Positions 1 through 52,764 of a stretch of 52,764 nucleotides of DNA are shown one piece after another. The stretch comes from Atractiella rhizophila (Eukaryota): positions 1 through 52,764 of the forward strand of contig MU271496.1 in assembly GCA_021432655.1 (NCBI GenBank), given 5' to 3'. The translations under genes were made by a program, and so were the position numbers. Within the stretch, counting starts at the first letter, position 1, and every line of letters starts with the position of its first letter. The notes beneath the pieces are model-generated. The model did no database searches. It worked only from the letters and a program-made list of their open reading frames with translations, and was not told the DNA's origin.

Positions 1-456
1 CATCCTCCTGGTCCGAACGCCTGGTTCAAAATACGGCGGTACTTGATTTCAGGAAGGTAGATCAGCCCATCTATTTTCACATAATCTCAAACCCAAGACA
101 TACGCGAGCAAGAGAGGCATACCAGGTTTCATTTCGACGTCTGCCGGATCGATAGGCTTGAGCAGAATGTCTGCAATTTCCTTCTCGAAAGGCGCCTGTG
201 AGAGTCCGTAGAACGAAGTGCTCCAATCTTCCCCTTCTGCGTTCTCCCTAGACACCGCATCCACCGCATATGTCGCAGAGGGGAGCTTCGCTTCTGCCCT
301 CGCGGGGAAAGAGTTGGTGGTCGAGTTCGAGTAGCTCGCTGGACGTGCTGCCGTCGTCGCCCCGTTGGTAGAGGCTGATTTCGTAGCTGCTGGACCGGCG
401 GTCGTGTACCGTCTAGCGGTGCGGAGGAGTTGAGAGGAGTAGCGTAGGCGTTGCAT
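1..456 (-). CDS. MGM101: Mitochondrial genome maintenance protein Mgm101, 5' part (exon 456-123, intron 122-71, exon 70-1, continues off window)
   Basis: Removing the 52-nt GTATGC...AATAG intron gives DWSTSFYGLSQAPF...[29 protein letters not shown](W), the Mgm101 signature; Arg/Ser/Thr-rich N-terminus from ATG at 456 resembles a mitochondrial presequence. Confidence 0.93.
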
Positions 457-560
457 ATTCTCTTCGTTGTCTTTGCTTCCGAGTCTAACAAATGACTCAC
501 ACAGGCACAACAACGAACAAAAGGCGTTGGAGATGAAATAAATGGAACAGAGCAACGTCT

Positions 561-1510
561 ATGTGTACATTTCTTCTTAGAGTTTGCGGACAGCTTAAGA
601 CGAGGTGTCTCCAACTCTTGGTACTGAGAAATGAGCATCACTGCCATAATCGTCCATCGAATAGACTTTTATCGATGCACCTGGTCCTATGCTCCAGTCA
701 GCGTTTCCTCTCCCAGCAAGTTAACAAACAAACGGACCAAAATACTCCGCATAAATCCTGCTAAGCGTCAGGCCCAGTCCCAACCTCTTCTCCCAAAAGC
801 AAAAGCCCGCTCTTTGTCCCATTTTCTTTCTCCTCCATGCCATCCCTCTTCCCCCTTGCCTCTTCAGGTTTTTCGGTTGGTCTTTGGTCTTTCACGCTTC
901 CATCCAGCTTTGCCTCCCTCCTCGACTTGGCAATCATTTTCCTTCTCAAACACTGTATCGTTCGACATGACATTAATGGTCAGATAAAATGGTGCGAAGA
1001 AAAGATTCCTCGACGAGTGGTGGTGGAAAACGAAGAAGGGAGGGAGGAGGAGGACATGATGTCCGGATCTGTCGGACACTCTCTGGTACTATGGACAGGC
1101 GAGGGATACCACCGCTTGGTGTCTTTGAGTATTGGTCCGTACAGGAGGGAAGGGACCCTGGCTGAACCAATAGTCGAATAGTTATTGCACGCTGACCGAT
1201 CACCACCGTGGCAGTGATAGGGAGTCTGCAGGATGATCAAGGCGTTTCTGTTTTGTGGGTCTTATGGGGTTTCTGAGGAGCTCAAATATCACTATTGTTG
1301 TCTCCATCAGCCATTGCCAGACACAAGGTGAAGCAAAACGTACTCAAGATGTTCCTCGACATAGGAAACTTTCGCATCCCATCACCAACAAAATCCAGAA
1401 TGAAAATCCCGAGCTTGTCGTCCACCTTCTCCCCTCTCGCCTCCTACAGCCTCAACATTTCAGCTTCCTATCCACAATCCATCCTCCTTCCCCTCTTCTC
1501 TTCAAATTGA
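561..1510 (+). CDS. Putative multi-exon gene of unknown function, divergent from MGM101
   Basis: Successive protein-like ORF pieces (DFYRCTWSYAPVS..., FSVGLWSFTLPSSFASLLDLAIIFLLKH..., IARHKVKQNVLKMFLDIGNF...) and plausible GT-AG introns (e.g. 621-664); exon structure and start not resolved. Confidence 0.35.
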
Positions 1511-1653
1511 CGCGAAAGCGGAATGTAGCCTAGTCTACCCCGCGAAGAGTATCAACTGATGCAGGGAACTGGGAATCTGGGGCAGGAGCATCAGTCTCGA
1601 CAGTCTTGTTGGGTAGAATGGTGGCCTAAAAACATGTTCAATCACTTTCTACA

Positions 1654-2643
1654 TAAGCTTGGCGACAAGCCTCCTCCAAAGGAGGAGGCTTGCGACGGAG
1701 CCGAAACGGTCGGCTTGACCTTCGGCGAATTTTTGGCACTTTCGACTTCAACTCGACCTACCGTGGTCCCAATGAACAAGAGGGAGAAGTGGTTGGTAGC
1801 GGTAGAAAGAGCTGGCTCTAGACTACTAGGCTGCCATACAGCTAAGGGGGAGAGCGGGTAACGGGGGAGAAATTTCGGTTTGAAATCGGTGTGTCTTCCC
1901 GTGTTTTGGTCAGAATGGGTTACTTCTCCAGTGAAATTCCCGAGCTTTCTGAGACTCTTCCACACCCTACACTGAGATGCTAACACCTTCAACTTCTAGA
2001 CTACTGCGCCGCTATACAGCTAAGGGGGAGAACGGGTAACGTGGGAGGAATTTCAGTTTGAAAGTAGTGAGTGTTCCCATCTTCACATACTATTGTGATG
2101 AGTCCAGGATCTATTCAGGTCTCACCACTTCCAATTCAGGTTTCCGTTTCTTGTTTTGTAGTCCATAACAGCGAAATGAAATACATTTCATTGGCAGAAT
2201 ACTCCCAAAGCGACATTATGTCATAGCAGTGAACCCATTTGCACAAGTGAGCCTGATGAGAAGGTAACTATGGAAATTTCTGCAGCCCTATCACCCACTA
2301 ACAAAGTAGAAGGTGTTAGAATGTCAGTAGGGTGTGGAAGATTCTCAGAAGCTCTGGAATTTCACTAGAGAAGTAACCCCATCCTGACCAAAACACTGGA
2401 CGACACATCAATTTCAAACCGAGATTTCTCTCCCGTTACCCGCTCTCCCCCTTAGTTGTATGGCAGCCTAGTAGTCTAGAGCCAGCTCTTTCTACCGCTA
2501 CCAACCACTTCTCCCTCTTGTTCATTGGGACCACGGTAGGTCGAGTTGAAGTCGAAAGTGCCAAAAATTCGCCGAAGGTCAAGCCGACCGCTTCGGCTCC
2601 GTCGCAAGCCTCCTCCCTTGGAGGAGGCTTGTCGCCAAGCTTA
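1654..2643. mobile_element. Non-autonomous Mutator-like (MULE/foldback) element
   Basis: ~335-bp terminal inverted repeats (1654-1990 / 2309-2643, ends TAAGCTTGGCGAC) flanked by an exact 9-bp direct repeat CTTTCTACA (1645-1653, 2644-2652); no transposase ORF. Confidence 0.85.
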
Positions 2644-4159
2644 CTTTCTACACTTGGACGAGATGACGTGACCCAACCGCCAGCTCCCTTCTCATGGGAT
2701 TATTCCTTTGTTGCAGACAGTAGCGCACATCATCAGGAATTAAATATTTTCGACGGACCGAACTCGCCCTCAGTGTCAACCCTGCCGTGGTGGATTAGCC
2801 ACATTCATAAATTTCATATCCAACTCTCATTTCAGTATCTGTGTAGCCACTGTAGCGTGGATATCGACCCTTGATCTAGGATGAGAGTCATGCCACCGTG
2901 CTGATCTACGGCATGGGTAAATAGAATGGAGCAGATGAAGCAGGGAAAGAACAAAAAAAGATACAGACACCAGTGCGTCCTTTCTTTCGCACTAAACAGG
3001 GATAAGCGTGAAGTAATAATTTGTCAAACAATGTCATCTCCAGGCCTATGTATGGCCCAAAACCTATTGTCCTTGAAAATTCACTTTTTTAGCACAGTAA
3101 GCTGAACCAAGCTGCTCGTGTATTGGGGCTTTCATTGGATAATCAACAAATATCACTGTGTTTTGGTCTCTAACTAACCTCGCTACTACAATCGAGGTGT
3201 AGGGAGACCAACTTGATGCTCGACAGATGTGTCAAGAATGAAAAGGCTTCATTGATAGACCTGTATTGTTTTATATCCTGGTTGGTCAGGCGTACTCGCA
3301 TTTCGGGCCTGTTTTCTTCTTTTGTGAAATTGTGTCAAATTATCTTCGTTGCAGCTCGCGCAATTTAATCAATCCCGAGCCACAGGATTAATCTGTAAGG
3401 CAACGTTGACTTCGAATTCCTTGTTTTCTGTCTGAACAATCGTGTGGTCGTCAGGCTTCCAACGAAACTCTGTCACTGGCAGTTTCACCAGCAACACTGC
3501 TCTTATTCCTGCCTCAATCAGATCGAATCAGACTTGTCACAAATTTTCATTTCCTCTTTCAACGTGGAAGAGGATCAGACGAAGTGCCACAATGTCTGGG
3601 TGTGCTTATTTTACCTGGTTTCCGATGCTGGGATAGAAATAATTCTGCTCACACTACAGTGGGCAGCATAACTGACGGCAAGGAGAGCAGGAGTACAGGT
3701 TTTACAATATGATTGCAATAAGTTGCTGATATGACCTTCCACCAAACATGTTCCAGCGAGGCGCAGTCCTTCAAGTGTTGATCTCGATCAACGGAAGCCT
3801 TCACCGTCCGGACGCCAGTTCAGTGGCAGCCCAAACAGTCGCCTAATCCATCAACTCCCACAAACGGTTCTACGACCCCCATCCTCGCCATTGCGATGTC
3901 TGATCACTTCCCTGAGAATATCGATATGGTCGAAGCTTGCCCATGCGATGATGTGCAGCAAGCTTGCTTTCTCCATCTCTTGTGCTTAACATGGATTCGT
4001 GGGGTTTGGTCCGGCGTATCTTCTCTGGGAATGATGGAGAGGGAGATGGCGCAAGTTGGACAACGCACTGATGCGCCGCAGGCATGACCTGATCTTTTCC
4101 CTCACTTGTCTCGTTTAACATGAATTTGTGGGCTTTAGTCCCGCACATCTTCTCAGGGA

Positions 4160-5878
4160 ATGATGGCTGAGGAAACATTGATTTCACCGAAGGATGATCA
4201 AGGAACAGAGTCCATGGCACTAGCCCATCTCATCACCCCAGTAACATTACGACATCGCAGTCCAATCCACCTCTCCATTCTTCCCTCTTTCCTTTCTCGC
4301 CTACCTCCATCAATTCACACGCTCTGGATCACGTTTGTCTTACCTATTCGATTCTGGAGCGAGGATTATGGGCCGTCGAAATCATCCTACTTCTCTCTGG
4401 CAGGTCTCGAAAATGAAGTAGAACCCGACGGGACAGTGATTCTTTGCGTCGCGTTGGAGGAGGAAAGTATTGCAGTCACTTTTGGGGATACCAAACATCA
4501 TGCATCCGTTGAATTTGAGGGCCTGTATCGGAAGCCCTTCACATGCACTTTTCGTCTTCCAGATAATCGCTCTCAGGTCCTCTTTGAACCCGTTGCCCTA
4601 TACTCCAAGTGGCAACGGCGTTTCATTCCTCTCAGCGAATGGGAGGAATCAACCATCCCATCTACAGGTCTGGGGACCACCATCCAACTCTCCCTCTACA
4701 AAACTCGACCTACAGGTATTAGTTTATGCAGTATCACACACCTTCCTACTGAGATCCTCTCACTCATCTTCGAGTTTCTTTCATTCGATAAATATGAGGA
4801 GCTTAGAGAAGGTACTGGACGTCTCGTTTCCTTCGAGCAACTTTCTGACGTCTGTCAGCTCTGGAAGGCTGTTTCAGTCCAATATTTGGATGATGATATA
4901 TCTATGAAGGAGAGGCATGCTCGTTTGACAGCTTATCCTAATGCCGGGCTTTCGTGGTCATCCCTCTGGTTTATGAAACAGCTTGACGATGACAGCGTTG
5001 AGATGGCGAAAGACGCCATCGCTGGCTCGCCGAATGTTACGGAGGTGGAGCTGAATGCATTGTGGAATGAAGAGCAGGCAAAGATTGTGTTGCATGCGAT
5101 TGAAGGCTTGACGAGGTTGGATTGCATAACATTTATTGGGCCAAGTTCGATAAAGTGGAAGAAGGATGTGGTCGAGAATTTTACGCGGAGGATGGGTGAC
5201 AGGATCAGAACCTTCCATGCTTACGACGTGGAGGACTCTGCCTCATTGACATCACCAGGCCTTCAATTGTCATCTGACCTCAAAATCCTAACGCTTTACA
5301 AATACCCGCCTCTCCCATCGCTCTCTCTCCCACTCACTCTCACATGGCTGAATCTCTCCAACCTGTGTCCCCTCCCTCCCTCCGTCTCAGGCTCCTGTCT
5401 ACCGCCTCTTCTAGATTGGCTCCAGATCACCCTCGCCCCCTACTCGCCGGATGGAAAGATCTCCATCCTACCCACTCCGCTCGACCTATCACACCTGAAA
5501 CATCTGACCGGACTCTCCCTCGACGGCGGTGAGGAAACTTCAAACCTTGTTTCCCCCCAGCTCTTCCAAACCCTCAGAAATGCAAAAGCGATAAAGTACA
5601 TAGATGTTCGGTACTGTATGGTGGACTGGGGATTCAAAGGGTTCGTATTCTCAGATTTCATCTGCTGGTTCTTTGGAGGCGGGGAGGTGAAGGAGGAGGG
5701 GGATATGGAGGATGGAGCTGAAAAGGTGAAGACGACGAGAGGACGCAACTTGAGGGTTCAGCTATTCTTTGGAGGGTGGCTTGAGGACGAGATATGCAAG
5801 GCAAGGAGCACATTGAGAGAGTTTGGTGTGAGCAAGAAGGATAAAAATACATGGGTTCGGGAGGGAGGGGAGGAGTGA
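4160..5878 (+). CDS. F-box/LRR protein, copy A (572 aa; start codon uncertain, alternative ATG at 4213)
   Basis: Uninterrupted ORF; F-box motif ITHLPTEILSLIFEFL...LSDVCQLWKAVS; C-terminal LxxLxL repeats (LKILTL, LTWLNL, LDWLQI, LTGLSL). Confidence 0.85.
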   Translation: MMAEETLISPKDDQGTESMALAHLITPVTLRHRSPIHLSILPSFLSRLPPSIHTLWITFVLPIRFWSEDYGPSKSSYFSLAGLENEVEPDGTVILCVALEEESIAVTFGDTKHHASVEFEGLYRKPFTCTFRLPDNRSQVLFEPVALYSKWQRRFIPLSEWEESTIPSTGLGTTIQLSLYKTRPTGISLCSITHLPTEILSLIFEFLSFDKYEELREGTGRLVSFEQLSDVCQLWKAVSVQYLDDDISMKERHARLTAYPNAGLSWSSLWFMKQLDDDSVEMAKDAIAGSPNVTEVELNALWNEEQAKIVLHAIEGLTRLDCITFIGPSSIKWKKDVVENFTRRMGDRIRTFHAYDVEDSASLTSPGLQLSSDLKILTLYKYPPLPSLSLPLTLTWLNLSNLCPLPPSVSGSCLPPLLDWLQITLAPYSPDGKISILPTPLDLSHLKHLTGLSLDGGEETSNLVSPQLFQTLRNAKAIKYIDVRYCMVDWGFKGFVFSDFICWFFGGGEVKEEGDMEDGAEKVKTTRGRNLRVQLFFGGWLEDEICKARSTLREFGVSKKDKNTWVREGGEE

Positions 5879-6842
5879 TGCTGGAGGTACAGATTTCGTC
5901 TGTGTTCTAGAGAAGAAAGAGAAGAAGGTGCACAGTTCGTATCCATCTACTCATCTAACGCAGAATTGAAAAGATGCGGGTTCATATAGGACGACGTCAA
6001 TCATCCATCCCTAGCTCTATTCATCGTATCACATCTCACAAATCTCTCCTCCTTCGTGCCCAACACCTCACACTCGACAATTGCAAGACATCTTCAACCC
6101 CGTTCGCACCAAATCCTTCTGCATGCACTGTTAGAGTCCAATGTCGTTAAAGTTTCCTATGTCCTACTTCCCGGAGTGATTCGGTTTAATAAAGTTTATC
6201 GAAGAGGGATATGGACAATGATGGATGGGGGGAGGGGGGGAGGATTACTTAGTTCCTTGAAGAGGTATATGAGGAGATTCGGTTTGTGAGGAGGATGCTT
6301 TCTGTGTGTATTACGGGTGTCTACTCTCATGCAAACAATTCCGCTAATTCCCTGTAAAAGGGTTTAAGACATCAAATTCCACCCAGAAAGTGTCACAGTG
6401 CGGGATCTTGGTTAAGCTGTTCTCACGGTTGACGATGACTCGTGCGTTCCGATGACGGACCAATTGGCACTTGCTGTCGGAGGTCGAAGACGTGATACAA
6501 TGCCAACAATGGAATTCCTTCAGCCCCTGGTTGAAGGACAAAGTTCCCATCTTGTTGTCCCTTCATTCCTTAATCTTTGTCCAAAGAGTTCCATTTAAGC
6601 ATTCTTCGAGGTTCGGTCATTGTCATGATTGCGTTCTCTTCATCCTCTGCCTTCGCTTCCTAGAAACGTGCATCACCCAGTGTCAACCTCAGAACATCAC
6701 AGCAGAGGGGAGAGACGAACCTGAGCGGTCCTAAAAGCGCGGATTGCATTTTTGAATATAAAGCGATGTGTGATGTGCGTCTCAGCAGTCTACGAGCCCC
6801 TAGTGCTTGCTCCGAACACCCGGTTCGTATTCATTGAGCAAA

Positions 6843-9800
6843 TCAATAAGTACGAAGCGTCAGAGCAAAGTTATAGTGCAAGAGGTAGAAGGGAGGTCGA
6901 CCGGGAAAACCGTTGACGGTCACATCCTTCGTGAGGATGGCAGTGATGGCCGCCTGGACGAACTCGTTGCCTATTCCGGCTTGGGTGTACATTCTGCCGT
7001 CCTTGACAAGGTAGACGGCCTGAATGCACTTCTGTTCTCGTCCATCTATCACCATCAGTACATCAATCTTCAAAATGTCGGATGGAAAGCAAGGACACAC
7101 GCACTTCGCCCCTATGCAGTCTACGTGGAGGTCGATACTCCAATCCCTAGTATGCAACCTTGAACTTCTCCTTCATGATCCCCGCGGTCTTCATCGAGTA
7201 CGCTATCCTCTGCTCTCCCTCCTTCACTAAACCACAAACGCAAAACACGGCGGGCAAAAGAAAGATAAACGTGAGTCAAGCCATGCATAAGAGACGTTAC
7301 AGTTGGACGCACGTTTGGGACATGAAAGTCTCTGATTCCACATACATATTTGCGAAGCCAGCCTGCCGCTCATGACTGTCGACGGCGATTCTCCTTCTAC
7401 CGCGCCAACGCCTTCCCGACTGCCTGTGCGAGGACTCCTACTAGCTCGGCTCTTCACAACACCATTGGTATTTTTCTTTTGCCGATAGAGCAGAAGAAGG
7501 GGGAGGAAGACGAACCCGCAGATGGCGACGTTCAACCCAGCTTTCGTCGACTACGACGTGCCACACTTTGGACTGCCACGGAGAGCGGTCCTGCCATCAC
7601 TTCTCCTCTTAGGGAAACGTTCTATCCATTCGGTTTCGTTGATCAAGATATTCCATGGGAGCAGAGGGAATGGAACACACATCCTGAAGTTTGTAGGCGC
7701 TTTCCAGCACAGAAATGATAAGTGAGCGATCGGGGAGATGAGTAGACGAGAGGAGCGGTCGTAAAGGTCGTCTCGGAACTTGTAGAACCCTTCAAGAGTT
7801 CCGTCCTGTCATCCAATGCGGTTAGCGCCCAAACATGTACCACAAAGAGGACAAAAGAATGGGAAAAACTCACAAAGGAAGGGTAGCGGCGAACTTGATG
7901 GAAGGCATAGCTCATGCCTTGCCGCTGTGCAGTCGTAAGATGTCCTAAAAGTCACTCTCCGGGCTAAAGTGCGACGCGATCTCCCCTTCTTGAGATGTTT
8001 GACTTTGGGCCAAACAATGTTCATTTTCTTAGCAAGAGGATGAGAGACGGGCAGCGGGGAGAGGTAGAAACGGAGAGCGACTACGCAGGCAGTTTCATGA
8101 CTCAAGACCATAGACCATAGCTACTTTGATGCTGAAATTCATGATCTTCCCATTCGGGGACGTCGGAATCACAGACGCCTCTGCGCGGATCCTGCTTCCA
8201 TCATTTGCGTTGCAAGTTGGGCACAGGAAGAAAAGGATGACAGACGGCAGCGGTGAGATCTTGCGATATCTTGCGCATTCGGAACGCGCCGCGTCGCGAA
8301 TGTGACCCGTGAAAGCGAAATCGAATGGGATTTCGGTTAAGTCATCAGAAATGGCCTGACTGCTCCAGCTACGTTCATTTCCTCCGCCTCCGCAAGCAGT
8401 CACTAGTCCGCGGTCTCTGAACATCCTCCATCGTCTCTCGATCTCCGAGTCCGCCGCCCTTCGCTCTTTCTCGCTCTGAGCTAGCCGTTTCTTTCATGCA
8501 GCCCCATGCCTCACTCCTCTTGCGTCTCGCTGGTCTCCTTCGCTGTGGATAGTGCTGGTGTCCCTCTCCTATCCCAGTCACCTTCGGCATCACCTCCGGC
8601 TCCTCTCTCCTCTTCAGTACTCTTCACCGTAGCTATCCCCCACCGTCCCCTTCTGCTGCTGATGGAACCTTCCTAAGACCACGGGTGATAGAGTCGGTAC
8701 GAACCAAAATACTTGGACAGCTGGTGACAGAGCACGCTCGACAGGGTGGCGACGCGCAGGGAGGGTAGACGGTAGTGGGGGTGTGCGCAAGTGATGAATG
8801 GACAAGTGCAATTAGCGCGAAGAAGGGAAGAAGGGAAGGAATAAAGATACATTGCCAACAGAATGTAATGGAAGGCGAAGTGTGACAAAGATCGAAGGGA
8901 CAGAGTGGTACGAGAGAAGAGGTGACCGTCTCGTCCCCTCTCCCTCTGTTTGCATTTGCGTTTACTGACATAGGTATTAGGTTTCTCTCCCGTCACCCTA
9001 GTAGCCATCGCCCTTCTCCCCCTGCAACTCCGTCCCGCCTCAGCGCTGCTCGTCCCTCCCCGCGTCCTGACTTACCCTCACTGCCGGGCTAAGAAGCGAG
9101 AGGGCAGTTAGGAGGAAGCAGGAAGGGTCGCCCCGCTGCACCAGTCTCAATACCTCAAATCCGACCTATCCGTCTTTCCCCTAACCCTTGCCACACCTCT
9201 CGCCTCTCTCGCTCCATCATCGCTTTCTCCCTACACCCCCGTCGACATCCATCATTCTTCGCTCCTACACCAACCTTTCTGTCCTCCAAAATGAACGCCA
9301 GGCCGAGTTGGACGTCGGATCGCCAAAGCAGAGGACGGAGTGAGACAGCGGGTAGGGGATTGAGCCTGGACATCGGAGAGGCATGATATGCTTTCTCTCA
9401 CCCACGGTTGCCCTGTCGCTTTGCCTCGCTCTCTACCATTCCCACCCCCGCTTCAGCCGTCCCTCGACTCTGAGCAACTTGCTTCACCGTAGACATCGCA
9501 AGTCAACCGCGAAGCGTAGTAAGGCGCGTGATGGCGAAGGAGGTGGACTGTGGCTCAGATGCGGTCGGAAGGGGTTCAGAGAAAAGTCCCTGCCAACCTG
9601 TTCGCCCAGCCCGCTCGTGCCGCCCTCGTTCGCCGCCTCGCCCATTCTCTTGCCCTCCACTATTGCCTATTCCCCCTCCAATCCCCGCACAATGGTGATC
9701 TAAGGCTAACCCAGAGCACGGTAGACACATCAAATGGCAAAAAACTTGGACAGAGGGAACAACATTGGTTGCTGATCGATCACAGAAGGAAGAGAGAGTG

Positions 9801-11000
9801 ACCGTCCCGGCGTCTCTCCCGCTCCTTTTTTGACATTCGCCAACTCATTTTGCCTCACTTACCCTCTCACTCCACTTCGCATCCCTCTCCGCCTATGTTC
9901 ACCGTTCATTTCCACCAACCTGTCCGCCTTTTCGCATTCTCGCCTCGTTGGGCTTTCCTCTCTCCCGGAGTGTATTTTCTTTCTCCCTTCCTCTCTCCCT
10001 GATACAAGTGTCCTTAATAACACGCGCACTAGATCCGTTGCGCCCCCCTTTCTGCTAGTCTCAATCCACCTCCTCTCGCACTCCACCGTCCCTCACGCCT
10101 CCACCAAGCCTGTGGAGCGCACCGAAGTCGAATGTGGGCTGAATGTTGGACGTCGCAGAGCGAAAGGGGAAGGAAGAAGTGTCACGAAGCCGACAATCAA
10201 CGTGGGATGTCACAGCGACGCCTCGCATTTTCTTTCCAACTTCTGTTCGCACTCCCGTTCGATCCCTCCTCGCCCATGTTCCATCCCGCTCTCCTACTCT
10301 CTCTCCCACCTCATTCTCCTATCCTCCGTTGCACTCCGGCTCGCATTACATAGATCACCTTCGCCCTACGCTTGCTTCGTGACATCGATGTCAAAAAAGA
10401 GATAGCTGATGGACAAAGAGGAGGGGAATGTGGGCAGTGATGGATCAGGCCACAAGTGGACGTCTAGGTCAGTCCCTCTCGTGCTCCTAAGCCTCTACCA
10501 TCCATCCCTTTAATCTCCCACTACTGACTCAAATGTCATATAACTTCTCGCAAGTGGCCACGTCTGCCTCCTCTGTCATCCTGATTGCTAACTGCCCTCC
10601 ATAATGTCCCAGCCCTATCTAGCCTTGCTCTCACAATCAGATATGGACGAAGCATCAGTATCAGGCGTTCTGCCTAGCGCTTGCAGTGTAATTTAGGTAC
10701 TGGTATTGCAAGGGATTTCAGTTCTTTTGCATATTTTAGGCTTTCCTGTGACATTAGTGCGAGGAAACCAAAGCCTTCAATGTCCGGACGCCGACTTCCA
10801 CCCAACACCATTCGAATTGCAAACGGCCACGTAATCCATAGACTCCCACGAACGGTTATGCGATCTCCATCTTCACGAGTTGGTGATATCTGATTTGCCT
10901 GATCATTGCGCCGAGAACGTCGAGATGGTTCAAGTTGGACAATGCACTGATGAGCTGCAGGCATGATTTGATCTCTCTGCGTTGTCTCGTTTAATGTGCG
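6843..11000 (-). pseudogene. Degenerate multi-exon gene ('gene X') of array unit B, head-to-head with F-box copy B
   Basis: DNA aligns by eye with 41700-46500 and 46850-51500; shared peptides (EFVQAAITAILTKD vs EFVQVPITAVLTKE; ATDLVRVLLRTLV vs ARDLVCMSVRTLV); many stops/frameshifts; boundaries approximate. Confidence 0.45.
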
Positions 11001-12765
11001 TTCGTGGGCTCTAGTCCAGCGTGTTATCTCCCAGAATGAAAGAAAGAAAAACATCGATGTCATGCAAGCATGCAAGGATGATCAGGGGACAGAGTCAATC
11101 GCACTGGCGCATCTCATCACCCCAGTAACATTACTCCATGGCACTCCAATCCACCTCTCCATTCTTCCCTCTTTCCTTTCTCGCCTACCTCCATCACTTC
11201 ACATGCTCCGGATCACATTTCTCTTACCCATTCGATTCTGGATGTTCGGATATGGGCCATCGAAATCATCCTACTTCTCTGTGGCGGGTCTCGAAAATGG
11301 AGTCGAACCCGACGGTGCAGTGATTCTTTGCATCGCGTTGGAGGGGGAAGGCATTATGGTAATTTTTGGGGATACTAAATGTCGTGCATTCTCGGAATTG
11401 GAGCGCCTGTCTCCGGAGCCCTTCACATGCACTTTTCATCTTCCAGATAATCACTCTCAGGTCCTCTTCGAACCCGTTGCCCTGTACTCCTGGAAGAAAC
11501 GGCGTTTCATTCCTCACAGCGAATGGGAGGAATCAACCATCCCATCCACCGGTCTGGGGACGACCATACAACTCTCCCTCTCCACAACTCGACCTACAGG
11601 TATTAGTTTATGCAGTATCACACACCTTCCTACTGAGATCCTCTCACTCATCTTCGAGTTTCTTTCATTCGATGAATCTGACTATCTCGTTTCCTTCAAG
11701 CAACTTTCTGCCGTCTGTCAGCTTTGGAGGGCTGTTTCAGTCCCTTATCTGAATGAAGATGTTTCTGTAAAGGAGAAGCATGCTCGTTTGACAGCTTATC
11801 CTAATGCTGGGCATTTGTGGACATCCCTCTCAGTTGACGATGACATCAGCATTGCGATGGCGAAAGATGTCATCGCTGGTTCGCCGAATGTTACGGAGGT
11901 GGCGATGGATGCATTTTGGAATGAAGAGGAGGCGAAGATTGTGTTGCATGCGATTGAAGGCTTCATGAGGTTGGATGACGTAATGTTTGGAGGGCGAGGT
12001 TTGAGACAGTGGAACAAGGATGAGGTCGAGAATTTTATGTGGAGGATGGGTGACAGGATCAGAAAGTTGCGTGCTGTCGAAGTGGAGGACTCTGCCTCAT
12101 CAACATCACCAGGCCTTCAATTATCATCTGACCTCAAAACCCTAACGCTTCACGCATACCCGCCTCTCCCGTCGCTCTCCCTCCCACTCTCCCTCACGTC
12201 ATTGCGTCTAGACAATCTGTGTCCCCTCCCTCCCTCCGTCTCTGGCTCCTGTCTGCCGCCTCTTCTAGAAGAACTCGAGATCAAGCTCGCTTCCTACTTG
12301 CCTAATGGGAAGATCTCCATCCTACCCATTCCGCTTGAGCTATCACACCTCAAACATCTCACACACCTCGAACTTGATGGAGGTGAGGAAACTTCAAACC
12401 TCATTTCCCCCCAGTTCTTCCACACACTCGCAAATGCAAAAGCAATAGGCTATATAGAGGTTCGGTACTGTGTTGTGGACTGGGAATTCACTCAGTTCGT
12501 ATTCTCAGATTTCATTCGCTGGTTCTTTGGGGACAGAGGGGTGAAGGAGGGGGGAGATGCAGTGGATGTTGCTGACAAGGTGAAGAGGAGGAGAGGACAC
12601 TATTTGGCGGTCGAGCTGTTCTTTGGAGCATGGCCTGAGGAAGAGATATGCATGGCTAGGAGCACCTTGAGAGATTTTGGTGTGAGCGAGGAGGATAAAT
12701 CTACATGTGTTTGGGAGGGTGGGGAGGATGATCCTGGAGGTACTCAGATTTTACTCACGGTCTAG
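10996..12765 (+). CDS. F-box/LRR protein, copy B (first in-frame ATG at 11062; start uncertain)
   Basis: Uninterrupted ORF colinear with copy A over its whole length; same F-box and LRR motifs. Confidence 0.85.
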   Translation: MRSWALVQRVISQNERKKNIDVMQACKDDQGTESIALAHLITPVTLLHGTPIHLSILPSFLSRLPPSLHMLRITFLLPIRFWMFGYGPSKSSYFSVAGLENGVEPDGAVILCIALEGEGIMVIFGDTKCRAFSELERLSPEPFTCTFHLPDNHSQVLFEPVALYSWKKRRFIPHSEWEESTIPSTGLGTTIQLSLSTTRPTGISLCSITHLPTEILSLIFEFLSFDESDYLVSFKQLSAVCQLWRAVSVPYLNEDVSVKEKHARLTAYPNAGHLWTSLSVDDDISIAMAKDVIAGSPNVTEVAMDAFWNEEEAKIVLHAIEGFMRLDDVMFGGRGLRQWNKDEVENFMWRMGDRIRKLRAVEVEDSASSTSPGLQLSSDLKTLTLHAYPPLPSLSLPLSLTSLRLDNLCPLPPSVSGSCLPPLLEELEIKLASYLPNGKISILPIPLELSHLKHLTHLELDGGEETSNLISPQFFHTLANAKAIGYIEVRYCVVDWEFTQFVFSDFIRWFFGDRGVKEGGDAVDVADKVKRRRGHYLAVELFFGAWPEEEICMARSTLRDFGVSEEDKSTCVWEGGEDDPGGTQILLTV

Positions 12766-13326
12766 AGAAGCCACGACAAGATGGTGCACGGTTCCTTCTC
12801 CTCCACAACTAACACGACATTGAAAATGGTTGACTGGTGGCAGAGCTGGAAATCGTTCGGGATGATGCCATCCGTCCAGCCATCCCCCTCCTATTCAACA
12901 TAACCCACCTCCCAAAGGTCACCCTCCCTTGCACTCGACACCTTGTTCCAGTGGAATACAATGCTATCCAAATCATACCGTCATCATTTTGGCTGGATAT
13001 GTTCGGTTTCCCAAGTTTATACGTTGGTTTTTCGGGATCAGGAGGAACGGGATATGAAGATGGATGAGGATGGATGGCCAGAGAAGTTGAAGTTTGAAGT
13101 TGAGCTCTGTTGAGGCATGAGGATCTTTCCAGCTTTATTTGCTTCTAAACCTTGGATAGTGGATTTGCATAAAGAAGATCATAATATTTTCGGTGTGTAT
13201 TTTCAAGGTGTCTTCTCACCTCACAGTACTTCTGCCAATCCCCTGTAAAATCGTGTGGAAGAGTTGGACCTCATGGAAACCATGGTCAAGAACTGCTTGT
13301 CAATCATCTTTTTACCTTTAGCTCAG

Positions 13327-13745
13327 TGTTAGGGCAAACACTATGTGCGGTGGCCAATGGGCGATGCGTCTGTAGTGGAGGTAAACTTTAAGAAAATACT
13401 CTAAGGTCACCACCACTACATCTCGATGTAAATATACTTATGTAAAGGCACTGCCATAAACAGTAACGTATGTTTCTTGAAACACATAAGATAGCTAGAT
13501 CAGGAAAGCAATAAAGGGAATACTCGGAAATAAGATATAACTGAGCAATACTAGTGAGAAGGGATAATGAGGCGAAATGTATAAGGTTTGCTGAGTGGCG
13601 ATTCATGTGAGAAAAGGGGATAGCAGCGGACAGCGCGGGCATGAGCAAAGCGTCGATGGGTAAGCACGTGATCCCATGCCGTGGCGAAATAGGTCACATG
13701 ACTTCAGATGGAGCATTTCGGTAATGCGTAGGGGCAAGCCTGACA
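13327..13745 (-). mobile_element. Solo LTR of Gypsy LTR family A (diverged copy)
   Basis: Reverse complement runs TGTCAGGCTTGCCCCTACG...GCCCTAACA like the LTRs at 24454 and 51638; flanks CTCAG / ACAGC do not form a TSD. Confidence 0.9.
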
Positions 13746-13775
13746 ACAGCCCCCAAATTTCTGACTAGTGTGCAG

Positions 13776-15026
13776 AGCTTTTCCTGTTCGACACAAAAAA
13801 GTGTCTGGCGAAGGAGGAGGAATGAAAACGGACAGCGGTTGAAAGTAAGCGTCGAGCGACGGAGGAGAATTTGTGCGCTCAGAAGTCGAGTGCAGCAGTG
13901 AAAGGATCCGAGGTTGGGGTCGTGAGGGCGTTGTCTGATCACCTGGTGACTGCGACTACTTTTGTTCTGCCTGCAGCGTTGGATGATAGAAACCCGTTCG
14001 CCGTTGCGCCAGTCGCCAAATTTGTAGTGCGCGACGGGAAAGTGCGAATCGATGACAAGGAATTAGATGCGGCGAAATACTGGTACTTCTGGCCAAGGAC
14101 TCGTGAGGCCTATTCTCACACTGCGGTGAACATCAATCTGGGCGAGTTGGAACTCGAATTGGTTATCACGACTCCTCAGGCGAATCTGCGCATTCTTCCC
14201 ACATTGGCAAGCATTGGGACGCAGCGATGTAGCAATTGTACTAGAAAAATTCGTGCGGCACCTATCAAAGCGGCAAAAAAAGAAGGCCAAGGCTGACAAC
14301 GACTCCCAGGTGTGCGACTTCTCTGCTGGGCATGTTGCAACCGCGTTCGGTCAGGCCTGTTCGCGTTGTCACAGTTTGCGAAAAAGGTGTGAGCTTTTTT
14401 GCCTTTGAGATATTTGCGAGAGCTCTCGATGTTAGTCGTAATGTCAACTACATTCCATCCTAAATGCGTCGGCAACGGGAAAAATGCCCATCGGCTTTTG
14501 CTGAGAGCAACTACAAGAACCTATTGGACACCGACGAAGACTCTCCCGCGCATTCGATGCTGAGCGCCGCTCGGTTGTACTCCGAAGCGTTCAGCATGAA
14601 TTTCGCACAAACGATGCTCGCGGCTGCCAGGTTGAATGCACAAGAGGGGGTGGATACTCTTAAGGCCCCCAAGTTGCAAATGGAGTTGTATAAGAAGAGG
14701 CAGGATGATCGTACTGCGGAGGATGGGGCAAGTGAGGGTTCTGTGGTGGAAGGTGTGATCGCCGATGTGACCGGTAGGGTGAGGTTATCCATTTTTCGGC
14801 GACACACCTGACTATGCAGGCTTGTTTAGGTATCGTACGGCATCTAACCCGTCATCAGTTGCAAAAAAGATGTCGCATCGGCGAAATCGAGTTCCGACTT
14901 GGCGACTTAAAACCTTCGTTGGCCCAAGAGGCCTATGACAATTCTAATTATGATGCGTATTCTGTTTCCTTTTCGAGTAGTAGTGATAGCGAGGAATCTG
15001 TCCAGAGTGGTGATTTTGAGCTTTGA
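13776..15026 (+). pseudogene. Degenerate spliced gene with a Cys-cluster (CxxC...C...CxxC...C) motif, antisense to the Gypsy A pol remnant
   Basis: Frame LFLFDTKKCLAKEEE*KRTAVESKRR...QRCSNCTRK; after a frameshift in an A-run continues VCDFSAGH...ACSRCHSLRKRC; further ORFs 14464-14811 and 14814-15026; branch/acceptor CTGAC...GTGCAG at 13761-13775. Confidence 0.5.
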
Positions 15027-15051
15027 AATGTATGTAGTTTGCGTCTCAGTA

Positions 15052-15409
15052 CAGTCATTTGCAAAATTAGTGTCATTTCTCACTCGTCGTCAACTTCATG
15101 CCGGCCACTCCCCGGGTGGCAAATTTACGTCATTGTCGGTGACGGCGTAGATCACGTGCATGCAGCAAATGATTTCTTGGACATTCTGTTTTGAAAGAGA
15201 GCTTAATAGGTAGGAATGTGAACACACATTCTGGGATGCACATTAGAGCGTAGGAATTTGCCTGAAAGACATGTCAAAAGGTGTTTGTTGGACTTGTTGA
15301 GTGTTGACGCATCACCAAAAGCGCCAGCCTGCGTCGCTATGCGATGCGGAAGGCGGCCGGCATGAAGTTGACGACGAGCAACAAACGACACTAATTTTGC
15401 AAATGACTG
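15052..15409. mobile_element. Tc1/mariner-type MITE
   Basis: ~60-bp imperfect TIRs starting CAGTCATTTGCAAAATTAGTGTC; TA on both sides (15050-15051, 15410-15411). Confidence 0.8.
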
Positions 15410-15495
15410 TATCAGCGGCGAATTGCTGGGCGTCGACAAGTGTACACTTTGTCATGGTGGCATCAGGGATTGTGGTGAGTGGGGACCCTTGGCAA

Positions 15496-15565
15496 AGTGG
15501 GTGAAGTAAGACTCACACTCCCCTGTCTAGAGTGGGTGAAGTAAGACTCACACTCCCCTGTCTAG
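15496..15565. repeat. Perfect 35-bp tandem duplication
   Basis: AGTGGGTGAAGTAAGACTCACACTCCCCTGTCTAG at 15496-15530 and 15531-15565. Confidence 0.95.
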
Positions 15566-15825
15566 TGGAGGACCCTCAGGCGTTCCTCCCACTAGCTAGC
15601 CAAGCTTATTTTGGAGCTCGCAACCAAATAGGCCTGGCCCACGCGCTCGTGGACACAACGCGCAGTATAACCGGTCGGCGGTTTGTGTGCTCGTCGCCGG
15701 TCTATCGTCTTTGTGACGTAATGTGTTGTTGAGCGAACAAGGACGTGTAAACCAAAAAAGCAAAAGCAAAAATGGCATAGAATAACATCAAAACAGAGTG
15801 TAAGGTGAAGGGGAGTCGTTGTGCA

Positions 15826-16270
15826 CCTCGCAATTGAGGGATTTTTTGAAATTTGACCGGTGTTATTTTGGTGCAATACGCAACCGTCCGGTGAAAACGG
15901 GCGGGACAACTCACCAACAAACCGGTCTCCGATCTGTCCGTTGAGGAACAGACCGGCGCCTCACTTAGACCTATGTTCAACAATGTGACTAAGGATTCAC
16001 CCAGCGAGGCGTACAGAGGAGTAGGTCCTCCTAAAGTGAGGGGGAGGGGACCTCGCGATTGAGGGCAATTTTTGTAAATGCGACATTGGTGATGGTGTGA
16101 GAACGCAATGAGCATTCGTCTTTGACAGGCGATGAATGGACTCACCAATGACCAAGTCGCCGACCTGCCCATTGAGGAGCAAGTCGGCGCCTTGCCTTGA
16201 CCTAAGTATCAAAGACTAGGATTTCACCCGGCAAGGCATATAGGGGTGTTGGACCCCTTAAAGTGAGGAA
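15826..16270 (-). repeat. Two diverged ~225-bp tandem repeats with conserved predicted secondary structure (candidate structured RNA)
   Basis: Units ~15826-16050 and ~16051-16270 share anchors (CCTCGC.ATTGAGGG, ACTCACCAA, TAAAGTGAGG) and keep several stems through compensatory changes. Confidence 0.75.
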
Positions 16271-16743
16271 GACCCTCCAGCGCGTTTTCGTCGAAGGTTA
16301 CGAGAACACGCATTTGGGCGATTTTTTGCGGAGTTCGGTATGGAATCGGGACGAACTGCGAGAGGGTGTGCAGTGTGATAGTCTTTTATAGCATCCTGTG
16401 AATTTTCCAGATCTGCGATGCTGATCCACTTGTCCTCAGATGGTGAATACCCTTTGTACCGAACGTGATATTTGAAAACTCTATCACGGGTACCAAACCA
16501 TTTTCCATGAACAATTTTTTCCACTTCCCACTCTTTAATTCCGTTCACCAATTCTGGAGGTGGTTTGGGCAACTGGACTCTGCCAGGGATGTCGTCTTTG
16601 TTGACTTTTCGTATTAGGCCCACATGGAACACTGGATGTATCTTCCATGAGGATGGTAATTCGAGTTTAAGGTTGAGGGGACCCAAAACTTGCAAAACGC
16701 GAAAGGGGCCATGCCATTTGTCGTCCAACTTTTTGACAGGTCT
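16258..16743 (-). mobile_element. Gypsy element A remnant: integrase C-terminus (GPF motif) and chromodomain
   Basis: KKLDDKWHGPFRV...IHPVFHV and WEVEKIV...YHVRYKGYSPSEDKW; cut at 16743 by LTR B. Confidence 0.92.
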
Positions 16744-17199
16744 TGTAAAGGTTAGACGGTTTTACAACTAGACTTTACAAAGTATATGTCCTTTGATCTC
16801 TTTCACACTAGGTTTAAACAACAATCCTTTCGTAAGCTAGGCACAAGACGTGACGTCGTTGGTTGTCGGTAATCCTTATGTTATTCCGAAGATGTACTAT
16901 AAGATGAAATGTATACAAGAGGTTTGAAGGGTTGGTTGCGGAGGTGTTGATCCAGTCTCTGGAATGTGCTGAAGGAGTAGAGTCGTTGGAATGTCTGGAA
17001 TCCTTACTCGTTTGAGCTCCTTTTATGTGGTTATGGAATTGTTCCAGAATATTCCAGATACTCTAAGTGATGGCAGTTAAGGTTATTCAGAAAATATTCT
17101 AGACTGTTCTACCATATTCCAGAGTAATGTTCTAGGCTGTTCTAAGAGGTTCCAGAAGGTTCCAGTATCTCCTATAATGAATGTGGCCTAACCATTACA
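16744..17199 (-). mobile_element. 3' LTR of Gypsy element B
   Basis: TG...CA ends with imperfect terminal inverted repeat (TGTAAAGGTTAGAC / TGTAATGGTTAGGC); polypurine tract immediately 5' on the minus strand. Confidence 0.85.
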
Positions 17200-17200
17200 A

Positions 17201-17213
17201 CTTCCCCCTCCTT
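17201..17213 (-). other. Polypurine tract of Gypsy element B
   Basis: AAGGAGGGGGAAG on the minus strand, 1 nt before the LTR's TG. Confidence 0.85.
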
Positions 17214-17439
17214 GAAAGGAAGGCTTGTCCTCAAGCCTTGTTTAGAAAGAACCTATAGGGAACATGGCACTTTACTATCTTCTTTCATGAACAGTGTTCG
17301 ATTGTTCTTATTGATCTAGTGCCTTTGTATCATACAAGTTCTTTGCTTGAGAAATACAAATACAAGGGGTTCTCTTAGCCTAGCAATATAAGTACAAGTT
17401 GTTCGCTATATTCTTTAGAAAGAGATAGAAATTTTCCGA

Positions 17440-18549
17440 CATTTAGTGTCTGGCAGCATCAAAAGCCTTCAAAAACTTCCTAGTAGCTTTCATAGCTACA
17501 AGTAGTTTCCTACAAGCAGGTTGCCTGTGTAAGTCCTCGAGGGTTAGGCAATAGACAGGTCTTCCAATTGGGTGGTATCTTCCTGTCTCCGGATCACAGT
17601 TGAGAACTCTAAGATCTTCCAACCATTGGGTTCCGAGGTGTCAATCTTGCACATCATGATGCGATAAATGAGCGAGGCTTTGGTGAAGGCAGGGCTGAAG
17701 TCTCTCAGACTGGCTTATTCGACTTGGATGGGTGCTCGCCAAGGAAGAGGAGGAGAAGGAGGTTGACCATTGGGGATGATTCCGTAATACCCTCCTTGAA
17801 GGCTTCCAGGGCCGAAAGAGCAAATTTCTGTGGTAGCAAACATCTTGGCTGGGCTCTTCTTTGGAGGCCGATAAGCTGCAACATCTTGCAAACCAGTAGA
17901 CATGGTCTCCAAGGAGGGAAGGGTGATCGAGCTAGCCGTGTCGAAGATAGCGTCTTCAATGTCCGAAGTTGAAGCATCAGGTCTGAGCGATTGTGCAACA
18001 GCAACCGATTCGAGTTCATCGATTACTTCGATCGAAGGTGGAGATTGATTATTTGCACCCACGTTGGTTCTCTCCACCTGATTGTCACGTTGAGGGCGCT
18101 TAAAAGCAATCATTAATCAATGTTGCTACTTTGTGTAACAAGACTTATACAAGGGATCGGCCTAGTGAATTACTAAAGAACCATCCATCTACCTTCTCAA
18201 TATACTGATCCCAAGACCAGAAATCGACGATGTCAGGGTACATGGTGACAATAGTTCGTCCAGCGAGATATTTGTGGAAATCCGCAAGGTGGCAATAGGT
18301 ACCGCCGGGCGTCCATCAAATATAGATATCGTTACAGGAGTCCTCCAACATCCCAAGAAAGATGATTCTGTCATACAGTAAGCGTCTTATCATAATTATG
18401 AATTAAGCCTACTTTTCAAGATGCATAGGTATTTCCAGGCAATATTGCACAAAGCTATGGTGCTTCCAAACTTCGTGGAGTTCGAGGATATGAGGGTGCA
18501 TGTCGTGTTCAGTGATAGGGTCGTAAGAATCATCTTGATAGTGAGCCAT
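17440..18549 (-). pseudogene. Spliced accessory gene between pol and 3' LTR of Gypsy B (degenerate)
   Basis: ATG at 18549 (MAHYQDDSYDP...); phase-compatible GT-AG introns 18412-18368 and 18192-18099 join three exons in frame; one in-frame TGA in exon 2; 3' end uncertain. Confidence 0.55.
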
Positions 18550-19708
18550 GGCGAGTTTGGAGGGGTATTGAGGTATTTGGTGAAGTAGAGGTCCGAAGTG
18601 GAGAGTACTGAGAGGGGAGATTTATACTTTTCCTAGGTATGTTCTAGACTTTTCTATGCTTTTGAATTTATCCTGGAAGTGTGCTTATTGAGAGGGGAAA
18701 AGGGGGGAAATTTACAAGCACGGAGTGCAGCAGCCAAATTAAGCAGAAATTATCCAGGACAAACTTGTTTGTATCTTCTTCATTTTTTGCGTTATTATCG
18801 TTCTGAAAGTTGTGATAGACCTCCCTAACATGTACCTAGCATGTTCTATTGCTATTATACTCCATTATGATGAATCCTGCAAAGGCAATTTTCCACCCTT
18901 TTTCGCTTTTTTCTATAAAACAGATGGTTGGATCCCACAAAGGATAGGAATACTGGATAGAGGAAGTCTCAGAGGTTAGGGTTGTCTTAAATGCAAAGGG
19001 ATTACTATCAATTTAAAGGAAATATCATGGTTTGTCATTTTATAACTAGTCGGGATTTTTTTTGTGTTTCGCAAATGTAATAGCGTTCTAAGCTAAACAA
19101 ATTGTGACGACTAAGCAAAGCACACTTAGGGCTTTAAATCGAGCCTTAGACGGTCTTATTCCGTTGAATTTTGGCGAAGTTATGATGAAATTTCGAAAAT
19201 AGTCTCTGTGGTGCAATAGTGCATTGTTTTTCTTGTTTTATGCTCAGCTACTTAATAAGACTCAATGAAACATGGTATGGCTGAAAGACAATAGTCAGAG
19301 CTTTCAATTATCCCCTTAGAAGTCTGCTTTGTTTCTTGTTTAACAAAGAGACAGTCAATTTCGTGTTTTTTTTTTGTGAAAAGTCACATGACTTTCTCAA
19401 TTCTCCGTATTTTGAGGGGATTGAGTGAAGGGGGGCTCTCAGCTTGTAATTAGCCGTGTCCTTTCACGCTAAAAGTGTTGTTTTGATGTTATTAACCTGT
19501 TCACTCCTTTATCTCCTCTTAAATACCAATTATTCCACCAATTGCGCTTTTTTAGCCTTGTTTCTTGTTTGTCAGCGCTTTTTTTGTTGTTTTCATATTG
19601 TTATATGTTGTTTACTGAGGTATGGTCGTATGTAAGGAATGGAGAAAGGAGGGGAGGATGTGGGGAAGGAAAAACCAATGTAAATTACTGGATATATTTT
19701 TACCCTAT

Positions 19709-22700
19709 CTACTGCAAGTAAGGTTCCCCCACATGTTTTCCATCAACCTTGGGTGTGAGTAAAGGCTTCTTTTTCGCAATTTCTAAGGTAACATTGGCAT
19801 TATTATATCTGTTTCCAGAATAGGAAGTTCCAGGAAAGGCAAGTGTGCTGCGTTCGAATCCCAGTTGTGGATGCTTTTTTACTTGGAAGGGACGAGGCAT
19901 CTCACCATTAATAGAGGAAATGTAGACACTTTGGTAAGGGTACAATGGCCCTGTAGATGTGTATTGAACATCAGCCTTTGAAGTGTTATAGTTGGAATTG
20001 GGTTTAAGGGTTCGCTCATAATCTGTAACAGCATTTGGAGCATTTTTGAGGTTATCCAGAGTCTCCCAGGTCCATTCATGTTCAGGATAGCCTTTCCAGT
20101 CTACTAGATACTCTACTTTGTTTCTACGCACCCGTTTATTCAGTATTTTATTGACTTCGTACTCATCTTCATCATTAATGTCGAAGGGTGGTGGTTCTTG
20201 TTCCTCACGCCCTTTGAACTCTTCAGGGCTTTCTAACCATGGTTCTAAGTATTCCGTATTAACGATAGGGAGTATCTTTATGTTGGCTGGAAAGTCAATA
20301 AGACAAGAGTTTGAATAGACGTCCACAATTTCAAATGGTCCGATAAATCGTGGTCGAAGTTTCTTGCTCGTCCTGTCTGAGAAGAAATCGGCATTCAAGT
20401 TTTCAGTTGAAACTTTCACTAAGTCTCCTTCTTTGAACGCATGCAAACGTCGAGTAGGTTCCTTGTACTTGGCTTGTTGAAGTGAAGCGAGCTTAAGGCT
20501 TTCATGAGCAGCCAGAAGGTCAAGGTCAAGCTTTTCAATAAACTCTTCGGTAGAGGCTACTGTAATATCTGGTACCTGTAATCACTCCGGTGTGATAGGA
20601 TGAAAACCAGTGTCGAGTTCGAAAGGTGTTCGCCCAGTTGAGGCATGTACCGCATTGTTATACGCAAACTCGAGAGAAGGAAGAAGTTGGGCCCAATTGT
20701 CCTGTGCGTAGTTGATGTAGTGACGGAGTGCTTCTTTTAACACTCGCACTTGTCGTTCCGATTGTCCATCCATTTGAGGATGAAAGGCAGTTGAGAGGTT
20801 AAGCTTAGTATTGAAGGTCTGAAAGAGTGTTTTCCAAAACTGTGATGTGAATTTCGGGTCTCGGTCAGAGATGATGATCCTAAGGAGTCCATAAAGCCTA
20901 ACAATCTCTTTGAAAAATAGTTTTGCTAATGCCATTGCATCAATAGTTGTAAATGTAGGAATGAAGTGTGTTCGTTTGGAGAGTTTATCAACCACGATGA
21001 GCACAGGATCGTATTGTTCATGTCCAGATGCTGGAAGACCAACTGCGAAGTCCAGTGTTACCGTGTGCTATCTTGATGGTGGTATCCGTAAGGGTCTGAA
21101 AGATCCAATGGGTTTTTTATTTACAGCTTTATTTCTCTGGCAGCTCGGACAGGACTCAACATATCTTCTGACATCTTTTGTAAGGTTCTTCCAGTAGTAT
21201 GACTGAGAAACCAAAGCCACTGTCTTTGCGTAGCCAAAATGACCAGATGTTTCTGAATCATGTAATTCCTAATAATTTGAAGTTTAAGTGCTTTGAGGTC
21301 TGGAATACATAGTACCCAGTTATCTGTTACTTCATTTTTGTTATAAAGAAGTCCGCCAAGTAAACAGAAAAAACGAGAGAAGGTGGTGGGTTATCGCTTT
21401 GTAGTGCACTGATGATGTCTGCAAAAAATGCATCCTCCATATACCCCCTCCTTATTTTGTCGAGCTGCTCCGGATCCGCTTCTACAGTAGTGATGTTGTA
21501 TACCTCAGCATCATACTCTGAAGCAGGGAGAGGAGCACGAGATAAGGGGTCAACATTAGAGTGAATACGTCCTGCTTTACGGACTATGCGCATCTTCTCT
21601 CTATACGGTTGTAAATCCAGAGACCATCGCGTTAATCGTTTGTTACCTCCAGAGTAATCAAGTATCCACTGGAGTGCAGAGTGATCTGTGATCACTGTAA
21701 TTTCACATCCTTCGATGACTGGTGTGAGTTTCCTTAATCCCCACATAATCACAAGACACTCAAGTTTAGATGTGGTGTAGTTTTTCTCAGCTGAGGTAAG
21801 CTCTCAAGAGAGATACATGATAGGGTGTTCTTTCCCTTCCACATCTTTCTGAGCAAGAATAACACCTAGTCCGATAGTTGACACATCAGTATAAATAATG
21901 AACGGCTGGCTATAGTCTGGATGAGCAAGTACTGGTGCAGAACTAAGGACCTGAAGCAACTTTTCGAAAGAATGTTGACATTCTTCTGTCCACCTGAAGT
22001 CAGTCTCCTTTTTGAGTAGTTTTGTGATAGGAGCACACAGTTTTGCACAGTTTTCAATGAACTTGCGATAATATGCAATCATGCCCAGGAAACGTTGTAC
22101 TTCTTTTACCGTCTTGGGAGGAGGGAAACTCAGTATAGCTTCAACATTCTTCTTGTCCTTCATGATGCCTAGGTTTGAAATATTATGACCAAGGGCTTTG
22201 ATGTTGTGATAAAACAGGTGCGACTTGCTGAGCGATAATGTAAGTCCACTTGCAATGATCGTTTGAAGAACTGCTTCGTTGTGTGTTAAATGATCTTGAA
22301 ATGTTTTTGAATAGATGACAATGTCATCAATGTAAATAAGAGCATACTTCCACTTATGTTGTGCAAGTATCCTGTCCATGCCCCGCTGGAACACTGCCGG
22401 TCCGTTTTTAACACCTAGTGGCATTCGTTTGAAGTGATACAGCCCTTTATGCGTCCTAAAAGCTATTTTTCTCTATCTTCTTGATGTACAATCGGTATCT
22501 GATGGAAGCCTTTCATTGCATCATGGTTTGAGAACCATGACATGCCAGAAAACTGCCCAAGGATATCATCAATCCGTGGTAAAGGGTATTGATCTGCTTT
22601 CGTGATAGCGTTGTGTTTTCGATAGTCTTTCACAAAGTGTAGCTTTCCACCGGAAAATGTAATAACAACCGGAGCTGCCCATGCAGATACGGATTCTTCA

Positions 22701-23095
22701 ATAATATCTGCTTCAAGAAACTCAGCAGTTACTTGCTCTATAAACTCTCTGCCCGCTGGTGATGCTCTGTAGGGAGGCAAAGAGATAGGATGACTATCTC
22801 CTGTGTTGATAACGAAATTAGCATCTTGCATCTCTCCACAGAATAGAGAGCCATAAGTAAATGCTTTCCTATTGCGAATTATCATGCGTTGCACCGCTTT
22901 CCTTTGCTCAGATGTTAGCTCTGAGTTGATGTCAAGCTGCTTTAACGCCTCAAGAAAAACCTTCAAGTCTTCTTGTTGAGATAGTGTCTCATTAACACCA
23001 ACGTTTGCTTCAGCCTTTTTAGCTGGGATAATATCTCCTTGTATCTCTCCATGTTGAAAAGATAGATCGCTGCTTGAGAGGTTTATTGTTATCCT
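19709..23095 (-). mobile_element. Gypsy element B pol (RT, RNase H, integrase, chromodomain), 5'-truncated and degenerate
   Basis: YPLPRIDD, MPLGVKNGPAVFQ, YIDD (RT); TDVSTIGLG, TDHSAL (RNase H); HHCC zinc finger, SDRDPKF, HPQMDGQSER (integrase); GPF and EYEVNKIL...YLVDWKGY (chromodomain); stops and frameshifts. Confidence 0.96.
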
Positions 23096-23667
23096 TTTGA
23101 GAAAACGTGAGGGACACCCACAAACGCCCGGCATGAGGATAGGCTTTCAAATGAACATGCCTCTCCTTCATAGAAATATTGGCATTCAAATAAGGGACTG
23201 AAACAGTCTTCAAGAGCTGACAGAAAGCAGAAAGCTGCTGGAAGCAAACGAGATGTTCATCAGGCACATCTTCAATGAATCCTTCGCCTTGACTGAGTGA
23301 AAGGAAGTTGCAGATGAGAGAGAGGATCTCGGCGGGTAGCTGTTCAATAGGGCATGGACCAATCGCTAGAGTTCGAGTTGGGGAGAGCGAACGTTGGATG
23401 GTGATTCCTTGATCGGTGGATGGAATGGTTGTTCCTGTCTATATGGGAACGGAACAATCAATGTCTCCGGAGGTTTCGAAGATGGCCTGAGATGCATCAT
23501 GTGGGAGGTAAACCATGCACGTTAAGTGGTCATCCCATACATCATGTTTGGCACCTTCAAAAGTTACTGGAATCCTTTCCTCCTCCAAAGTGATGCAAAG
23601 GTTTACTGCACCGTCGGCTTCAACTTCATTTTCAAGGCCTTCCAGAGAAAATAGGATGATTTCAATA
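23095..23667 (-). pseudogene. Inverted, more diverged N-terminal fragment of the F-box/LRR family
   Basis: FSLEGLENEVEADGAVNLCITLEEE...IEQLPAEILSLICNFL...QQLSAFCQLLKTVSVPYL...MKERHVHLKAYPHAG; one in-frame stop; truncated at both ends. Confidence 0.85.
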
Positions 23668-24049
23668 CATTGTAAAGGTAAGGTCCCCAATGTCAATCAT
23701 TTGTAATGAGAAAACAGCTATTATAATTTTAATGTTGAGAGCAAGAATGTTCACAAGAGCTCAGTAATTTAAATGTCATCAGATTATAAGAAACAAGTAT
23801 AGTGCCCTCGTCCCTCTGGCATCACCCCCGCTAGGGGCTTTGCCACTCTAGCCTCTAGCAGCCATTGTGTGGCGCGTCACCTTTGGCAAGCACAGACTCA
23901 CAATATCTACATAGGTTTTAGTATGAACCTATATAGTTTCATTGTAGGTCTATATGTATCCGATTATGAAAATTCAAACCTACTCTGTATACTATTTCCT
24001 ATCCTCGTATTCTCTATCCCTTGTACTTATTGTATATAAACTCGAAGAT

Positions 24050-27000
24050 TCTTAGTGTTCGAAATTCTAGCAAGTCCTATGTAAAGTTGTCCATGTGTAA
24101 AAACTGGTGTGTCCAAATACAATCCAACAGTCTTCACTGACTGGTCTTGTGACTTGTTGATGGTGAGACAGAAAGCTAATTTGACAGGGACCGGCGTAAG
24201 GTAAACCGGAATGAATTGGAGACCTTGCTATCCAATGTGATGCACAGGATGAGGACTGAGCTGCCTGTGAATTTGCTTGTAATGAGGGTAGCCTCAATGA
24301 TATGGGGACACTAGCTGGGTGATGATCAACCATGTACCATTACAGAGCCTAGCCAAAGGATTGAGGTTTCATGTTAGGATGATAGGGACTCCAACTTTGA
24401 GATGAAGATGATGAAGAGGGAAACTGATCATATTGAGAGTATGAAGAGAGAAATGTCAGGCTTGCCCCTACGCATTACCGAAATGCACCATCTGAAGTCA
24501 CGTGACCCACTTTACCATGCCATAGGACCACGCGCCTGCCCATCGCCGCTTTGCTCACGTTCTCGCTGATCGCCGCCTTCCCCTGTCTCACACGAATCGC
24601 CGCTCAGCAAACCTTATACATTTCGCCGGTCTGCACCGTCTCCATTATTGCTTTATTGTCCTTTCTCACTTGTACTGCTCAGTATGTCTTATTTCCGAGT
24701 TTTCCTTTTATTGCTTTCCTGATCTAGCTATCTTACATGTTTCAAGAAACTTATGATACAGTTTATGGCAGTGCTTTTACATATGTATATATACATCGAG
24801 ATGTAGTGGTGGTGACCTCAGAGTATTCTCTTAGGTTTACCTCCACTACAGACGCATCGCCTATCGGCGACCGCACATAGTGTTAGCCCTAACAAGAAAC
24901 CGATCATATTGAGAGTATTAAGGTATTCAACTGTGAAGCCTTGTTGAATGTTCTCACTGTTGCCCATCAATTGGTCAGCATTAAGGTAGATTTGTTCCTG
25001 TCAGGAGACAAATTGTCAAATAAGCTGATTGTTTATCATGTCAACATCAACATCCAGGCCATAAGGACCATGCGCTCTTGACAGTATCCTCAACTCGACT
25101 GGGTTGACATCTTGCGTTACGGTGCTCAGTGCAGGGGAGATGTCAGTCAGGAGACTGTCCAGATCATGGGATCGCCAGACTACTGTTTGGTCCTTCATAG
25201 TCAATGGGCCATGGCCACAGTCTTCCGGGTTGTCAGTTGCACCATTACCAACTGACAACAACTATTCAGCAAAGCCAGAGATAATAACAAAGTCTTGGCT
25301 AGTCATTTCAGCCTGATGGAGGAGTAGGTACATATTCACTATAAGAGGGAGGACTCAAACTGCTAGCCAAAGGGACTGTTGATGACACATGCGTTGACGA
25401 TCTGCGCACATGAAGTTTGGGAATGACTGAGAGGCATTGTCACATGTCACCTAATTATTTATTAGACATGAACTCTTGACTTAATGTACTTACCACTAAG
25501 AACGAAAATAACTCCACCGAAGGCATGTATATCACATACCTGCAAGACAATGCTAAGTGGAAATCCTGAGAGAACAAACTAGGTGTCTCAGGGACATTGC
25601 TCTTGCCTATGTACATAAACGGCTGCACAGCTACAAACAATAACTCTAACCCTATCTGAGATATGGCACAAAGGTCATGTGATATGTAGGGCAAAAGAGA
25701 TGTAGAAACAGAAATGCAAAAAGCAACACAAACATGAATTGAACCCACAATACCAAATAGGCCAAAAAATAGGGGATCTAGAGGTGATCCTGACACACCA
25801 TCGATGACTCATTCCCACTTCGTCCCAATTCTCAATTGACAAAGTCGACCATGATCACTTTGAGTTGTAACACCATAGACAGAATCAGCATCAATGTCCA
25901 ATGGGATACAGAAACAAGTATAGGACGTTTGTCCTCCTTCTAACAGAACATCAGCAATACCGGAAGAGCTCACTCCCAGTGCAATTTTCCCCACTGAATA
26001 CACTCTGGCGAGCAATAGGTCTTTTAATAAAAGTCTTTCCAATCCCTCCTGGCCCATCTATAAAAAATAATCCACTATTTGCATTTTGCCATGCTTCTAC
26101 AACCATGTCATCGGCATGATTTGGTCCAGATTCAATAATGGTAACTCTGTCTGAATATGTGCCTGAAGGAGTAGTTGATTATACAAGTTCTTCTCCAATA
26201 ATCTTTGTCTCACCTCCCATCTTTCTAGTCACTCTGCTGGTTATGGTAGTCCAAAGTCACTTTGGGATTTACCCTGAGCCTGGAGGAGATCTTCAGTTCA
26301 AGACCACAGAGGCTGATAATTTGCTTGTCCGTTGGATTGTCTACACCATATTTTGTCTGTAGAAGGTGTTTGCAATCATTACTAAGTTGCTCATAATGGC
26401 TGTTCCATAATCTTCTGGGTTCGCTGGTGAAGCCGAATAGCAGGATGTAGACAAACAGAGATTGCATCGTAAAAGCCATTCTTGACCATACTGGCTTCAT
26501 TGAGACAATAATCCCATTCTTCGTCACTTTCTAACAGCCAAAGAGCCACACATGTAACCTTGAAAGTCTCTTAGACAAAGGTCTCTACTGTTCGGATATC
26601 CTCAAAAGATTTCGTATTGGCGACCTGATGGAGAAGCATTCGGAGATATAACTTCCCTTGTGACAGCACCACATAATAGATACAGCCAATAGCTTCTCAT
26701 GTCTCCCTGATTTTCCAAGTAAGTGAGCCTGATTCCAGGTAGGGAATTGAGGAGCCTTAGGAGAGGTAAGGTCTTCAGTAATGTTGGAGTTCCCAACAGT
26801 AGGTGAAGAATTGTATCAAATAAGCACTGCCTTAAATGTCAGATGAACATCTCCTATCCAGTTCTTGAGGGAAAAAATGCTGGCCCCTCAACATTTGGAG
26901 GACGGAGAGCTTGATAAAGCAATGTATGAACTTGTCCAGGGTCTGGAAATAATTGGTCATGAAAACAAGGAACTGGAAACTGAGAACTGAATGGAACTCA

Positions 27001-27080
27001 AATTAGTTTGTCGATGTCTTAATGCAGCATAATGGTGTCAGAGGTTCCAGCAGATTTTTTGTGAAGCCCCATCATTTCAG
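24050..27080 (-). mobile_element. Helitron RepHel remnant (Pif1-like helicase region), heavily mutated
   Basis: Broken frames give FFIDGPGGIGKTF (Walker A), GKIALGVSSSGIA..LL.GGQT, KVGVPIIL...LCNGTWLII, and [36 protein letters not shown]; ends approximate. Confidence 0.85.
24454..24894 (+). mobile_element. Solo LTR of family A with TSD, inserted in the Helitron remnant
   Basis: TGTCAGG...CCCTAACA, near-identical to the LTR at 51638; 5-bp TSD AGAAA at 24449-24453 and 24895-24899. Confidence 0.95.
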
Positions 27081-28381
27081 CCATCATCCTATTCTTATTT
27101 TTAAATAATTAGATAAATTATACCACTGTTATTTATATAAAGCTTTTTCACTGAACTCTGATTTCTTAGCTTTATTTGCCAAGCCTGGCTCCTCACTCAA
27201 TCCAAAGGATACTGTAAAATGATAAGTCTAAAGATTCTAATAGAGGCAAGAATAGACAATAGCGTTATAATAGAAGTAGAATTAATAGCTGTTATCTATT
27301 CTTCTAAGATTCATCAGTTCTTGGCATGAGTCATAAAATACACTTTTGAGTGTTCATACCTCCCACAACAGATGAACTGAATTACACCATCTTATTGCAT
27401 ATGCTTGCACGTTTCTGAATCTGCAAGGAAATTTTATTCTGCAGAGGTCAAAAAATATGTTTCATAGTGGACTTGAACCCTTACAAGGGTCACAGTAAGG
27501 TTCAAGGGGCCATGCCCTTGCAAGTGGGTTGGGGGGCCTAAGGATTGAAGGCCGATGACATACTTGTATCCCCTAAACAGGTGGTAAAGGATTGAGGCAA
27601 ATAACTGGGACTAGGATCCTATCAGGATGGCTGCAGACCAACAGCTAACCAACTGAACTAAAAGAGCTAATGATGGGTGTTTACACCCATCTTGGTCTGT
27701 ACTTAAGGTATATCAGGGGCTCGAACCCTGACAGATCCTTCCTATCACACTGGAAATGTCTCTATAAGCTACTCAGTTCGACAATGTGTTATGTGGTGTG
27801 AGAAGTGAATAGTGAATGAGCTATGGCTTGTTACATCCAGTGTTATGCCAGGAGATGCTATGTCCAATATGTAAAAGGTGTAGCAATGACTTGATCAGAT
27901 ATCATTGTTTGTGCCCAACATAAGTCCAGCCTCTACTTGCCTTGGACAGTAGTATCAACAATTGGCATTAACTTTAAAACAATGTATCAATGTCATTTAT
28001 CTTACAATGGCCAACGCTCGGATCAGGATTTTCACAGATGATATGGTGAGAACATTTGGGGTTAGGCAAGTTCTTTCTAGTTCTGCCTCATATATATCTG
28101 CTGGTCCTGGCTTGACAGAGAGAATGATTGGCTTGTTTAAATGGACAGACATGAAAACTCAGACTCAACGCCCACAAAAGATGGTTTAATATCTTGCTCC
28201 TTAAGCGACAAATCCATGACCATTTCAACTGATGTTTTGCTATTTCAGAGCACTGCAACCTGCTTCCACCTGAAAGGATTTCTCCAGTATTTATTGCAGG
28301 CTACTCCTGCAATAGAAGGTCAGTTTTTATCAGACTGTGGGACCAAGTATCCTGAAAATTCGAACCAGTTTCTGATCCTTT

Positions 28382-31300
28382 TCAAGAATATACAACTTGC
28401 CTCACTGTCAATGCCTCTTGTGGAGGAGTTACATTTTCTTCCCTTACATTCGCTGCCCATCTGATTGCCTCCAGCAAATTGTCACAAGCGTCAAGATCTG
28501 AATCTGCACAGAATGGTGCATAAAGCTGGCGTGCACACATGATTTCTTCCCTGGCATCAGAGTACTTTGACAGGTTGAAGAGGAGTAGGGCCAATGTCTC
28601 TCTGCTGCGAGCTTCGTAGTACCCGCCAACTGTCTTACTCAATTTGACCATTTCCTCATAAACTTCAATCGCCTTCGTGAACTGGCGGTCTTGAACATGA
28701 AAGGAACCTATTTTGGCAAGGCACATGAGTTGACCTCCCATGTCTTCCACGACCAAACAGCGCTCTTTCGCTTCTTCTAATTGTTTCATTGCTTCATTGT
28801 TCCACTCGTCACGTTGGATCTCTCCCATGCCGCAAATGCAATGTGCCAGGCCTTTTTGATCTTCCACCATCAGATACAGCTTCTTTGCCTCCTCAAATCG
28901 GCTTAGTGCTTTTTCTACCCGCCCACGACGCAACTCGATCTCCCCCATGCCGCAAATGCAGTGAGCCTGGCCCCGTTGGTCTTTCACTACCAGATACAGC
29001 CACTTCGCCTCCTCGAAGTGTTTCAGTGCTTCCTCTATCCTATTGCGACTCTGTTTGATCTGCCCCATGCTGTGAATGCAGTGGGCCAGGCCACGCAGAT
29101 CTTCCTCCAGAACATAGAAGTGTCTTGCCTTCTCGAATTGTTTCAAGGCTTCCTCATTCCTCCCATGAAGCCGCTCGATCTCCCCCATCAGGAAACTGCA
29201 GTGGGCCAGGTCTCGCTGATCTTCCACAAGAACATATAGCACCTTCGCCTCCCGGAATAGCTTCATTGCCTCTTTGTTCCGCCCGCGACTGAGCTCGATC
29301 TGTCCCATGCTGCGAATGCAGTGGGCCAGCCCTCGCTGATCTTCCATAATCAGATACAGCTTCTTTGCCTCTTCAAATAGTTTCAGTGCTTCTTTGTTCC
29401 GCCCACGACCCCGCTCAATCTCTCCCATGCTGTGATTGCAGTGTGCCAGACCTCGCTGATCCTCCACCAGCAGATAAAGCTTCTTCGCCTCCTCCAATCG
29501 TTTCAGCGCCGCCCCGTTCTGCCCACCGCCTTGGTCAATCTCTCCGATACCACGAATGCAGTGAGCCAAGCCTTGCTGATCTTTCACCATCATATACAAC
29601 TTCTTTGCCTCTTCAAATCGTTTCAATGCTTCCTCTATCCTCCCGCGACCGAGCTCATTCTGCCCTATGCTCAGGATGCAGCGGGCCTGGCCTCGCTGAT
29701 CTTCTGTGAGCAGATATAGCTGTTTTGCTTCCTCAAAGTGCATCACGGCCCTCCGTGGGTTTCCCTTCTGGTGGAAAGCTAACCCAAGAGCCAGCGTTAA
29801 AGTGGCTGCAATTGGTGGAAATGAAATAGATCCTTTGGAAGACAAAGCAGACCGGATCAATGCTATTGAGAGAAGACTTTGAAGATACAGAAAGTTCCAC
29901 GTTTCTGCTAGGAAAATGAAGGCGATTGTTGTGTCTTCCAGGTATTGAAAAGCAGCTAGAAGCACATATTCAAGATTTCGATAGTTATTGCGAAATGAGA
30001 TCAGTCCAATCCGCTCTCCTCTATCTTGGAATCGACGAACATTTTTACGGGCCTTCTGAATGAGACCTTCGGTCAATGGCCGAAGGGACAAAGCGGCAAC
30101 TTTAAAATGTGTATCACGGCGCAAGACCAAGCAATTGATATGTTCGCGAATTGGTGCAAGCATGCGCAATCGTGTGGAGTTTGTAAGAGCATCCATGACA
30201 TCTTCAGCAAGCCCAACGGCTAAGATTGAGGTGATGAGTACGGAAGACTGTCTTGGTTGATAGGGACAAGAGTTATCCCCCAGAGTTATAACGTCGTTAG
30301 CACCAAGACCGTCAGGAGCCCACGATAGGAGGGCAAGGATAAAAGCGCTAAGATCAGCATGTTTTCTGAGAAGAGGTGAATCAAGTGAAAATGATATCGA
30401 GGTCGCAAGAGTGCGTGTCTCGTCACTGTCTTCGTTCCACAGAAGGCTGGTCTTCTTTGTCTCCCACTCCTCAACCAAAACTGCAAGCCGCTTAGTTGAC
30501 TCTGCATTGGCACGAAGAATAAACAGTTTGATGGACAAGGCATGGTGATCCAGCTTGGTAGCTATCATTTTCACCACCTTCTCTTGGTCTGAGCAATCTC
30601 TTCCTCCAGCAATGTACATATTCCCGAACATCTCGACCACGGCAACATCGCTCAAACGTTGAATCATTAGGTCTTGAAATCTCACGCCTGTCGAATTCAC
30701 ACGTTCGACCTGATGCCCACGATGTACTGCGACAAGGATGGAGCCAGAGCGGCAATTTTTGGAAAGGAGGGATTGAAAAAATGGCTGCAGCTTATTCGTG
30801 TCCGATCGTGCGGGCGTCTCAAAATTATCCAAGATGAGGAGGCACTTGTGAGTTCTGAAATATCGTCCTATGACTATAAGGTCATCTTCTCCAGGTTGAG
30901 GAGACAATCCAAAAACTTCCTTGCAAAGGTAGGCGCAGAGCGATGAGAAGTCGGAGAAAGCGTCACATCGACCCCAAAAACGAAAGTCTTCTTCCTTTTC
31001 ACCTTTCACAGTCGTGAATTCTCTCTTGATTTCGTCTGCATGCAGGACTTCTAGTGCGACCGTAGATTTGCCGTTACCAGCGCCGCCGATGATGGCAAGG
31101 TGCCTCTGATCGGTGATGATGGAGTGGATCGCTTTCTGAACCTCCTCTTCTCTTCCATAACAAGCGCCGGGAGGAGGTAGTGGACTCTTCATGTACACTG
31201 CAACACGGTCGTTGCAAGCTGACAAGCAGAAAGTGAGCAGGCAATCACAAATGACCAGGAATATACGTTTCACCAATGATTGGGCAGCAGGGAGTACTTC

Positions 31301-32602
31301 ATAACTCATGGCATCCATGTAAGCCTTCGTGCACCCCACAACATCATTCTTTCGTTCCCATTCCTCCCATTTGAAATCTCCCAATGTACCAACTGAGAAA
31401 CGATGGTAGCAGTGCACCATCTGACGCTGTTGCATTGTCATCTTCATCTCACTCGAAACCTTCGAGCAATCCGCACCGATCGTTTTCAACGCTCGCAGGA
31501 CGTCATCTCGCGTGTGGCCCAAGTTGACAGCAGGCGCAATCCCAGAGCCAAGGGACACGATGCAGGCAATCTCACAGCGGTGCCCCCAAATCCGCTTCGC
31601 CTCTTCAACAGCCATTGCTGTAGGGTTGTGACAACCCACCGAAACGTAGTCGGTGGAGTCGATATTGATGGGAGGGAAGAAGAGAGGAGCAGCAGCAGTG
31701 GCCCTTGCAGCTTCCAAGACCGTGTAAGTGGAGGCAGGTATGAACGGAGAGGATCCAGCACCACGAATATCGTAGGTGCGCATCGTGGTGGAAACGACAA
31801 CGTTGGACCCGTACGTCGAAACTACGAATGTTCTGCATCTGTCATTGATGGAACCATCTTTCATGAGAAGTGATTTCGCAGGATTTTGAGAAGAATCCGT
31901 ATGCTGCTGGATGATAGCTATCAAGGTTTCTTCCAGCTTCTCCGCCGAGTAAGCGTACTCGTCGCTGGAGCTTGAGACGTTGTTTAGAAATACGTTCTCT
32001 ATAACATCTTCGAAAGCCGCAATACTTTGGCGGACAGTCATTCCCAGTCTCCCGAGCATAAGAGCGATCCATCCGCCGGTAGAACTCCCGCAAATTAGAT
32101 CAAAAATATCGCAAGGACGAAGATCTTCGTCTTCTGGCACGTTGAGAAGATTCTTGGCTTGAAGCATGATCTGCTCGAGCATGTATGGAGCGGAAATGGA
32201 GCGAATGCCTCCATTATCGATACAAAGGATCCGCAATCCTAGCGGGTTTACTTTCTTGATATTCTCGGAAACTTTGAAAATCTTGATAGTTTGAATACAG
32301 GAAGGAAGACAGGGGGGAAGGGGGGATGAGAACGCTGTTCGAGTGACAGCTCTGGAACAAATGGGGGTTGCGGTATTTGAGAGGGTGCGAAATTGTAGAG
32401 CCAGAGTTGCCGCTTGGACAAGGAATGGACTGGGTTGAGAGTACAGCCGCAATACTGAAAGATCTTGAACTGCTACGTGTTCAACAGAAGGAGGATTTTG
32501 TCGCCAATTGACACTGACGGCACGGTCAAGCTTAGACAAATTATCGCGGTCATCTTGATCGTCAGAATTTGATGGAGACGCCGTGCACGCCTTGGTAGCC
32601 AT
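28382..32602 (-). CDS. Fungal NLR-like protein: patatin-like phospholipase domain, STAND (NB-ARC-like) NTPase, TPR array
   Basis: 1406-aa ORF; patatin LRILCIDNGGIR, DLICGSSTGG, RATAAAPLFF, SLGSG; Walker A GGAGNGKS, Walker B LLILDNFE; 40-aa TPR repeats; probable in-frame 48-nt intron at 31266-31219. Confidence 0.93.
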   Translation of the reverse strand: MATKACTASPSNSDDQDDRDNLSKLDRAVSVNWRQNPPSVEHVAVQDLSVLRLYSQPSPFLVQAATLALQFRTLSNTATPICSRAVTRTAFSSPLPPCLPSCIQTIKIFKVSENIKKVNPLGLRILCIDNGGIRSISAPYMLEQIMLQAKNLLNVPEDEDLRPCDIFDLICGSSTGGWIALMLGRLGMTVRQSIAAFEDVIENVFLNNVSSSSDEYAYSAEKLEETLIAIIQQHTDSSQNPAKSLLMKDGSINDRCRTFVVSTYGSNVVVSTTMRTYDIRGAGSSPFIPASTYTVLEAARATAAAPLFFPPINIDSTDYVSVGCHNPTAMAVEEAKRIWGHRCEIACIVSLGSGIAPAVNLGHTRDDVLRALKTIGADCSKVSSEMKMTMQQRQMVHCYHRFSVGTLGDFKWEEWERKNDVVGCTKAYMDAMSYEVLPAAQSLVKRIFLVICDCLLTFCLSACNDRVAVYMKSPLPPPGACYGREEEVQKAIHSIITDQRHLAIIGGAGNGKSTVALEVLHADEIKREFTTVKGEKEEDFRFWGRCDAFSDFSSLCAYLCKEVFGLSPQPGEDDLIVIGRYFRTHKCLLILDNFETPARSDTNKLQPFFQSLLSKNCRSGSILVAVHRGHQVERVNSTGVRFQDLMIQRLSDVAVVEMFGNMYIAGGRDCSDQEKVVKMIATKLDHHALSIKLFILRANAESTKRLAVLVEEWETKKTSLLWNEDSDETRTLATSISFSLDSPLLRKHADLSAFILALLSWAPDGLGANDVITLGDNSCPYQPRQSSVLITSILAVGLAEDVMDALTNSTRLRMLAPIREHINCLVLRRDTHFKVAALSLRPLTEGLIQKARKNVRRFQDRGERIGLISFRNNYRNLEYVLLAAFQYLEDTTIAFIFLAETWNFLYLQSLLSIALIRSALSSKGSISFPPIAATLTLALGLAFHQKGNPRRAVMHFEEAKQLYLLTEDQRGQARCILSIGQNELGRGRIEEALKRFEEAKKLYMMVKDQQGLAHCIRGIGEIDQGGGQNGAALKRLEEAKKLYLLVEDQRGLAHCNHSMGEIERGRGRNKEALKLFEEAKKLYLIMEDQRGLAHCIRSMGQIELSRGRNKEAMKLFREAKVLYVLVEDQRDLAHCSFLMGEIERLHGRNEEALKQFEKARHFYVLEEDLRGLAHCIHSMGQIKQSRNRIEEALKHFEEAKWLYLVVKDQRGQAHCICGMGEIELRRGRVEKALSRFEEAKKLYLMVEDQKGLAHCICGMGEIQRDEWNNEAMKQLEEAKERCLVVEDMGGQLMCLAKIGSFHVQDRQFTKAIEVYEEMVKLSKTVGGYYEARSRETLALLLFNLSKYSDAREEIMCARQLYAPFCADSDLDACDNLLEAIRWAANVREENVTPPQEALTVRQVVYS
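28745..29701 (-). repeat. Eight high-similarity 120-nt (40-aa) TPR repeats within the NLR
   Basis: DQRGLAHC..SMGEI....GR.EEALK.FEEAKKLYL.VE repeated at exact 120-nt spacing (29701, 29581 ... 28861). Confidence 0.93.
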
Positions 32603-32818
32603 TGCCTAAAGCAAAAGATAGTAGATGAAATCGATGTTCAGTGGACGCGAAGGACACCGAAGTAATGTAGGTCAGAAATCTGGGTTAGTTATAACAAGTA
32701 GGAAAGAAGGGAAGAATCACAGTCCCGAACCCGCCTATTATTATTCCTTCGCGACGGAACTGTTCCGTCTGTGAGAGCATGAGCTCTCTGGTTCACTCGG
32801 TCCCCTTCCATTCTACAC

Positions 32819-32936
32819 TTAGGGTTAGGGTTATGCTCTGGTTCCACAGCGATTTGACCACCATCGGCTGTGGACCAGGTAGGGAGTTCATTGCATTGTA
32901 GAGAGCGATTTGGCCACCATCCGCTGTGGACCAGGT
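32819..32936. repeat. (TTAGGG)2 followed by an imperfect hairpin and a 32-bp direct repeat
   Basis: TTAGGGTTAGGGTTA 32819-32833; CTGGTTCCACAGCGAT / ATCGGCTGTGGACCAG inverted pair; 32849-32880 repeated at 32905-32936. Confidence 0.7.
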
Positions 32937-33563
32937 CCAGCGCACACCGTCAGTCAAATTTGGCTGGGAAACGGAGTGAGGGTCAGGCACACGGTGTCCT
33001 GTCCCCAGAACCAGCGCTCCCACCATCACATCCATAATACTAAAATTCTAAGATCAGCAGCACCTTGGCCTCCATCTCGACTCATAACTCTGCTGAATCC
33101 GGATTCTGAATCAAAGCGGCTCAAGCTGAATTCAGAGGAAAAGTTGTACCAACCCTTGGGCAGTTATAAATCACATGATTGAGCTAGGTCCCCTACAACT
33201 TGAAAATGTGAACCCTGCGATAGGAAATCAGTTGTTTGTATTGTAAAGCATCGGGCCTCACCAATATGCAACTGTGCGTTCTCAGCATGATTTGCCTCCT
33301 CCCACCTCTATCCTGATTTGATACTTGCCTCTGCCCATGAGCTAAGTCCTCCCTTATCTGGTGATGAACGAAATTGATGTTCCTGCCAGCATCTGCATTC
33401 ACAATCCAGGGCTTAGCTCTGGGTAACAGATTGTGAGTTGATGCCTCCCTTATCCGGTAATAAAAGCTCTCTTTTTAATATCCTCCTCCTCCCCTCTAAT
33501 GCTTTCACCTTCCAGCTATCACTTGAATCTGATTCTCTCTACAATTGCCTCAGATGCCACAAC

Positions 33564-35125
33564 CATGAGCAAGATCGTCAACATGATGCTGCTAGGTGGC
33601 AAGACCCTGAACATCAAGCTCAAGTTCAGGTACAGCGAAGAGCAAGACGGAATACTCCTTATGGAAATGCTCAGCAGCATGAACACAGGGCTCGGCAATG
33701 ACAACTCCAACCTGCACCTCAGAGAGAGAATGCTGTAGAAAGAGCTGCACATTGGTGGGATTTTTGAATAGTGATGAAAGGAGATGGATGACCTCTTGGA
33801 GGAATGCTAGGTATAGATTCTGTGGTGCCCTGCTGTTAGAATTAGAAGATACAGGTTTCTGTTGTCAAAATGGACGTGACGCTCTTCAGCCCTTGTCCCC
33901 TCTTCCTCCTCTTCTGCAAGATCTCACTACATTCAACCCTCACGAAGCATCAGCTATGTCACAACGTCTCAACTAAGCGTTCTGTTTCAATGCTCTTGCC
34001 ATTTCTCCTGCTCGGTCTGGATTTGAGCACTTTGAAGACCCTAGTGCATAGACATTTGCCTTGAATAGCCATACATATCACCGCATGTTTCCAACTAGGA
34101 GATTGATCATCCTATGCATTAGCTTTGGCATGATGCTGCAGGAAGAGACAGAAATGCAGAGCAAAACAATCTAGGATTAGCCTTAGTGGGTACGTCAAAC
34201 TTTCCAAAATATACGATCGATGCTGTTCTTCTAAGTCTGACTCTCAAACTCTGTAGAATCACTCTCTGACATACTTTCGCTTTTGAATCCTCTTTTCCAC
34301 CATTATAATTCCTTCGCTGCCTTCAAACCAGATCAAGAACAAGCTATCATGGAGCTTTGCGACCCAACAGCTGATGGTGAAATAGCAGTAATCTTTTACT
34401 CAGGAAACCGTGCCGTCAGGCATCCAAGCAGTGTCTTTGTTGGATGTTGTGCAACTGGCATACTTACGCGTGTCAGCATTCTTTCCCAACTCCATGAACC
34501 CCTCCAATACCCTACCTTGCCCACATGGAACAGCTGGCTGGGGTGTCGACTCTCCTCTTCGTCAACAGAACCAACACTTTACTCAACGTGTTTGGTATAA
34601 GAACCGCCTTATTACCAAGCCATGCTTTTTGGATTTTGGAAGACTTGGATGCGAATACATAGGTGATATGGTATCCCGAATGGAGGATGAGTGTTTGGAG
34701 TATGTTGGGAGTAATCGCAAGGCTCAGTTGGAGGATTGGGAAGCTGCTATTGCAGTGGGAGAACATGGACAAGATGGTGACTTTGACTTTACCTCTTTGC
34801 CTTCAAGCGTAACAAGATCAAGAAAGTGGGATATGCGGATGCATTAGCGATAGGCGTTAGCGATAGCAAAAGTCTTGGGAAAACCTGATTTCTTTATTAC
34901 AGCGACTGCAAATCCGAATTGGCCCGAAATTAAGTCTCAACTACGTCCAGGTCAATCTGCTATAGAAGGTGCTTGGATAACTACTCGCGTCTTCAAAGCC
35001 AGATTGAAGCTTTTGCTAGAGGAAATCAAGAAACAGTTTGGAGGCTTACTTTACAAGATCCATGTTATCGAGTTTCAGAAACGGTGTCTTCCTCATGCTC
35101 ACATAGTCATCAAAGTATGGTTGTT
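33564..35125 (+). mobile_element. Helitron RepHel remnant (N-terminal Cys region and HUH Rep domain), 3'-truncated
   Basis: CGALLLELEDTGFCCQNG...LSPLPP and GKPDFFITATANPNWPEI...VIEFQKRCLPHAHIV (HUH motif). Confidence 0.9.
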
Positions 35126-35249
35126 CTATTAATTTTTCCAACATCTGAATAGCATCCATTCCCTGAGCTTTATAAAGACTTTCTGCTCACCCATATATCC
35201 CGTGAAAAAGGCAGAGGCTCGAGTGATAAACACCATGTGTTGAAGTAAA

Positions 35250-36200
35250 TCTATGGGCAGGCAGCCATGTCATCTAGGGTCCGGACAGCAGGCAAGGATC
35301 AGGCGGATACGTAGGGAGGGCTGGTGGACATCTGAGGCGTGGGCAAAGGTGTGTAGAACCAGTGCGAACCCTGTGACAAGGAAGGAAGCCAGCTCAGACT
35401 TGTCCAACCAGTCTTCTCCATCTTCTCGTCGCTCGTACTATCGAGTATCCACCTCTTCCCTATTCCCTAGTAGCCATATCTTGGAGCTAGCCACAGGGAG
35501 TTCTCCTTCGCGCAGCCATTCCACCCGGACTTGGTTCTGGATCATAATCGGGGGGTGGTGTTTTTGAGAAGAGCTCTTCCAGTGCCCGTTGTATTTCTTG
35601 GGCAATGCCATTCCGTTCCTCGTCTGAAAGTGGGAAGGTTCGTGGAGAGCTGGGTCCTTCTAGGATTGTCGGAGGTGGAGAGCCTGCCAGGATGAACAGA
35701 TCACCATTTTTGAACTTGAAATGTAGGCGCTCCACTTCGTTCAGTTCTGGCGAGGCGGCAGGCGGTGGGGAATTGAGTCGATACTACTGCTGTGATCTGT
35801 CAGGGCTTCACCTGCTAGATCGTGACCCTGGGGAGGTTCTATCGTCGATGCTCTTCCTCGCAGCTGTGAGAGGAACACTTGGAGCTGAGGTTGAGATGGT
35901 TGTGGCTGGGAATTAGCTTCGCCTAGGCTCACCTCGCTTCGAATCAGTGTTCGATGGGTGAGCAGCCTAGGTGGGCTGGCTTTTATCGAGGGTAATTGGA
36001 AGGCCCTGGGCCTCTGCTTCTGAATGATGCAGGTCGGATCGGGTGCTGAATGGACAAAGAGGTCGCATGGCGGCAGGGTCTGTGCTGGGTTTGAGTGTTG
36101 TCGTCCTGGGTAGATGTGAATGCCCTCCGCACATAGTAGTCCGGAGAAGGAGAAGGGAGACAGATTGTAAAACATAGAGCTGACAACTTTCGCCTTGGAA
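35250..36200 (-). pseudogene. Possible degenerate accessory ORF downstream of Gypsy C pol
   Basis: Protein-like broken frames (ERLHFKFKNGDLFILAG...IQRALEELF; WLREGELPVASSKIWLLG...SFLVTGFALVLHTF); no recognisable domain. Confidence 0.3.
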
Positions 36201-36849
36201 GGGCTAATATGAAGAAAGAGAAACCGAGAAAAACCATGTTAATGTGAAGTGCCAACACTGACCAGAAATATGACCCACACTACAAGAGCTGACTATAAGT
36301 CTAAGCTCAAGATCAGTTTCTGATCTAGTTTGTGCGAGATAGCTTGAATGGCTTTTAGGGCAGCCTAGCCCATTAGCAATAGGTGCTGGTTGGGAGGTGC
36401 TAGGTTGCACTTGCTGGTATGTTGTCCCTCCTTGGAGGCGGTTATGTCCGGTGGGCCCAGACAATGCCCTCAGAAAACTCCTGCATTCTTTATCAGGGTG
36501 AGCCTGCACTTCTGCGCACGCGCACCGCCCCATCAGATTCTATCGAGGAGGGGTTCTTCAATTGCCTGGCTTGTGGAGCTCCAAAATGAGGTCTATAGTT
36601 TCGAGTCAGTATAGGCTTGATGCCAGATGGGAGCTGGGGTCGTTCTGCCCCGGAGACGGAGGCACAGGAGTTGGGGCCACGAAAGGCCGCAATGTGGGTG
36701 GATGTTCCTGAGGAACCAACTGGAGGAGCTCTGCCACCTCCTGGGTTGTTCTTCCTTCAATTGCTGCCTCCGCTGCTGTGTCATCATTTACCCAGATGTG
36801 AAGAGTGGTAGAGTCGATAAAATATGCCTCTACCTCCTTGTCCGACTCT

Positions 36850-39172
36850 TCGTTTGGTTCGAAAGTTGCAGGTGGTAATGTGTTCTCTCTGGTTCAGGGG
36901 AAACGTGAGGCTTCAAGCAGTTGGGGTGGAAATGTGTGTCCAGAGGATATGCCGCATGGAGTCCCTGTAGTCAAAAATCTTGTCCTTCCTTCGCTACTAT
37001 GCGCCATGGACCTGCCCAGTTAAGATCCAACTTGTTTGAGTGGCTATTTTCGATCTTGGAGTTGTGCGCATAGATGAGATCCCCAATCCGGTATTTCCTC
37101 ACTTTTGACTTTAACACCTTTTTGTCATACCATGCCTTATTCCTCTCCTGGGTTTTGTACAGATTGTGTGCTGCATTCGCTCTCCTCGATTCCCAGTAGA
37201 GCCAGCTGGAGACCCACCATCACCTCTGTTACCTCCACTTCGGGCACCACTCTCTCCTCTGTCCTACCAGCACCTAGCAACGACACGATGCTGTCCCTTG
37301 GAGTGAAACCAAAGAGGAGCTCTGCTGGCTTGTACCTGAGGGATGGAAGCACCCTGTTGTTGATTTCTCATACTGCCATGTCTAGAAACTGTGGCCATTG
37401 CTTTGGCGGCCTTCAAGGACCGTCGTATTCGTTGAATCTAGCTGGACAAGTTTCCAGAGGCGGTCAATTATAATTCGGTTGTTTCTTCAACCAAGCCGTT
37501 CAATCGTGGTGAATAGGCGGGGACTGAATGGAAATCAACATTCTAACTATTGCAAAACTCCTTGACTTCTTCACAGATGAAGTAAGTTCCATTGTCTGAC
37601 ACGAGTACCTTGCACGATCCTAAAATGTTGAACAGTTTGGTCAAGGACTCCATCGTTTTCCCCTGTCCCATCGCCCTTGAACTTGAAGACCCAGCAGTAT
37701 CTGGTGAAGTAATCTACTACCACAAGGAGCGTCTTCAATCCACCCATGCTATTGGCATGGAGAGGTAATCCATTGTGAGCATTTGGAATGGTTGGAGCTG
37801 GACGACTGGGCGGAGGAGAGTCACTTTGAACTGGGGACCGAAGTGGCACATCACGGTCATTTCACCAGGGTTTCGGCAATTGTCCTTGCCATCCCCTGCC
37901 AGTAGAACTCCCTACCGAGGCGCAAGAGTGAGGTCGACCGCAAAGTGTCCGTGGGCTTCGTGGCAGGTGAGGATCATCTTCTCCACCTCTTTTGCAGGGA
38001 CCACCTTTACTTCCTAGCCGGTCGATGGCTGTAGTCTGTCTCAAGTGGGGACGGTGAGATGTTCCGGAGCTCTCCGTCCTCCACCGGGAGGTTTCTCGCT
38101 CTCTGGCAGATGTTTTTCCTTCTTGTGGGGGAGGCATCTGTCAGGTACTCCAGAGTGACCAAGAAGCGAACTATGTCTGCGAAGAATTCATCCCCTACAA
38201 AGCGTTTCATTAACCCTGTGGATACATGGTCACTGTGTGTGATCAGAAGTCCCTCTGATCCAGAGCACCCTTCCTTCCTCTCCTGCATCTCAACCTCTCC
38301 CCCCTCCCAGTCCTCCTCGTATGTCGGTGGTGGCCGTAGCAAAGAAGGACCGTTTGTCTTCGCCTCTTGATATCTTCTCAGGTCTATTCCTCAAATGAAT
38401 GGCATCTCGCCCCTCCCGTTTAGGTTCAGCACCTCGTTCCAGTCTACCGGTGGAGAAGTGAAGGTGTTAGTAACCGCGTCTGCCGGTCTGCAGGATAGTG
38501 CATCTGGTATGATGGTCTTTCGGCCAGGTTTGTGGTGAATCTTCCAAATGTCGTATGCTAACACCACCTCCCGTCACCTATAATGTGCTGCTGATACCTT
38601 CTCGCTCGTGAGGACCTCGCATAAAGCGCTGAAGTCAGTCCAAAGTTCGATTGTCTGCCCCTAGATGAACTTCGAGAACCGGTCAAAAGCCCATCTGCAT
38701 CCTGTTAATTCCAGCATCATTGGCGAGTACTTCTTTTCAGCATCGGTTGTCAGCTTGGAGGCATAGCCTAGAGGATGCCGTGCAGTTTTGATCTCAGAAG
38801 GATTGAGAGGGGAAGAATCGTCGAAGTATTGGAGTATGACGGCTCCAAATCCTTCCGCACTTGCGTCCACCTCAATGTGGAACACCCGTCCGTCGTATAT
38901 TGCTGCGTGAAGAATGGGTTGTGTCGTAACCAAGGTTTTCAACACCACAAAGGATTTCTGCTGCTCCTCTCCCCACCGTACCTTTGTCCTCATCAGTACC
39001 CTCTTTTGCACACCCTTCTTAGGTTTCCCTTCGCGGTCTCGATCTGAATCAGGAATGGCAATCTTGGAGCAGCAGCCACTGATGGGGGTAACAATTTTCC
39101 AAAAGGGTGGGATGAAGTTGTGGAGGTATCCCGCAACGTGGACAAAGGACAATGCATTGTGGGCTGTACGAG
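36850..39172 (-). mobile_element. Gypsy element C pol remnant (RT connection, RNase H, integrase)
   Basis: FHIEVDASAEGFGAVILQ...LGYASK...EKKYS..LEL (RNase H); LLVVVDYFTRYCW, PAELLFGF and WAGPWRI (integrase); many frameshifts; no LTR seen. Confidence 0.9.
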
Positions 39173-39677
39173 CTGTCTGCCTCCTCTTCTAGAATATCTC
39201 AAGATCAAGCTCGCCTCCTACTCGTCTGATGGAAAGACCTCCATCCTACCCACTCCGCTCGACCTATCACACCTCAAACATCTCACCAGACTCTACCTCG
39301 ACGGTGGTGAGGAAACTTCCAACCTTGTTTCCCCACAGTTCCTCCACACCCTCAGAAATGCAAAAGCGATAGATACCATAGATGTTCGGTACTGTGTGGT
39401 GGACTGGCAATTCACAGGGTTTGTATTCTCAGACTTCATCTGCTGGTTCTTTGGAGACAGGGGGATGAAGGAGGAGGTGGATATGGTGGATGAAGCTGAA
39501 ACGATGGAAATGACGAGAGGACGTGTGTTTCGTGTTAAGCATTTCTTTGGAGGGTGGCTTGAGGAGGAGATATACACAGCCAGGGGCAGATTGAGACAGT
39601 TTGGCGTGAGTGAGGAGGATGAAGATACGTGGGTTCGGGAGGGTGGGGAAAGTGATGAGGGAGATACTCAGATTTGA
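39173..39677 (+). pseudogene. F-box/LRR copy C, C-terminal third only
   Basis: CLPPLLEYLKIKLAS...LDLSHLKHLTRLYLDGGEETSNL...; fused directly to Gypsy C sequence; 3' flank also matches copies A and B. Confidence 0.9.
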
Positions 39678-41713
39678 CTTATATTCTATAGAAGACATGT
39701 GAGGAAGTTGGACAGTCTGTATCCCCCTCCATTTAACGTGGCATTGACAATGGACAGCGCTGGAATTCGTTCCACACGATGCCATCCGTCCATCCTTCCC
39801 CCCTCTATTCAACGTATCGCATCTCCCAAAGCTCGCCTTCCTTATACTCGACACTTCCCGCTTGGCGATTGCGAGGAATCTCCAAACACACGCATTAGAA
39901 TACAAGTACAATGGACTATAATCGTACCTACCCTACTGCCTGGAGTGGCTCAGTTCCGCAACAGTCATCCGTTGGCTCTGCGGGATCGGGAGGATGGACA
40001 CTGACGAGGATGAGAGGTTGAAAATGGATGATCAGGTTTATTTTATCCCTTAACGATTGCCTGAGGAGTGAGTTGGGTTTGCGAGGAGGACGAGAGAGAG
40101 GGTGTGCAGTGTGAGACTGCAGAACTCACTGTCTATTCTGGAGTTCAGGGGCTCGTAGGGTTACTGTGTGGTCAACCCGAAAAGATATAGTAGGAAGGTA
40201 CGTCTCTTGAATCACATTCTCTCGCCAGCACGCTTTGGCACAAGAACAGTATGAGAACTCTGCATGTGCGAGCAGTGTTGTATGAACATATACTTAGCCC
40301 ACGAATGGATTGTTTTTATTGACTGCCTTAAAGATTACATGACTATCAATATCCGAATATCTAAGGAACGGAAAATCGAATTCATAGTGTCCTGATACTG
40401 GGTATGCTTGCCATCGCACTATCAGAACAGGCATGATATGTCGGATGCTGTAGATGTGACATCTGGTGAAAGTCCTTTGTCTTCCATCATCTCTTTACTC
40501 TGTTTATCTTTCGAAATCGCTGCCCCCAGAATGTTGTTCTGCCCCTGTTCTCTAAACGTATTAACATTGCATCATGGTCTGGCCACTCATATCAGTGTTT
40601 TATAAAGATGAGAGGCGAAATTAATGCCTAGACAAACGCAGAAATGTTTGACTTTGGAAGAAAGGGCAAGCCGTTGTACAAAGGAGGATTCTATCCTCAC
40701 AAGGCTAGTTTCATTTTCTCAAACCCTTGTTGCTGTCGAGGCTCGATCCAAACCATATTGACGCCACAAAGTGAAGATAAACAAGCGTCAGCACCATTCA
40801 GCCATTCTTGAGCTTACAGACTGCGATGAGTCCAAGAAGGCCTCCCTCCTGCTCGATGCCTTGTGCTCCATGGCTGAAAAGAATCTTCGAACCCCGTCCA
40901 ACAGATTCTTTCCGTGCGCACTGTTCGAATACAATGCAATGGAAATCGTACCTAGGTCCTACCTCCTGCAGTGATTCAGTTTTGCAACATTTACGCACCG
41001 GTTCTTGGGGGATGGAGAGACAACCAATATAGACACTGACAGGGATAGATAGGCAGAGGATATCGAAATTGATGCTAAGGGTTATTTTATTCCTTGACAA
41101 CGGCAGGAGGAGATGACTTTGAGGAGGATGCTTTCTGCCTGTACTACGGATGATTAGGTGTAAAGCTCCTAAGAGAACAAGTTCCGCCCAGAAAGTGTAA
41201 CAATGGAGGAACCGATTCACCCCTTTAACTCTTGCTGGAGTTGTTCTTACTGTTGACCAAGACTGGTGTATTCCAACGATGGAAGAATAAGGAGAATCGA
41301 AGGAGCTTTCTTGGAGATCGAGACAGTGTTACAATCATTTCTTCGACCCATGCCTTAGTAAAAAATCTTGCCTTTATCCCTTTAATTCCTTAACCTTCAT
41401 CCCAAGAGTTGTAGTCCCGTAGCTGCAACGTTCAATTGTTGTCATATCCAAATGATGGTTTTGACTGCTTCCTTTCCATCCTCCACCTTTGTGTCCTGCA
41501 ACGAACATCATCATCACAACATCGCAGGAGGTGAGCAAAGAAGAGAAGAAAGAGGAAAAGGAAAAGAAACGGACCTGAGTAGTCTTAAAGGCTTGAATGG
41601 CTTTTTTGAGTGGCTTGAGGTCTACATGGGCGTAGCGCCAAATCAATCATTTGCTCATATATCCCCGCTGCTACCTATCGCGCTAATCTTTTAAAAACGT
41701 GTCAGAACAACGC

Positions 41714-44700
41714 TTATGGGTAGGCGGTAGGAAGGAGATGGAACCAAATGAAGCTTGGACACTCTTTCGTGAGGACTGCCGTGATGGGCACTTGGACAAA
41801 CTCGGTTGACTGTGTATATGTTTGTTGTCCTCGACGATTCGCACCTGTTCCCCTATCTATCAGTATCCATACGTCAGGATTCAAAGTGCAGGATGGGAAG
41901 CAAGGAGACATGGCCCGCAGCTCTAGGGCAGTCTACGACGATGTTGATGCCGTCCAATCCCTCTGCCACCTTGAATTTATGCTTCCTGATCCCGTGACCG
42001 TCAACCGATACATGATCCTCTGTCTCCATCCTTCACTAAAGCATCAACATCAACATGCCGTCTACCAAGAAACAGAAACGTGAGACAGACCATGAATTGG
42101 ACAGGTTATAGTTGAATGCACGTTTGGGAGGAACAAAATTCTCAGATTCAGCTTCGCTTCCCTCGACATCTTTGTAGTCGTTTCCTTCTCAACGTGGTGT
42201 CGCCCGCCATCAGATTTGGTGCGTGGATGCAAGTGTCCGAAAGAAAAGGTCTCTCGACGAGCAGCCGTAACAGTAGGGTCAGAAGGCAGGAGGAGAAGGA
42301 AGAGATGTTGTCAAGATTGTTCGGTGCGAATTGGCTGCATATTGTCGACAATCCCATCCTTCCTCACAGTTGCCTCCTTCGCTTCTTCGGCGCCGGTTCA
42401 TCCTCCTTCTTGGCACCTAAAACCAAAGCCTCCTTCGTGCCTTCGCCGAGACAAGGAATGGAGAACTTACTCTTCAATGCACCACCGCCAGACTGAGCAA
42501 TCTAAGATATCGAGAGGAGGTGTCTGTAGCTGTACCTGTTGATTTGGGCTCTGGTAAGGGCGATGGAGGGACAGAAAGCGGCTGCGGACAAGGAGTAAGC
42601 CTGGGCATAGGTATTTCTTCACTGCTGTATTCGTTCTCTCCTGTGCGGGTGGTAGGCACAGGAGATGGTGCTGAGGTCAACACATCGGCTAGGGAGAGTC
42701 GACACTCACTGGGGTTGCCGCTGGAGGAACAACAGAAGGCTTTGGAGCCGGAGGAGGAGCAACGGCGCCAGAGGATGTTGATGTTGTTGCAAGTGCTGAA
42801 GGAGCAGAAGTATGCTTCTTGCTACTTCTGGGGAGTCGCACCACCTGTCGCCTTTTAGCAGAGGAAGTGACAGAATGGAAGTTAACCCCCTTGATGTGAT
42901 ATTGAAATGGTCTCGGCGGGCTGACCCATCGATATGCCAACGTAGCGGCAGTGAAGAGGGACTCTTCAGGACGTTCCTGGTGTTCCTCCCTCGTCCTTAT
43001 AGACTTCTGAGAAGCCCAAATATCATGTATCTTTGTCTCCATCAGTCTTCGCCAGAGATAAACGAAAGAGAAACGCACTCAAGATGTCTGTCCACATAGG
43101 GGGACCCTGGCTCCTGGTCACTGACAATACGGTGCTTCCCCGCCCACCTTCTCCCCTCCTACTTCCTGCAGCTCCAATATGATGGCACATATTCACACCA
43201 CGTCCTCCAGCTTCAGCTTCATGTGTACAATTCCAACATACCAATCATCTTCCCCTCGTTTAACTGTCGTGAAAGCGAGATCTGTTGAGAGGCGGTAATC
43301 ACTCATCATGATATCCGTGAACGCACGATATGGGTGAGGAACGTGTCGAGTGTGGAAATGAGAAGAGCAGTCAAAGGAGCATCTGCTGGACTGATATCTT
43401 TCACTGGCGCTTTTGCCTGGCATCCGGACGAAAGAAGTGACTGGCATAGACCATTGGTCACTGGGAATGACGATTTGATGCTTGCCCATCAACGTGACCA
43501 TGAACGTGCAGAAAGCTTTCAACGCTCTGTCGTCTTAACGTTCTTTATCTGCTTGGAATCTCCTGCAGCCAACATTCCATGCATGTAAAAAGGCAAGGAC
43601 GGTTCGAAGGCACCACAGTGTAGACTGTGCACGAAGTCCAGAGAGCGATGTGTTGCCTTAATGAAGAGCTCCAGAAGTCCCTCTCTCACACGATGGGAGA
43701 GATGGATAGGAAGCTTTGTTTACAGCAAGGAGAGCATCATCAGCTCTGCGAGTACGTGCATAAAATCTCCGGCAACAATCTTTCTTTCAGGTTCTCAGCA
43801 GGCATTCTCGACATATCGCAGTATAACCAAATTTTCCCCTGGCAGTTTGCTTCAAGAACTGAAGAAGAACACACAAATTGGCACCGTTGATTAGCCTCCT
43901 ATCAGTCTCATTCCTGCCAACTCCATCCCTCAGTCTAGTCTAGCTAAGAATGTGTCAAAGGCCACACGGGAATGGGAAACACGGCGGCGAGGTGTAAATC
44001 TCGACAGTCTTTGTTCGGGTAGACCGTTGCATGAAGAGTCTCCAGCAGTTGAATGATTTTCTACGATCGCCAGGATGGGATGTGCGAGCAGCTCCCTTTT
44101 GTGTCATCTCCTCCGTCCTCCGCGTGCAGTCTCCAGCACACCCACTGTGCTTCACGCATTCTATCCTTCATTAGCCATCTATCGTATCTCCGCCATCATT
44201 CCCGCCATACACGTTTTCACTTCGCTTCCTTTTTCAAGCAGTCCCAAGCGCACCTCTCGCGTCCTCTCATCTGTCCCCGGTCTCCTTCACTCTGGCCGGT
44301 CCTGGTGTGTCCCTCTCCTGTTTCGGCATACTTCGCCACTCCCCCAGCCCCGCTCTCCTCCGCATTCTTCTTTCGTCTCAGCTATCCGCACCGTCCTCTT
44401 TTGTTCATGAACCCTTCCCACACACGAAGGCCAATGTAGTCGGTAGTGCTTCCGTGAGCAAGTGATAAATGGACAAGTACAATCAGTGCTAAGAAGGGAG
44501 GGGAAGTGAGATGCATTGTGGACAGAATGGTACGTAATGGTAGGTGAAGGACAGATATGGAAAGGGAGAGCGAAGCACGAGTCCATGACAGACAATACTG
44601 ACTAAAAAGGAAGGTGCTAGCATTGCTGATCTTCTGCTCAGTGGAAGTGAGCCTGAGGACGGCAGCGCACGACAAAAAGGAGGCGCGCACTAAGTGCAGT

Positions 44701-46500
44701 GGAGGGCAAGAACGCGAGGAAGGCGAAAGAGAGGCTAGGTATGGATCCTACTATGGTCCACGGAGGGCTAAAACTTTTATAGCGACGAGAGGCGTGAGAG
44801 AAGACGTGACCTTCCCTCCCACTTTCCCTCTGTTGCATATGTGCTTAAGGACATAGGGAACAGGTTCCTTGCCCCTTCCCCAAGGGCTATCCTCACCCTG
44901 CTCCTGCAGCCTCGTCACGCCTCAGCACTGCTCGACACTCCCAGCGTCCCAACTTACGTTTGCTGCCAGGGCCACCAAGCGAGAGAGCAGCGCGAGGGAA
45001 GCGTTGGAGGCAAAAGGAGACACGCGGGAGCGCCGTCCTGCATCAACTCAATACCTCCTTGCGCCGTCCCACTTTCCGCTCTGCCGTAACCATCGCCCTG
45101 CCGCTCTCCGTCCAGGATCCCTCTCCCTTTACTTCCATGTTCCTCTCGTCATCCATCGCCCTCCACTCTTCCAGCAACCGCTGTGCCCTCCGAAATGAAC
45201 GGTGAGTGCGAGTTGGACGCGGATCGCGATAGCAGATGAGGGAGGTGACACTTTGGGTTGATTTGGGTCGGTGATGACTGAAGGACGCGAGAATGACCGT
45301 CCAAGCGTCTCTACCCCTCCTTTTTAACCTTCGCCATCTCCTTTCGCCTCACTTACCTTTCATTCCACCTCCCATCCCTCTCTGCGAATGTTCACCTTCA
45401 TTTCCCCCTCCACCAATCTCTCCACCTTTTTCGCATTCTGGCCTCGTTGGGGCTGCCCTTTCCATTCGGAGTGTGTTCCCTTCCTCCCTCTCCCTCTCCA
45501 TGCTACGGGCGCCTTAACTGGCATGCACACTAGGTCCTGTGCTCCGTTTTCTACTAGTCTCACCCCACCTCCTCTCGCACTCCACCGCACCTCACGCCTC
45601 CAGCAAGCCCGTAACTCGGAAGTTGAACACGGACAGGGGGTTGGACTTCGGCTAGCGATGGAGGAAGGGAGTAGTGTCAAGGGGGCCATAATCAACAGAG
45701 GATGTCCAAAGGACACCTCGCACTTTCTTTCGCACCTCTGCACCCAATCCCTAGCCATCCGTCGCCGTTCTATGCCCTCTGTTCCATCCGCCCTCCTATT
45801 CTCTCTCCCACCTCATCCTTCACTTTCTGTCGCACTCCATGGATCACCTTCCACCAACGCTTGCGTCATTACATCCAGGCCAACAATGAAAATGCTGATG
45901 GAGAAAAGGAGGCAATGGGGACAGAGTTGGAACAGGGACCAAAGAGGACATCTAAGTCGGTCCCTTTCGCGCTCCTAAGCCTTCGCGCTCCATCCATCTG
46001 GTCTCCCGCTACTGACTCAAGTGTCATCTCTGTTCTCGCAAGTAGCTTGCTCTGCCTCCTCTGTCATCCTGATTGCAAACTGACCTCCCTTACTGCCCCA
46101 GCGCTACCTAAACCTTCTCTCTCACAGTCAGATCACTACGGAACGAAGCATCAATATCAAACCGTTCTGCTCTAGCTCTCGTTCGAAATGCATTGTAATT
46201 TAGGTACCAGTATTGCAAAGGATTTCAGTTCTTTTACATATTTTAGGATGTCTTGTGGCACTATCCGGTAGTCAAGTGAGAACTAAAGCCTTCAACGTCC
46301 GGACACCAACTTCTTCCACCCAACACCATCCTAATCTGACCTAATTGCAAACGGTTGCCTAATCCACCAACTCTCACGAGCAGTTTTGCGATCCATCCAT
46401 CCTCACGACCGCGTCGTCTGATCATTGTGAGGAGAAGGTCGAGATGGCTGAACAATACGCACTGCAGGCATGATCTGATCTTTCCCCCTCACTTGTCTCG
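41714..46500 (-). pseudogene. Degenerate gene X of array unit D
   Basis: Homologous to 6843-11000 and colinear with 46850-51500; protein-like broken frames (e.g. APLTALLISTLDTFLTH); boundaries approximate. Confidence 0.5.
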
Positions 46501-46531
46501 TTTAACATGAATTCATGGGCGATAGTCCAGC

Positions 46532-46844
46532 ATGTCTTCTCCAGGAACGACCGGGAAGGAAACACTGGTCTCACAGAAGGATGATCAGGGAACAGAGTCA
46601 AGCGCACTGGTCCATCTCATTACCCCAGTAACGTTAGGACATGACACTCCGATCCACCTCTCCATCCTTCCCTCTTTCCTTTCTCGCCTACCTCCATCAG
46701 TTCACATGCTCCGGATCGCATTTGTCTTGCCTCTGGAATTCAGGAGCAAATCTTATGGGCCGTCGAAATCATCCTACTTCTCTCTGGAAGGTCTCGAAAA
46801 TGGAGTCGAACCCGACGGTGCAGTGTCTCTTTGCATCGCGTTGG
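46532..46844 (+). pseudogene. F-box/LRR copy D, N-terminal ~100 codons
   Basis: KDDQGTES..LVHLITPVTL...GLENGVEPDGAVSLCIAL then an abrupt switch to unit E sequence. Confidence 0.9.
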
Positions 46845-46849
46845 CACGC

Positions 46850-49800
46850 CTTAGCTGTCACCTCCTTCTCAGACGTGGTGTAGTTCGGCATGAGATTGGT
46901 GCGTGGATGCAAGTGTCCGACAGAAAAGATCCTCCAACGAGCAGCAGTCGAGGACAGTGGGGGTCAGAAGGGAGGGGGAGGAGAAGGAAGGAGATGCTGT
47001 CGAGATTTTCCGGTGTGAATTGACCGCGTCTGCCCTCCCAATCCAATCCTTCCTCACAGTTGCCTCCTTCACTTCCTCCTTACTCTTCGGTGCTGGTCCC
47101 TCCTCCGTCTTAACATCTCAAACCAACCCCACCTTCATTCTTTCGCCGAAAAACACGAAGGTTTCTGGAGCTGTACTTGTTGATTGGGGCTGTGATAAAG
47201 GCAAGCGGCTGCGACAAGGAGTGAGTGTAGGTGTAGGTGTTTCTTCACTGCCGTATTTTTCTCTCCTGTGCGTGTGGTACTGAGGCGTTGAAGAGGTAAA
47301 ACCTGCCGGACCATTTGGCATCACTGGAGCGGTGAGATCTGGCTAGCTGACGCGGATAAGGCACAGAGAATGGTGCTGGTGAGGTAGAAGCATCGGCAAG
47401 GGGAGTCGATGCTCACTGGGTTGCAGCTGGAGGAACGATAGAAGGGTTTGGAGGCGAAGGAGGTGAAACGGTGCCAGAGAAGGTTGATGTTATTGCAAGT
47501 GCGGATGGAGCAGAAGTATGCTTCTTGCTCGTTCTGGGGAGAAGCGAGATCGCACCACCTGTCGTCTCCAGCAGAGGCTAGCACAGAATGGAAGTTGCTC
47601 ACCTTGATCCGATATTCGAATGGTCACAGTGGGCTGGCGTATCGATGCGCTAAGACGTGGCAGTGATGGGGAACTCTACAGGACCTCCCCGGCGTTTCTC
47701 ACTCGTCCTTATGGAGTTCTTAAGGAGCCGAAATATCATGTATCTTTGTCTCCAAAAGTGTTCACCAAACACAAACGAAAGAGAAACGCACTCAAGATGT
47801 CCGTCCACGTAAGGAGACTCTCGCTCTGCTCCTCGTCACTGACAATATCAAGATTGATACTCCGTTGCCCCCCTTCTCCCCTCCCTCTTCATGCACATAT
47901 TCGCACCGTGTCCTCCGGCTTCAGCTTCATATTCGCAATCCAACGCACTTATCCTCCTTCCCATTGTTGAACTGTCGTGAAAGCGAGATGTGGTCAGAGG
48001 CAATCACTCATCTTGATATCCATGAACACACCCATATGAGTGAGGAAGGTGTTGAGTGTGGAAATGAGAAGAGCAGTCTTAGGAGCCTCTGCTGAACTCA
48101 TGTCTTTCATTCGTGCTTTTGCCGGGTGTCTAGGGGGAAGGACTGACATCGCCATGCTAACTGGGATGATGATTTGATGCTTTCTCATCAACGTTATTAT
48201 GAACTTGCAGAAAATCTTCACCCCCACCCCCCCTAATGTTGTAGCAATGGGGCAATAACTCTCCAGAAACTCCTTCGGCCAACGGTCCAAGCGTGTGAAA
48301 AGAAGACACTAACAGCTCGAAGGCATCACAGTGTAGACTATGCACAAAAGTCCAGAGAGACGTGTTGCCACGATGAATGGGAGGTACTCTCCAAAGCGAT
48401 GGGAGATATGGAAGCTATGTTTACAGCTGGAGAGCAACAATCACACCTGCAAGTCCGTGCATAAAATCTCTGGTAGCAACTCTACTTTGAGAGGTTCTCA
48501 GCACCATTCTCAACATATCGCAGTATACTCAACGCTTCCCCTGGCAATTTGCTTCAAGAACTAAAGAAGAACACACAAGTTGGTGTCGTTGATCAACTCC
48601 TCTCAGCCTCATTCCTGCCAACTCCATCCATAATCCAGTCCGCCTAAGAATGTCAAACGCCACAGGGGAATGGGAAACACGGCTGGGAGGCTTAAATCGC
48701 GACGCCTTTGGCAGATCGTTGCGTGAAAAACTGGGATGTTGTTGAATGATTTTCTACGATCGCCAGCAATCTGGGAGCAGTTTGTGTCATCTCCTCCGAC
48801 CTCTGGGTGCAGTCTGCAGTCCACCGACTGTTCTTCACACCTTCCATCCTTCGTTCTCCTTCTATCGTATCTCCGCCATCGTTTGCCCTTCACGCTTTCA
48901 CTTCACTGTGTTTTTCATGCAGTCCCCAGCACACCTCTCTCGCATCCTCTCATCTGTCGCTGGTCTCCTTCACTCTGGCCAGTCCTGGTGTGTCCCTCTC
49001 CTGTTTCTGCATACTTCGCCACTCCCCCAGCCCCGCTCTCGTCCGCATTCTTCTTTCGTTTCAGCTTTCCCCCACCGTCCTCTTTCCTCAAGCACCTCCC
49101 CACACGCGACACCCGATGTAGTCGGTAGCACTGGTGTGAGCAAGTGATGAGTGGACGAGTATAATTAGTAAGAAGATGGGAGGGAAGTGAGATGCATTGT
49201 GAACAGATGGTACGCAATGGTAGATGAAGCGTGCAGAAATGGAAAGGAAGAGCGAAGCATGAGACCATGACAGACAACACTGACTGAGAAGGAAGGTGCC
49301 AGCATTCCTGATCTGCTGCCCAGTGAAAGTGCGCCTGAGGACCGCATAGCACGACAAAGGATGCACGCGATGTGCCGTGGAGGGCAAGAACGAGCGAGTA
49401 AGGGCGAAAGAGAGGCTAGGTATGGATCCTATTATAGTCAACGGAGGGCTAACACTTTTATAGCAAAGCCAGGTGCGAGAGAAGAGGTGCCTTCCCTCCC
49501 CCTCTCCCTCTTTTGCATTTGTGCCTAATGACATAAGGATCAGATTCCTCGCCCCCTCACCGGTTCGAAACGAGAGAGCAGTGCGAGGGAAGCGTGGGAT
49601 GCAAAAAGGAGACAGGACAGCGCCGTCCAGCTCCAGTTTCAATACCTGCTCCGATCTATCCCCCCTTTCCCGCTTCCCGTACACCTGCACCTCTCGCTCC
49701 AACAATCCTCGTGCCTCGCTTCCGTGCTACTCTCGCCATCCGTCCTCCTATGCTCCTCCAGCAACTTCTCTGTCCTCCGAAATGAGCGACAAGTAAAAGC

Positions 49801-51500
49801 TGGAGGTCGGATCGCGAAAGCAGAGGACGGAGTGACAGAGCAGGTCGGCCATTGCGATGGACAACGGAGAACCATGCTATGCTTTCTCTCACCCACTGAT
49901 GCCCCCCGTTTCGCCTCGCTCTCCAACACCATCCCTCATGCCCGCATCCTTCGCCTCGAACCAACTTGCTTCGCACTAGACATCAGAAACCAACCGCGAA
50001 GCGTAGGCGTATGTGATGGAGAAAGAGGAAAGACTGCGATGCTGCCAATCCCCAACTCACGCTGCCAACTTTCGCTATCACGGCTTGTTCTCCACCATTG
50101 CCTAGGCAAGGAACCCCCCCTCTCCACTGCGGCCTTTACCTTGTCGCATACTGGTCATTTAATATCAACACAAAGCACGGGGGACACATCAAATGGGGAA
50201 AGGTAGACATAGAGGGAACGTGGTTGGTGATGGCAGAATGACCGGAGAAGGATCGTCCCGGTGTTCTCCTACTCTCCGCCATCTCCTTTCACCTCGCTTA
50301 CCCTCTCACTCTGCCTCGCATCCCTGTCTGCCAACATTCACCCTTCATCTCCCCTTCCACCAACCCCTCCGCCTTTTCACATTATGGCCGCATTGGGCCA
50401 TTTCTTTCTGCTGGCAATGTATTTCGTTTCTCTCCTCTCTCCAGCTACAAGTGTCCTAACTGACATGCACACTAGGTCCCTTGCTCCGCCGCTCCCCTTT
50501 CCTGGCAGTCCCACTCCCCTCCTGTCGCACTCCACTGGCCCTCCTGCCTCCACCAAGCCCGTGGCTCGGAAGTTGGACTCGGAGTGGAGGTTGAACGTTC
50601 GAAAGCCAACGGGGGAGGAAGAAATCATAACAGGTCCATAGTCAAGATGGGATGTCGGAGATACACATCACACTTTGTCTCGCCGTTCCGTTCGCACTCC
50701 CTCGCCATCCCTCATCATCCTATGCCTTCCCCGTGTCCTCATGCCGCCATCCTATTCTCTCTCCCACCTCACCTTCAATCGCACTCCGGCTTGCACTTCA
50801 TGGCTCCTTTTCCACCGACGCTTGTTTCATGACGTTGGGGGCAACAATTGAAATGGCCGATGGAGAAAGAGGAGGGCAAAGTGTGCAGTGTGGCATCAAG
50901 GACCACAAGTGGACATCTAGGTTGGTCCTTCTCGTGTTCCTGAGCCTCCGTCCTCCATCCCTCTTGTCTCCCGCTAGTGACTCAAGTGACATCTATGTTC
51001 TCGCGAGTAGTTCCTCTGCCTCCTCTGTCATCCAGATAGGTAACTGCCTCTTTAACTGTCCCAGCCACATCTAGCCTCTCCTCTCACAATCAATCATTAC
51101 GAAACGAAGCATCAATATCAGAGCGTTCTGCACTAGCTCTCGTTTGATTTTCAGTGTAATTTAGGTACTAGTATTGCAAAGGAATCTTTTACATGTTTTA
51201 GGACTTCCTGCAGCACTATCTGGTAGTCAAGTGCTGGAGAACTAAAGCCTTCAACGTCCGGACGCCCACTTCCACCAACACCATCCTAATCCGTCTTAAT
51301 TGCAACGATCGCCTAATACATCGCCTCCCACGAACAGTTCCGGGATCTCCATCTTCATGAGTAGTGATATCTGATCTGCTTGATCCTTGCGCAGAGAACG
51401 TCGAGATGGTTCAAGTTGGACAATGCACTGATGCGCTGCAGGCATGACCCGATCTCTCCCCTTGTTGTCTCGTTTAATGTGCGTTTGTGGGCTTTAGTCC
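46850..51500 (-). pseudogene. Degenerate gene X of array unit E (3' end deleted)
   Basis: Begins at sequence matching ~42180 (TGGTGCGTGGATGCAAGTGTCCGA) and stays colinear with unit D. Confidence 0.5.
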
Positions 51501-51548
51501 AGCTTGTTATCTCCAAGAATGAAAAGAAGAAAAACATCGATTTCATGC

Positions 51549-51637
51549 AAGGATGATCAGGGGACAGAGTCCATCTCACTGGTCCATCTCATTACCCCAG
51601 TAACGGTAGAACATGGCACTCCGATCCATCTCTCCAT
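51549..51637 (+). pseudogene. F-box/LRR copy E, interrupted by LTR retrotransposon insertion
   Basis: KDDQGTESISLVHLITPVTVEHGTPIHLSI, then the TG of the LTR at 51638. Confidence 0.85.
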
Positions 51638-52127
51638 TGTCAGGCTTGCCCCTACGCATTACCGAAATGCACCATCTGAAGTCACGTGACCCACTTTACC
51701 ATGCCATAGGACCACGCGCCTGCCCATCGCCGCTTTGCTCACGTTCTCGCTGATCGCCGCCTTCCCCTGTCTCACACGAATCGCCGCTCAGCAAACCTTA
51801 TACATTTCGCCGGTCTGCACCGTCTCCATTATTGCTTTATTGTCCTTTCTCACTTGTACTGCTCAGTATGTCTTATTTCCGAGTTTTCCTTTTATTGCTT
51901 TCCTGATCTAGCTATCTTACATGTTTCAAGAAACTTATGATACAGTTTATGGCAGTACTTTTACATATGTATATATACATCGAGATGTAGTGGTGGTGAC
52001 CTCAGAGTATTCTCTTAGGTTTACCTCCACTACAGGTTAGTCTTCTCATGCCATATTATTCCCTTAGGTTTACCTCCACTACAGACGCATCGCCTATCGA
52101 CGACCGCACATAGTGTTAGCCCTAACA
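51638..52127 (+). mobile_element. 5' LTR of a young Ty3/Gypsy element (LTR family A)
   Basis: TG...CA, near-identical to solo LTR 24454-24894 plus 49 extra nt; TATA-like TATATATA near 51970; followed by priming site and gag. Confidence 0.95.
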
Positions 52128-52129
52128 GA

Positions 52130-52139
52130 AGAATACTCT
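52130..52139 (+). promoter_or_regulatory. Self-priming primer-binding site (Tf1-type)
   Basis: AGAATACTCT is the exact reverse complement of AGAGTATTCT at 52004-52013, ~30 nt downstream of the TATA-like box; no TGG-type tRNA PBS. Confidence 0.8.
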
Positions 52140-52170
52140 CTCCTTAAAATTTTGAAACCAAACGTAAAAA

Positions 52171-52764
52171 ATGTCGGAGATTTGGGGAAATATGGAAACG
52201 CGCGAACCGCCGACGAGCGAAGAACGCATCCAACACTTAGAAAGGATGTTCCAAACTCTACACCTCACAACTGAAAAGCAATTCAAAAAACTCGAACAAG
52301 ACCTCATATCAAGCTTCAACCAACAAAATGCACAAACCTCCCAGAATGCGAACGAAATTGCGCAACTGAGGTCCGACGTCCAAAACACAAACGATCGAAT
52401 TTTGCAATTATTGGACTCCAGACTGCCCCCTCCTAGAGACAGTGGAACCACCTCTCCTTTCTTATCGCGAACAGACCCAATACCTCAAACTTATTCTCCT
52501 CCGCCTATATCCCAGACTGCCCAAGTAGCACCGTATGCAGGTATCAAGCTCGCTCCACCTTCAATCTTCAAAGGAGCTCCTAACACAGCTCCGACATTTT
52601 TACGCGAAATTTACGTCTACACCTCTACCGTTCCAGGCCAATTCCCGACTGAAAAATCGAAAATCCTATTTACCCTTTCTTACATGAAAGAAGGAGATGC
52701 GGAAAAATTCGCCGCTGGGATTTTGCGCCGACTTGTCGAAAATGAGGAACAAATTGCGTGGGAA
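52171..52764 (+). CDS. gag: Ty3/Gypsy Gag (partial, open to window end)
   Basis: Open frame MSEIWGNMETREPP...IKLAPPSIFKG...FPTEKSKILFTLSYMKEGDAEKFA, typical fungal Gypsy capsid N-terminal region. Confidence 0.9.
   Translation, partial: MSEIWGNMETREPPTSEERIQHLERMFQTLHLTTEKQFKKLEQDLISSFNQQNAQTSQNANEIAQLRSDVQNTNDRILQLLDSRLPPPRDSGTTSPFLSRTDPIPQTYSPPPISQTAQVAPYAGIKLAPPSIFKGAPNTAPTFLREIYVYTSTVPGQFPTEKSKILFTLSYMKEGDAEKFAAGILRRLVENEEQIAWE

What the first reader, a model, noticed from the sequence alone, without database searches (positions are those of the whole stretch)
4160..51637. Tandem F-box/LRR array diversifying at exposed LRR strands, surrounding an NLR: candidate immune-type cluster
Seen: five same-orientation F-box copies (A-B spacing ~6.9 kb) plus an inverted fragment. 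Scaffold segments are conserved (YPPLPSLSLP, NLCPLPPSVSGSCLPPLL, LDGGEETSNL), while the x positions of the LxxLxLxx strands differ: LKILTLYKY/LKTLTLHAY, LTWLNLSNL/LTSLRLDNL, LDWLQITLA/LEELEIKLA/LEYLKIKLA, LTGLSLD/LTHLELD/LTRLYLD, IKYIDV/IGYIEV/IDTIDV. Established: this pattern marks diversifying selection on the ligand face of plant NLR LRRs, and expanded birth-and-death F-box families in nematodes and plants have been proposed as anti-parasite SCF adaptors. Inference: a rapidly evolving SCF substrate-receptor family, possibly a ubiquitin-based defence or non-self system co-located with a patatin NLR.
Basis: partly seen in the sequence, partly recalled or inferred. Interest (0 to 1): 0.78.

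Follow-up and report, generated by a model that had tools for sequence, protein, structure and literature searches.

The report
Fast-evolving fungal F-box/LRR family beside NLR
A root-endophytic fungus carries a large family, so far seen only in that species, of likely ubiquitin-ligase adaptor proteins whose binding surface changes unusually fast, and members of it repeatedly sit next to one type of immune-receptor-like gene.

Summary
The window is a whole 52,764-bp contig; hit names assign it to Atractiella rhizophila. The quoted motifs are all present, but the copy count is wrong. Only A (4160-5878) and B (11062-12765) are intact. The other four pieces are pseudogene fragments cut by Gypsy-type and other repeats. 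An F-box motif survives in A, B and the inverted fragment only.

Each protein has an unknown N-terminal beta domain, an F-box and about ten LRR strands. The family has at least 61 paralogues, and every named full-length relative is from this species.

Variation is concentrated at alternate exposed positions of the LRR strands. A and B differ at 23 of 30 such positions against 55 of 248 elsewhere. These positions hold 24 of the 30 most variable family columns. With the synonymous rate shared across the domain, omega at these codons is about 5.6 (LRT p=4e-8; 0 of 300 neutral simulations reach it). Diversifying selection is therefore supported, from only two or three sequences.

The NLR link looks more than coincidental. 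The closest relative of this NLR's TPR array is a gene model fused to a family member, and a second such model exists. Skp1 binding, targets and any immune role are untested.

The parts
4160..5878 (+). Copy A: intact single-exon gene from ATG 4160 to the stop. It has the beta domain, an F-box (about 4733-4873) and the LRR domain. It ends ...WVREGGEE like the family consensus.
   Evidence: Pfam F-box-like scores 17.1 bits, below the 24.3 cut-off. It is not among the annotated proteins returned.
11062..12765 (+). Copy B: intact gene. Beta domain about 11089-11586, F-box about 11617-11739, LRR domain about 11797-12633 (residues 246-524).
   Evidence: The annotated protein P0004 is 99% identical over 94% of the query.
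23094..23663 (-). Inverted pseudogene fragment covering residues 85-281. It has an F-box motif (LPAEILSLICNFL) and one in-frame stop. It lies on the same strand as the NLR and downstream of it.
39171..39674 (+). Fragment C: the C-terminal ~160 aa only (last four LRR strands and tail). Its 5' end abuts a Gypsy RT/RNaseH fragment on the minus strand.
46464..46855 (+). Fragment D: the first ~110 aa only. It then runs into the next copy of a 4.7-kb tandem unit.
51403..51637 (+). Fragment E: the first ~60 aa, with a frameshift and a stop. It is cut at 51638 by a repeat end.
28382..32605 (-). NLR: 1407-codon open frame with patatin, NACHT (Walker A GGAGNGKST) and a TPR_12 array. The array is built of 120-nt units at about 28732-29749 that are 70-72% identical.
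5939..10921 (.). Spacer of the 6.9-kb A-B tandem unit. Contigs of sequencing runs show spliced joints on both strands. No ORF here has a Pfam match. Its 3' 2 kb is also conserved upstream of D and E.
42183..51637 (+). Two tandem copies of a 4.7-kb unit (42183-46844 and 46863-51637; their longest aligned block, about 2.2 kb, is 78% identical). Each copy ends in an N-terminal gene fragment (D, E).
16258..23146 (-). Gypsy/Ty3-type pol debris: RVT_1, RNase H, integrase, and two chromodomain segments. It abuts the inverted fragment.
38661..39188 (-). Gypsy RT/RNase H fragment that truncates copy C.
25812..26178 (-). PIF1-like helicase fragments (Helitron-type), lying between the NLR's 3' end and the inverted fragment.
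34854..35129 (+). Helitron_like_N fragment upstream of the NLR.
   Evidence: E 8e-25.
24454..24894 (.). Repeat end. It is 99.7% identical to 51638-52035 (direct) and 82% identical to 13327-13745 (inverted). It marks the breakpoints that cut the array.

Best explanation
A and B are intact members of a large tandemly amplifying gene family, so far seen only in Atractiella rhizophila. Its proteins most likely act as substrate receptors of SCF ubiquitin ligases.

Each protein has three parts. The first is an N-terminal beta-rich domain of about 165 aa with no recognisable relative. The second is an F-box, which would dock on Skp1-Cul1. The third is a solenoid of about ten leucine-rich repeats, which would hold the substrate on its beta-strand face.

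The family turns over by unequal crossing-over, segmental exchange between copies and transposon hits. The hydrophobic scaffold and the F-box are kept, while the exposed alternate residues of the LRR strands are replaced faster than silent sites change. Copies therefore differ mainly in what they can bind. The targets are most likely proteins that are themselves variable or foreign.

Shown: the architecture, restriction to one species among the relatives whose names I checked, birth-and-death evolution, positional hypervariability, and excess nonsynonymous change.

Inferred: Skp1 binding, ubiquitination, the nature of the targets, and a defence role.
For: Architecture:
- Pfam F-box-like scores 25.3 bits against a cut-off of 24.3 in B. 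At E<=0.01, 26/38 members match.
- The invariant columns include L189, P190, E192 and W222; that these are the LP..E...W signature of F-boxes is my recollection, not a tool result.
- The only PDB sequence matches are F-boxes: 4 of 4 (FBH1, Skp2 twice, Fbw7), but weak at E 0.04-0.34.
- The AlphaFold model has alternating strand/helix repeats at residues 250-470 with pLDDT about 90. The best Foldseek matches are LRR proteins, including the F-box LRR proteins D3/MAX2, Dia2 and Skp2 (best E 1.4e-3, probability 1.0).

Family range:
- 61/61 word-indexed hits are A. rhizophila.
- A profile search of 1.84 billion representatives gave 107 hits at E<=1e-3 and 72 at E<=1e-10.
- Of the 72, I checked the names of 29, and all are A. 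rhizophila.
- The four named foreign hits I checked match the F-box region only (one of them also about 45 positions before it), not the LRR domain.

Selection:
- 23/30 strand positions differ between A and B, against 55/248 elsewhere.
- dN at these codons is 0.80, against a domain dS of 0.285 (Fisher p=6e-5).
- A codon model with a shared synonymous rate gives omega_x=5.6 and omega_rest=0.56. The LRT against omega_x=1 is 30.2 (p=4e-8). The result is significant in both halves of the domain and in the A-C and B-C comparisons.
- 0/300 neutral simulations reach the observed statistic. Random 30-codon sets from the rest of the domain reach omega of at most 1.39.
- The family-wide entropy pattern agrees.

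Turnover.

Transcripts: contigs of a run that carries GT..AG joints, and of a root metatranscriptome, lie on A and B at 95-100% identity.
Against: - Pfam finds no LRR family at E<=1, and A's F-box score (17.1 bits) is below the cut-off.
- The F-box segment of the model has low confidence (pLDDT 42-51).
- If the 30 codons are given their own synonymous rate, omega is 1.65 and not different from 1. By Nei-Gojobori their own pS is 0.54 on 17 synonymous sites, giving omega 0.84.
- The 30 positions were fixed after I had seen the entropy profile.
- Only two or three sequences have DNA available.
- dS is uneven: 0.1-0.2 in the first ~380 codons against ~0.4 afterwards. A and B are therefore mosaics, and patchy gene conversion could inflate local differences.
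- Contigs cannot separate A and B from paralogues that are >=95% identical, so expression of these two copies is not proven.
- Nothing bears on Skp1 binding or on targets.
Confidence: 0.55

Rival explanations
1. NLR-partner model. Family members work as pairs with patatin-NACHT-TPR NLRs. They could be the monitored partner or decoy of the neighbouring NLR, as SEC-9 is for PLP-1. They could instead be adaptors that set the NLR's stability. The LRR face would then co-evolve with NLR sensor repeats rather than with outside targets.
For: - Among proteins of 773-2463 aa, the only A. rhizophila protein with this NLR's TPR type is P0069 (E 1e-185, 44% identity). Its TPR array and C-terminal cap run directly into the family's beta domain and LRR domain.
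- P0064 joins a TPR_12 unit and cap to the family's F-box and first LRRs.
- Of the 117 family gene models scanned (36 of alignment A1, 81), 4 carry a foreign Pfam domain. Two of these 4 are such TPR arrays; the others are RhoGAP and SH3.
- In the window, the inverted fragment lies downstream of the NLR on the NLR's strand. The 4.7 kb between them contains Helitron helicase debris and a repeat end.
- The PLP-1/SEC-9 precedent comes from passages of PMC10197012.
Against: - P0069 and P0064 may be gene models merged by the annotator.
- P0069 lacks the F-box segment.
- The family has at least 61 members, but I found only two NLR loci of this TPR type, so there is no one-to-one pairing.
- The two intact copies lie 15-24 kb from the NLR on the other strand.
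- The expected rate of chance adjacency could not be computed because no genome is held.
Confidence: 0.2
2. Ordinary regulatory expansion. The family diversifies to handle the fungus's own substrates (development, symbiosis, signalling), like the F-box expansions of mushroom-forming fungi. It has no role in non-self recognition, and the NLR neighbourhood reflects a shared transposon-rich compartment.
For: - F-box, BTB and RING families are remarkably expanded and fast-evolving in Agaricomycetes (passages of PMC10282164, which cites Krizsan et al. 2019).
- The window is rich in Gypsy and Helitron debris. NLRs and young gene families commonly accumulate in such regions (my general knowledge).
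Against: - Own-substrate adaptors are not expected to show omega well above 1 confined to one binding face.
- Restriction to one species.
- The two TPR fusions.
Confidence: 0.15
3. Decay. The copies are drifting, redundant or dying genes, and the pattern reflects relaxed constraint on surface residues only.
For: - Four of the six pieces in the window are dead.
- Whole-gene omega is high at 0.65.
- A is not among the annotated proteins returned.
- Omega from the 30 codons' own synonymous sites is not above 1.
Against: - A and B keep open frames of 572 and 567 codons.
- Scaffold and F-box residues are invariant across 38 members.
- Omega for the rest of the domain is 0.56.
- Neutrality at the strand positions is rejected when the domain's dS is used.
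- Even the closest family pairs (14% different elsewhere) differ at 64% of strand positions.
Confidence: 0.07

Closest known systems
Expanded, positively selected F-box families of nematodes and plants
   Same: Large lineage-specific families in tandem clusters, with many pseudogenes. The F-box is conserved and the substrate-binding part is variable. A role against parasites has been proposed. Sources: search listings and abstracts only of PMC8120010 and PMC3719486; the rest is my recollection.
   Different: Here the variable part is an LRR solenoid with a strict alternate-residue pattern. The protein has an extra N-terminal beta domain with no relatives. The host is a fungus. Members are linked or fused to NLR-type TPR arrays.
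Hypervariable xxLxLxx strand positions of plant NLR and receptor-like LRRs
   Same: Conserved leucines, with replacement-rich exposed positions between them on the strand face (recalled textbook knowledge, not from a call).
   Different: The LRR here is attached to an F-box, not to a nucleotide-binding domain. Fungal NLRs are reported to lack LRRs (PMC5658179, legend of Fig 2).
F-box expansions in mushroom-forming fungi (Agaricomycetes)
   Same: Basidiomycete F-box families that expand and evolve too fast for orthology to be traced (passages of PMC10282164).
   Different: Those are discussed in the context of development. The passages I read reported neither site-specific selection on an LRR face nor an NLR link. 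This family is in a Pucciniomycotina endophyte and has no detectable relatives in Agaricomycetes beyond the F-box motif.
PLP-1/SEC-9 allorecognition pair (Neurospora, Podospora, Cryphonectria)
   Same: The NLR here has the same order of parts: a patatin-like phospholipase, a nucleotide-binding domain and TPRs. PLP-1 recognises the product of a partner gene through its C-terminal repeats (passages of PMC10197012).
   Different: No SNARE gene was found in the window by the ORF scans. The Pfam best match for the nucleotide-binding domain is NACHT (33.5 bits), not NB-ARC (13.6 bits). The neighbour is an F-box/LRR family member.
FBXL proteins (Skp2, D3/MAX2, Dia2)
   Same: An F-box followed by an LRR solenoid. 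These are among the best structural matches.
   Different: The matches are weak (E 1e-3 to 4e-2, TM 0.16-0.25). There is no sequence-level LRR match. The F-box is preceded by a 165-aa beta domain.

Membership tests
F-box proteins (Pfam PF12937/PF00646) | F-box motif scoring above the curated cut-off | tested here: met
   B scores 25.3-25.4 bits against a cut-off of 24.3. A scores 17.1 bits, below the cut-off. At E<=0.01, 26/38 aligned members match PF12937.
F-box proteins (Pfam PF12937/PF00646) | Conserved LP..E...W signature residues | tested here: met
   L189, P190, E192 and W222 are invariant in 38 sequences. The alignment to the FBH1 and Skp2 F-boxes covers them (E 0.04-0.34, weak).
F-box proteins (Pfam PF12937/PF00646) | Binding to Skp1 and assembly into an SCF ligase | not testable with these tools
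   No Skp1 sequence of this fungus could be obtained. The F-box segment of the model has pLDDT 42-51.
FBXL (F-box plus leucine-rich repeats) | LRR domain recognised by sequence profile | tested here: not met
   No LRR family of Pfam matches at E<=1 in A or B, and none matches in 38 members at E<=0.01.
FBXL (F-box plus leucine-rich repeats) | LRR solenoid fold C-terminal to the F-box | tested here: inconclusive
   The model has about ten strand-turn-helix repeats with pLDDT about 90. The top Foldseek rows are all LRR proteins, but the best E is 1.4e-3 and TM is 0.26 or less.
Diversifying LRR receptors (pattern, not a homology family) | Excess nonsynonymous change at exposed strand positions | tested here: met
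   omega_x is 5.6 against omega_rest of 0.56. The LRT against 1 gives p=4e-8 with a shared synonymous rate. 0/300 neutral simulations reach it. It is not significant with the 30 codons' own rate (omega 1.65).
Fungal NLR (STAND) proteins, for the gene at 28382-32605 | N-terminal effector domain, central NOD with P-loop, and C-terminal repeats | tested here: met
   Patatin scores 56.8 bits (cut-off 27.7), NACHT 33.5 (26.7) and TPR_12 113.2 (30.1). GGAGNGKST is seen in the translation.
PLP-1/SEC-9-type allorecognition locus | Adjacent polymorphic SNARE (sec-9) partner gene | tested here: not met
   No SNARE family appears among 49+96 ORFs scanned. The PF14938 'SNAP' match lies inside the NLR's own TPR array. 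Exons shorter than 75 codons were not scanned.

The most novel reading that the evidence does not exclude
The beta-domain/LRR module is a germline-diversified intracellular recognition repertoire that works together with TPR-type NLRs, and is sometimes fused to them. This would give a fungus the LRR-based sensing that fungal NLRs are thought to lack. The F-box versions would route what is recognised to ubiquitination, as a ubiquitin-coupled arm of fungal innate immunity.
Probability: 0.12. Interest if true: 0.85.

Novelty: new variant of a known kind. Interest (0 to 1): 0.62.

Why it matters
Fungal innate immunity is currently built around NLRs that use TPR, ankyrin or WD40 repeats and are reported to lack LRRs (PMC5658179). 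Two fungal NLR papers in which I searched for the term do not mention F-box at all (0 occurrences each).

This family behaves at its strand face like plant resistance-gene LRRs, carries a ubiquitin-ligase docking motif, and recurs next to one NLR lineage. That would be a concrete, testable candidate for a second recognition layer in fungi.

It also supplies an unknown 165-aa domain and a clean natural series of binding-face variants for structural work.

If the immune reading fails, it remains a well-documented example of site-specific diversifying selection in a family so far seen in one fungal species only.

Tried and rejected
- Whole genome: none is held. I could therefore make no genome-wide count of NLR proximity and no codon alignment of the at least 61 paralogues.
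- Earlier scan notes: nothing found by place or by sequence.
- Fold of the N-terminal domain (model pTM 0.71): the best Foldseek E is 0.66. The best VIA-align Z is 3.4, to Ig-like or macroglobulin-type sandwiches over 68-78 residues. I name no family, and this does not show that the fold is new.
- Protein atlas on residues 1-185: best score 0.82, which is noise level.
- Complex prediction of the NLR TPR region with the beta domain: not folded by the tool, so there is no information either way.
- NLR paralogues: the patatin-NACHT part (residues 100-900) found no A. rhizophila protein of 773-2463 aa. Only 5 distant fungal or unnamed hits came back.
- ORFs of the spacers and of the 4.7-kb unit: no Pfam family apart from transposon debris. 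A Toxin_10 hit at E 0.0029 (17.7 bits against a cut-off of 28.6) was dismissed.
- Uncovered stretches in the run contigs (3000-3687, 12632-13300) carry no weight.
- Literature:
  - 'Atractiella rhizophila' is held by 15 papers. The 13 listed are, by title, ecology or taxonomy (listing only).
  - Searches combining F-box with fungi, positive selection and LRR, with Agaricomycetes, expanded and LRR, and with fungal NLR and allorecognition listed no paper on such a fungal family.
  - These are full-text word searches of open-access papers only. Supplements were not read.
Full report
**What the window is.**

The best database hit of copy B is a protein whose longest contig is 52,764 bp, the length of the window. 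It is named as a hypothetical protein of Atractiella rhizophila, and all 61 of 61 hits carry that species name. The window is therefore a whole contig of this Pucciniomycotina fungus. No whole genome is held for it.

**Map of the family in the window.**

tblastn with the two long ORFs and a self-comparison of the window give this map.

| Piece | Coordinates | Strand | Content |
|---|---|---|---|
| A | ORF 4139-5878, ATG at 4160 | + | complete |
| B | ORF 10972-12765, annotated ATG at 11062 | + | complete |
| inverted | 23094-23663 | - | residues 85-281, F-box present, one in-frame stop |
| C | 39171-39674 | + | last ~160 residues only |
| D | 46464-46855 | + | first ~110 residues only |
| E | 51403-51637 | + | first ~60 residues, frameshift and stop |

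- A and B are 73.5% identical in protein and 82% in DNA. Their units are spaced 6854-6884 bp apart.
- C abuts a Gypsy RT/RNase H fragment at 38661-39188 on the minus strand.
- D ends where a second copy of a 4.7-kb tandem unit begins. The units are 42183-46844 and 46863-51637, and their longest aligned block (about 2.2 kb) is 78% identical.
- E is cut at 51638 by a repeat end that is 99.7% identical to 24454-24851.

An F-box motif exists in A, B and the inverted piece only.

**Surroundings.**

- Gypsy-type pol debris fills 16258-23146 on the minus strand.
- The NLR at 28382-32605 (minus strand) is a 1407-codon open frame. It has patatin (56.8 bits), NACHT (33.5 bits) and TPR_12 (113 bits). Its repeats are 120-nt units that are 70-72% identical.
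- The NLR is flanked by Helitron debris. PIF1-like helicase fragments lie at 25812-26178 (minus strand). A Helitron_like_N fragment lies at 34854-35129 (plus strand).
- A fragment matching Mgm101 lies at the left end.

**What the protein is.**

- *Pfam.* Only an F-box is seen: B scores 25.3 bits against a cut-off of 24.3, and A scores 17.1. No LRR family matches at E<=1. Of 38 aligned members, 26 match F-box-like at E<=0.01.
- *Conserved residues.* The invariant columns of the alignment include L189, P190, E192 and W222. I recall these as the F-box signature. The only sequence matches among solved structures are four F-boxes, all weak at E 0.04-0.34.
- *Predicted structure.* An AlphaFold model built on the 38-sequence alignment has mean pLDDT 72. 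It shows three parts:
  - a beta-rich N-terminal domain at residues 10-175, with pLDDT about 80;
  - a poorly defined F-box segment, with pLDDT 42-51;
  - about ten strand-turn-helix repeats, with pLDDT about 90 at residues 250-410 and 54-86 beyond that.
- *Fold matches.* Foldseek's top matches are all LRR proteins: NLRC4, internalins, and the F-box proteins D3/MAX2, Dia2 and Skp2. The scores are weak (best E 1.4e-3, TM 0.26 or less).
- *N-terminal domain alone.* Modelled separately it has pTM 0.71. It has no convincing structural relative. The best Foldseek E is 0.66. The best VIA-align Z is 3.4, to Ig-like sandwiches.

**Range of the family.**

- A profile search that read 1.84 billion representative proteins found 107 with E<=1e-3, 72 with E<=1e-10 and 43 with E<=1e-30.
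- I checked the names of 29 of the 72, and all are A. rhizophila. The other 43, mostly short pieces, were not checked.
- The four named hits from other fungi that I looked up are from Gymnopilus, Dentipellis, Paramarasmius and Marasmius, at E 3e-9 to 7e-5. They match the F-box region only, one of them also about 45 positions before it.
- The 61 hits lie on 37 different contig lengths. Eleven contig lengths carry two to six members each, 35 of the 61 in all. The family therefore sits in many tandem clusters. Some gene models are two copies run together (P0026, P0005).

**The selection test.**

*Whole-gene figures.* Between A and B, Nei-Gojobori omega is 0.65.

| Region | omega |
|---|---|
| beta domain | 0.72 |
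| F-box | about 1 (few changes) |
| residues 251-390 of ORF P0001 | 1.36 |
| tail | 0.57 |

*Per-residue pattern.* The picture changes at single-residue scale. In each of ten predicted strands, the two core hydrophobic positions have family entropy of about 0-1.9 bits (15 of 20 are below 1). The three positions around them have 2.5-3.7 bits in 26 of 30 cases. I fixed these 30 positions by that structural rule, though after seeing the entropy profile.

*Counts.*
- A and B differ at 23 of the 30 positions, against 55 of 248 in the rest of residues 246-524.
- Shifting the set by one or three residues gives 6-8 of 29-30. Shifting by two gives 16-18 of 30, as the periodicity predicts.
- Across 38 members these positions hold 24 of the 30 most variable columns. 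All 703 of 703 pairs differ more there than elsewhere. Pairs only 14% different elsewhere differ at 64% of these positions.

*Codon tests.*
- dN at the 30 codons is 0.80, against dS of 0.285 for the domain (Fisher p=6e-5).
- A Goldman-Yang-type pairwise model with one synonymous rate for the domain gives omega 5.6 at the 30 codons and 0.56 elsewhere. The LRT against omega=1 is 30.2 (p=4e-8).
- The two halves of the domain give omega 17 (p=2e-6) and 4.4 (p=1.6e-4). A-C and B-C over the last four strands give 6.9 (p=1e-4) and 4.4 (p=0.003).
- With the rate fixed from the other codons, none of 300 neutral simulations reaches the observed statistic. None of 200 random 30-codon sets exceeds omega 1.39.

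*Results against this reading.*
- If the 30 codons are given their own synonymous rate, omega is 1.65 and not different from 1.
- Their own Nei-Gojobori pS is 0.54 on only 17 sites.
- dS is about 0.1-0.2 in the first 380 codons and about 0.4 afterwards. In the C-terminal part A is closer to C than to B. The copies are therefore mosaics, and small conversion patches cannot be excluded.
- That the variable residues face the concave side rests on general LRR geometry, not on coordinates I could inspect.

**Expression.**

One search found two runs. Contigs of run X2 (kind not recorded) carry clean GT..AG joints in the A-B spacer. One example is 8919 to 8979 at depth 532 in a record without mismatches. 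They also carry CT..AC joints at 6658-7516, so this run is RNA-derived. X2 contigs cover 26 of 30 bins, including every bin over A and B: 379 contigs were laid, 150 of them at >=99% identity.

A root metatranscriptome (X1) gave 19 contigs, with pieces on A (4532-4648) and B (11503-11664) showing 0-3 mismatches.

Contigs cannot rank expression, and paralogues >=95% identical could supply them. This is a hint that the family is transcribed, not proof for A and B. The spliced spacer transcripts have no convincing ORF.

**The NLR link.**

- *Patatin-NACHT part.* The patatin-NACHT part has no A. rhizophila relative of 773-2463 aa. The NLR itself is not among annotated proteins of that size.
- *P0069.* The NLR's TPR part has exactly one such relative, P0069 (E 1e-185, 44% identity; the next hit is at 1e-53 and unnamed). 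P0069 is a 1169-aa model from a 316,639-bp contig. It consists of the same 40-residue TPR units and C-terminal cap. It then continues without a spacer into the family's beta domain (40-43% identical to A and B) and LRR domain (42%). The F-box segment is skipped.
- *P0064.* P0064 comes from a 29,513-bp contig. It joins a TPR_12 unit and a similar cap to the family's F-box and first repeats.
- *Foreign domains.* Among the 117 family gene models scanned (36, 81), four carry a foreign Pfam domain. Two are these TPR arrays, one is RhoGAP and one is SH3.
- *In the window.* The inverted fragment lies on the NLR's strand, 4.7 kb downstream. The gap holds Helitron helicase debris and a repeat end.

Three loci thus show the order 'NLR tail, then family member, same strand'. 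The two models may be annotation merges, and I could not see their DNA. I also could not compute the chance expectation without the genome. I rate a real association as more likely than not, and a functional pairing as about one in five.

**Comparison with what is known.**

- Expanded, fast-evolving F-box families are known from nematodes and plants (PMC8120010 and PMC3719486, listings and abstracts only). They are also known from mushroom-forming fungi (passages of PMC10282164).
- Replacement-rich xxLxLxx positions are the textbook signature of plant resistance-gene LRRs (recalled).
- Patatin-NLRs that recognise the product of a partner gene are known as PLP-1/SEC-9 (passages of PMC10197012).
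- Fungal NLRs are reported to lack LRRs (PMC5658179, legend of Fig 2).
- 'F-box' occurs zero times in two fungal NLR papers that I searched for the term.
- Three word searches listed no paper on a fungal F-box/LRR family of this kind. Only open-access full texts were searched, and no supplements were read.

**Verdict.**

- a diversifying family of putative SCF adaptors, so far seen in this one species only: yes, on the evidence available;
- a link to one NLR lineage: suggestive;
- immune or non-self function: untested.

This is a new variant of a known kind, with one unknown domain and one unusual association worth following up.

Noticed in passing
window 25812-26178 (-) and 34854-35129 (+): Helitron debris lies on both sides of the NLR: PIF1-like helicase fragments on one side and a Helitron_like_N fragment on the other, on opposite strands. 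Whether a Helitron moved the NLR or the array pieces was not examined.
   Followed up: no
window 8472-10611 (+) and 6406-7516 (-): Contigs of sequencing runs show multi-intron spliced transcripts in the A-B spacer. No ORF there matches Pfam. The 3' 2 kb is conserved (71-74%) upstream of fragments D and E. These could be long 5' leaders of the F-box genes or non-coding RNAs.
   Followed up: partly
window 4139-5878 against 10972-12765: Synonymous divergence between A and B is about 0.1-0.2 in the first ~380 codons and about 0.4 in the last ~200. In the C-terminal part A is closer to fragment C than to B. This points to exchange of segments between copies.
   Followed up: partly
window 28382-32605 (-) and 4160-5878 (+): The 1407-codon NLR frame was not returned as an annotated protein of 773-2463 aa, and copy A was not returned among proteins of 328-1045 aa, although both frames are open. 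They may be unannotated or modelled differently.
   Followed up: no
window 12730-12765: The annotated protein for B (P0004, 633 aa) splices past the ORF's stop codon into 76 extra residues. Paralogues and copy A end at the family's ...EGGEE terminus, so the annotated extension looks doubtful.
   Followed up: no
window 1654-1919 and 2378-2643: A 266-nt inverted repeat, 96% complementary, with arms 458 nt apart, lies near the left end. It looks like a foldback or MITE-like element.
   Followed up: no
window 13327-13745, 24454-24894, 51638-52035: Three copies of one ~400-nt repeat end: two are 99.7% identical and direct, and one is 82% identical and inverted. They mark the points where the array is broken. 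The element they belong to was not identified.
   Followed up: no
window 28732-29749 (-): The NLR's TPR array is built of 120-nt (40-residue) units that are only 70-72% identical to one another. This is not the near-identical internal repeat type described for some fungal NLRs.
   Followed up: no
proteins P0062 and P0095 (other contigs of the same species): Two family gene models carry RhoGAP and SH3 domains. They are probably merges with neighbouring genes.
   Followed up: no
window 11149-11190 (B residues 30-43): The motif IHLSILPSFLSRLP in the unknown N-terminal domain is almost invariant across the family (entropy near 0). It is the most conserved feature outside the F-box and the LRR scaffold.
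   Followed up: no

Follow-up and report, generated by a model that had tools for sequence, protein, structure and literature searches.

Cis-acting RNA signals have been well charted in retroviruses and hardly at all in the LTR retrotransposons of fungi. A locus in which two diverged copies of a multi-hairpin sequence follow one another from the stop codon of a Ty3/Gypsy pol gene onward raises the question of whether such a signal is at work in a fungal element. A preliminary description of the locus proposed a selected cis-acting RNA that serves packaging, export, evasion of nonsense-mediated decay (NMD) or self-cleavage. The hairpins, the forces that may have kept them and their possible role are considered here from the window (the whole stretch of DNA analysed, 52.8 kb in length), from public DNA contigs of the same family and from distant relatives of the element.

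The window is repeat-rich and fungal in character. An intronless Patatin-NACHT-TPR gene of 1407 aa occupies 28382-32605 on the minus strand, and families of F-box-like ORFs are also present. Ty3/Gypsy remains belong to at least two elements, and a second, different Gypsy pol, which is frameshifted, lies at 19709-23146. The element considered here is read from the minus strand, and two of its features frame the motif:

16258-16761, minus strand: 3' fragment of a Ty3/Gypsy chromovirus pol, with the C-terminal SH3-like domain of integrase and a chromodomain (ORF, Pfam)
15496-15565, minus strand: candidate polypurine tract (AGACAGGGGAG) and then TG, within a perfect 35-nt x 2 tandem; possible start of the 3' LTR (tandem repeat and sequence)

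The pol frame comprises 167 codons and ends with the stop codon TAA at 16258-16260. It matches the Pfam models SH3_Tf2-1 (4e-13) and Chromo (1.1e-08), and the combination of a Tf2-type SH3 domain with a chromodomain identifies it as the C-terminal end of a chromovirus integrase. Its last ~30 codons are without counterpart in relatives, whose frames end shortly past the chromodomain. The family copy in the window is truncated at 16743/16744 and constitutes a 3' fragment only, since family contigs extend beyond 16743 with letters unlike the window and other contigs match the far side only; the 5' end of the element is absent from the window. The 3' LTR may begin at 15496-15565, the second LTR copy being absent from the window as well, in which case the motif would lie within a 3'UTR of ~700 nt. 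Read-through of the pol stop was rejected, the frame being closed after 13 codons.

Behind the pol stop on the minus strand lie two tandem units of ~227 nt each, which in the sense order are unit 2 followed by unit 1:

16043-16275, minus strand: unit 2, consisting of a leader that includes the pol stop codon, the hairpins P2-P6 and a linker of 8 nt (alignment, fold, covariance model R1)
15826-16042, minus strand: unit 1, laid out as unit 2, with TAG at 16031-16033 in the position of the pol TAA of unit 2 (alignment, fold, covariance model R1)

Both the two copies of ~225 bp and the correspondence of the two stop codons had been recognized in the preliminary description, and both hold. The unit cores are 72.2% identical over 133 nt (blastn of the region against the window, E 7.7e-14) and the unit ends ~83% identical over 29-30 nt; no further copies were found by blastn in the 52.8-kb window. 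Of the 136 aligned core positions, 41 are not the same in the two units; 27 of these differences are transitions, and the changes fall on 18 of 78 paired positions versus 23 of 58 unpaired ones. An Infernal-type model, also proposed in the preliminary description, was built from the two cores (R1) and recovers unit 1 at 163.3 bits and unit 2 at 161.4 bits as its only matches in the window. The best-supported reading is that an old tandem duplication doubled the module and that both units were retained. A protein-coding interpretation of the units was rejected: Pfam gives nothing for an overlapping frame of 168 aa, three does not divide the unit length evenly, and codon periodicity is absent from the differences (17/12/12 over the three phases).

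Full-length folds resolve each unit into a row of five hairpins, P2 to P6:

16242-16258, minus strand: P2 of unit 2, a 6-bp hairpin (alignment positions 15-20 paired with 26-31)
16015-16031, minus strand: P2 of unit 1 (alignment)
16188-16238, minus strand: P3 of unit 2, with a 9-bp outer helix, an internal loop (GGGUGAA) that is conserved, and a 2+6-bp inner helix (helices 3-5)
15957-16011, minus strand: P3 of unit 1 (alignment)
16160-16187, minus strand: P4 of unit 2, an 11-bp hairpin with the conserved loop CUCAAY (helix 6)
15929-15956, minus strand: P4 of unit 1 (alignment)
16082-16158, minus strand: P5 of unit 2, an irregular hairpin of ~75 nt (folds, z -1.9)
15855-15927, minus strand: P5 of unit 1 (folds, z -2.9)
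16051-16064, minus strand: P6 of unit 2, a mini-hairpin CCUC-6 nt-GAGG behind an A-rich spacer (folds)
15826-15839, minus strand: P6 of unit 1 (folds)

P2, whose first paired base in unit 2 is the final A of the pol stop codon, differs between the units by two two-sided changes and one one-sided change, with no pair broken. P3 shows two two-sided and three one-sided changes, again with none broken, and a 4-nt indel is restricted to its terminal loop. P4 is changed at 4 of its 11 pairs, two of them on both sides and two on one side, and all pairs are kept; the letter found in the family majority at 16165 adds a third two-sided change. The base helix of P5, compared by the minimum free energy fold of each copy and an index-wise alignment of the 5' arm, has two-sided changes at positions 4, 5 and 7 (C-G to U-A, G-C to U-A and U-A to G-C). 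The pairs of P6 are invariant, and this hairpin is thus without support from covariation. Unpaired blocks that are invariant in both units comprise CCUCACUUUA in the leader, the internal loop of P3, the loop of P4 and the P6 end.

Most stems of the preliminary description exist as written. AGGAG/CTCCT and its counterpart AGGGGT/ACCCCT form P2, and CGCCTCACT/AGCGAGGCG with its counterpart GCCTTGCC/GGCAAGGC forms the outer part of P3. Of the third stem, GCCGAC/GTCGGC corresponds to P4 of copy 2, but CCGGTCT had been given the wrong partner in copy 1: AGACCGG serves as 5' arm in the hairpin that follows, P5, and the homologue of the P4 arm of copy 2 is the adjacent AGATCGG-type arm, with which an 11-bp hairpin forms in both units. 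CTCAC and GTGAG, proposed to enclose a four-way junction, do occur in both copies. Such a junction would be possible, yet a row of five hairpins reads better and the junction is not favoured, as the closing helix CUCAC/GUGAG is invariant and is outcompeted in full-length folds, where its 3' strand overlaps the second helix UGGUG/CACCA of the covarying P5, which occupies the bases that GTGAG would need. RNAalifold recovers CUCAC/GUGAG only if the alignment ends before the 3' arm of P5.

In the deep covariation comparison, which consists of the two units of one element from which the structure itself was derived, all 39 modelled pairs form in both units with six two-sided changes and six one-sided changes, and no pair is lost. 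When the 3' partners are shifted by 1-3 columns, 33-45% remain paired. Neutral placement of the 41 differences breaks 12.3-12.5 pairs on average and never fewer than 2; among 200,000 runs started from each unit, none kept every pair. RNAalifold was refitted to 500 mutated pairs, since the structure derives from the very two sequences tested. The real pair reaches -53.0 kcal/mol, against -23.3 +/- 5.3 kcal/mol for the mutated pairs (best, -41.3), and 0 of 500 are as low. In the same refitted control 5 of 500 mutated pairs reach 40 common pairs, and double changes counted by themselves do not attain significance, six being reached by 28 of 500. A shuffle that can only swap the two rows gives 11 of 500.

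Each unit also folds better than its shuffled controls, a comparison on which the preliminary description had staked its proposal. Unit 1 folds at -77.1 kcal/mol (z -3.8) and unit 2 at -84.4 kcal/mol (z -5.0), with 0 of 200 shuffles as good in either case, and a 561-nt region around them yields z -5.0. By composition-corrected energy, windows over the motif rank 2nd, 4th and 5th of 1402 across the 52.8 kb, and a few other places are equally strong.

The pairs also carry information about the strand. The eight wobble cells are without exception G-U when read on the minus strand, the element's sense strand, and none is A-C; one U-G pair is common to both units. The A/C mismatch at 15963/16005 becomes G-U on the minus strand, as stated in the preliminary description. 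Folding is good on the plus strand too (z -2.6 and -4.1), and the assignment to the sense strand therefore relies on the wobbles and on the direction in which pol is read, not on fold energy.

As the main alternative to a selected RNA, the units could stem from a neutral tandem duplication in a Gypsy 3'UTR, with hairpins that are quasi-palindromes of the DNA, kept by template switch or gene conversion, and an RNA devoid of function. Template switching, as an excerpt of PMC8794818 has it, makes and maintains hairpins and leaves apparent compensatory substitutions in perfect stems, a likeness to the motif that extends to two P4 changes lying adjacent to each other, as from one switch event; the plus strand, moreover, folds nearly as well as the minus strand. 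Tandem repeats are likewise familiar at this position. Plant Ty3/gypsy elements of the Ogre type carry tandem arrays between pol and the 3' LTR, described in the excerpted part of PMC7004042 as a source of satellites, and among 68 distant metagenomic relatives two (L042 and L078) have tandem repeats right behind pol, much as the window has two units and possible partial ones.

Several details of the motif speak against such a neutral history. The changes are spread over four separate hairpins, so that several independent events would be needed, and the wobbles are all G-U on the sense strand, one of them kept in both units, whereas template switching would yield perfect complements. Unpaired blocks, namely the P4 loop and the leader, are conserved while the stems change. 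Template switching would account for the origin of the changes and not for a function, and predicts neither the conserved loops nor the sense-strand G-U pairs of the window. The tandem units of L042 are 85-99% alike and unstructured (z +1.0 and +0.6); those of the window, two copies in the contigs listed, are ~30% diverged with every stem kept. A neutral duplication is accordingly considered an unlikely explanation, if one to be taken seriously.

Selection on the RNA is the probable reason that the stems were kept. The proposal of a selected cis-acting RNA thus stands in so far as the hairpins persisted through ~30% divergence by pair-keeping changes, with G-U pairs on the sense strand and a layout found family-wide; packaging, export and evasion of NMD are not told apart.

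That the layout belongs to the family is apparent from public sequence data. Six public runs match part of the stretch, none of them recorded as RNA, and four, consisting of DNA contigs (X1, X3, X4 and X5), were compared at 80% likeness. X1, which may be the source sample, places 326 contigs on the stretch at very high summed depth, indicating that the family is abundant there; the others come from three different studies, of which X3, a soil metagenome, contributes six contigs, X5, a metagenome, three, and X4, a second organism, three. Contigs bridge pol and unit 2 in X4 (16107-16403), X5 (16203-16386) and X1 (16235-16452), and unit 1 and unit 2 in X3 (15966-16265) and X1 (15931-16245); the value for X1 contigs running on into unlike sequence is just 0.01. 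It follows that the succession pol, unit 2, unit 1 characterizes the family and did not come about by a MITE insertion. A joint that skips one unit does not occur among the three joints listed. The ordinary MITE or foldback family that the preliminary description had held out as a contrary outcome was looked for and no match was found; this reading was rejected on the strength of the bridged order and the low run-on, together with the lack of further copies in the window. Elsewhere, at 15050-15411, there is a genuine MITE-like pair of inverted repeats of 72 nt.

At the best-supported 40 of 281 variant sites, viewed together with 20 of 341 contig pieces, most contigs carry a letter other than that of the window. 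At 15963, 15992, 16031, 16165 and 15865 the majority letter replaces a G-U pair of the window by a Watson-Crick pair, and that at 16133 restores a pair broken in the window. The majority letter at 16031 also converts the TAG of unit 1 to TAA, and that at 16171 makes the P4 loops of the two units identical. With majority letters, the core shows seven two-sided and two one-sided changes. The split of window-specific stem changes into five wobbles versus one broken pair is not significant. Because the family contigs lie near one consensus, they add almost no independent covariation at these best-supported 40 of 281 sites.

Duplicated enhancers are common in the U3 region of retroviruses. Units located in the U3 of the 3' LTR could by the same token be enhancers or protein-binding repeats duplicated at the DNA level, and in the window the start of the LTR is a candidate only. 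The interval from the pol stop to unit 2, however, contains no polypurine tract followed by TG, the best candidate being that at 15496-15565, and the summed contig depth over the units is about that over pol and not higher, by a rough measure. Pair-keeping changes and a wobble bias towards the sense strand are, moreover, unexpected of DNA binding sites. A role in U3 is considered highly improbable.

Outside the family, the searches revealed no counterpart of the motif. Nor did they reveal any protein closely related to the C-terminus of pol: of seven of similar length, the best reaches 47% identity at good coverage, and four longer ones reach at most 35%. A scan with a four-sequence pol alignment gave 80 metagenomic chromovirus loci of 34-46% pol identity. 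Model R1, searched over the window and these loci (407,889 bases), found no motif in any of the 80, a side match in L033 (9.7 bits, E 9.5) being noise, and blastn of the 3' region of the window against them returned chance words of 15-30 nt only. A pattern scan based on the loops gave 0 matches in metagenome contigs and 0 in viral contigs. Its sole match in genome contigs, in a Pirellulales MAG (L081), is without a match to R1 and was taken as chance. Pattern scans and R1 over the 80 loci thus yield no diverged homologue outside the family, and the module, if functional, is confined to the lineage of the window element.

Structure behind the stop codon is not a general property of the relatives either. 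Among the 51 of 56 eligible loci whose post-stop regions were folded, mean z over the first 225 nt is -0.33 and over the following 225 nt -0.82, with values below -3 in 1 of 51 and 4 of 51, respectively, versus 0 of 51 coding controls. A cluster of 13 loci lacks a common fold, its consensus reaching just -5.9 kcal/mol.

Known RNA families offer no match. Rfam cmscan over 14500-17500 on both strands, at E up to 10, returned three noise matches of 13-19 bits, where gathering scores are 50-60. A tRNA-like or SINE-derived module was rejected, with 0 tRNA or tmRNA found by ARAGORN in the window and no small-RNA match in Rfam, and readings of GGGUGAAUCC and UGGUGAG as a primer binding site or tRNA-like element were dropped, since neither sequence is kept from one unit to the other and both ARAGORN and Rfam give no match. 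A long-range pairing of the unit 1 leader with 15555-15574 (20 nt, 75% complementary) was judged to be chance.

Each unit might also be a new self-cleaving ribozyme, and a compact multi-hairpin fold with conserved unpaired blocks would be compatible with a catalytic core, the one point in favour of this idea. The Rfam ribozymes (hammerhead, HDV-like, twister, twister-sister, hairpin, pistol, hatchet and VS) give no match at E up to 10, in agreement with the preliminary description, in which no hammerhead or HDV core was recognized. Cleavage of the genomic RNA upstream of the 3' LTR would presumably cost it R and the poly(A) tail, a loss that is difficult to reconcile with replication. A ribozyme is scarcely credible here.

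The role of the motif is more readily approached through the parts of its structure that are held constant. All 39 pairs persist at ~30% divergence and present unpaired nucleotides that are themselves conserved, in the leader, the P3 internal loop and the P4 loop. Conserved unpaired blocks on covarying stems suggest recognition by a protein, and the position of the module, from the stop codon onward and ahead of the candidate polypurine tract as in simple retroviruses, suggests the analogy with export or stability elements. The motif may accordingly be an RNA module under selection, read from the sense strand within a fungal Ty3/Gypsy chromovirus 3'UTR and working in the manner of the retroviral direct repeats (DR) and constitutive transport element (CTE), a reading given an even chance of being right. 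Under this reading, a module beginning at the pol stop codon would have been doubled by the old tandem duplication, and the conserved loops displayed on covarying stems would be putative binding sites for a protein of the host or of the element. The bound protein would decide the post-transcriptional fate of the unspliced genomic RNA, either through export and cytoplasmic accumulation or through stability despite a long 3'UTR. The specific assignment to RNA export or stability is, taken on its own, tentative and somewhat doubtful.

A selected RNA module could also act in the packaging or dimerisation of genomic RNA, or in reverse transcription, be it strand transfer or the context of plus-strand priming. 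The structural evidence is common to this reading and to that of export or stability, and each unit contains CCUCA three times and G(U/C)GAGG-type complements twice, which would allow alternative or intermolecular pairings. The direct repeats of Rous sarcoma virus (RSV) have been reported to affect packaging (excerpt of PMC3856414). Against such a role, none of P2-P6 has a self-complementary loop of the kissing-dimer kind, and the candidate polypurine tract lies ~280 nt further downstream. Packaging or a part in reverse transcription is held to be distinctly unlikely.

The retroviral systems behind the preferred reading, a DR- or CTE-like 3'UTR module, resemble the motif only in part. The CTE is situated between the last gene and the 3' LTR, and its binding loop is internally duplicated. 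Both the CTE and the window motif are structured cis elements of simple retroelements. The CTE, however, is one extended stem with two internal loops, in contrast to five hairpins repeated in tandem, and it shares no sequence similarity with the window motif. In Mason-Pfizer monkey virus, the CTE recruits the host export receptor TAP/NXF1 for unspliced RNA, according to an excerpt of PMC3856414; binding of the fungal homologue Mex67 to the window motif would be putative only.

The RSV DR are two repeats of 115 nt that show conservation across avian retroviruses and are reported to affect cytoplasmic accumulation and RNA stability in addition to packaging (excerpt of PMC3856414). As cis-acting repeats they occupy the 3' part of the genomic RNA of a retroelement, and the window motif likewise comes in two copies of the 3' region with a conserved structure. 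The DR differ in flanking src and being non-adjacent, whereas the window units are in tandem, and they have no relation to the window motif in sequence or by covariance model; the host of the window motif is a fungus, and its function is predicted by analogy. There is no Rfam match of any kind to suggest homology with CTE or DR, and Rfam may hold no models of either. The motif thus appears to resemble known retroelement 3' RNA elements in kind, to belong to none of them and to be confined to one family. No such motif was found described for fungal chromoviruses in the literature, which is weak evidence of absence.

A broader proposal draws on L055, the metagenomic relative of highest identity (46%) and the single strong case among the post-stop regions, in which a multi-hairpin fold encloses the stop codon (z -4.2). 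This fold shares no sequence with the window motif and has no relatives among the 80 loci. The window motif might represent a kind of 3'UTR RNA module so far undescribed in retrotransposons, one that would correspond in fungi to the CTE, DR and RSE of retroviruses, with L055 as a second, independently evolved example. Loops of the CCUCA type, displayed on hairpins, would then attract a host factor, either in the nucleus or where the ribosome terminates, whereby unspliced genomic RNA with a long 3'UTR would be exported and escape NMD. This proposal is speculative and considered unlikely.

A module of ~225 nt at the pol stop, present as two diverged copies in a very abundant family, offers a testable handle on the export, stabilisation or packaging of unspliced RNA in fungi, and could find use as a portable RNA element in fungal expression constructs. 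Should the motif prove neutral, it would illustrate cleanly how mutation alone can maintain hairpins in nature.

Two weak look-alikes flank the units. Inside the pol tail, at 16309-16328, an A-rich spacer is followed by a sequence resembling P6 (85% over 20 nt by blastn, E 2.9, not significant), and a second candidate lies at the opposite end:

15796-15825, minus strand: possible remnant of a third leader, just past unit 1 (read by eye)

As look-alikes of a unit end and of a leader, respectively, they suggest that the array may once have been longer.

Among the metagenomic loci that were recovered as distant chromovirus relatives by alignment of the pol C-terminus, the one with the highest pol identity (L055, 46%) carries its stop codon within a multi-hairpin fold at 579-830, which is closed by a GAGGA/UCCUC helix and has a z of -4.2 relative to shuffled sequence. 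This fold has no sequence in common with the window's motif, the two tandem multi-hairpin units behind the Gypsy pol stop. Another group of these relatives (L009, L011, L017, and 10 related loci), viewed over the 450 nt that follow the matched frame, displays a conserved TATAAAAG at the stop, followed by an ATG approximately 50 nt further on. Variation in the stretch after this ATG is mostly found at every third position, and the whole arrangement suggests a further coding frame directly downstream of the matched one.

Several other features accompany the motif in the window:

15050-15121 and 15340-15411, inverted repeat with two 72-nt arms, 85% complementary
15496-15565, perfect tandem repeat of 35 nt x 2, polypurine-like on the minus strand
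16743/16744, junction of two repeat families, marked by contig divergence from the window
19709-23146, minus strand, second Gypsy chromovirus pol, split over several frames
24454-24753 and 51638-51937, direct repeat of 300 nt, 100% identity
28382-32605, minus strand, unbroken Patatin-NACHT-TPR frame of 1407 aa
4139-5878, 10972-12765, 39048-39677, and 46493-51637, ORF family of several copies, 80-90% similar

Read on the minus strand, the 35-nt tandem repeat presents a polypurine-like run (AGACAGGGGAG) and then TG, and may thus constitute a duplicated polypurine tract and LTR start belonging to the same element as the motif. Just past this candidate LTR start lies the inverted repeat, whose arms are separated by 218 nt and whose appearance is that of a foldback element or MITE. 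At the 16743/16744 junction, alignment shows public contigs of the Gypsy family parting from the window sequence, and the contigs of the AT-rich sequence across the junction likewise part from it there. The second pol, encoding RT, RNase H, integrase, SH3, and chromodomain, is unrelated to the Gypsy element carrying the motif.

The copies of the direct repeat are 27 kb apart. They could be the two LTRs of one large nested element, or they could have arisen by recent duplication. The Patatin-NACHT-TPR frame is of the fungal NLR type, and its TPR part corresponds to a 120-nt periodic DNA array (7 copies, 28817-29749). One member of the ORF family contains an F-box-like domain.

A scan of the window also identified two stretches, 2551-2775 (minus strand) and 1501-1725, with composition-corrected fold strength at least equal to that of the motif. 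Both are situated near 89-nt repeats at 1817-2083.
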